The position numbers and the translations under genes were made by a program. From the NCBI GenBank assembly GCA_964016885.1, contig OZ024744.1:110856001-110920000 (forward strand): a stretch of DNA of 64,000 bases, in the 5' to 3' direction. The notes beneath the pieces are model-generated. The model worked only from the letters and a program-made list of their open reading frames with translations. It had not been told where the DNA came from and ran no database searches. This document shows positions 1-64,000 of this stretch, one piece after another. Every line of letters starts with the position of its first letter. Within the stretch, counting starts at the first letter, position 1. Source of the DNA: Eledone cirrhosa (Eukaryota).

Positions 1-2610
1 GAAAACAGTAGAACTACACAATCCACTATAAGTTACCTTGCCCTGAACACATTAAAACTACACGATCCACTATAACTTACCTTGCACTGAACACAGTAAA
101 ACTACACTATCCACTATAAATTACCTTGCTCTGAACACAGAAAAAATACACAATCCACTATAACTTAACTGGCCCTGAACACAGTAAACTACAGAATCTA
201 CTATAACTTACCTTGCCAAGAACAAAGTAAAACTACGTAATCCACTATACCTTACCTTGCCCTGAACACAGTAAAACTACACAATCCACTATAGCTTACG
301 TTGTTCTGAACACAGTAAAACTACACAATCCATTCTAGCTGACTTTGCACTGAACACAGAAAAACTACACAATCCACTATAACTTACATTGCCATGAACA
401 CAGTAAAAATACACAATCCACTATAACTTAACTGGCCCTGAACACAGTAAACTACAGAATCTACTATAACTTACCTTGCCCAGAACAAAGTAAAACTACA
501 CAAACCACTATAAATTACCTTGCTCTAAACACAGTAAAACTACACAATCCACTATAACTTACCTTGCCCTGAACACAGTAAAACTACACAATCCACTATA
601 ACTTAACTGGGCCTGAACACAGTAAAACTACACAATCCACTATAAATTACCTTGCCCTGAACACAGTAAAACTACACAATCCACTATAACTTACTTTGCC
701 ATCAACACAGTAAAACTACACAATCCACTATAACTTACCTTGCCCTGAACACATTAAAACTACACAATCCACTATAACTTACCTTGCCCTGAACACAGTA
801 AAACTACACAATCCACTATAAATTACCTTGCCCTGAACACAGTAAAACTACACAATCCACTATAACTTAACTGGCCAGGAACACAGTAAAACTACACAAT
901 CCACTATAACTTACCTTGCTCTGAACACAGTAAAACTACACAATCCACTATAACTTACCTTGCCCTGAATACAGTAAAACTAAACAATCCACTATAACTT
1001 ACATTGCCCTGAACACAGTAAATCTAATTAATTCACTACAAACTTACCTTGCCCTGAACACAGTAAAACTACACAATACACTATACCTAAAATCTAATTA
1101 ATGCACTACAAACTTACCTTGCCCTGAACACAGTAAAACTACACAATCCACTATAAATTACCTTGCCCTGAACACAGTAAAACTACACAATCCACTATAA
1201 CTTAACTGGCCCTGAACACAGTAAAACTACACAATCCACCATACCTTACCTTGCCCTGAACACAGTAAAATTACACAATCCACTATAACTTAACTGGCCC
1301 TGAACACAGTAAACTACAGAATCCACTATAACTAACCTTGCCCAGAACAAATTAAAACTACGTAATCCATTATACCTTACCTTGCCCTGAACACAGTAAA
1401 ACTAAACAATCCACTATAGCTTACATTGCTCTGAACACAGTAAAACTACACAATCCACTATAGCCTACCTTGCCCTGAACACAGTAAAACTACGTAATCC
1501 ACTATAACTTACCTTGCCCTGAACACAGTAAAACTACAGAATCCACTATAACTTACCTTGCCCAGAACAAAGTAAAACTACGTAATCCACTATAACTTAC
1601 CTTGCCCTGAACACAGTAAAACTACACAATCCACTATAGCTTACCTTGCCCTGAAAACACTGAAACTACACAATCCACTATAACTTACCTTGCCCTGATC
1701 ACAGGAAATCTACAGAATCACTATAACTTTTTTTGCCCTGAACACAGTAAAACTACACAAACCACTATAAATTACCTTGCTCTAAACACAGTAAAGCTAG
1801 ACAATCCACTATAACTTTCCTTGCCCTGAACACAGTAAAACTACACAATCCACTATAACTTAACTGGCCCTGAACACAGTAAAACTACACAATCCACTAT
1901 AACTTAACTGGCCCTGAACCCACTAAACTACAGAATCCACTATAACTTACCTTGTTCTGAACACAGGAAAACTACACATTCCTCTATAACTTAACTGGCC
2001 CTGAACACAGTAAAACTACACAATCCACTATAACTTACCTTGCCCTGAACACAGTAAAACTACAAAATTCACTATAACTTGCATTGCCCTGAACACAGTA
2101 AAACTACACAAACGACTATAAATTACCTTGCCCTGAACACAGTAAAACTACACAATCCACTATAGTTTACCTTGCCCTGAACACAGAAAAACTACTTAAT
2201 TCACTATAACTTACCTTGCCCTGAACACAGTAAAACTACACAATCCAATATACCTTACCTTGCCCTGAACATAGTAAAACTACACAATCCACTATACCTT
2301 ACCTTGCCCTTAACACAGTAAAACTACACAATCCACTATAGCTTACATTGCTCTGAACACAGTAAAACTACACCTTCCACTATAGCTTAGCTTGCCCTGA
2401 AAACAGTAGAACTACACAATCCACTATAAGTTACCTTGCCCTGAACACAGTAAAACTACACGATCCACTATAACTTACCTTGCACTGAACACAGTAAAAC
2501 TACACAATCCACTATAAATTATCTTGCTCTGAACACAGTAAAACTACACAATTCAATATAACTTACCTTGCACTGAACACAGTAAAACTACTTAATTCAC
2601 TATAACTTAC

Positions 2611-2660
2611 CTTGCCCTGAACACAGTAAAACTACACAATCCACTATAACTTACCTTGCC
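2611..2660 (-). other. Splice-site-like motif pair within the monomer (example copy): donor AAG|GTAAGT and acceptor TTTTACTGTGTTCAG|G
   Basis: The reverse complement reads GGCAAG (2660-2655) GTAAGTTATAGTGGATTGTGTAGTTTTACTGTGTTCAG (2654-2617, 38 nt) GGCAAG (2616-2611). The match to MAG|GTRAGT and YAG|G is direct. The confidence refers to functional use, which is unproven. Confidence 0.3.
2617..2660 (+). repeat. Representative perfect consensus monomer (44 bp)
   Basis: Read directly: ctga acacagtaaa actacacaat ccactataac ttaccttgcc. Composition 17A, 14C, 10T, 3G (about 39% GC). Confidence 0.97.
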
Positions 2661-5469
2661 CTGAACACTGTAAAACTACACAATCCAATATAACTTACCT
2701 TGCCCTGAACACAGTAAAACTACACAAACTACTATAAATTATCTTGCCCTGAACACAGTAAAACTAAACAATCCACTATACCTTACCTTGCCCTGAACAC
2801 AGTAAAACTACTTAATTCACTATAACTTACCTTGCCCTGAACACAGTAAAACTACACAATCCACTATACCTAACATTGCCCTGAACACAGTAAAACTACA
2901 CAATCCACTATAACTTACCTTGCTCTGAACACAGTAAAACTACACCATCCACTATACCTTACCTTGCCCTGAACACAGTAAAACTACACAATCCACTATA
3001 ACTTAACTGGCACTGAACACAGTAAACTACAGAATCCACTATAACTTACCTTGCCTAGAACAAATTAAAACTACGTAATCCACTATACCGTACCTTGCCC
3101 TGAACACAGTAAAACTACACAATCCACTATAACTTACTTTGCCCTGAACACAGTAAAACTACACAAACAACTATAAATTACCTTGCTCTAAACACAGTAA
3201 AACTACACAATCCACTATAACTTAACTTGCCCTGAACACATTAAAACTACACAATCCACTATAACATACCTTGCCCTGAACCCAGTAAAACTACACAATC
3301 CACTATAAATTACCTTACCCTGAACACAGTAAAACTACACAATCCACTATAACTTACCTTGCCCTGAACACAGTAAAACTACACAATACACTATACCTAA
3401 CCTTGCCCTGAACACATTAATACTACACAATCCACTATAACTTACCTTGTTCTGAACACAGTAAAACTACACAATCCACCATACCTTACCTTGCCCTGAA
3501 CACAGTAAAACTACACAATCCACTATAACTTAACTGGCCCTGAACACAGTAAACTACAGAATCCACTATAACTTACCTTGCCCAGAACAAATTAAAACTA
3601 CGTAATCCAATATACCTTACCTTGCCCTGAACACAGTAAAATTACATAATCCACTATAACTTACCTTGCTCTGAACACAGTAAAACTACACAAACCACTA
3701 TAAATTACCTTGCCCTGAACACAGTAAAACTAAACAATCCACTATAGCTTACATTGCTCTGAACACAGTAAAACTACACAATCCACTATAGCTTACCTTG
3801 CCCTGAACACAGTAAAACTACACGATCCACTATAACTTACCTTGCACTGAACACAATAAAACTAAACAATCCACTATAGCTTACATTGCTCTGAACACAG
3901 TAAAACTACACAATCCACTATAGCTAACCTTGCCCTGAACACAGTAAAACTACACAATCCACTATAACTCACCTTCCCCTGAACACAGTAAAATTACATA
4001 ATCCACTATAACTTACCTTGCTCTGAACACAGTAAAACTACACAAACCACTATAAATTACCTTGCCCTGAACACAGTAAAACTACACAATCCACTATAGT
4101 TTACCTTGCCCTGAACACAGTAAAACTACTTAATTCACTATAACTTACCTTGCCCTGAACACAGTAAAACTACACAATCCAATATACCTTACCTTGCCCT
4201 GAACACAGTAAAACTACACAATCCACTATACCTTACCTTGCCCTTAACACAGTAAAACTACACAATCCACTATAGCTTACGTTGCTCTGAACACAGTAAA
4301 ACTACACCATCCACTATAGCTTAGCTTGCCCTGAAAACAGTAGAACTACACAATCCACTATCAGTTACCTTGCCCTGAACACAGTAAAACTACACGATCC
4401 ACTATAACTTACCTTGCACTGAACACAGTAAAACTACACAATCCACTATAAATTACCTTGCCCTGAACACAGTAAAACTACACAATCCACTATAACTTAA
4501 CTGGCCCTGAACACAGTAAACTACAGAATCCACTATAACTTACCTTGCCCAGAAAAAAGTAAGACTACGTAATCCACTATACCTTACCTTGCCCTGAAGA
4601 CAGTAAAGCTACACAATCCACTATAACTTACCTTGCTCTGAACACAGTAAAACTACACAATCCACTATAGCTTACATTGTTCTGAACACAGTAAAACTAC
4701 ACGATCTACTATAGCTTACCTTGCCCTGAACACAGTAAACTACAGAATCCACTATAACTTACCTTGCCCAGAACAAAGTAAAACTACGTAATCCACTATA
4801 CCTTACCTTGCCCTGATGACAGTAAAGCTACACAATCCACTATAACTTACCTTGCCCCGATCACAGTAAATCTACACAATCCACTATAACTTAACGGGCC
4901 CTGAACACAGTAAAACCATACAATCCACTATAACTTAACTGGCCCTGAACACACTAAACTACAGAATCCAATATAACTTACCTTGCTCTGAACACAGGAA
5001 AACTACACAATCCACTATAAATTACCTAGCTCTGAACACAGTAAAACTACACAATCAACTATAACTTACCTTGCTCTGAACACAGTAAAACTACATAATC
5101 CACTATAACTTACCTTGCCCTGAACACAGTAAAACTACACAATCCACTATAAGTTAACTGGCCCTGAACACAGTAAAACTACACGATCCACTATAGCGTA
5201 CCTTGCCCTGAAAACAGTAAAACTACACGATCCACTATAACTTACCTTGCCCTGAAAACAGTAAAACTACACGATCCACTATAACTTACCTTGCCCCGAT
5301 CACAGTAAATCTACACAATCCACTATAACTTAACGGGCCCTGAACACAGTAAAACCATACAATCCACTATAACTTAACTGGCCCTGAACACACTAAACTA
5401 CAGAATCCAATATAACTTACCTTGCTCTGAACACAGGAAAACTACACAATCCACTATAAATTACCTAGC

Positions 5470-8200
5470 TCTGATCACAGTAAAATTACACAATCACTAT
5501 AACTTTTTTTGCCCTGAACACAGTAAAACTACACAAACCACTATAACTTACGTTGCTCTGAACACAGTAAAACTACACAATCCACTATAACTTACCTTGC
5601 CCTGAACACAGTAAAACTACACAAACCAGTATAAATTACCTTGCCCTGAACACAGTAAAACTACACAATCCACTATAACTTACCTTGCCCTGAACACAGT
5701 AAAACTACACAATCCACTATAAATTACCTTGCTCTAAACACAGTAAAGCTAGACAATCCACTATAACTGAACTGGCCCTGAACACAGTAAAACTACACAA
5801 TCCACTATAAATTACCTTGCCCTGAACACAGTAAAACTACACAATCCACTATAACTTGCCTTACCCTGAACACAGTAAAACTACTTAATTCACTATAACT
5901 TACCTTGCCCTGAACACAGTAAAACTACACAATGCACTATACCTAACCTTGCCCTGAACACAGTAAAACTACACAATCCACTATAACTTAACTGGCCCTG
6001 AACACAGTAAACTACAGAATCCACTATAACTTACCTTGCCCAGAACAAATTAAAACTATGTAATCCACTATACCTTACCTTGCCCTGAACACAGTAAAAC
6101 TACACAATCCACTATAGCTTACATTGCTCTGAACACAGTAAAACTACACAATCCACTATAGCTTACCTTGCCCTGAACACAGTAAAACTACACAATCCAC
6201 TATAACTTACGTTGCCCTGAACACAGTAAACTACAGAATCCACTATAACTTACCTTGCCCAGAACAAAGTAAAACTACGTAATCCACTTTAACTTACCTT
6301 GCCCTGAAAACAGGAAAACTACACAATCCACTATAAATTACCTTGCCCTGATCACACTAAATCTACACAATCACTATAACTTTTTTTGCCCTGAACACAG
6401 TAAAACTACACAAACCACTATAAATTACCTTGCTCTAAACACAGTAAAGCTAGACAATCCACTATAACTTACCTTGCCCTGAACACTGTAAAACTACACA
6501 ATCCACTATAACTTAACTGGCCCTGAACACAGTAAAACTACACAATCCACTATAACTTAACTGGCCCTGAACACACTAAACTACACAATCCATTATAACT
6601 CACCTTGCTCTGAACACAGGAAAACTACACAATCCACTATAACTTAACTGGGCCTGAACACACTAAAACAACACAATCCACTATAAGTTACCTTGCTCTG
6701 AAAACAGTAAAACTACACAATCCACTATAACTTACCTTGCTCTAAACACAGTAAAACTACACAATCCACTATAAATTACCTTGCCCTGATCACAGTAAAA
6801 CTACACAATCACTATAACTTTTTTTGCCCTGAACACAGTAAAACTACACAAACCACTATAACTTACCTTGCTCTGAACACAGTAAAACTACACAATCCAC
6901 TATAACTTACCTTGCCCTGAACACAGTAAAACTACACAAACCACTATAAATTACCTTGCCCTGAACACAGTAAAACTACACAATCCACTATAACTTACCT
7001 TGCCCTGAACACAGTAAAACTACACAAACCACTATAAATTACCTTGCCCTGAACACAGTAAAACTACACAATCCACTATAACTTACCTTGCCCTGAACAC
7101 AGTAAAACTACACAATCCACTATAAATTACCTTGCTCTAAACACAGTAAAGCTAGACAATCCACTATAACTGAACTGGCCCTGAACACAGTAAAACTACA
7201 CAATCCACTATAACTTAACTGGCCCTGAACACAGTAAAACTACACAATCCACTATAACTGAACTGGCCCTGAACACAGTAAAACTACACAATCCACTATA
7301 AATTACCTTGCCCTGAACACAGTAAAACTACACAATCCACTATAACTTGCCTTACCCTGAACACAGTAAAACTACTTAATTCACTATAACTTACCTTGCC
7401 CTGAACACAGTAAAACTACACAATGCACTATACCTAACCTTGCCCTGAACACAGTAAAACTACACAATCCACTATAACTTAACTGGCCCTGAACACAGTA
7501 AACTACAGAATCCACTATAACTTACCTTGCCCAGAACAAATTAAAACTATGTAATCCACTATACCTTACCTTGCCCTGAACACAGTAAAACTACACAATC
7601 CACTATAGCTTACATTGCTCTGAACACAGTAAAACTACACAATCCACTATAGCTTACCTTGCCCTGAACACAGTAAAACTACACAATCCACTATAACTTA
7701 CGTTTCCCTGAACACAGTAAACTACAGAATCCACTATAACTTACCTTGCCCAGAACAAAGTAAAACTACGTAATCCACTATAACTTACCTTGCCCTGAAA
7801 ACAGTAAAACTACACAATCCACTATAAATTACCTTGCCCTGATCACACTAAATCTACACAATCACTATAACTTTTTTTGCCCTGAACACAGTAAAACTAC
7901 ACAAACCACTATAAATTACCTTGCTCTAAACACAGTAAAGCTAGACAATCCACTATAACTTACCTTGCCCTGAACACTGTAAAACTACACAATCCACTAT
8001 AACTTAACTGGCCCTGAACACAGTAAAACTACACAATCCACTATAACTTAACTGGCCCTGAACACACTAAACTACACAATCCATTATAACTTACCTTGCT
8101 CTGAACACAGGAAAACTACACAATCCACTATAACTTAACTGGGCCTGAACACACTAAAACAACACAATCCACTATAAGTTACCTTGCTCTGAAAACAGTA
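5470..8200. repeat. Local tandem block duplication, ~1.3-1.5 kb unit
   Basis: The same ordered variant monomers occur twice. GCTCTAAACACAGTAAAGCTAGAC is at 5731 and 7134 (offset 1403). The segment at 6241 matches 7732 (offset 1491, two extra monomers). Confidence 0.8.
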
Positions 8201-11200
8201 AAACTACACAATCCACTATAACTTAACTGGCCCTGAACACAGTAAAACTACACAATTCACTATAAGCTACCTTGCACTGAACACAGTAAAACTACTTAAT
8301 TCACTATAACTTACCTTGCCCTGAACACAGTAAAACTACACAATCCACTACACCTTACCTTGCCCTGAACACAGTAAAACTACACAATCCACTATAACTT
8401 ACCTTGCTCTGAACACAGTGAAACTACACAATCCACTATAACTTACCTTGCCCTGAACACAGTAAAACTACACAATCCACTTTAACTTACCTTGCCCTGA
8501 ACACTGTAAAACTACACAATCCACTATAACTTACATTGCCCTGAACACAGTAAAACTACACAATCCACTATACCTAACCTTGCCCTGAACACAGTAAAAC
8601 TACACAATCCACTATAACTTACCTTGCTCTGAACACAGTAAAACTACACAATCCACTATACCTTACCTTGCCCTGAACACAGTAAAACTACACGATCCAC
8701 TATAACTTAACTGGCCCTGAACACAGTAAACTACAGAATCCACTATAACTTACCTTGCCCAGAACAAAGTAAAACTACGTAATCCACTATACCGTACCTT
8801 GCCCTGAACACAGTAAAACTACACAATCCACTATAACTTACTTTGCCCTGAACACAGTAAAACTACACAGACAACTATAAATTACCTTGCTCTTAACACA
8901 GTAAAACTACACAATCCACTATAACTTACCTTGCCCTGAACACATTAAAACTACACAATCCACTATAACATACCTTGCCCTGAACACAGTAAAACTACAC
9001 AATCCACTATAAATTACCTTACCCTGAACACAGTAAAACTACACAATCCACTATAACTTACCTTGCCCTGAACACAGTAAAACTACACAATACACTATAC
9101 CTAATCTTGCCCTGAACACATTAATACTACACAATCCACTATAACTTACCTTGCTCTGAACACAGTAAAACTACACAATCCACCATACCTTACGTTGCCC
9201 TGAACACAGTAAAACTACACAATCCACTATAACTTAACTGGCCCTGAACACAGTAAACTACAGAATCCACTATAACTTACCTTGCCCAGAACAAATTAAA
9301 ACTACGTAATCCATTATACCTTACCTTGCCCTGAACACAATAAAACTAAACAATCCACTATAGCTTACATTGCTCTGAACACAGTAAAACTACACAATCC
9401 ACTATAGCTTACCTTGCCCTGAACACAGTAAAACTACGTAATCCACTATAACTTACCTTGCCCTGAACACAGTAAAACTACACAATCCACTATAACCTAC
9501 CATTGCCCTGAACACAGTAAACTACAGAATCCTCTATAACTTACCTTGCCCAGAACAAAGTAAAACTACGTAATCCACTATAACTTACCTTGCCCTGAAC
9601 ACAGTAAAACTAGACAATCCACTATAGCTTACCTTGCCCTGAAAACAGTAAAACTACACAATCCACTATAACTTACCTTGCCCTGATCACAGTAAAACTA
9701 CACAATCACTATAACTTTTTTTGCCCTGAACACAGTAAAACTACACAAACCACTATAAATTACCTTGCTCTAAACACAGTAAAGCTAGACAATCCACTAT
9801 AACTTACCTTGCCCTGAACACAGTAAAACTACACAATCCACTATAACTTAACTGGCCCTGAACACAGTAAAACTACACAATCCACTATAACTTAACTGGC
9901 CCTGAACCCACTAAACTACAGAATCCACTATAACTTACCTTGTTCTGAACACAGGAAAACTACACAATCCACTATAACTTAACTGGTCCTGAACACAGTA
10001 AAACTACACAATCCACTATAACTTACCTTGCCCTGAACACAGTAAAACTACAAAATCCACTATAACTTGCATTGCCCTGAACACAGTAAAACTACACAAA
10101 CCACTATAACTTAACTGGGCCTGAACACACTAAAACAACACAATCCACTATAAGTTACCTTGCTCTGAAAACAGTAAAACTACACAATCCACTATAACTT
10201 AACTGGCCCTGAACACAGTAAAACTACACAATTCACTATAAGCTACCTTGCACTGAACACAGTAAAACTACTTAATTCACTATAACTTACCTTGCCCTGA
10301 ACACAGTAAAACTACACAATCCACTACACCTTACCTTGCCCTGAACACAGTAAAACTACACAATCCACTATAACTTACCTTGCTCTGAACACAGTGAAAC
10401 TACACAATCCACTATAACTTACCTTGCCCTGAACACAGTAAAACTACACAATCCACTTTAACTTACCTTGCCCTGAACACTGTAAAACTACACAATCCAC
10501 TATAACTTACATTGCCCTGAACACAGTAAAACTACACAATCCACTATAGTTTACCTTGCCCTGAACACAGTAAAACTACTTAATTCACTATAACTTACCT
10601 TGCCCAGAACACAGTAAAACTACACAATCCAATATACCTTACCTTGCCCTGAACACAGTAAAACTACACAATCCACTATACCTTACCTTGCCCTTAACAC
10701 AGTAAAACTACACAATCCACTATAGCTTACATTGCTCTGAACACAGTAAAACTACACCTTCCACTATAGCTTAGCTTGCCCTGAAAACAGTAGAACTACA
10801 CAATCCACTATAAGTTACCTTGCCCTGAACACAGTAAAACTACACGATCCACTATAACTTAACTGGCCCTGAACACAGTAAAACTACACAATTCACTATA
10901 AGCTACCTTGCACTGAACACAGTAAAATTACTTAATTCACTATAACTTACCTTGCCCTGAACTCAGTAAAACTACACAATCCACTACACTTTACCTTGCC
11001 CTGAACACAGTAAAACTACACAATCCACTATAACTTACCTTGCTCTGAACACAGTGAAACTACACAATGCACTATAACTTACCTTGCCCTGAACACAGTA
11101 AAACTACACAATCCACTTTAACTTACCTTGCCCTGAACACTGTAAAACTACACAATCCACTATAACTTACATTGCCCTGAACACAGTAAAACTACACAAT

Positions 11201-14200
11201 CCACTATACCTAACCTTGCCCTGAACACAGTAAAACTACACAATCCACTATAACTTACCTTGCTCTGAACACAGTAAAACTACACAATCCACTATACCTT
11301 ACCTTGCCCTGAACACAGTAAAACTACACAATCCAGTATAACTTAACTGGCCCTGAACACAGTAAACTACAGAATCCACTATAAATTACCTTGCCCAGAA
11401 CAAAGTAAAACTACGTAATCCACTATACCGTACCTTGCCCTGAACACAGTAAAACTACACAATCCACTATAACTTACTTTGCCCTGAACACAGTAAAACT
11501 ACACAAACAACTATAAATTACCTTGCTCTTAACACAGTAAAACTACACAATCCACTATAACTTACCTTGCCCTGAACACATTAAAACTACACAATCCACT
11601 ATAACATACCTTGCCCTGAACCCAGTAAAACTACACAATCCACTATAAATTACCTTACCCTGAACACAGTAAAACTACACAATCCACTATAACTTACCTT
11701 GCCCTGAACACAGTAAAACTACACAATACACTATACCTAATCTTGCCCTGAACACATTAATACTACACAATCCACTATAACTTACCTTGCTCTGAACACA
11801 GTAAAACTACACAATCCACCATACCTTACCTTGCCCTGAACACAGTAAAACTACACAATCCACTATAACTTAACTGGCCCTGAACACAGTAAACTACAGA
11901 ATCCACTATAACTTACCTTGCCCAGAACAAATTAAAACTACGTAATCCATTATACCTTACCTTGCCCTGAACACAATAAAACTAAAGAATCCACTATAGC
12001 TTACATTGCTCTGAACACAGTAAAACTACACAATCCACTATAGCTTACCTTGCCCTGAACACAGTAAAACTACGTAATCCACTATAACTTACCTTGCCCT
12101 GAACACAGTAAAACTACACAATCCACTATAACCTACCATTGCCCTGAACACAGTAAACTACAGAATCCTCTATAACTTACCTTGCCCAGAACAAAGTCAA
12201 ACTACGTAATCCACTATATGTTACCTTGCCCTGAACACAGTAAAACTACACAATCCACTATAGCTTACCTTGCCCTGAAAACAGTAAAACTACACAATCC
12301 ACTATAACCTACCTTGCCCTGATCACAGTAAAACTACACAATCACTATAACTTTTTTTGCCCTGAACACAGTAAAACTACACAAACCACTATAAATTACC
12401 TTGCTCTAAACACAGTAAAGCTAGACAATCCACTATAACTTACCTTGCCCTGATCACAGTAAAACTACACAATCCACTATAACTTAACTGGCCCTGAACA
12501 CAGTAAAACTACACAATCCACTATAACTTAACTGGCCCTGAACCCACTAAACTACAGAATCCACTATAACTTACCTTGTTCTGAACACAGGAAAACTACA
12601 CAATCCACTATAACTTAACTGGTCCTGAACACAGTAAAACTACACAATCCACTATAACTTACCTTGCCCTGAACACAGTAAAACTACAAAATCCACTATA
12701 ACTTGCATTGCCCTGAACACAGTAAAACTACACAAACCACTATAAATTACCTTGCCCTGAACACAGTAAAACTACACAATCCACTATAGTTTACCTTGCC
12801 CTGAACACAGTAAAACTACTTAATTCACTATAACTTACCTTGCCCTGAACACAGTAAAACTACACAATCCAATATACCTTACCTTGCCCTGAACACAGTA
12901 AAACTACACAATCCACTATACCTTACCTTGCCCTTAACACAGTAAAACTACACAATCCACTATAGCTTACATTGCTCTGAACACAGTAAAACTACACCTT
13001 CCACTATAGCTTAGCTTGCCCTGAAAACAGTAGAACTACACAATCCACTATAAGTTACCTTGCCCTGAACACAGTAAAACTACACGATCCACTATAACTT
13101 ACCTTGCACTGAACACAGTAAAACTACACAATCCACTATAAATTATCTTGCTCTGAACACAGTAAAACTACACAATTCAATATAACTTACCTTGCACTGA
13201 ACACAGTAAAACTACTTAATTCACTATAACTTACCTTGCCCTGAACACAGTAAAACTACACAATCCACTATAACTTACCTTGCCCTGAACACTGTAAAAC
13301 TACACAATCCACTATAACTTACCTTGCCCTGAACACAGTAAAACTACACAAACTACTATAAATTATCTTGCCCTGAACACAGTAAAACTAAACAATCCAC
13401 TATACCTTACCTTGCCCTGAACACAGTAAAACTACTTAATTCACTATAACTTACCTGGCCCTGAACACAGTAAAACTACACAATCCACTATACCTAACAT
13501 TGCCCTGAACACAGTAAAACTACACAATCCACTATAACTTACCTTGCTCTGAACACAGTAAAACTACACCATCCACTATACCTTACCTTGCCCTGAACAC
13601 AGTAAAACTACACAATCCACTATAACTTAACTGGCACTGAACACAGTAAACTACAGAATCCACTATAACTTACCTTGCCTAGAACAAATTAAAACTACGT
13701 AATCCACTATACCGTACCTTGCCCTGAACACAGTAAAACTACACAATCCACTATAACTTACTTTGCCCTGAACACAGTAAAACTACACAAACAACTATAA
13801 ATTACCTTGCTCTAAACACAGTAAAACTACACAATCCACTATAACTTACCTTGCCCTGAACACATTAAAACTACACAATCCACTATAACATACCTTGCCC
13901 TGAACCCAGTAAAACTACACAATCCACTATAAATTACCTTACCCTGAACACAGTAAAACTACACAATCCACTATAACTTACCTTGCCCTGAACACAGTAA
14001 AACTACACAATACACTATACCTAACCTTGCCCTGAACACATTAATACTACACAATCCACTATAACTTACCTTGTTCTGAACACAGTAAAACTACACAATC
14101 CACCATACCTTACCTTGCCCTGAACACAGTAAAACTACACAATCCACTATAACTTAACTGGCCCTGAACACAGTAAACTACAGAATCCACTATAACTTAC

Positions 14201-17200
14201 CTTGCCCAGAACAAATTAAAGCTACGTAATCCAATATACCTTACCTTGCCCTGAACACAGTAAAATTACATAATCCACTATAACTTGCCTTGCTCTGAAC
14301 ACAGTAAAACTACACAAACCACTATAAATTACCTTGCCCTGAACACAGTAAAACTAAACAATCCACTATAGCTTACATTGCTCTGAACACAGTAAAACTA
14401 CACAATCCACTATAGCTTACCTTGCCCTGAACACAGTAAAACTACACGATCCACTATAACTTACCTTGCACTGAACACAATAAAACTAAACAATCCACTA
14501 TAGCTTACATTGCTCTGAACACAGTAAAACTACACAATCCACTATAGCTTACCTTGCCCTGAACACAGTAAAACTACACAATCCACTATAACTCACCTTC
14601 CCCTGAACACAGTAAAATTACATAATCCACTATAACTTACCTTGCTCTGAACACAGTAAAACTACACAAACCACTATAAATTACCTTGCCCTGAACACAG
14701 TAAAACTACACAATCCAATATACCTTACCTTGCCCTGAACACAGTAAAACTACACAATCCACTATACCTTACCTTGCCCTTAACACAGTAAAACTACACA
14801 ATCCACTATAGCTTACGTTGCTCTGAACACAGTAAAACTACACCATCCACTATAGCTTAGCTTGCCCTGAAAACAGTAGAACTACACAATCCACTATCAA
14901 TTACCTTGCCCTGAACACAGTAAAACTACACGATCCACTATAACTTACCTTGCACTGAACACAGTAAAACTACACAATCCACTATAAATTACCTTGCCCT
15001 GAACACAGTAAAACTACACAATCCACTATAACTTAACTGGCCCTGAACACAGTAAACTACAGAATCCACTATAACTTACCTTGCCCAGAAAAAAGTAAGA
15101 CTACGTAATCCACTATACCTTACCTTGCCCTGAAGACAGTAAAGCTACACAATCCACTATAACTTACCTTGCTCTGAACACAGTAAAACTACACAATCCA
15201 CTATAGCTTACATTGTTCTGAACACAGTAAAACTACACGATCTACTATAGCTTACCTTGCCCTGAACACAGTAAACTACAGAATCCACTATAACTTACCT
15301 TGCCCAGAACAAAGTAAAACTACGTAATCCACTATACCTTACCTTGCCCTGATGACAGTAAAGCTACACAATCCACTATAACTTACCTTGCCCCGGTCAC
15401 AGTAAATCTACACAATCCACTATAACTTAACGGGCCCTGAACACAGTAAAACCATACAATCCACTATAACTTAACTGGCCCTGAACACACTAAACTACAG
15501 AATCCAATATAACTTACCTTGCTCTGAACACAGGAAAACTACACAATCCACTATAAATTACCTAACTCTGAACACAGTAAAACTACACAATCCACTATAA
15601 CTTACCTTGCTCTGAACACAGTAAAACTACATAATCCACTATAACTTACCTTGCCCTGAACACAGTAAAACTACACAATCCACTATAAGTTAACTGGCCC
15701 TGAACACACTAAACTACACAATCCATTATAACTTACCTTGCTCTGAACACAGGAAAACTACACAATCCACTATAACTTAACTGGGCCTGAACACACTAAA
15801 ACAACACAATCCACTATAAGTTACCTTGCTCTGAAAACAGTAAAACTACACAATCCACTATAACTTAACTGGCCCTGAACACAGTAAAACTACACAATTC
15901 ACTATAAGCTACCTTGCACTGAACACAGTAAAACTACTTAATTCACTATAACTTACCTTGCCCTGAACACAGTAAAACTACACAATCCACTACACCTTAC
16001 CTTGCCCTGAACACAGTAAAACTACACAATCCACTATAACTTACCTTGCTCTGAACACAGTGAAACTACACAATCCACTATAACTTACCTTGCCCTGAAC
16101 ACAGTAAAACTACACAATCCACTTTAACTTACCTTGCCCTGAACACAGTAAAACTACACAATCCACTATAACTTACCTTGCTCTGAACACAGTAAAACTA
16201 CACAATCCACTATACCTTACCTTGCCCTGAACACAGTAAAACTACACAATCCACTATAACTTAACTGGCCCTGAACACAGTAAACTACAGAATCCACTAT
16301 AACTTACCTTGCCCAGAACAAAGTAAAACTACGTAATCCACTATACCGTACCTTGCCCTGAACACAGTAAAACTACACAATCCACTATAACTTACTTTGC
16401 CCTGAACACAGTAAAACTACACAATCAACTATAATTTACCTTGCTCTTAACACAGTAAAACTACACAATCCACTATAACTTACCTTGCCCTGAACACATT
16501 AAAACTACACAATCCACTATAACATACCTTGCCCTGAACACAGTAAAACTACACAATCCACTATAAATTACCTTACCCTGAACACAGTAAAACTACACAA
16601 TCCACTATAACTTACCTTGCCCTGAACACAGTAAAACTACACAATACACTATACCTAATCTTGCCCTGAACACATTAATACTACACAATCCACTATAACT
16701 TACCTTGCTCTGAACACAGTAAAACTACACAATCCACCATAACTTACCTTGCCCTGAACACAGTAAAACTACACAATCCACTATAACTTAACTGGCCCTG
16801 AACACAGTAAACTACAGAATCCACTATAACTTACCTTGCCCAGAACAAATTAAAACTACGTAATCCATTATACCTTACCTTGCCCTGAACACAATAAAAC
16901 TAAACAATCCACTATAGCTTACATTGCTCTGAACACAGTAAAACTACACAATCCACTATAGCTTACCTTGCCCTGAACACAGTAAAACTACGTAATCCAC
17001 TATAACTTACCTTGCCCTGAACACAGTAAAACTACACAATCCTCTATAACCTACCATTGCCCTGAACACAGTAAACTACAGAATCCTCTATAACTTACCT
17101 TGCCCAGAACAAAGTAAAACTACGTAATCCACTATAACTTACCTTGCCCTGAACACAGTAAAACTAGACAATCCACTATAGCTTACCTTGCCCTGAAAAC

Positions 17201-20200
17201 AGTAAAACTACACAATCCACTATAACTTACCTTGCCCTGATCACAGTAAAACTACACAATCACTATAACTTTTTTTGCCCTGAACACAGTAAAACTACAC
17301 AAACCACTATAAATTACCTTGCTCTAAACACAGTAAAGCTAGACAATCCACTATAACTTACCTTGCCCTGAACACAGTAAAACTACACAATCCACTATAA
17401 CTTAACTGGCCCTGAACACAGTAAAACTACACAATCCACTATAACTTAACTGGCCCTGAACCCACTAAACTACAGAATCCACTATAACTTACCTTGTTCT
17501 GAACACAGGAAAACTACACAATCCACTATAACTTAACTGGTCCTGAACACAGTAAAACTACACAATCCACTATAACTTACCTTGCCCTGAACACAGTAAA
17601 ACTACAAAATCCACTATAACTTGCATTGCCCTGAACACAGTAAAACTACACAAACCACTATAACTTAACTGGGCCTGAACACACTAAAACAACACAATCC
17701 ACTATAAGTTACCTTGCTCTGAAAAGAGTAAAACTACACAATCCACTATAACTTAACTGGCCCTGAACACAGTAAAACTACACAATTCACTATAAGCTAC
17801 CTTGCACTGAACACAGTAAAAGTACTTAATTCACTATAACTTACCTTGCCCTGAACACAGTAAAACTACACAATCCACTACACCTTACCTTGCCCTGAAC
17901 ACAGTAAAACTACACAATCCGCTATAACTTACCTTGCTCTGAACACAGTGAAACTACACAATCCACTATAACTTACCTTGCCCTGAACACAGTAAAACTA
18001 CACAATCCACTTTAACTTACCTTGCCCTGAACACTGTAAAACTACACAATCCACTATAACTTACATTGCCCTGAACACAGTAAAACTACACAATCCACTA
18101 TAGTTTACCTTGCCCTGAACACAGTAAAACTACTTAATTCACTATAACTTACCTTGCCCTGAACACAGTAAAACTACACAATCCAATATACCTTACCTTG
18201 CCCTGAACACAGTAAAACTACACAATCCACTATACCTTACCTTGCCCTTAACACAGTAAAACTACACAATCCACTATAGCTTACATTGCTCTGAACACAG
18301 TAAAACTACACCTTCCACTATAGCTTAGCTTGCCCTGAAAACAGTAGAACTACACAATCCACTATAAGTTACCTTGCCCTGAACACAGTAAAACTACACG
18401 ATCCACTATAACTTAACTGGCCCTGAACACAGTAAAACTACACAATTCACTATAAGCTACCTTGCACTGAACACAGTAAAACTACTTAATTCACTATAAC
18501 TTACCTTGCCCTGAACTCAGTAAAACTACACAATCCGCTACACCTTACCTTGCCCTGAACACAGTAAAACTACACAATCCACTATAACTTACCTTGCTCT
18601 GAACACAGTGAAACTACACAATGCACTATAACTTACCTTGCCCTGAACACAGTAAAACTACACAATCCACTTTAACTTACCTTGCCCTGAACACAGTAAA
18701 ACTACACAATCCACTATAACTTACATTGCCCTGAACACAGTAAAACTACACAATCCACTATACCTAACCTTGCCCTGAACACAGTAAAACTACACAATCC
18801 ACTATAACTTACCTTGCTCTGAACACAGTAAAACTACACAATCCACTATACCTTACCTTGCCCTGAACACAGTAAAACAACACAATCCAGTATAACTTAA
18901 CTGGCCCTGAACACAGTAAACTACAGAATCCACTATAAATTACCTTGCCCAGAACAAAGTAAAACTACGTAATCCACTATACCGTACCTTGCCCTGAACA
19001 CAGTAAAACTACACAATCCACTATAACTTACTTTGCCCTGAACACAGTAAAACTACACAAACAACCATAAATTACCTTGCTCTTAACACAGTAAAACTAC
19101 ACAATCCACTATAACTTACCTTGCCCTGAACACATTAAAACTACACAATCCACTATAACATACCTTGCCCTGAACCCAGTAAAACTACACAATCCACTAT
19201 AAATTACCTTACCCTGAACACAGTAAAACTACACAATCCACTATAACTTACCTTGCCCTGAACACAGTAAAACTACACAATACACTATACCTAATCTTGC
19301 CCTGAACACATTAATACTACACAATCCACTATAACTTACCTTGCTCTGAACACAGTAAAACTACACAATCCACCATACCTTACCTTGCCCTGAACACAGT
19401 AAAACTACACGATCCACTATAACTTAACTGGCCCTGAACACAGTAAACTACAGAATCCACTATAACTTACCTTGCCCAGAACAAATTAAAACTACGTAAT
19501 CCATTATACCTTACCTTGCCCTGAACACAATAAAACTAAACAATCCACTATAGCTTACATTGCTCTGAACACAGTAAAACTACACAATCCACTATAGCTT
19601 ACCTTGCCCTGAACACAGTAAAACTACGTAATCCACTATAACTTACCTTGCCCTGAACACAGTAAAACTACACAATCCACTATAACCTACCATTGCCCTG
19701 AACACAGTAAACTACAGAATCCTCTATAACTTACCTTGCCCAGAACAAAGTCAAACTACGTAATCCACTATATGTTACCTTGCCCTGAACACAGTAAAAC
19801 TACACAATCCACTATAGCTTACCTTGCCCTGAAAACAGTAAAACTACACAATCCACTATAACCTACCTTGCCCTGATCACAGTAAAACTACACAATCACT
19901 ATAACTTTTTTTGCCCTGAACACAGTAAAACTACACAAACCACTATAAATTACCTTGCTCTAAACACAGTAAAGCTAGACAATCCACTATAACTTACCTT
20001 GCCCTGAACACAGTAAAACTACACAATCCACTATAACTTAACTGGCCCTGAACACAGTAAAACTACACAATCCACTATAACTTAACTGGCCCTGAACCCA
20101 CTAAACTACAGAATCCACTATAACTTACCTTGTTCTGAACACAGGAAAACTACACAATCCACTATAACTTAACTGGTCCTGAACACAGTAAAACTACACA

Positions 20201-23200
20201 ATCCACTATAACTTACCTTGCCCTGAACACAGTAAAACTACAAAATCCACTATAACTTGCATTGCCCTGAACACAGTAAAACTACACAAACCACTATAAA
20301 TTACCTTGCCCTGAACACAGTAAAACTACACAATCCACTATAGTTTACCTTGCCCTGAACACAGTAAAACTACTTAATTCACTATAACTTACCTTGCCCT
20401 GAACACAGTAAAACTACACAATCCAATATACCTTACCTTGCCCTGAACACAGTAAAACTACACAATCCACTATACCTTACCTTGCCCTTAACACAGTAAA
20501 ACTACACAATCCACTATAGCTTACATTGCTCTGAACACAGTAAAACTACACCTTCCACTATAGCTTAGCTTGCCCTGAAAACAGTAGAACTACACAATCC
20601 ACTATAAGTTACCTTGCCCTGAACACAGTAAAACTACACGATCCACTATAACTTACCTTGCACTGAACACAGTAAAACTACACGATCCACTATAAATTAT
20701 CTTGCTCTGAACACAGTAAAACTACACAATTCAATATAACTTACCTTGCACTGAACACAGTAAAACTACTTAATTCACTATAACTTACCTTGCCCTGAAC
20801 ACAGTAAAACTACACAATCCACTATAACTTACCTTGCCCTGAACACTGTAAAACTACACAATCCACTATAACTTACCTTGCCCTGAACACAGTAAAACTA
20901 CACAAACTACTATAAATTATCTTGCCCTGAACACAGTAAAACTAAACAATCCACTATACCTTACCTTGCCCTGAACACAGTAAAACTACTTAATTCACTA
21001 TAACTTACCTTGCCCTGAACACAGTAAAACTACACAATCCACTATACCTAACATTGCCCTGAACACAGTAAAACTACACAATCCACTATAACTTACCTTG
21101 CTCTGAACACAGTAAAACTACACAATCCACTATACCTTACCTTGCCCTGAACACAGTAAAACTACACAATCCACTATAACTTAACTGGCACTGAACACAG
21201 TAAACTACAGAATCCACTATAACTTACCTTGCCTAGAACAAATTAAAACTACGTAATCCACTATACCGTACCTTGCCCTGAACACAGTAAAACTACACAA
21301 TCCACTATAACTTACTTTGCCCTGAACACAGTAAAACTACACAAACAACTATAAATTACCTTGCTCTAAACACAGTAAAACTACACAATCCACTATAACT
21401 TACCTTGCCCTGAACACATTAAAACTACACAATCCACTATAACATACCTTGCCCTGAACCCAGTAAAACTACACAATCCACTATAAATTACCTTACCCTG
21501 AACACAGTAAAACTACACAATCCACTATAACTTACCTTGCCCTGAACACAGTAAAACTACACAATACACTATACCTAACCTTGCCCTGAACACATTAATA
21601 CTACACAATCCACTATAACTTACCTTGTTCTGAACACAGTAAATCTACACAATCCACCATACCTTACCTTGCCCTGAACACAGTAAAACTACACAATCCA
21701 CTATAACTTAACTGGCCCTGAACACAGTAAACTACAGAATCCACTATAACTTACCTTGCCCAGAACAAATTAAAACTACGTAATCCAATATACCTTACCT
21801 TGCCCTGAACACAGTAAAATTACATAATCCACTATAACTTACCTTGCTCTGAACACAGTAAAACTACACAAACCACTATAAATTACCTTGCCCTGAACAC
21901 AGTAAAACTAAACAATCCACTATAGCTTACATTGCTCTGAACACAGTAAAACTACACAATCCACTATAGCTTACCTTGCCCTGAACACAGTAAAACTACA
22001 CGATCCACTATAACTTACCTTGCACTGAACACAATAAAACTAAACAATCCACTATAGCTTACATTGCTCTGAACACAGTAAAACTACACAATCCACTATA
22101 GCTTACCTTGCCCTGAACACAGTAAAACTACACAATCCACTATAACTCACCTTCCCCAGAACACAGTAAAATTACATAATCCACTATAACTTACCTTGCT
22201 CTGAACACAGTAAAACTACACAAACCACTATAAATTACCTTGCCCTGAACACAGTAAAACTACACAATCCACTATAGTTTACCTTGCCCTGAACACAGTA
22301 AAACTACTTAATTCACTATAACTTACCTTGCCCTGAACACAGTAAAACTACACAATCCAATATACCTTACCTTGCCCTGAACACAGTAAAACTACACAAT
22401 CCACTATACCTTACCTTGCCCTTAACACAGTAAAACTACACAATCCACTATAGCTTACGTTGCTCTGAACACAGTAAAACTACACCATCCACTATAGCTT
22501 AGCTTGCCCTGAAAACAGTAGAACTACACAATCCACTATCAGTTACCTTGCCCTGAACACAGTAAAACTACACGATCCACTATAACTTACCTTGCACTGA
22601 ACACAGTAAAACTACACAATCCACTATAAATTACCTTGCCCTGAACACAGTAAAACTACACAATCCACTATAACTTAACTGGCCCTGAACACAGTAAACT
22701 ACAGAATCCACTATAACTTACCTTGCCCAGAAAAAAGTAAGACTACGTAATCCACTATACCTTACCTTGCCCTGAAGACAGTAAAGCTACACAATCCACT
22801 ATAACTTACCTTGCTCTGAACACAGTAAAACTACACAATCCACTATAGCTTACATTGTTCTGAACACAGTAAAACTACACGATCTACTATAGCTTACCTT
22901 GCCCTGAACACAGTAAACTACAGAATCCACTATAACTTACCTTGCCCAGAACAAAGTAAAACTACGTAATCCACTATACCTTACCTTGCCCTGATGACAG
23001 TAAAGCTACACAATCCACTATAACTTACCTTGCCCCGATCACAGTAAATCTACACAATCCACTATAACTTAACGGGCCCTGAACACAGTAAAACCATACA
23101 ATCCACTATAACTTAACTGGCCCTGAACACACTAAACTACAGAATCCAATATAACTTACCTTGCTCTGAACACAGGAAAACTACACAATCCACTATAAAT

Positions 23201-23330
23201 TACCTAGCTCTGAACACAGTAAAACTACACAATCCACTATAACTTACCTTGCTCTGAACACAGTAAAACTACATAATCCACTATAACTTACCTTGCCCTG
23301 AACACAGTAAAACTACACAATCCACTATAA
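8041..23330. repeat. ~7.6 kb tandem higher-order duplication (~8041-15690 and ~15691-23330)
   Basis: Markers: 8061/15703 (offset 7642), TATATGTTACC 12215/19769 (7554), CCCTGATGAC 15347/22989 (7642). The 88-bp changes match two-monomer deletions near 16140 and near 14700. Confidence 0.88.
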
Positions 23331-26300
23331 GTTATCTTTCTCTGCACACGGTAAAACTACACAATCCACTATAACTTAACTGGCCCTGAACACAGTAAAA
23401 CTACACAATCCACTATAAGTTACCCTGCTCTGAACACAGTAAAACTACACAATCCACTATAACTTACATTGCCCTGAACACAGGAAAACTACACAATTTA
23501 CTATAACTTAACTGGCTCTGAACACAGTAAAACTACACAATCCAATATAACTTAACTGGCCCTGAACACAGTAAAACTACACAATCCACTATAACTTACT
23601 TTGCCCTGAATACAGTAAAACTACACAAACAACTATAACTTACCTTGCTCTAAACACAGTAAAACTACACAATCCACTATAACTTACCTTGCCCTGAACA
23701 CATTAAAACTACACAATCCACTATAACTTACCTTGCCCTGAACACAGTAAAACTACACAATCCACTATAAGTTACCTTGCTCTGAACACAGTAAAACTAC
23801 ACAATCCACTATAACTTAACTGGCCCTGAACACAGTAAAACTACACGATCCACTATAGCGTACCTTGCCCTGAAAACAGTAAAACTACACGATCCACTAT
23901 AACTTACCTTGCTCTAAACACAGTAAAGCTACACAATCCACTATAAATTACCTTGCCCTGATCACAATAAAACTACACAATCACTATAACTTTTTTTGCC
24001 CTGAACACAGTAAAACTACACAAACCACTATAACTTACCTTGCCCTGAACACAGTAAAACTACACAATCCACTATAACTTACCTTGCCCTGAACACAGTA
24101 AAACTACACAAACCACTATAAATTACCTTGCCCTGAACACAGTAAAACTACACAATCCACTATAACTTACCTTGCCCTGAACACAGTAAAACTACACAAA
24201 CCACTATAAATTACCTTGCCCTGAACACAGTAAATCTACACAATCCACTATAACTTACCTTGCCCTGAACACAGTAAAACTACACAATCCACTATAACTT
24301 AACTGGCCCTGAACACAGTAAAACTACACAATCCACTATAACTTAACTGGCCCTGAACCCACTAAACTACACAATCCACTATAACCTACCATTGCCCTGA
24401 ACACAGTAAACTACAGAATCCTCTATAACTTACCTTGCCCAGAACAAAGTCAAACTACGTAATCCACTATATGTTACCTTGCCCTGAACACAGTAAAACT
24501 ACACAATCCACTATAGCTTACCTTGCCCTGAAAACAGTAAAACTACACAATCCACTATAACCTACCTTGCCCTGATCACAGTAAAACTACACAATCACTA
24601 TAACTTTTTTTGCCCTGAACACAGTAAAACTACACAAACCACTATAAATTACCTTGCTCTAAACACAGTAAAGCTAGACAATCCACTATAACTTACCTTG
24701 CCCTGAACACAGTAAAACTACACAATCCACTATAACTTACTTTGCCCTGAATACAGTAAAACTACACAAACAACTATAACTTACCTTGCTCTAAACACAG
24801 TAAAACTACACAATCCACTATAACTTACCTTGCCCTGAACACATTAAAACTACACAATCCACTATAACTTACCTTGCCCTGAACACAGTAAAACTACACA
24901 ATCCACTATAAGTTACCTTGCTCTGAACACAGTAAAACTACACAATCCACTATAACTTAACTGGCCCTGAACACAGTAAAACTACACAATCCACTATAAC
25001 TTAACTGGCCCTGAACCCACTAAACTACAGAATCCACTATAACTTACCTTGTTCTGAACACAGGAAAACTACACAATCCACTATAACTTAACTGGTCCTG
25101 AACACAGTAAAACTACACAATCCACTATAACTTACCTTGCCCTGAACACAGTAAAACTACAAAATCCACTATAACTTGCATTGCCCTGAACACAGTAAAA
25201 CTACACAAACCACTATAAATTACCTTGCCCTGAACACAGTAAAACTACACAATCCACTATAGTTTACCTTGCCCTGAACACAGTAAAACTACTTAATTCA
25301 CTATAACTTACCTTGCCCTGAACACAGTAAAACTACACAATCCAATATACCTTACCTTGCCCTGAACACAGTAAAACTACACAATCCACTATACCTTACC
25401 TTGCCCTTAACACAGTAAAACTACACAATCCACTATAGCTTACATTGCTCTGAACACAGTAAAACTACACCTTCCACTATAGCTTAGCTTGCCCTGAAAA
25501 CAGTAGAACTACACAATCCACTATAAGTTACCTTGCCCTGAACACAGTAAAACTACACGATCCACTATAACTTACCTTGCACTGAACACAGTAAAACTAC
25601 ACAATCCACTATAAATTATCTTGCTCTGAACACAGTAAAACTACACAATTCAATATAACTTACCTTGCACTGAACACAGTAAAACTACTTAATTCACTAT
25701 AACTTACCTTGCCCTGAACACAGTAAAACTATAACTTACCTTGCCCTGAACACTGTAAAACTACACAATCCACTATAACTTACCTTGCCCTGAACACAGT
25801 AAAACTACACAAACTACTATAAATTATCTTGCCCTGAACACAGTAAAACTAAACAATCCACTATACCTTACCTTGCCCTGAACACAGTAAAACTACTTAA
25901 TTCACTATAACTTACCTTGCCCTGAACACAGTAAAACTACACAATCCACTATACCTAACATTGCCCTGAACACAGTAAAACTACACAATCCACTATAACT
26001 TACCTTGCTCTGAACACAGTAACACTACACAATCCACTATACCTTACCTTGCCCTGAACACAGTAAAACTACACAATCCACTATAACTTAACTGGCACTG
26101 AACACAGTAAACTACAGAATCCACTATAACTTACCTTGCCTAGAACAAATTAAAACTACGTAATCCACTATACCGTACCTTGCCCTGAACACAGTAAAAC
26201 TACACAATCCACTATAACTTACTTTGCCCTGAACACAGTAAAACTACACAAACAACTATAAATTACCTTGCTCTAAACACAGTAAAACTACACAATCCAC

Positions 26301-29160
26301 TATAACTTACCTTGCCCTGAACACATTAAAACTACACAATCCACTATAACATACCTTGCCCTGAACCCAGTAAAACTACACAATCCACTATAAATTACCT
26401 TACCCTGAACACAGTAAAACTACACAATCCACTATAACTTACCTTGCCCTGAACACAGTAAAACTACACAATACACTATACCTAACCTTGCCCTGAACAC
26501 ATTAATACTACACAATCCACTATAACTTACCTTGTTCTGAACACAGTAAATCTACACAATCCACCATACCTTACCTTGCCCTGAACACAGTAAAACTACA
26601 CAATCCACTATAACTTAACTGGCCCTGAACACAGTAAACTACAGAATCCACTATAACTTACCTTGCCCAGAACAAATTAAAACTACGTAATCCAATATTC
26701 CTTACCTTGCCCTGAACACAGTAAAATTACATAATCCACTATAACTTACCTTGCTCTGAACACAGTAAAACTACACAAACCACTATAAATTACCTTGCCC
26801 TGAACACAGTAAAACTAAACAATCCACTATAGCTTACATTGCTCTGAACACAGTAAAACTACACAATCCACTATAGCTTACCTTGCCCTGAACACAGTAA
26901 AACTACACGATCCACTATAACTTACCTTGCACTGAACACAATAAAACTAAACAATCCACTATAGCTTACATTGCTCTGAACACAGTAAAACTACACAATC
27001 CACTATAGCTTACCTTGCCCTGAACACAGTAAAACTACACAATCCACTATAACTCACCTTCCCCTGAACACAGTAAAATTACATAATCCACTATAACTTA
27101 CCTTGCTCTGAACACAGTAAAACTACACAAACCACTATAAATTACCTTGCCCTGAACACAGTAAAACTACACAATCCACTATAGTTTACCTTGCCCTGAA
27201 CACAGTAAAACTACTTAATTCACTATAACTTACCTTGCCCTGAACACAGTAAAACTACACAATCCACTATACCTTACCTTGCCCTTAACACAGTAAAACT
27301 ACACAATCCACTATAGCTTACGTTGCTCTGAACACAGTAAAACTACACCATCCACTATAGCTTAGCTTGCCCTGAAAACAGTAGAACTACACAATCCACT
27401 ATCAGTTACCTTGCCCTGAACACAGTAAAACTACACGATCCACTATAACTTACCTTGCACTGAACACAGTAAAACTACACAATCCACTATAAATTACCTT
27501 GCCCTGAACACAGTAAAACTACACAATCCACTATAACTTAACTGGCCCTGAACACAGTAAACTACAGAATCCACTATAACTTACCTTGCCCAGAAAAAAG
27601 TAAGACTACGTAATCCACTATACCTTACCTTGCCCTGAAGACAGTAAAGCTACACAATCCACTATAACTTACCTTGCTCTGAACACAGTAAAACTACACA
27701 ATCCACTATAGCTTACATTGTTCTGAACACAGTAAAACTACACGATCTACTATAGCTTACCTTGCCCTGAACACAGTAAACTACAGAATCCACTATAACT
27801 TACCTTGCCCAGAACAAAGTAAAACTACGTAATCCACTATACCTTACCTTGCCCTGATGACAGTAAAGCTACACAATCCACTATAACTTACCTTGCCCCG
27901 ATCACAGTAAATCTACACAATCCACTATAACTTAACGGGCCCTGAACACAGTAAAACCATACAATCCACTATAACTTAACTGGCCCTGAACACACTAAAC
28001 TACAGAATCCAATATAACTTACCTTGCTCTGAACACAGGAAAACTACACAATCCACTATAAATTACCTAGCTCTGAACACAGTAAAACTACACAATCCAC
28101 TATAACTTACCTTGCTCTGAACACAGTAAAACTACATAATCCACTATAACTTACCTTGCCCTGAACACAGTAAAACTACACAATTCACTATAAGTTATCT
28201 TTCTCTGCACACGGTAAAACTACACAATCCACTATAACTTAACTGGCCCTGAACACAGTAAAACTACACAATCCACTATAAGTTACCCTGCTCTGAACAC
28301 AGTAAAACTACACAATCCACTATAACTTACATTGCCCTGAACACAGGAAAACTACACAATTTACTATAACTTAACTGGCTCTGAACACAGTAAAACTACA
28401 CAATCCAATATAACTTAACTGGCCCTGAACACAGTAAAACTACACAATCCACTATAACTTACTTTGCCCTGAATACAGTAAAACTACACAAACAACTATA
28501 ACTTACCTTGCTCTAAACACAGTAAAACTACACAATTCACTATAACTTACCTTGCCCTGAACACATTAAAACTACACAATCCACTATAACTTACCTTGCC
28601 CTGAACACAGTAAAACTACACAATCCACTATAAGTTACCTTGCTCTGAACACAGTAAAACTACACAATCCACTATAACTTAACTGGCCCTGAACACAGTA
28701 AAACTACACGATCCACTATAGCGTACCTTGCCCTGAAAACAGTAAAACTACACGATCCACTATAACTTACCTTGCTCTAAACACAGTAAAGCTACACAAT
28801 CCACTATAAATTACCTTGCCCTGATCACAATAAAACTACACAATCACTATAACTTTTTTTGCCCTGAACACAGTAAAACTACACAAACCACTATAACTTA
28901 CCTTGCCCTGAACACAGTAAAACTACACAATCCACTATAACTTACCTTGCCCTGAACACAGTAAAACTACACAAACCACTATAAATTACCTTGCCCTGAA
29001 CACAGTAAAACTACACAATCCACTATAACTTACCTTGCCCTGAACACAGTAAAACTACACAAACCACTATAAATTACCTTGCCCTGAACACAGTAAATCT
29101 ACACAATCCACTATAACTTACCTTGCCCTGAACACAGTAAAACTACACAATCCACTATAA
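19670..29160. repeat. ~4.7-4.9 kb tandem higher-order duplication (~19670-24300 and ~24370-29160)
   Basis: The offset is 4699 at TATATG (19769/24468), becomes 4919 after a 5-monomer insert (~24730-24950), then 4863 (22989/27852; 23331/28194) after a 12-bp and a 44-bp deletion. The arithmetic is self-consistent. Confidence 0.88.
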
Positions 29161-30469
29161 ATTACCTTGCTCTAAACACAGTAAAGCTAGACAATCCACT
29201 ATAACTGAACTGGCCCTGAACACAGTAAAACTACACAATCCACTATAACTTAACTGGCCCTGAACACAGTAAAACTACACAATCCACTATAACTTAACTG
29301 GCCCTGAACACAGTAAACTACAGAATCCACTATAACTTACCTTGCCCAGAACAAATTAAAACTATGTAATCCACTATACCTTACCTTGCCCTGAACACAG
29401 TAAAACTACCCAATCCACTATAGCTTACATTGCTCTGAACACAGTAGAACTACACAATCCACTATAGCTTACCTTGCCCTGAACACAGTAAAACTACACA
29501 ATCCACTATAACTTACGTTGCCCTGAACACAGTAAACTACAGAATCCACTATAACTTACCTTGCCCTGAAAACAGTAAAACTACACAATCCACTATAAAT
29601 TACCTTGCCCTGATCACACTAAATCTACACAATCACTATAACTTTTTTTGCCCTGAACACAGTAAAACTACACAAACCACTATAAATTACCTTGCTCTAA
29701 ACACAGTAAAGCTAGACAATCCACTATAACTTACCTTGCCCTGAACACTGTAAAACTACACAATCCACTATAACTTAACTGGCCCTGAACACAGTAAAAC
29801 TACACAATCCACTATAACTTAACTGTCCCTGAACACACTAAACTACACAATCCATTATAACTTACCTTGCTCTGAACACAGGAAAACTACACAATCCACT
29901 ATAACTTAACTGGGCCTGAACACACTAAAACAACACAATCCACTATAAGTTACCTTGCTCTGAACACAGTAAAACTACACAATCCACTATAACTTAACTG
30001 GCCCTGAACACAGTAAAACTATACAATTCACTATAAGCTACCTTGCACTGAACACAGTAAAACTACTTAATTCACTATAACTTACCTTGCCCTGAACACA
30101 GTAAAACTACACAATCCACTACACCTTACCTTGCCCTGAACACAGTAAAACTACACAATCCACTATAACTTACCTTGCTCTGAACACAGTGAAACTACAC
30201 AATCCACTATAACTTACCTTGCCCTGAACACAGTAAAACTACACAATCCACTTTAACTTACCTTGCCCTGAACACTGTAAAACTACACAATCCACTATAA
30301 CTTACATTGCCCTGAACACAGTAAAACTACACAATCCACTATACCTAACCTTGCCCTGAACACAGTAAAACTACACAATCCACTATAACTTACCTTGCTC
30401 TGAACACAGTAAAACTACACAATCCACTATACCTTACCTTGCCCTGAACACAGTAAAACTACACAATCC

Positions 30470-33400
30470 ACTATAACTTAACTGGCCCTGAACACAGTAA
30501 ACTACAGAATCCACTATAACTTACCTTGCCCAGAACAAAGTAAAACTACGTAATCCACTATACCGTACCTTGCCCTGAACACAGTAAAACTACACAATCC
30601 ACTATAACTTACTTTGCCCTGAACACAGTAAAACTACACAAACAACTATAAATTACCTTGCTCTTAACACAGTAAAACTACACAATCCACTATAACTTAC
30701 CTTGCCCTGAACACATTAAAACTACACAATCCACTATAACATACCTTGCCCTGAACCCAGTAAAACTACACAATCCACTATAAATTACCTTACCCTGAAC
30801 ACAGTAAAACTACACAATCCACTATAACTTACCTTGCCCTGAACACAGTAAAACTACACAATACACTATACCTAATCTTGCCCTGAACACATTAATACTA
30901 CACAATCCACTATAACTTACCTCGCTCTGAACACAGTAAAACTACACAATCCACCATACCTTACCTTGCCCTGAACACAGTAAAACTACACAATCCACTA
31001 TAACTTAACTGGCCCTGAACACAGTAAACTACAGAATCCACTATAACTTACCTTGCCCAGAACAAATTAAAACTACGTAATCCATTATACCTTACCTTGC
31101 CCTGAACACAATAAAACTAAACAATCCACTATAGCATACATTGCTCTGAACACAGTAAAACTACACAATCCACTATAGCTTACCTTGCCCTGAACACAGT
31201 AAAACTACGTAATCCACTATAACTTACCTTGCCCTGAACACAGTAAAACTACACAATCCACTATAACCTACCATTGCCCTGAACACAGTAAACTACAGAA
31301 TCCTCTATAACTTACCTTGGCCAGAACAAAGTAAAACTATGTAATCCACTATAACTTACCTTGCCCTGAACACAGTAAAACTACACAATCCACTATAGCT
31401 TACCTTGCCCTGAAAACAGTAAAACTACACAATCCACTATACCTTACCTTGCCCTTAACACAGTAAAACTACACAATCCACTATAGCTTACGTTGCTCTG
31501 AACACAGTAAAACTACACCATCCACTATAGCTTAGCTTGCCCTGAAAACAGTAGAACTACACAATCCACTATAAGTTACCTTGCCCTGAACACAGTAAAA
31601 CTACACGATCCACTATAACTTACCTTGCACTGAACACAGTAAAACTACACAATCCACTATAAATTACCTTGCCCTGAACACAGTAAAACTACACAATCCA
31701 CTATAACTTAACTGGCCCTGAACACAGTAAACTACAGAATCCACTATAACTTACCTTGCCCAGAAAAAAGTAAGACTACGTAATCCACTATACCTTACCT
31801 TGCCCTGAAGACAGTAAAGCTACACAATCCACTATAACTTACCTTGCTCTGAACACAGTAAAACTACACAATCCACTATAGCTTACATTGTTCTGAACAC
31901 AGTAAAACTACACGATCTACTATAGCTTACCTTGCCCTGAACACAGTAAACTACAGAATCCACTATAACTTACCTTGCCCAGAACAAAGTAAAACTACGT
32001 AATCCACTATACCTTACCTTGCCCTGATGACAGTAAAGCTACACAATCCACTATAACTTACCTTGCCCCGATCACAGTAAATCTACACAATCCACTATAA
32101 CTTAACGGGCCCTGAACACAGTAAAACCATACAATCCACTATAACTTAACTGGCCCTGAACACACTAAACTACAGAATCCAATATAACTTACCTTGCTCT
32201 GAACACAGGAAAACTACACAATCCACTATAAATTACCTAGCTCTGAACACAGTAAAACTACACAATCCACTATAACTTACCTTGCTCTGAACACAGTAAA
32301 ACTACATAATCCACTATAACTTACCTTGCCCTGAACACAGTAAAACTACACAATCCACTATAAGTTATCTTTCTCTGCACACGGTAAAACTACACAATCC
32401 ACTATAACTTAACTGGCCCTGAACACAGTAAAACTACACAATCCACTATAAGTTACCTTGCTCTGAACACAGTAAAACTACACAATCCACTATAACTTAC
32501 ATTGCCCTGAACACAGGAAAACTACACAATTTACTATAACTTAACTGGCTCTGAACACAGTAAAACTACACAATCCAATATAACTTAACTGGCCCTGAAC
32601 ACAGTAAAACTACACAATCCACTATAACTTACTTTGCCCTGAACACAGTAAAACTACACAAACAACTATAACTTACCTTGCTCTAAACACAGTAAAACTA
32701 CACAATCCACTATAACTTACCTTGCCCTGAACACATTAAAACTACACAATCCACTATAACTTACCTTGCCCTGAACACAGTAAAACTACACAATCCACTA
32801 TAAGTTACCTTGCTCTGAACACAGTAAAACTACACAATCCACTATAACTTAACTGGCCCTGAACACAGTAAAACTACACGATCCACTATAGCGTACCTTG
32901 CCCTGAAAACAGTAAAACTACACGATCCACTATAAATTACCTTGCCCTGAACACAGTAAATCTACACAATCCACTATAACTTACCTTGCCCTGAACACAG
33001 TAAAACTACACAATCCACTATAAATTACCTTGCTCTAAACACAGTAAAGCTAGACAATCCACTATAACTGAACTGGCCCTGAACACAGTAAAACTACACA
33101 ATCCACTATAACTTAACTGGCCCTGAACACAGTAAAACTACACAATTCACTATAACTGAAGTGGCCCTGAACACAGTAAAACTACTTAATTCACTATAAC
33201 TTACCTTGCCCTGAACACAGTAAAACTACACAATGCACTATACCTAACCTTGCCCTGAACACAGTAAAACTACACAATCCACTATAACTTAACTGGCCCT
33301 GAACACAGTAAACTACAGAATCCACTATAACTTACCTTGCCCAGAACAAATTAAAACTATGTAATCCACTATACCTTACCTTGCCCTGAACACAGTAAAA

Positions 33401-36400
33401 CTACACAATCCACTATAGCTTACATTGCTCTGAACACAGTAGAACTACACAATCCACTATAGCTTACCTTGCCCTGAACACAGTAAAACTACACAATCAC
33501 TATAACTTTTTTTGCCCTGAACACAGTAAAACTACACAAACCACTATAACTTACCTTGCCCTGAACACAGTAAAACTACACAATCCACTATAACTTACCT
33601 TGCCCTGAACACAGTAAAACTACACAATCCACTATAACTTACCTTGCCCTGAACCCAGTAAAACTACACAAACCACTATAAATTACCTTGCCCTGAACAC
33701 AGTAAATCTACACAATCCACTATAACTTACCTTGCCCTGAACACAGTAAAACTACACGATCCACTATAACTTACCTTGCTCTAAACACAGTAAAACTACA
33801 CAATCCACTATAAATTACCTTGCCCTGATCACAGTAAAACTACACAATCACTATAACTTTTTTTGCCCTGAACACAGTAAAACTACACAAACCACTATAA
33901 CTTACCTTGCCCTGAACACAGTAAAACTACACAATCCACTATAACTTACCTTGCCCTGAACACAGTAAAACTACACAAACCACTATAAATTACCTTGCCC
34001 TGAACACAGTAAAACTACACAATCCACTATAACTTACCTTGCCCTGAACACAGTAAAACTACACAAACCACTATAAATTACCTTGCTCTAAACACAGTAA
34101 AGCTAGACAATCCACTATAACTGAACTGGCCCTGAACACAGTAAAACTACACAATCCACTATAACTTAACTGGCCCTGAACACAGTAAAACTACACAATT
34201 CACTATAACTGAAGTGGCCCTGAACACAGTAAAACTACTTAATTCACTATAACTTACCTTGCCCTGAACACAGTAAAACTACACAATGCACTATACCTAA
34301 CCTTGCCCTGAACACAGTAAAACTACACAATCCACTATAACTTAACTGGCCCTGAACACAGTAAACTACAGAATCCACTATAACTTACCTTGCCCAGAAC
34401 AAATTAAAACTATGTAATCCACTATACCTTACCTTGCCCTGAACACAGTAAAACTACACAATCCACTATAGCTTACATTGCTCTGAACACAGTAGAACTA
34501 CACAATCCACTATAGCTTACCTTGCCCTGAACACAGTAAAACTACACAATCACTATAACTTTTTTTGCCCTGAACACAGTAAAACTACACAAACCACTAT
34601 AACTTACCTTGCCCTGAACACAGTAAAACTACACAATCCACTATAACTTACCTTGCCCTGAACACAGTAAAACTACACAATCCACTATAACTTACCTTGC
34701 CCTGAACACAGTAAAACTACACAAACCACTATAAATTACCTTGCCCTGAACACAGTAAATCTACACAATCCACTATAACTTACCTTGCCCTGAACACAGT
34801 AAAACTACACGATCCACTATAACTTACCTTGCTCTAAACACAGTAAAACTACACAATCCACTATAAATTACCTTGCCCTGATCACAGTAAAACTACACAA
34901 TCACTATAACTTTTTTTGCCCTGAACACAGTAAAACTACACAAACGACTATAACTTACCTTGCCCTGAACACAGTAAAACTACACAATCCACTATAACTT
35001 ACCTTGCCCTGAACACAGTAAAACTACACAAACCACTATAAATTACCTTGCCCTGAACACAGTAAAACTACACAATCCATTATAACTTAACTGGCCCTGA
35101 ACACAGTAAACTACAGAATCCACTATAACTTACCTTGCCCAGAACAAAGTAAAACTACGTAATCCACTATACCGTACCTTGCCCTGAACACAGTAAAACT
35201 ACACAATCCACTATAACTTACTTTGCCCTGAACACAGTAAAACTACACAAACAACTATAAATTACCTTGCTCTTAACACAGTAAAACTACACAATCCACT
35301 ATAACTTACCTTGCCCTGAACACATTAAAACTACACAATCCACTATAACATACCTTGCCCTGAACCCAGTAAAACTACACAATCCACTATAAATTACCTT
35401 ACCCTGAACACAGTAAAACTACACAATCCACTATAACTTACCTTGCCCTGAACACAGTAAAACTACACAATACACTATACCTAATCTTGCCCTGAACACA
35501 TTAATACTACACAATCCACTATAACTTACCTCGCTCTGAACACAGTAAAACTACACAATCCACCATACCTTACCTTGCCCTGAACACAGTAAAACTACAC
35601 AATCCACTATAACTTAACTGGCCCTGAACACAGTAAACTACAGAATCCACTATAACTAACCTTGCCCAGAACAAATTAAAACTACGTAATCCATTATACC
35701 TTACCTTGCCCTGAACACAATAAAACTAAACAATCCACTATAGCATACATTGCTCTGAACACAGTAAAACTACACAATCCACTATAGCTTACCTTGCCCT
35801 GAACACAGTAAAACTACGTAATCCACTATAACTTACCTTGCCCTGAACACAGTAAAACTACACAATCCACTATAACCTACCATTGCCCTGAACACAGTAA
35901 ACTACAGAATCCTCTATAACTTACCTTGGCCAGAACAAAGTAAAACTATGTAATCCACTATAACTTACCTTGCCCTGAACACAGTAAAACTACACAATCC
36001 ACTATAGCTTACCTTGCCCTGAAAACAGTAAAACTACACAATCCACTATACCTTACCTTGCCCTTAACACAGTAAAACTACACAATCCACTATAGCTTAC
36101 GTTGCTCTGAACACAGTAAAACTACACCATCCACTATAGCTTAGCTTGCCCTGAAAACAGTAGAACTACACAATCCACTATAAGTTACCTTGCCCTGAAC
36201 ACAGTAAAACTACACGATCCACTATAACTTACCTTGCACTGAACACAGTAAAACTACACAATCCACTATAAATTACCTTGCCCTGAACACAGTAAAACTA
36301 CACAATCCACTATAACTTAACTGGCCCTGAACACAGTAAACTACAGAATCCACTATAACTTACCTTGCCCAGAAAAAAGTAAGACTACGTAATCCACTAT

Positions 36401-37540
36401 ACCTTACCTTGCCCTGAAGACAGTAAAGCTACACAATCCACTATAACTTACCTTGCTCTGAACACAGTAAAACTACACAATCCACTATAGCTTACATTGT
36501 TCTGAACACAGTAAAACTACACGATCTACTATAGCTTACCTTGCCCTGAACACAGTAAACTACAGAATCCACTATAACTTACCTTGCCCAGAACAAAGTA
36601 AAACTACGTAATCCACTATACCTTACCTTGCCCTGATGACAGTAAAGCTACACAATCCACTATAACTTACCTTGCCCCGATCACAGTAAATCTACACAAT
36701 CCACTATAACTTAACGGGCCCTGAACACAGTAAAACCATACAATCCACTATAACTTAACTGGCCCTGAACACACTAAACTACAGAATCCAATATAACTTA
36801 CCTTGCTCTGAACACAGGAAAACTACACAATCCACTATAAATTACCTAGCTCTGAACACAGTAAAACTACACAATCCACTATAACTTACCTTGCTCTGAA
36901 CACAGTAAAACTACATAATCCACTATAACTTACCTTGCCCTGAACACAGTAAAACTACACAATCCACTATAAGTTATCTTTCTCTGCACACGGTAAAACT
37001 ACACAATCCACTATAACTTAACTGGCCCTGAACACAGTAAAACTACACAATCCACTATAAGTTACCTTGCTCTGAACACAGTAAAACTACACAATCCACT
37101 ATAACTTACATTGCCCTGAACACAGGAAAACTACACAATTTACTATAACTTAACTGGCTCTGAACACAGTAAAACTACACAATCCAATATAACTTAACTG
37201 GCCCTGAACACAGTAAAACTACACAATCCACTATAACTTACTTTGCCCTGAACACAGTAAAACTACACAAACAACTATAACTTACCTTGCTCTAAACACA
37301 GTAAAACTACACAATCCACTATAACTTACCTTGCCCTGAACACATTAAAACTACACAATCCACTATAACTTACCTTGCCCTGAACACAGTAAAACTACAC
37401 AATCCACTATAAGTTACCTTGCTCTGAACACAGTAAAACTACACAATCCACTATAACTTAACTGGCCCTGAACACAGTAAAACTACACGATCCACTATAG
37501 CGTACCTTGCCCTGAAAACAGTAAAACTACACGATCCACT
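30470..37540. repeat. Block duplication with 4609-bp offset (~30470-32930 and ~35080-37540)
   Basis: CTCGCTCTGA 30921/35530, CCCTGATGAC 32022/36631 and GTTATCTTTCTCTGCACACGG 32364/36973 all share offset 4609. Confidence 0.88.
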
Positions 37541-40500
37541 ATAACTTACCTTGCTCTAAACACAGTAAAACTACACAATCCACTATAAATTACCTTGCCC
37601 TGATCACAGTAAAACTACATAATCACTATAACTTTTTTTGCCCTGAACACAGTAAAACTACACAAACCACTATAACTTACCTTGCCCTGAAAACAGTAAA
37701 ACTACACAATCCACTATAACTTACCTTGCCCTGAACACAGTAAAACTACACAAACCACTATAAATTACCTTGCCCTGAACACAGTAAAACTACACAATCC
37801 ACTATAACTTACCTTGCCCTGAACACAGTAAAACTACACAAACCACTATAAATTACCTTGCCCTGAACACAGTAAATCTACACAATCCACTATAACTTAC
37901 CTTGCCCTGAACACAGTAAAACTACACAATCCACTATAAATTACCTTGCTCTAAACACAGTAAAGCTAGACAATCCACTATAACTGAACTGGCCCTGAAC
38001 ACAGTAAAACTACACAATCCACTATAACTTAACTGGCCCTGAACACAGTAAAACTACACAATTCACTATAACTGAAGTGGCCCTGAACACAGTAAAACTA
38101 CTTAATTCACTATAACTTACCTTGCCCTGAACACAGTAAAACTACACAATGCACTATACCTAACCTTGCCCTGAACACAGTAAAACTACACAATCCACTA
38201 TAACTTAACTGGCCCTGAACACAGTAAACTACAGAATCCACTATAACTTACCTTGCCCAGAACAAATTAAAACTATGTAATCCACTATACCTTACCTTGC
38301 CCTGAACACAGTAAAACTACACAATCCACTATAGCTTACATTGCTCTGAACACAGTAGAACTACACAATCCACTATAGCTTACCTTGCCCTGAACACAGT
38401 AAAACTACACAATCACTATAACTTTTTTTGCCCTGAACACAGTAAAACTACACAAACCACTATAACTTACCTTGCCCTGAACACAGTAAAACTACACAAT
38501 CCACTATAACTTACCTTGCCCTGAACACAGTAAAACTACACAATCCACTATAACTTACCTTGCCCTGAACCCAGTAAAACTACACAAACCACTATAAATT
38601 ACCTTGCCCTGAACACAGTAAATCTACACAATCCACTATAACTTACCTTGCCCTGAACACAGTAAAACTACACGATCCACTATAACTTACCTTGCTCTAA
38701 ACACAGTAAAACTACACAATCCACTATAAATTACCTTGCCCTGATCACAGTAAAACTACACAATCACTATAACTTTTTTTGCCCTGAACACAGTAAAACT
38801 ACACAAACCACTATAACTTACCTTGCCCTGAACACAGTAAAACTACACAATCCACTATAACTTACCTTGCCCTGAACACAGTAAAACTACACAAACCACT
38901 ATAAATTACCTTGCCCTGAACACAGTAAAACTACACAATCCACTATAACTTACCTTGCCCTGAACACAGTAAAACTACACAAACCACTATAAATTACCTT
39001 GCTCTAAACACAGTAAAGCTAGACAATCCACTATAACTGAACTGGCCCTGAACACAGTAAAACTACACAATCCACTATAACTTAACTGGCCCTGAACACA
39101 GTAAAACTAAACAATTCACTATAACTGAAGTGGCCCTGAACACAGTAAAACTACTTAATTCACTATAACTTACCTTGCCCTGAACACAGTAAAACTACAC
39201 AATGCACTATACCTAACCTTGCCCTGAACACAGTAAAACTACACAATCCACTATAACTTAACTGGCCCTGAACACAGTAAACTACAGAATCCACTATAAC
39301 TTACCTTGCCCAGAACAAATTAAAACTATGTAATCCACTATACCTTACCTTGCCCTGAACACAGTAAAACTACACAATCCACTATAGCTTACATTGCTCT
39401 GAACACAGTAGAACTACACAATCCACTATAGCTTACCTTGCCCTGAACACAGTAAAACTACACAACCCACTATAACTTACGTTGCCCTAAACACAGTAAA
39501 CTACAGAATCCACTATAACTTACCTTGCCCTGAACAAAGTAAAACTACGTAATCCACTATAACTTACCTTGCCCTGAAAACAGTAAAACTACACAATCCA
39601 CTATAAATTACCTTGCCCTGATCACACTAAATCTACACAATCACTATAACTTTTTTTGCCCTGAACACAGTAAAACTACACAAACCACTATAAATTACCT
39701 TGCTCTAAACACAGTAAAGCTAGACAATCCACTATAACTTACCTTGCCCTGAACACTGTAAAACTACACAATCCACTATAACTTAACTGGCCCTGAACAC
39801 AGTAAAACTACACAATCCACTATAATTTAACTGGCCCTGAACACACTAAACTACACAATCCATTATAACTTACCTTGCTCTGAACACAGGAAAACTACAC
39901 AATCCACTATAACTTAACTGGGCCTGAACACACTAAAACAACACAATCCACTATAAGTTACCTTGCTCTGAACACAGTAAAACTACACAATCCACTATAA
40001 CTTAACTGGCCCTGAACACAGTAAAACTACACAATTCACTATAAGCTACCTTGCACTGAACACAGTAAAACTACTTAATTCACTATAACTTACCTTGCCC
40101 TGAACACAGTAAAACTACACAATTCACTATAAGTTATCTTTCTCTGCACACGGTAAAACTACACAATCCACTATAACTTAACTGGCCCTGAACACAGTAA
40201 AACTACACAATCCACTATAAGTTACCCTGCTCTGAACACAGTAAAACTACACAATCCACTATAACTTACATTGCCCTGAACACAGGAAAACTACACAATT
40301 TACTATAACTTAACTGGCTCTGAACACAGTAAAACTACACAATCCAATATAACTTAACTGGCCCTGAACACAGTAAAACTACACAATCCACTATAACTTA
40401 CTTTGCCCTGAATACAGTAAAACTACACAAACAACTATAACTTACCTTGCTCTAAACACAGTAAAACTACACAATCCACTATAACTTACCTTGCCCTGAA

Positions 40501-43500
40501 CACATTAAAACTACACAATCCACTATAACTTACCTTGCCCTGAACACAGTAAAACTACACAATCCACTATAAGTTACCTTGCTCTGAACACAGTAAAACT
40601 ACACAATCCACTATAACTTAACTGGCCCTGAACACAGTAAAACTACACGATCCACTATAGCGTACCTTGCCCTGAAAACAGTAAAACTACACGATCCACT
40701 ATAACTTACCTTGCTCTAAACACAGTAAAGCTACACAATCCACTATAAATTACCTTGCCCTGATCACAATAAAACTACACAATCACTATAACTTTTTTTG
40801 CCCTGAACACAGTAAAACTACACAAACCACTATAACTTACCTTGCCCTGAACACAGTAAAACTACACAATCCACTATAACTTACCTTGCCCTGAACACAG
40901 TAAAACTACACAAACCACTATAAATTACCTTGCCCTGAACACAGTAAAACTACACAATCCACTATAACTTACCTTGCCCTGAACACAGTAAAACTACACA
41001 AACCACTATAAATTACCTTGCCCTGAACACAGTAAATCTACACAATCCACTATAACTTACCTTGCCCTGAACACAGTAAAACTACACAATCCACTATAAA
41101 TTACCTTGCTCTAAACACAGTAAAGCTAGACAATCCACTATAACTGAACTGGCCCTGAACACAGTAAAACTACACAATCCACTATAACTTAACTGGCCCT
41201 GAACACAGTAAAACTACACAATTCACTATAACTGAAGTGGCCCCCTGAACACAGTAAAACTACTTAATTCACTATAACTTACCTTGCCCTGAACACAGTT
41301 AAACTACACAATGCACTATACCTAACCTTGCCCTGAACACAGTAAAACTACACAATCCACTATAACTTAACTGGCCCTGAACACAGTAAACTACAGAATC
41401 CACTATAACTTACCTTGCCCAGAACAAATTAAAACTATGTAATCCACTATACCTTACCTTGCCCTGAACACAGTAAAACTACACAATCCACTATAGCTTA
41501 CATTGCTCTGAACACAGTAGAACTACACAATCCACTATAGCTTACCTTGCCCTGAACACAGTAAAACTACACAATCCACTATAACTTACGTTGCCCTGAA
41601 CACAGTAAACTACAGAATCCACTATAACTTACCTTGCCCTGAAAACAGTAAAACTACACAATCCACTATAAATTACCTTGCCCTGATCACACTAAATCTA
41701 CACAATCACTATAACTTTTTTTGCCCTGAACACAGTAAAACTACACAAACCACTATAAATTACCTTGCTCTAAACACAGTAAAGCTAGACAATCCACTAT
41801 AACTTACCTTGCCCTGAACACTGTAAAACTACACAATCCACTATAACTTAACTGGCCCTGAACACAGTAAAACTACACAATCCACTATAACTTAACTGGC
41901 CCTGAACACACTAAACTACACAATCCATTATAACTTACCTTGCTCTGAACACAGGAAAACTACACAATCCACTATAACTTAACTGGGCCTGAACACACTA
42001 AAACAACACAATCCACTATAAGTTACCTTGCTCTGAACACAGTAAAACTACACAATCCACTATAACTTAACTGGCCCTGAACACAGTAAAACTATACAAT
42101 TCACTATAAGCTACCTTGCACTGAACACAGTAAAACTACTTAATTCACTATAACTTACCTTGCCCTGAACACAGTAAAACTACACAATCCACTACACCTT
42201 ACCTTGCCCTGAACACAGTAAAACTACACAATCCACTATAACTTACCTTGCTCTGAACACAGTGAAACTACACAATCCACTATAACTTACCTTGCCCTCA
42301 ACACAGTAAAACTACACAATCCACTTTAACTTACCTTGCCCTGAACACTGTAAAACTACACAATCCACTATAACTTACATTGCCCTGAACACAGTAAAAC
42401 TACACAATCCACTATACCTAACCTTGCCCTGAACACAGTAAAACTACACAATCCACTATAACTTACCTTGCTCTGAACACAGTAAAACTACACAATCCAC
42501 TATACCTTACCTTGCCCTGAACACAGTAAAACTAGACAATCCACTATAACTTAACTGGCCCTGAACACAGTAAACTACAGAATCCACTATAACTTACCTT
42601 GCCCAGAACAAAGTAAAACTACGTAATCCACTATACCGTACCTTGCCCTGAACACAGTAAAACTACACAATCCACTATAACTTACTTTGCCCTGAACACA
42701 GTAAAACTACACAAACAACTATAAATTACCTTGCTCTTAACACAGTAAAACTACACAATCCACTATAACTTACCTTGCCCTGAACACATTAAAACTACAC
42801 AATCCACTATAACATACCTTGCCCTGAACCCAGTAAAACTACACAATCCACTATAAATTACCTTACCCTGAACACAGTAAAACTACACAATCCACTATAA
42901 CTTACCTTGCCCTGAACACAGTAAAACTACACAATACACTATACCTAATCTTGCCCTGAACACATTAATACTACACAATCCACTATAACTTACCTCGCTC
43001 TGAACACAGTAAAACTACACAATCCACCATACCTTACCTTGCCCTGAACACAGTAAAACTACACAATCCACTATAACTTAACTGGCCCTGAACACAGTAA
43101 ACTACAGAATCCACTATAACTTACCTTGCCCAGAACAAATTAAAACTACGTAATCCATTATACCTTACCTTGCCCTGAACACAATAAAACTAAACAATCC
43201 ACTATAGCATACATTGCTCTGAACACAGTAAAACTACACAATCCACTATAGCTTACCTTGCCCTGAACACAGTAAAACTACGTAATCCACTATAACTTAC
43301 CTTGCCCTGAACACAGTAAAACTACACAATCTACTATAACCTACCATTGCCCTGAACACAGTAAACTACAGAATCCTCTATAACTTACCTTGGCCAGAAC
43401 AAAGTAAAACTATGTAATCCACTATAACTTACCTTGCCCTGAACACAGTAAAACTACACAATCCACTATAGCTTACCTTGCCCTGAAAACAGTAAAACTA

Positions 43501-46500
43501 CACAATCCACTATACCTTACCTTGCCCTTAACACAGTAAAACTACACAATCCACTATAGCTTACGTTGCTCTGAACACAGTAAAACTACACCATCCACTA
43601 TAGCTTAGCTTGCCCTGAAAACAGTAGAACTACACAATCCACTATAAGTTACCTTGCCCTGAACACAGTAAAACTACACGATCCACTATAACTTACCTTG
43701 CACTGAACACAGTAAAACTACACAATCCACTATAAATTACCTTGCCCTGAACACAGTAAAACTACACAATCCACTATAACTTAACTGGCCCTGAACACAG
43801 TAAACTACAGAATCCACTATAACTTACCTTGCCCAGAAAAAAGTAAGACTACGTAATCCACTATACCTTACCTTGCCCTGAAGACAGTAAAGCTACACAA
43901 TCCACTATAACTTACCTTGCTCTGAACACAGTAAAACTACACAATCCACTATAGCTTACATTGTTCTGAACACAGTAAAACTACACGATCTACTATAGCT
44001 TACCTTGCCCTGAACACAGTAAACTACAGAATCCACTATAACTTACCTTGCCCAGAACAAAGTAAAACTACGTAATCCACTATACCTTACCTTGCCCTGA
44101 TGACAGTAAAGCTACACAATCCACTATAACTTACCTTGCCCCGATCACAGTAAATCTACACAATCCACTATAACTTAACGGGCCCTGAACACAGTAAAAC
44201 CATACAATCCACTATAACTTAACTGGCCCTGAACACACTAAACTACAGAATCCAATATAACTTACCTTGCTCTGAACACAGGAAAACTACACAATCCACT
44301 ATAAATTACCTAGCTCTGAACACAGTAAAACTACACAATCCACTATAACTTACCTTGCTCTGAACACAGTAAAACTACATAATCCACTATAACTTACCTT
44401 GCCCTGAACACAGTAAAACTACACAATCCACTATAAGTTATCTTTCTCTGCACACGGTAAAACTACACAATCCACTATAACTTAACTGGCCCTGAACACA
44501 GTAAAACTACACAATCCACTATAAGTTACCTTGCTCTGAACACAGTAAAACTACACAATCCACTATAACTTACATTGCCCTGAACACAGGAAAACTACAC
44601 AATTTACTATAACTTAACTGGCTCTGAACACAGTAAAACTACACAATCCAATATAACTTAAATGGCCCTGAACACAGTAAAACTACACAATCCACTATAA
44701 CTTACTTTGCCCTGAACACAGTAAAACTACACAAACAACTATAACTTACCTTGCTCTAAACACAGTAAAACTACACAATCCACTATAACTTACCTTGCCC
44801 TGAACACATTACAACTACACAATCCACTATAACTTACCTTGCCCTGAACACAGTAAAACTACACAATCCACTATAAGTTACCTTGCTCTGAACACAGTAA
44901 AACTACACAATCCACTATAACTTAACTGGCCCTGAACACAGTAAAACTACACGATCCACTATAGCGTACCTTGCCCTGAAAACAGTAAAACTACACGATC
45001 CACTATAACTTACCTTGCTCTAAACACAGTAAAACTACACAATCCACTATAAATTACCTTGCCCTGATCACAGTAAAACTACATAATCACTATAACTTTT
45101 TTTGCCCTGAACACAGTAAAACTACACAAACCACTATAACTTACCTTGCCCTGAAAACAGTAAAACTACACAATCCACTATAACTTACCTTGCCCTGAAC
45201 ACAGTAAAACTACACAAACCACTATAAATTACCTTGCCCTGAACACAGTAAAACTACACAATTCACTATAACTGAAGTGGCCCTGAACACAGTAAAACTA
45301 CTTAATTCACTATAACTTACCTTGCCCTGAACACAGTAAAACTACACAATGCACTATACCTAACCTTGCCCTGAACACAGTAAAACTACACAATCCACTA
45401 TAACTTAACTGGCCCTGAACACAGTAAACTACAGAATCCACTATAACTTACCTTGCCCAGAACAAATTAAAACTATGTAATCCACTATACCTTACCTTGC
45501 CCTGAACACAGTAAAACTACACAATCCACTATAGCTTACATTGCTCTGAACACAGTAGAACTACACAATCCACTATAGCTTACCTTGCCCTGAACACAGT
45601 AAAACTACACAATCACTATAACTTTTTTTGCCCTGAACACAGTAAAACTACACAAACCACTATAACTTACCTTGCCCTGAACACAGTAAAACTACACAAT
45701 CCACTATAACTTACCTTGCCCTGAACACAGTAAAACTACACAATCCACTATAACTTACCTTGCCCTGAACCCAGTAAAACTACACAAACCACTATAAATT
45801 ACCTTGCCCTGAACACAGTAAATCTACACAATCCACTATAACTTACCTTGCCCTGAACACAGTAAAACTACACGATCCACTATAACTTACCTTGCTCTAA
45901 ACACAGTAAAACTACACAATCCACTATAAATTACCTTGCCCTGATCACAGTAAAACTACACAATCACTATAACTTTTTTTGCCCTGAACACAGTAAAACT
46001 ACACAAACCACTATAACTTACCTTGCCCTGAACACAGTAAAACTACACAATCCACTATAACTTACCTTGCCCTGAACACAGTAAAACTACACAAACCACT
46101 ATAAATTACCTTGCCCTGAACACAGTAAAACTACACAATCCACTATAACTTACCTTGCCCTGAACACAGTAAAACTACACAAACCACTATAAATTACCTT
46201 GCTCTAAACACAGTAAAGCTAGACAATCCACTATAACTGAACTGGCCCTGAACACAGTAAAACTACACAATCCACTATAACTTAACTGGCCCTGAACACA
46301 GTAAAACTACACAATTCACTATAACTGAAGTGGCCCTGAACACAGTAAAACTACTTAATTCACTATAACTTACCTTGCCCTGAACACAGTAAAACTACAC
46401 AATGCACTATACCTAACCTTGCCCTGAACACAGTAAAACTACACAATCCACTATAACTTAACTGGCCCTGAACACAGTAAACTACAGAATCCACTATAAC

Positions 46501-49500
46501 TTACCTTGCCCAGAACAAATTAAAACTATGTAATCCACTATACCTTACCTTGCCCTGAACACAGTAAAACTACACAATCCACTATAGCTTACATTGCTCT
46601 GAACACAGTAGAACTACACAATCCACTATAGCTTACCTTGCCCTGAACACAGTAAAACTACACAACCCACTATAACTTACGTTGCCCTAAACACAGTAAA
46701 CTACAGAATCCACTATAACTTACCTTGCCCTGAACAAAGTAAAACTACGTAATCCACTATAACTTACCTTGCCCTGAAAACAGTAAAACTACACAATCCA
46801 CTATAAATTACCTTGCCCTGATCACACTAAATCTACACAATCACTATAACTTTTTTTGCCCTGAACACAGTAAAACTACACAAACCACTATAAATTACCT
46901 TGCTCTAAACACAGTAAAGCTAGACAATCCACTATAACTTACCTTGCCCTGAACACTGTAAAACTACACAATCCACTATAACTTAACTGGCCCTGAACAC
47001 AGTAAAACTACACAATCCACTATAATTTAACTGGCCCTGAACACACTAAACTACACAATCCATTATAACTTACCTTGCTCTGAACACAGGAAAACTACAC
47101 AATCCACTATAACTTAACTGGGCCTGAACACACTAAAACAACACAATCCACTATAAGTTACCTTGCTCTGAACACAGTAAAACTACACAATCCACTATAA
47201 CTTAACTGGCCCTGAACACAGTAAAACTACACAATTCACTATAAGCTACCTTGCACTGAACACAGTAAAACTACTTAATTCACTATAACTTACCTTGCCC
47301 TGAACACAGTAAAACTACACAATCCACTACACCTTACCTTGCCCTGAACACAGTAAAACTACACAATCCACTATAACTTACCTTGCTCTGAACACAGTGA
47401 AACTACACAATCCACTATAACTTACCTTGCCCTGAACACAGTAAAACTACACAATCCACTTTAACTTACCTTGCCCTGAACACTGTAAAACTACACAATC
47501 CACTATAACTTACATTGCCCTGAACACAGTAAAACTACACAATCCACTATACCTAACCTTGCCCTGAACACAGTAAAACTACACAATCCACTATAACTTA
47601 CCTTGCTCTGAACACAGTAAAACTACACAATCCACTATACCTTACCTTGCCCTGAACACAGTAAAACTACACAATCCACTATAACTTAACTGGCCCTGAA
47701 CACAGTAAACTACAGAATCCACTATAACTTACCTTGCCCAGAACAAAGTAAAACTACGTAATCCACTATACCGTACCTTGCCCTGAACACAGTAAAACTA
47801 CACAATCCACTATAACTTACTTTGCCCTGAACACAGTAAAACTACACAAACAACTATAACTTACCTTGCTCTAAACACAGTAAAACTACACAATCCACTA
47901 TAACTTACCTTGCCCTGAACACATTAAAACTACACAATCCACTATAACTTACCTTGCCCTGAACACAGTAAAACTACACAATCCACTATAAGTTACCTTG
48001 CTCTGAACACAGTAAAACTACACAATCCACTATAACTTAACTGGCCCTGAACACAGTAAAACTACACGATCCACTATAGCGTACCTTGCCCTGAAAACAG
48101 TAAAACTACACGATCCACTATAACTTACCTTGCTCTAAACACAGTAAAACTACACAATCCACTATAAATTACCTTGCCCTGATCACAGTAAAACTACATA
48201 ATCACTATAACTTTTTTTGCCCTGAACACAGTAAAACTACACAAACCACTATAACTTACCTTGCCCTGAAAACAGTAAAACTACACAATCCACTATAACT
48301 TACCTTGCCCTGAACACAGTAAAACTACACAAACCACTATAAATTACCTTGCCCTGAACACAGTAAAACTACACAATCCACTATAACTTACCTTGCCCTG
48401 AACACAGTAAAACTACACAAACCACTATAAATTACCTTGCCCTGAACACAGTAAATCTACACAATCCACTATAACTTACCTTGCCCTGAACACAGTAAAA
48501 CTACACAATCCACTATAAATTACCTTGCTCTAAACACAGTAAAGCTAGACAATCCACTATAACTGAACTGGCCCTGAACACAGTAAAACTACACAATCCA
48601 CTATAACTTAACTGGCCCTGAACACAGTAAAACTACACAATTCACTATAACTGAAGTGGCCCTGAACACAGTAAAACTACTTAATTCACTATAACTTACC
48701 TTGCCCTGAACACAGTAAAACTACACAATGCACTATACCTAACCTTGCCCTGAACACAGTAAACTACACAATCCACTATAACTTAACTGGCCCTGAACAC
48801 AGTAAACTACAGAATCCACTATAACTTACCTTGCCCAGAACAAATTAAAACTATGTAATCCACTATACCTTACCTTGCCCTGAACACAGTAAAACTACAC
48901 AATCCACTATAGCTTACATTGCTCTGAACACAGTAGAACTACACAATCCACTATAGCTTACCTTGCCCTGAACACAGTAAAACTACACAATCACTATAAC
49001 TTTTTTTGCCCTGAACACAGTAAAACTACACAAACCACTATAACTTACCTTGCCCTGAACACAGTAAAACTACACAATCCACTATAACTTACCTTGCCCT
49101 GAACACAGTAAAACTACACAATCCACTATAACTTACCTTGCCCTGAACCCAGTAAAACTACACAAACCACTATAAATTACCTTGCCCTGAACACAGTAAA
49201 TCTACACAATCCACTATAACTTACCTTGCCCTGAACACAGTAAAACTACACGATCCACTATAACTTACCTTGCTCTAAACACAGTAAAACTACACAATCC
49301 ACTATAAATTACCTTGCCCTGATCACAGTAAAACTACACAATCACTATAACTTTTTTTGCCCTGAACACAGTAAAACTACACAAACCACTATAACTTACC
49401 TTGCCCTGAACACAGTAAAACTACACAATCCACTATAACTTACCTTGCCCTGAACACAGTAAAACTACACAAACCACTATAAATTACCTTGCCCTGTACA

Positions 49501-50050
49501 CAGTAAAACTACACAATCCACTATAACTTACCTTGCCCTGAACACAGTAAAACTACACAAACCACTATAAATTACCTTGCTCTAAACACAGTAAAGCTAG
49601 ACAATCCACTATAACTGAACTGGCCCTGAACACAGTAAAACTACACAATCCACTATAACTTAACTGGCCCTGAACACAGTAAAACTACACAATTCACTAT
49701 AACTGAAGTGGCCCTGAACACAGTAAAACTACTTAATTCACTATAACTTACCTTGCCCTGAACACAGTAAAACTACACAATGCACTATACCTAACCTTGC
49801 CCTGAACACAGTAAAACTACACAATCCACTATAACTTAACTGGCCCTGAACACAGTAAACTACAGAATCCACTATAACTTACCTTGCCCAGAACAAATTA
49901 AAACTATGTAATCCACTATACCTTACCTTGCCCTGAACACAGTAAAACTACACAATCCACTATAGCTTACATTGCTCTGAACACAGTAGAACTACACAAT
50001 CCACTATAGCTTACCTTGCCCTGAACACAGTAAAACTACACAACCCACTA
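33000..50050. repeat. Dispersed pairs of a 1053-bp (24-monomer) higher-order repeat
   Basis: The marker ACTGAAGTGGCCC occurs at 33155/34208, 38071/39124, 45271/46324 (offset 1053 each) and 48650/49702 (1052). A single copy lies at 41231. Confidence 0.85.
40110..45000. repeat. ~4.9 kb copy of ~28170-32930 (non-adjacent, ~12 kb offset)
   Basis: Offsets are 28194/40133 (11939), then 30921/42994 and 32364/44437 (12073). The 134-bp difference equals three extra monomers plus a 2-bp C insertion around 41221-41350. Confidence 0.85.
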
Positions 50051-53039
50051 TAACTTACGTTGCCCTAAACACAGTAAACTACAGAATCCACTATAACTTA
50101 CCTTGCCCTGAACAAAGTAAAACTACGTAATCCACTATAACTTACCTTGCCCTGAAAACAGTAAAACTACACAATCCACTATAAATTACCTTGCCCTGAT
50201 CACACTAAATCTACACAATCACTATAACTTTTTTTGCCCTGAACACAGTAAAACTACACAAACCACTATAAATTACCTTGCTCTAAACACAGTAAAGCTA
50301 GACAATCCACTATAACTTACCTTGCCCTGAACACTGTAAAACTACACAATCCACTATAACTTAACTGGCCCTGAACACAGTAAAACTACACAATCCACTA
50401 TAATTTAACTGGCCCTGAACACACTAAACTACACAATCCATTATAACTTACCTTGCTCTGAACACAGGAAAACTACACAATCCACTATAACTTAACTGGG
50501 CCTGAACACACTAAAACAACACAATCCACTATAAGTTACCTTGCTCTGAACACAGTAAAACTACACAATCCACTATAACTTAACTGGCCCTGAACACAGT
50601 AAAACTACACAATTCACTATAAGCTACCTTGCACTGAACACAGTAAAACTACTTAATTCACTATAACTTACCTTGCCCTGAACACAGTAAAACTACACAA
50701 TCCACTACACCTTACCTTGCCCTGAACACAGTAAAACTACACAATCCACTATAACTTACCTTGCTCTGAACACAGTGAAACTACACAATCCACTATAACT
50801 TACCTTGCCCTGAACACAGTAAAACTACACAATCCACTTTAACTTACCTTGCCCTGAACACTGTAAAACTACACAATCCACTATAACTTACATTGCCCTG
50901 AACACAGTAAAACTACACAATCCACTATACCTAACCTTGCCCTGAACACAGTAAAACTACACAATCCACTATAACTTACCTTGCTCTGAACACAGTAAAA
51001 CTACACAATCCACTATAACTTACCTTGCCCTGAACACAGTAAAACTACACAATCCACTATAACTTAACTGGCCCTGAACACAGTAAACTACAGAATCCAC
51101 TATAACTTACCTTGCCCAGAACAAAGTAAAACTACGTAATCCACTATACCGTACCTTGCCCTGAACACAGTAAAACTACACAATCCACTATAACTTACTT
51201 TGCCCTGAACACAGTAAAACTACACAAACAACTATAAATTACCTTGCTCTTAACACAGTAAAACTACACAATCCACTATAACTTACCTTGCCCTGAACAC
51301 ATTAAAACTACACAATCCACTATAACATACCTTGCCCTGAACCCAGTAAAACTACACAATCCACTATAAATTACCTTACCCTGAACACAGTAAAACTACA
51401 CAATCCACTATAACTTACCTTGCCATGAACACAGTAAAACTACACAATACACTATACCTAATCTTGCCCTGAACACATTAATACTACACAATCCACTATA
51501 ACTTACCTCGCTCTGAACACAGTAAAACTACACAATCCACCATACCTTACCTTGCCCTGAACACAGTAAAATTACACAATCCACTATAACTTAACTGGCC
51601 CTGAACACAGTAAACTACAGAATCCACTATAACTTACCTTGCCCAGAACAAATTAAAACTACGTAATCCATTATACCTTACCTTGCCCTGAACACAATAA
51701 AACTAAACAATCCACTATAGCTTACATTGCTCTGAACACAGTAAAACTACACAATCCACTATAGCTTACCTTGCCCTGAACACAGTAAAACTACGTAATC
51801 CACTATAACTTACCTTGCCCTGAACACAGTAAAACTACACAATCCACTATAACCTACCATTGCCCTGAACACAGTAAACTACAGAATCCTCTATAACTTA
51901 CCTTGCCCAGAACAAAGTAAAACTACGTAATCCACTATAACTTACCTTGCCCTGAACACAGTAAAACTACACAATCCACTATAGCTTACCTTGCCCTGAA
52001 AACAGTAAAACTACACAATCCACTATAACTTACCTTGCCCTGATCACAGTAAAACTACACAATCACTATAACTTTTTTTGCCCTGAACACAGTAAAACTA
52101 CACAAACCACTATAAATTACCTTGCTCTAAACACAGTAAAGCTAGACAATCCACTATAACTTACCTTGCCCTGAACACAGTAAAACTACACAATCCACTA
52201 TAACTTAACTGGCCCTGAACACAGTAAAACTACACAATCCACTATAACTTAACTGGCCCTGAACCCACTAAACTACAGAATCCACTATAACTTACCTTGT
52301 TCTGAACACAGGAAAACTACACAATCCACTATAACTTAACTGGTCCTGAACACAGTAAAACTACACAATCCACTATAACTTACCTTGCCCTGAACACAGT
52401 AAAACTACAAAATCCACTATAACTTGCATTGCCCTGAACACAGTAAAACTACACAAACCACTATAAATTACCTTGCCCTGAACACAGTAAAACTACACAA
52501 TCCACTATAGTTTACCTTGCCCTGAACACAGTAAAACTACTTAATTCACTATAACTTACTTTGCCCTGAACACACTAAAACTACACAATCCAATATACCT
52601 TACCTTGCCCTGAACACAGTAAAACTACACAATCCACTATACCTTACCTTGCCCTTAACACAGTAAAACTACACAATCCACTATAGCTTACATTGCTCTG
52701 AACACAGTAAAACTACACCTTCCATTATAGCTTAGCTTGCCCTGAAAACAGTAGAACTACACAATCCACTATAAGTTACCTTGCCCTGAACACAGTAAAA
52801 CTACACGATCCACTATAACTTACCTTGCACTGAACACAGTAAAACTACACAATCCACTATAAATTATCTTGCTCTGAACACAGTAAAAATACACAATCCA
52901 CTATAACTTAACTGGCCCTGAACACAGTAAACTACAGAATCCACTATAACTTAACTGGCCCTGAACACAGTAAAACTACAGAATCCACTCTAAGTTACCT
53001 TGCTCTGAACACAGTAAACTACAGAATCCACTATAACTT

Positions 53040-56000
53040 ACCTTGCCCTGAACACATTAAAACTACACAATCCACTATAACTTACCTTGCTCTGAACACA
53101 GTAAACTACGTAATCCACTATAACTTACCTTGCTCTGAACACAGTAAACTACAGAATCCACTATAACTTGCCTTGCCCAGAACAAAGTAAAACTACGTAA
53201 TCCACTATACCTTACCTTGCCCTGAACACAGTAAAACTACACAATCCACTATAACTTACCTTGCCCTGAAGACAGTAAAGCTACAAAATCCACTATAACT
53301 TACCTTGCACTGAACACAGTAAAACTACACAGTCCACTATAACTTACCTTGCCCTGAAGACAGTAAAGCTACACAATCCACTATAACTTACCTTGCTCTG
53401 AACACAGTAAAACTACGTGATCCACTATACCTTACCTTGCCCTGAACACAGTAAAACTACACAATCCACTATAACTTACATTGCCCTGAACACAGTAAAA
53501 CTACATAATCCACTATAAATTACCTTGCCCTGAACACAGTAAAACTACACAATCCACTATAAGTTACCTTGCTCTGAACACAGTAAAACTACATAATCCA
53601 CTATAACTTAACTGGCTCTGAACACAGTAAAACTACACAATCCACTATAACTTAACTGGCCCTGAACACAGTAAAATTACACAATCCACTATAACTGAAC
53701 TGGCCCTGAACACAGTAAACTGCAGGATCCACTATAACTTACCTTGCTCTGAACACAGTAAAACTACACAATCCACTATAACGTAACTGGCCCTGAACAC
53801 AGTAAACTGCAGGATCCACTATAACCTACCTTGCTCTGAACACAGTAAAACTACACAATCCAATATAACTTAACTGGCCCTGAACACATTAAAACTACAC
53901 AATCCACTATAACTTACTTTGCCCTGAACACAGTAAAACTACACAAACAACTATAACTTACCTTGCTCTAAACACAGTAAAACTACACAATCCACTATAA
54001 CTTACCTTGCCCTGAACACATTAAAACTACACAATCCACTATAACTTATCTTGCCCTGAACACAGTAAAACTACAAAATCCACTATAACTTAACTGGCCC
54101 TGAACACAGTAAAACTACACGATCCTCTATAACTTACCTTGCCCTGAACAATTTAAAACTACACAATCCACTATAACTTACCTTGCCCTGAACACAGTAA
54201 AACTACACAATCCACTATAAATTACCTTACCCTGAACACAGTAAAACTACACAATCCACTATAGCGTACCTTGCCCTGAAAACAGTAAAACTACACAATC
54301 CACTATAACTTACCTTGCCCTGATCACAGTAAAACTACACAATCACTATAACTTTTTTTGCCCTGAACACAGTAAAACTACACAAACCACTATAAATTAC
54401 CTTGCTCTAAACACAGTAAAGCTAGACAATCCACTATAACTTACCTTGCCCTGAACACAGTAAAACTACACAATCCACTATAACTTAACTGGCCCTGAAC
54501 ACATTAAAACTACACAATCCACTATAACTTACCTTGCTCTGAACACAGTAAACTACGTAATCCACTATAACTTACCTTGCTCTGAACACAGTAAACTACA
54601 GAATCCACTATAACTTGCCTTGCCCAGAACAAAGTAAAACTACGTAATCCACTATACCTTACCTTGCCCTGAACACAGTAAAACTACACGATCCTCTATA
54701 ACTTACCTTGCCCTGAACAATTTAAAACTACACAATCCACTATAACTTACCTTGCCCTGAAGACAGTAAAGCTACACAATCCACTATAACTTACCTTGCA
54801 CTGAACACAGTAAAACTACACAGTCCACTATAACTTACCTTGCCCTGAAGACAGTAAAGCTACACAATCCACTATAACTTACCTTGCTCTGAACACAGTA
54901 AAACTACGTGATCCACTATACCTTACCTTGCCCTGAACACAGTAAAACTACACAATCCACTATAACTTACATTGCCCTGAACACAGTAAAACTACATAAT
55001 CCACTATAAATTACCTTGCCCTGAACACAGTAAAACTACACAATCCACTATAAGTTACCTTGCTCTGAACACAGTAAAACTACATAATCCACTATAACTT
55101 AACTGGCTCTGAACACAGTAAAACTACACAATCCACTATAACTTAACTGGCCCTGAACACAGTAAAATTACACAATCCACTATAACTGAACTGGCCCTGA
55201 ACACAGTAAACTGCAGGATCCACTATAACTTACCTTGCTCTGAACACAGGAAAACTACACAATCCACTATAACTTAACTGGCTCTGAACACAGTAAAACT
55301 ACACAATCCACTATAACGTAACTGGCCCTGAACACAGTAAACTGCAGGATCCACTATAACCTACCTTGCTCTGAACACAGTAAAACTACACAATCCAATA
55401 TAACTTAACTGGCCCTGAACACATTAAAACTACACAATCCACTATAACTTACTTTGCCCTGAACACAGTAAAACTACACAAACAACTATAACTTACCTTG
55501 CTCTAAACACAGTAAAACTACACAATCCACTATAACTTACCTTGCCCTGAACACATTAAAACTACACAATCCACTATAACTTATCTTGCCCTGAACACAG
55601 TAAAACTACACAATCCACTATAACTTAACTGGCCCTGAACACAGTAAAACTACACGATCCACTATAACTTACCTTGCCCTGAACAATTTAAAACTACACA
55701 ATCCACTATAACTTACCTTGCCCTGAACACAGTAAAACTACACAATCCACTATAAATTACCTTACCCTGAACACAGTAAAACTACACAATCCACTATAGC
55801 GTACCTTGCCCTGAAATCAGTAAAACTACACAATCCACTATAACTTACCTTGCCCTGATCACAGTAAAACTACACAATCACTATAACTTTTTTTGCCCTG
55901 AACACAGTAAAACTACACAAACCACTATAAATTACCTTGCTCTAAACACAGTAAAGCTAGACAATCCACTATAACTTACCTTGCCCTGAACACAGTAAAA

Positions 56001-56040
56001 CTACACAATCCACTATAACTTAACTGGCCCTGAACACATT
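53040..56040. repeat. ~1.5 kb tandem duplication carrying private variants
   Basis: CTGCAGGATCC occurs at 53720/55211 (offset 1491) and 53807/55342 (1535). ACTACGTGATCC, CACAGTCCACT and GAACAATTTAAAAC were seen only in this interval. Confidence 0.85.
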
Positions 56041-59000
56041 AAAACTACACAATCTACTATAAGTTACCTTGCTCTGAACACAGTAAAACTACACAATCCA
56101 CTATAACTTAACTGACCCTGAACACAGTAAAACTACACCATCCACTATAACTTACCTTGCCGTGAACACAGTAAAACTAAACAATCCACTATAACTTACA
56201 TTGCCCTGAACACAGTAAAACTACACAAACCACCACAAATTACCTTGCCCTGAACACAGTAAAATTACACGATCCACTATAGTTTACCTTGCCCTGAACA
56301 CAGTAAAACTACACAAACCACTATAAATTACCTTGCCCTGAACACAGTAAAACTACACAATCCACTATAACTTGCCTTACCCTGAACACAGTAAAACTAT
56401 TTAATTCACTATAACTTACCTTGCCCTGAACACAGTAAAACTACACAATGCACTATACCTAACCTTGCTCTGAACACAGTAAAACTACACAATCCACTAT
56501 AACTTACCTTGCTCTGAACACAGTAAAACTACACAATCCACTATAACTTAACTGGCCCTGAACACAGTAAAACTACACAATCCACTATAACTTAACTGGC
56601 CCTGAACACAGTAAAACTACACAATCCACTATAACTTAACTGGCCATGAACACAGTAAAACTACACAATTCACTATAAGTTACCTTGCTCTGAACACAGT
56701 AAAACTACACAATCCACTATAACTTACCTTGCCCTGAACACAGTAAAACTACAAAATGCACTATAACTTACATGGCCCTGAACACAGTAAAACTACACAA
56801 TCCACTATAAATTACCTTGCCCTGAACACAGTAAAACTACACAATCCACTATAACTTAACTGGCCCTGAACACAGTAAAACTACACAATCACTATAACTT
56901 AACTTGCTCTGAACACAGTAAAACTACACTATCCACTATAACTTAACTGGCCCTGAACACAGTAAAACTACAGAATCCACTATAACTTAACTTGCCCTGA
57001 ACATACTAAAACAACACAATCACTATAACTGAACTGGACCTGAACACAGTGAAACTACACAATCCACTATAACTTAACTTGCTCTGAACACAGTAAAACT
57101 ACACAATCCACTATAACTTAACTGGCCCTGAACACAGTAAAACTACACCATCCACTATAACTTAACTGGCCCTGAACACAGTAAAATTACACAATCCACT
57201 ATAACTTAACTGGCCCTGAACACAGTAAAACTACACAATCCACTATAACTTAACTGGCCCTGAACGCAGTAAAATTACACAATCCACTATAACTTAACTT
57301 GCTCTGAACACAGTAAAACTACACAATCCACTATAACTTAACTGGCCCTGAACACAGTAAAACTACACCATCCACTATAACTTACCTTGCCGTGAACACA
57401 GTAAAACTAAACAATCCACTATAACTTACATTGCCCTGAACACAGTAAAACTACACAAACCACCAGAAATTACCTTGCCCTGAACACAGTATAATTACAC
57501 AATCCACTATAGTTTACCTTGCCCTGAACACAGTAAAACTACACAAACCACTATAGTTTACCTTGCCCTGAACACAGTAAAACTACACAAACCACTATAA
57601 ATTACCTTGCCCTGAACACAGTAAAACTACACAATCCACTATAACTTACCTTGCTCTGAACACAGTAAAACTACACAATCCACTATACCTTACCTTGCCC
57701 TGAACACAGTAAAACTACACAATCCACTATAACTTAACTGGCCCTGAACACAGTAAACTACAGAATCCACTATAACTTACCTTGCCCAGAACAAATTATA
57801 ACTATGTAATCCACTATAACTTACCGTGCCGTGAACACAGTAAAACTACACAATCCACTATAACTTACTTTGCCCTTAACACAGTAAAACTACACAAACC
57901 ACTATAAATTACCTTGCCCTGAAAACAGTAAAACTACACAATCCACTATAAATTACCTTGTCCTGAAAACAGTAAAACTACACAATCCACTATAAATTAC
58001 CTTGCCCTGAACACAGTAAAACTACACAATCCACTATAACTTACTTTGCCATGAACACAGTAAAACTGCACAATCCACTATAACTGAACTGGCCTTGAAC
58101 ACAGTAACACTACACAATGCACTATAACTTAACTGGCCCTGAACACAGTAAAACTACACAATCCACTATAACTTAACTGGCCCTGAACACATTAAAACTA
58201 CACAATCCACTATAAGTTACCTTGCTCTGAACACAGTAAAACTACACAATCCACTATAACTTACCTTGCCCTGAAAACAGTAAAACTACACAATCCACTA
58301 TAACTTACCTTGCCCTGATCACAGTAAAACTACACAATCACTATAAATTACCTTGCTCTAAACACAGTAAAGCTAGACAATCCACTATAACTTACCTTGC
58401 CCTGAACACAGTAAAACTACACAATCCACTATAACTTAACTGGCCATGAACACAGTAAAACTACACAATCCACTATAACTTAACTGGCCCTGAACGCAGT
58501 AAAACTACACAATCCACTATAACTTAACTGGCCCTGAACACAGTAAAACTACACAATCCACTATAACTTACCTTGCCCTGAACACAGTAAAACTACAAAA
58601 TCCACTATAACTTACATTGCCTTGATCACAGTAAAACTACACAAACCACTATAAATTACCTTGCCTTGAACACAGTAAAACTACACAATCCACTATAGCT
58701 TACCTTGCCCTGAAAACAGTAAAACTAAACAATCCACTATAACTTACATTGCCCTGAACACAGTAAAACTACACAAACCACCAGAAATTACCTTGCCCTG
58801 AACACAGTAAAATTACACAATCCACTATAGTTTACCTTGCCCTGAACACAGTAAAACTACTTAATTCACTATAACTTACCTTGCCCTGAACACAGTAAAA
58901 CTACACTATGCACTATACCTAACCTTGCCCTGAACACAGTAAAACTACACAATCCACTATAACTTACCTTGCCCAGAACAAATTAAAACTATGTAATCCA

Positions 59001-62000
59001 CTATACCTTACCTTGCCCTGAACACAGTAAAACTACACAATTCACTATAGCTTACATTGCTCTGAACACAGTAAAACTACACAATCCACTATAGCTTACC
59101 TTGCCCTGAACACAGTAAAACTACACAATCCAGTATAACTTACCTTACCCTGAACACAGTAAAACTACACAATCCACTATAACTTACCTTGCCCTGAACA
59201 CAGTAAACTACAGAATCCACTATAACTTACCTTGCCCAGAACAAAGTAAAACTACGTAATCCACTATAACTTACCTTGACCTGAAAACAGTAAAACTACA
59301 GAATCCACTATAACTTACCTTGCCCTGATCACACTAAATCTGCACAATCACTATAACTTTTTTTGCCCTGAACACAGTAAAACTTCAGAAACCACTATAA
59401 ATTACCTTGCTCTAAACACAGTAAAACTACACAATCCACTATAACTTAACTGGCCCTGAACACACTAAACTACAGAATCCACTATAACTTACCTTGCTCT
59501 GAACACAGTAAAACTACACAACCCACTATAACTTAACTGGGACTGAACACAGTAAAACAACACAATCCACTATAAGTTACCTTGCTCTGAACACAGTAAA
59601 ACTGCACAATCCACTATAACTTAACTGGCCCTGAACACAGTAAAACTACACAATTCACTATAAGTTACCTTGCTCTGAACACAGTAAAACTACACAATCC
59701 ACTATAACTTAACTGGCCATGAACACAGTAAAACTACACAATCCACTATAACTTACCTTGCCCTGAACACAGTAAAACTACAAAATCCACTATAACTTAC
59801 ATTGCCCTGAACACAGTAAAACTACACAAACCACTATAAATTACCTTGCTCTGAACACAGTAAAACTACACAATCCACTATAGTTTACCTTGCCCTGAAC
59901 ACAGTCAAACTACACAATCCACTATAACTTACCTTGTCCTGAACACAGTAAAACTACTTAATTCACTATAACTTACCTTGCCCATTAACACAGTAAAACT
60001 ACACAATCCACTATACCTTACCTTGCCCTGAACACAGTAAAACTACACAATCCACTATAACTTACCTTGCTCTGAACACAGTGAAACTACACAATCCACT
60101 ATAACTTACCTTGCCCTGAAGACAGTAAAACTACACAATCCACTATAACTTACCTTGCCCTGAACACTGTAAAACTACACAATCCACTATAACTTACATT
60201 GCCCTGAACACAGTAAAACTACACAAACCACTATAAATTACCTTGCCCTGAACACAGTAAAACTACACAATCCACTATACCTTACCTTGCCCTGAACACA
60301 GTAAAACTACTTAATTCACTATAACTTTCCTTGCCCTGAACACAGTAAAACTACACAATCCACTATACCTAACCTTGCCCTGAACACAGTAAACTACACA
60401 TTCCACTATAACTTACCTTGCTCTGAACACAGTAAAACTACACAATCCACTATACCTTACCTTGCCCTGAACACAGTAAAAGTACACAATCCACTATAAC
60501 TTAACTGGCCCTGAACACAGTAAACTACAGAATCCACTATAACTTACCTTGCCCAGAACAAATTAAAACTACGTAATCCACTATACCGTACCTTGCCCTG
60601 AACACAGTAAAACTACACAATCCACTATAACTTACTTTGCCCTGAACACAGTAAAACTACACAAACAACTATAAATTACCTTGCTCTAAACACAGTAAAA
60701 CTACACAATCCACTATAACTTACCTTGCCCTGAACACATTAAAAGTACACAATCCACTATAACATACCTTGCCCTGAACCCAGTAAAACTACACAATCCA
60801 CTATAAATTACTTTGCCCTGAACACAGTAAAACTACACAAACCACTATAAATTACCTTGCCCTGAAAACAGTAAAACTACACAATCCACTATAAATTACC
60901 TTGCCCTGAAAACAGTAAAACTACACAATCCACTATAAATTACCTTGCCCTGAACCGAGTAAAACTAAACAATCCACTATAACTTACCTGGACCTGAACA
61001 CAGTAAAACTACACAATCCACTATAACTTAACTGGCCCTGAACACAGTAAAACTACACAATCCACTATAACTTAACTGGACCTGTACACAGTAAAACTAA
61101 ACAATCCACTATAGCTTACCTTGCCCTGAAAACAGTAAGACTAGACAATCCACTATAACTTACCTTGCCCTGATCACAGTAAAACTACATAATCACTATA
61201 AATTACCTTGCTCTAAACACAGTAAAGCTAGACAATCCACTATAACTTACCTTGCCCTGAACACAGTAAACTACAGAATCCACTATAACTTACCTTGCCC
61301 AGAATAAAGTAAAACTACGTAATCCACTATAACTTACCTTGACCTGAAAACAGTAAAACTACAGAATCCACTATAACTTACCTTGCCCTGATCACACTAA
61401 ATCTGCACAATCACTATAACTTTTTTTGCCCTGAACACAGTAAAACTTCACAAACCACTATAAATTACCTTGCTCTAAACACAGTAAAGCTAGACAATCC
61501 ACTATAACTTACCTTGCCCTGAACACAGTAAAACTACACAATCCACTATAACTTAACTGGGACTGAACACAGTAAAACAACACAATCCACTATAAGTTAC
61601 CTTGCTCTGAACACAGTAAAACTACACAATCCACTATAACTTAACTGGCTCTGAACACAGTAAAACTACACAATTCACTATAAATTACCTTGCTCTGAAC
61701 ACAGTAAAACTACACAATCCACTATAACTTAACTGGCCATGAACACAGTAAAACTACACAATCCACTATAACTTACCTTGCCCTGAACACAGTAAAACTA
61801 CACAATCCACTATAACTTACCTTGCCCTGAACACAGTAAAACTACACAATCCACTATAATTTACCTTGCTCTGAACACAGTGAAACTACACAATCCACTA
61901 TAACTTACCTTGCCCTGAACACAGTAAAACTACACAATCCACTATAACTTAACTGGCCCTGAACACAGTAGAACTACACAATCCACTATAACTTACCTTG

Positions 62001-64000
62001 CCCTGATCACAGTAAAACTACATAATCACTATAACTTACCTTGCCCTGAACACAGTAAAGCTAGACAATCCACTATAACTTACCTGGCCCTGAACACAGT
62101 AAAACTACACAATCCACTATAACTTAACTGGCCCTGAACACAGTAAAACTACACAATCCACTATAACTTACCTTGCCCTCAACACAGTAAAACTACACAA
62201 ACCACTATAACTTAACTGGCCCTGAACACAGTAAAACTACACAAACCACTATAAATTACCTTGCCCTGAACACAGTAAAACTACATAATCCACTATAGTT
62301 TACCTTGCCCTGAACACAATAAAACTACACAATCCACTATGAATTAACTTGCCCTGAACACAGTAAAACTACACAATCCACTATAAATTACCTTGCCCTG
62401 AACACAGTAAAACTACACAATCCACTATAACTTACCTTGACCTGAACACAGTAAAACTACTTAATTCACTATAACTTACCTTGCCCTGAACACAGTAAAA
62501 CTACACAATCCACTATAACTTAACTGGCCCTGAACACAGTAAAACTACACGATCCACTATAACTTACCTTGCCCTGAACACAGTAAAACTACACAATCCA
62601 CTATAACTTAACTGGGCCTGAACACAGTAAAACAACACAATCCACTATAAGTTACCTTGCTCTGAACACAGTAAAACTACACAATCCACTATAACTTAAC
62701 TGTCCCTGAACACAGTAAAACTACACAATTCACTATAAGTTACCTTGCTCTGAACACAGTAAAACTACACAATCCACTATAACTTAACTGGCCATGAACA
62801 CAGTAAAACTACACGATCCACTATAACATACCTTGCCCTGAACAGAGTAAAACTACACAATCCACTATAACTTACCTGGACCTGAACACAGTAAAACTAC
62901 ACAATCCACTATAAGTTACCTTGCTCTGAACACAGTAAAACTACACAATCCACTATAACTTACCTTGCCCTGAACACAGTAAAGCTAGACAATCCACTAT
63001 AACTTACTTTGCACTGAACACAGTAAAACTACACAATCCACTATAACTTACTTTGCCATGAACACAGTAAAACTACACAATCCACTATAACTTAACTGGC
63101 CCTGATCACAGTAAAACTACACAATCCACTATAACTTACTTTGCCATGAACAGAGTAAAACTACACAATCCACTATAACTTACTTTGCCATGAACAGAGT
63201 AAAACTACACAATCCACTATAGCTTACCTTGCCCTGAAAACAGTAAAACTACACAATCCACTATAACTTAACTGGCCCTGATCACAGTAAAACTACACAA
63301 TCCACTATAACTTACTTTGCCATGAACAGAGTAAAACTACACAATCCACTATAACTTACTTTGCCATGAACAGAGTAAAACTACACAATCCACTATAGCT
63401 TATCTTGCCCTGAAAACAGTAAAATTACACAATCCACTATAACTTACCTTGCCCTGAACACAGTAAAACTACACAATCCACTATAACTTAACTGGCCCTG
63501 AACACAGTAAAACTACACAATCCACTATAACTTACCTTGCTCTGAACACAGTAAAACTACACGATCCACTATAACTTACCTTGCCCGGAACAGAGTAAAA
63601 CTACACAACCCACTATAACTTACCTTGCCCTGAACACAGTAAAACTACAAAATCCACTATAACTTACATTGCCCTGAACACAGTAAAACTACACAAACCA
63701 CTATAAATTACCTTGCCCTGAACACAGTAAAACTACACAATCCACTATAGTTTACCTTGCCCTGAACACAGTCAAACTACACAATCCACTATAACTTACC
63801 TTGCCCTGAACACAGTAAAACTACTTAATTCACTATAACTTACCTTGCTCCGAACACAGTAAAACTACACAATCCACTATACCTTACCTTGCCCTGAACA
63901 CAGTAAAAGTACACAATCCACTATAGTTTACCTTGCCCTGAACACAGTAAAACTACACAAACCACTATAGTTTACCTTGCCCTGAACACAGTAAAACTAC
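56040..64000. repeat. More divergent, weakly ordered zone of the same satellite
   Basis: Many rare variants occur here (GCCGTGAAC, GGGACTGAAC, GACCTGAA, AACAGAGT, AACGCAGT, CACCAGAAATT). Only short duplications are seen (offsets 1230, 2063, 176), and the core markers (CTGATGAC, CTGAAGTGG, TCTGCACACGG) are absent. Confidence 0.75.

What the first reader, a model, noticed from the sequence alone, without database searches (positions are those of the whole stretch)
1..64000. Minus-strand monomer is a complete mini exon-intron unit: GGCAAG|GTAAGT...TTCAG| repeated over a thousand times
Seen: the reverse complement of the consensus is GGCAAG GTAAGTTATAGTGGATTGTGTAGTTTTACTGTGTTCAG. It has a perfect major-spliceosome donor (AAG|GTAAGT), and 38 nt later a T-rich tract ending TTCAG|G. 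A YTNAY-like TTTAC is present, but its A is only 11 nt from the 3' end, closer than usual. Established: MAG|GTRAGT pairs with U1 snRNA; AG|GT juxtaposition defines recursive splice points; U1 binding suppresses premature polyadenylation in long transcripts; 38-nt introns are too short for vertebrates but near the lower range for nematodes and tunicates. Inference: the satellite may be an amplified microexon with its splice sites, a U1-loading or recursive-splicing array in a giant intron or lncRNA, or a splicing-factor sink. A chance match in the founding monomer would look the same after amplification, so the copies are not independent evidence.
Basis: partly seen in the sequence, partly recalled or inferred. 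Interest (0 to 1): 0.75.

Follow-up and report, generated by a model that had tools for sequence, protein, structure and literature searches.

The report
Retrotransposon-born octopus satellite with splice look-alikes
This is a one-megabase array of a 44-letter repeat, on what is likely an octopod sex chromosome, that matches the tail of a Penelope-type jumping gene and likely grew out of it; its strong splice-site match is real but likely incidental, although it would attract splicing factors if that strand were ever transcribed.

Summary
The window is 1,457 copies of a 44-bp unit whose minus strand reads GGCAAG|GTAAGT...TTCAG. Against 37 introns of this genome the donor outscores all 37, the acceptor is mid-range, and 0.03% of shuffles match the pair. 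The interpretation mostly fails. The window lies in a 1.05-Mb satellite of about 23,900 units on contig C28 of an octopod genome; C28 carries Amnionless and is probably Z. The unit matches the 3' end of a dispersed Penelope-like retroelement (41 of 43 aligned letters), and a copy of that element runs into the array's left edge. The splice-like strand is antisense to the element, which already reads AAG|GTAAGA. So this is not an amplified host microexon. The 38-nt 'intron' is under half the shortest real intron found (89 nt). Splice positions are no better kept than other positions, and the commonest unit in the window has lost its GT. No host-gene exon was found in the flanks tested. RNA could not be tested. 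Left open: transcription on that strand would give a donor-dense, poly(A)-signal-free RNA like chicken LL2R, which gathers splicing factors in oocytes.

The parts
1..64000 (.). 44-bp satellite, 1,457 full units; central part of a 1,052,392-bp array at G000 C28:110,166,774-111,219,165 (about 23,900 units)
921..964 (-). One exact consensus unit (64 such in the window); matches the 3' end of a Penelope-like element read antisense
953..961 (-). Donor-like AAG|GTAAGT; 8 of 9 letters already present in the element's antisense strand (AAG|GTAAGA)
959..964 (-).
921..958 (-).
921..940 (-). Acceptor-like T-rich tract ending TTCAG; scores 8.8 bits here and -1.5 in the element, the gain coming from a deletion in the middle of the unit
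833..876 (-). Example of the commonest unit in the window (97 copies), with the donor GT changed to TT

Best explanation
The window is part of a 1.05-Mb single-orientation satellite whose 44-bp unit matches the 3' end of a dispersed Penelope-like retroelement and likely arose from it by a small tandem duplication plus deletions; the splice-like motifs on the antisense strand are likely incidental passengers and likely not spliced as a 6-nt exon and 38-nt intron. Shown: the array and its ends, the match to the element, an element copy abutting the left edge, the donor-like sequence in dispersed copies, and free variation of the splice positions among units. Inferred: a ~63-bp stretch between two CTATA words was duplicated and lost about 9 bp and about 10 bp; this turned GTAAGA into GTAAGT and moved a T-run up to the AG; the unit then spread by unequal exchange and kilobase-scale duplications (local repeat lags of mostly 30-130 units), as satellites do, on a chromosome crowded with other satellites.
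For: Origin: the left flank belongs to a dispersed family, and in other copies the monomer-like sequence follows downstream. Monomer versus element consensus: 41 of 43 aligned letters, score 48 against a mean of 19.4 and maximum 37 in 2,000 shuffles. Of 37 copies, 14 read AAG|GTAAGA and 2 AAG|GTAAGT on the antisense strand. Identity of the element: a profile of 4 ORF remnants hit 276 proteins at E<=0.001; 9 of 10 tested carry RVT_1, and 2 of 10 also GIY-YIG on the matched C-terminal stretch. A minimal hammerhead layout follows the ORF (layout from PMC4209133). No protection of the sites: in the window +1 G, +6 T and +5 G are the 2nd, 3rd and 5th most variable of 44 positions (22%, 22%, 18%; median 3.9%). 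Over 4,881 units the nine splice positions deviate 7.5% against 6.4% for same-base positions (P=0.75; core four 6.8% against 6.2%, P=0.67). The perfect donor falls from 71% (left, 1,848 units) to 30% (centre, 2,664) and 62% (right, 369). Geometry: 38 nt against a minimum of 89 nt in 37 introns. Context: of 150 flank frames scanned, 4 hit Pfam and all 4 are transposon domains; many other satellites lie on C28.
Against: The pair is rare: 0.03-0.055% under two nulls, the best of 35 families. Inheritance explains the donor but not the acceptor. Both sites are stronger in the satellite than in the element (10.3 to 12.6 bits, and -1.5 to 8.8), and only 0.9% of 43,890 simulated units cut from the same 3' end reach donor >=10 with acceptor >=8, and 0.03% the observed scores. 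The +2 T is among the least variable positions (1.0% over 4,881 units). 65-94% of units per sample still hold a usable donor. Skipping one unit gives an 82-nt intron, close to the sizes seen here, and 1,027 of 1,456 neighbouring pairs allow it. The minus strand has no AATAAA in the window or in 150 kb of samples, although its composition makes that likely anyway. Variants spread in blocks, so units are not independent and the conservation test is rough. About a fifth of the array was read, and the host-gene scan covered 150 of 317 frames in the nearest flanks only.
Confidence: 0.7

Rival explanations
1. LL2R-like array: at some stage (most likely germ line) the minus strand is read through from a neighbouring retroelement, and the RNA, with a strong donor every 44 nt and no poly(A) signal, binds U1 and other splicing factors, splices poorly and forms a locus-bound condensate, whether selected or not.
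For: Donor beats 37 of 37 real donors; no AATAAA on that strand; single orientation over 1 Mb; a decayed L1/Tx1-like LINE lies 0.7-3.8 kb upstream and points into the array; precedent in chicken LL2R (bioRxiv 10.64898/2026.03.19.712899; abstract, passages and section 32 read). Compatible with the Penelope origin.
Against: No transcription shown. The upstream LINE is broken, 67-85% identical to other copies, has no matched 5' part, and 4 AATAAA lie on the minus strand within 4 kb upstream of the array, one 350 bp from it. Donor-damaging variants have spread in the centre. LL2R has a threefold excess of donors and relatives across Galliformes; here the consensus has one donor and one acceptor per unit, and conservation across species was not tested.
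Confidence: 0.2
2. Functional recursive-splicing or anti-termination array inside a giant intron of a minus-strand gene or a Z-linked long non-coding RNA.
For: C28 carries Amnionless, which is Z-linked in Octopus vulgaris, where sex-specific Z lncRNAs exist (bioRxiv 10.1101/2024.12.09.627507, passages). Satellite-filled megabase introns are known in Drosophila (PMC6508621, PMC11207136; search listing only).
Against: No AG|GT ratchet geometry at the acceptor; sites not conserved; only transposon hits in 150 flank frames; Zmast and Zfest are 18 kb and 13.8 kb, and Zfest lies at Amnionless, 54 Mb from this array. By inference, thousands of strong cryptic sites would disrupt a host gene.
Confidence: 0.07
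3. Amplified host microexon with its own splice sites, processed into (GGCAAG)n RNA.
For: The unit reads as acceptor, 6 nt, donor; 6 nt keeps frame.
Against: The unit maps to a retroelement end present in dozens of dispersed copies, antisense to its ORF; 38 nt is below every intron measured; the 'exon' is among the most variable parts.
Confidence: 0.03

Closest known systems
Satellites and tandem repeats derived from Penelope-like elements, including non-LTR retrozymes (bioRxiv 10.64898/2026.07.22.740005, passages read)
   Same: A tandem unit taken from the pLTR-type end of a Penelope-like element and amplified locally.
   Different: Retrozyme units hold the hammerhead. This 44-bp unit lies about 300 bp downstream of the hammerhead-like core and has none (no Rfam match in window 1-3000). 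It forms one megabase array plus one 24-copy outlier.
Chicken LL2R tandem repeat (bioRxiv 10.64898/2026.03.19.712899; abstract, passages, section 32)
   Same: Single-locus array, donor-rich on one strand, lacking poly(A) signals on that strand, with a LINE next to the upstream end.
   Different: LL2R is about 446 bp x 360 (160 kb), shown to be transcribed and to bind snRNPs, with relatives across Galliformes. This is 44 bp x about 23,900 with a far higher donor density; transcription is untested and the upstream LINE is decayed. The same paper reports that 41-bp chicken repeats lack snRNPs.
Recursive splice (ratchet) points and satellite-filled giant introns of Drosophila (definition recalled; PMC6508621 and PMC11207136 seen in listing only)
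   Same: Megabase repeat tract; acceptor and donor motifs close together.
   Different: Acceptor and donor are 6 nt apart, not adjacent; thousands of unconserved copies; no host gene found.

Membership tests
Satellite DNA derived from a transposable element | Long head-to-tail array of one unit | tested here: met
   Ends at C28:110,166,774 and 111,219,165; all internal samples are the repeat; 5,703 exact 22-mer matches against about 5,330 interpolated
Satellite DNA derived from a transposable element | Local homogenisation into domains and higher-order blocks | tested here: met
   Nearest 5-unit blocks differ 0.2-4% against 7-12% for random unit pairs; left, centre and right domains differ in variants
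Satellite DNA derived from a transposable element | Unit homologous to a dispersed element | tested here: met
   41 of 43 aligned letters; score 48 against shuffle maximum 37 of 2,000; element copy at the left edge
Penelope-like element (source element) | RT with C-terminal GIY-YIG endonuclease | tested here: met
   Indirect: 5 decayed frames gave no relevant Pfam hit; their profile matched the C-terminus of proteins with RVT_1 (9 of 10) and GIY-YIG (2 of 10). No RT was found in 10 extended copies, which share only about 1.3 kb
Penelope-like element (source element) | Minimal hammerhead downstream of the ORF | tested here: inconclusive
   Consensus has helix I, CTGATGA, an unpaired A, helix II, GAAA and a palindromic loop; CTGATGA letters kept in 30-35 of 36 copies. 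Rfam lists no hammerhead; 4 of 37 copies keep core plus helix II intact; cleavage not tested
Penelope-like element (source element) | 5' truncation with inverted copies of the end | tested here: met
   Inverted second matches of the 3' segment in several loci, e.g. L077, L082, L083, L087, L098, L099; described in PMC8557442 (passages)
Penelope-like element (source element) | Spliceosomal intron in the pLTR, sense strand | tested here: inconclusive
   A 204-nt GT-AG candidate on the sense strand (donor 7.7, acceptor 4.9 bits); prediction only, and on the strand opposite to the finding
Functional intron / microexon unit | Strong donor and acceptor by a species model | tested here: met
   Donor above 37 of 37, acceptor above 16 of 37
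Functional intron / microexon unit | Intron within the organism's size range | tested here: not met
   38 nt against a minimum of 89 nt in 37 introns of two genes; small sample; an 82-nt skip of one unit is near the range
Functional intron / microexon unit | Splice positions conserved above background | tested here: not met
   7.5% against 6.4% deviation, P=0.75; +2 T alone is well kept
Functional intron / microexon unit | Junction or lariat reads | not testable with these tools
   The three runs available behave as DNA
Recursive splice point | Acceptor AG directly followed by GT | tested here: not met
   Sequence shows TTCAG|GGCAAG|GT, 6 nt apart
Recursive splice point | Inside a long intron of a same-strand gene | tested here: inconclusive
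   150 of 317 unmasked flank frames scanned; 4 hits, all transposon; exons further out not tested
LL2R-like splicing-factor-loading repeat | Donor-dense strand lacking poly(A) signals | tested here: met
   0 AATAAA on the minus strand in the window and 150 kb of samples; 17 and 48 on the plus strand
LL2R-like splicing-factor-loading repeat | Upstream retroelement promoter pointing into the array | tested here: inconclusive
   Decayed L1/Tx1-like copy in that orientation, 5' part unmatched, 4 AATAAA within 4 kb upstream of the array
LL2R-like splicing-factor-loading repeat | Strand-specific transcription and snRNP recruitment | not testable with these tools

The most novel reading that the evidence does not exclude
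A Z-linked megabase satellite born from a Penelope end is transcribed on its antisense strand and presents about 20,000 near-perfect U1 sites, forming a splicing-factor condensate whose dose differs between ZZ males and ZO females: an invertebrate LL2R at far higher donor density, with both splice sites improved at the satellite's birth.
Probability: 0.12. Interest if true: 0.78.

Novelty: new member of a known kind. Interest (0 to 1): 0.33.

Why it matters
As read here, it is a clean, traceable case of a megabase satellite growing out of the end of a Penelope-like element, with a parent-family copy still joined to the array, on a probable cephalopod Z chromosome. That is useful for satellite and sex-chromosome work but not surprising. 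It also shows how a one-in-a-few-thousand motif match can be inherited and then multiplied. If the minus strand is transcribed, it would be an unusually dense natural array of U1 sites and a direct test of whether repeat RNA can sequester splicing factors in a sex-dependent dose.

Tried and rejected
RNA: no RNA holder listed for window 1-4000; this is no evidence on expression. The three holders (one sample, share 0.25) gave contigs that run unspliced through two short myosin introns, so they behave as DNA, possibly the assembly's own source. Direct naming of the element's ORF remnants failed: 5 frames gave no relevant Pfam family, and a word-seeded search gave none of 17 candidates; the profile search worked. 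Rfam found no hammerhead in 9 element loci and nothing in window 1-3000. The C3 outlier as the founding copy in a gene: rejected, as it sits in another satellite behind a LINE 5' fragment and carries centre-type variants. Array inserted into a single element with matching halves on both sides: no such match between the flanks. Link to Zmast or Zfest: none found. A second counter ('CTGANGA present 0') looked in the wrong offset and is not used. Two loci were dropped before the 37-copy counts: L107 (duplicate of L052) and L110 (poorly anchored). One Amnionless exon pair was skipped for a gap, leaving 37 introns; a possible 76-nt intron seen by eye is not protein-anchored and not counted. Three look-ups of earlier findings returned nothing. 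Paper searches found no description of this satellite, no octopus minimum intron size in the listing, nothing for a satellite/recursive-splicing combination, and nothing on Sepia lampbrush chromosomes (their existence is recalled only and not used). Supplements of the bioRxiv papers were not seen.
Full report
Observation. The window is a single 44-bp tandem array from end to end, with flat composition. GT and AG are both intact in 1,029 of 1,457 units, a perfect AAG|GTAAGT with YAG in 469, and the exact consensus in 64; the commonest unit (97 copies) has TT in place of GT.

Is it more than chance? For one monomer, yes. A perfect donor occurs in 0.9% of 100,000 circular dinucleotide shuffles, and with an acceptor in 0.16%. 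I built species matrices from 37 introns fixed by aligning Octopus proteins to two genes of this genome. The donor scores above 37 of 37 real donors and the acceptor above 16 of 37; the summed score is reached by 0.03% of 20,000 shuffles and 0.055% of random genomic 44-mers, while a merely usable pair turns up in 15.6% and 6.4%. Among 35 tandem families sampled in this genome it is the best, and 4 of 35 have a usable pair. This counts against dismissing the finding. It is still one sequence, chosen after the fact in a scan of very many windows.

Where it lies. The window is G000 C28:110,856,001-110,920,000 in a 3.0-Gb genome. The array runs from 110,166,774 to 111,219,165, about 23,900 units. 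All internal samples are the same repeat, and an exact 22-mer occurs 5,703 times on the minus strand against about 5,330 interpolated from the samples; about a fifth of the array was read. The 6 plus-strand matches are a 24-copy outlier on C3. An Amnionless exon is 82-84% identical to Octopus bimaculoides and O. sinensis and 70% to Argonauta, so the host is an octopod. The three Amnionless matches are on C28, and this gene is Z-linked in O. vulgaris (bioRxiv 10.1101/2024.12.09.627507, passages), so C28 is probably Z; this rests on one marker. Many spot samples of C28 between 101 and 120 Mb are other satellites.

Origin. The 360 bp left of the array belong to a dispersed family. In other copies the sequence continues into a single stretch that holds both halves of the monomer. 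The monomer aligns to the family consensus at 41 of 43 letters with gaps in the middle, score 48 against a shuffle maximum of 37 in 2,000. The family carries an ORF remnant whose profile hits 276 proteins; of 10 tested, 9 have RVT_1 and 2 also GIY-YIG on the matched C-terminal part, and the best hit is an O. bimaculoides protein. Downstream lies a layout that fits the minimal hammerhead of Penelope-like elements (PMC4209133, first quarter read), and several copies have an inverted second end (PMC8557442, passages). It is therefore a Penelope-like element, found as 5'-truncated pieces of about 1.3 kb. The splice-like strand is antisense to its ORF and ribozyme-like motif. On that strand 14 of 37 copies read AAG|GTAAGA and 2 AAG|GTAAGT. 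The donor was thus largely inherited. The acceptor was not: it scores -1.5 in the element and 8.8 in the satellite, and only 0.9% of 43,890 simulated units from the same end reach donor >=10 with acceptor >=8. I read that gain as luck; this is an inference.

Are the sites kept? No. In the window, +1 G, +6 T and +5 G are the 2nd, 3rd and 5th most variable of 44 positions. Over 4,881 ungapped units from 18 samples, the nine splice positions deviate 7.5% against 6.4% for same-base positions (P=0.75), and the four core letters 6.8% against 6.2% (P=0.67). The +2 T alone is well kept, at 1.0%. The perfect donor is in 71% of left-domain units, 30% of central units and 62% of right-edge units, and variants travel in blocks of mostly 30-130 units, so units are not independent and the test is rough.

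Could it be spliced? The 38-nt unit is under half the shortest of the 37 introns (89 nt). It has a second AG within 20 nt of the end, as 3 of 37 real acceptors do, and more G in the tract than any of the 37. Skipping one unit gives 82 nt, near the range, and 1,027 of 1,456 neighbouring pairs permit that. The acceptor AG and donor GT are 6 nt apart, which is not ratchet-point geometry (definition recalled).

Is there a host transcript? In about 55 kb left and about 53 kb of the right flank (a 12-bp satellite skipped), 150 of 317 unmasked frames were scanned; the 4 Pfam hits are transposon domains. Distant exons are not excluded. A decayed L1/Tx1-like LINE 0.7-3.8 kb upstream points into the array, but its 5' part is unmatched and four AATAAA lie on that strand within 4 kb upstream of the array. 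The array's minus strand has no AATAAA in the window or in 150 kb of samples. RNA could not be tested: the available runs behave as DNA.

Comparison. Penelope ends are known sources of tandem repeats (bioRxiv 10.64898/2026.07.22.740005, passages); this unit lacks the ribozyme and is not a retrozyme. This array meets LL2R's sequence features but none of its functional ones has been tested.

Verdict. A Penelope-derived megabase satellite on a probable octopod Z with incidental splice-like motifs (0.70). An LL2R-like transcribed array, selected or not (0.20), a functional array in a giant intron or lncRNA (0.07) and an amplified host microexon (0.03) follow. New member of a known kind; interest 0.33.

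Noticed in passing
L006:1924-4190 (G000 C3:162,496,924-162,499,190): A 24-copy outlier of the 44-bp repeat sits inside a 23-bp satellite, behind a piece that matches C12 and a 380-bp 5' fragment of a young, widespread LINE (93-99% identical copies; RTE-type by recalled motif). It looks like a templated composite insertion and carries centre-type variants.
   Followed up: partly
G000 C28:56,351,442-56,394,054 (L132-L134): Amnionless lies on C28, which is 136 Mb and out of size order among the contigs. It is probably a Z chromosome much enlarged by satellites (12-, 15-, 22-, 37-, 39-, 42-, 48-, 59-, 64-, 69- and 422-bp units seen between 101 and 120 Mb).
   Followed up: partly
L028:4570-4615 (G000 C28:110,166,570) and loci L072-L101: Minimal hammerhead-like motif downstream of the element's ORF, with a palindromic loop; not detected by Rfam. 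It is followed by a degenerate (CTAACC)-like tract resembling telomere repeats.
   Followed up: partly
Consensus of L072-L101, sense strand: A 204-nt GT-AG candidate intron between the hammerhead-like motif and the satellite's source segment, in the place where Penelope elements carry an intron.
   Followed up: partly
L005-L008 (G000 C3:162.478-162.515 Mb): The 23-bp satellite contains TAG|GTAA after a C-rich tract, a literal AG|GT juxtaposition, but scores poorly with the species matrices (donor 3.6, acceptor -6.7).
   Followed up: yes
G000 C28:110.17-110.53, 110.64-111.15 and 111.20-111.22 Mb: The array has three variant domains; the edges are closer to the consensus than the centre.
   Followed up: partly
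L034:7165-7200 (G000 C28:111,219,165): The right end is a degenerate unit joined directly to the tail of a very common short dispersed repeat (SINE-like; label recalled).
   Followed up: no
L044:2680-6249 (G000 C28:111,314,680-111,318,250): A 1,190-codon open frame with endonuclease, RT and zf-RVT domains: a nearly intact L1/Tx1-like LINE 95 kb right of the array.
   Followed up: no
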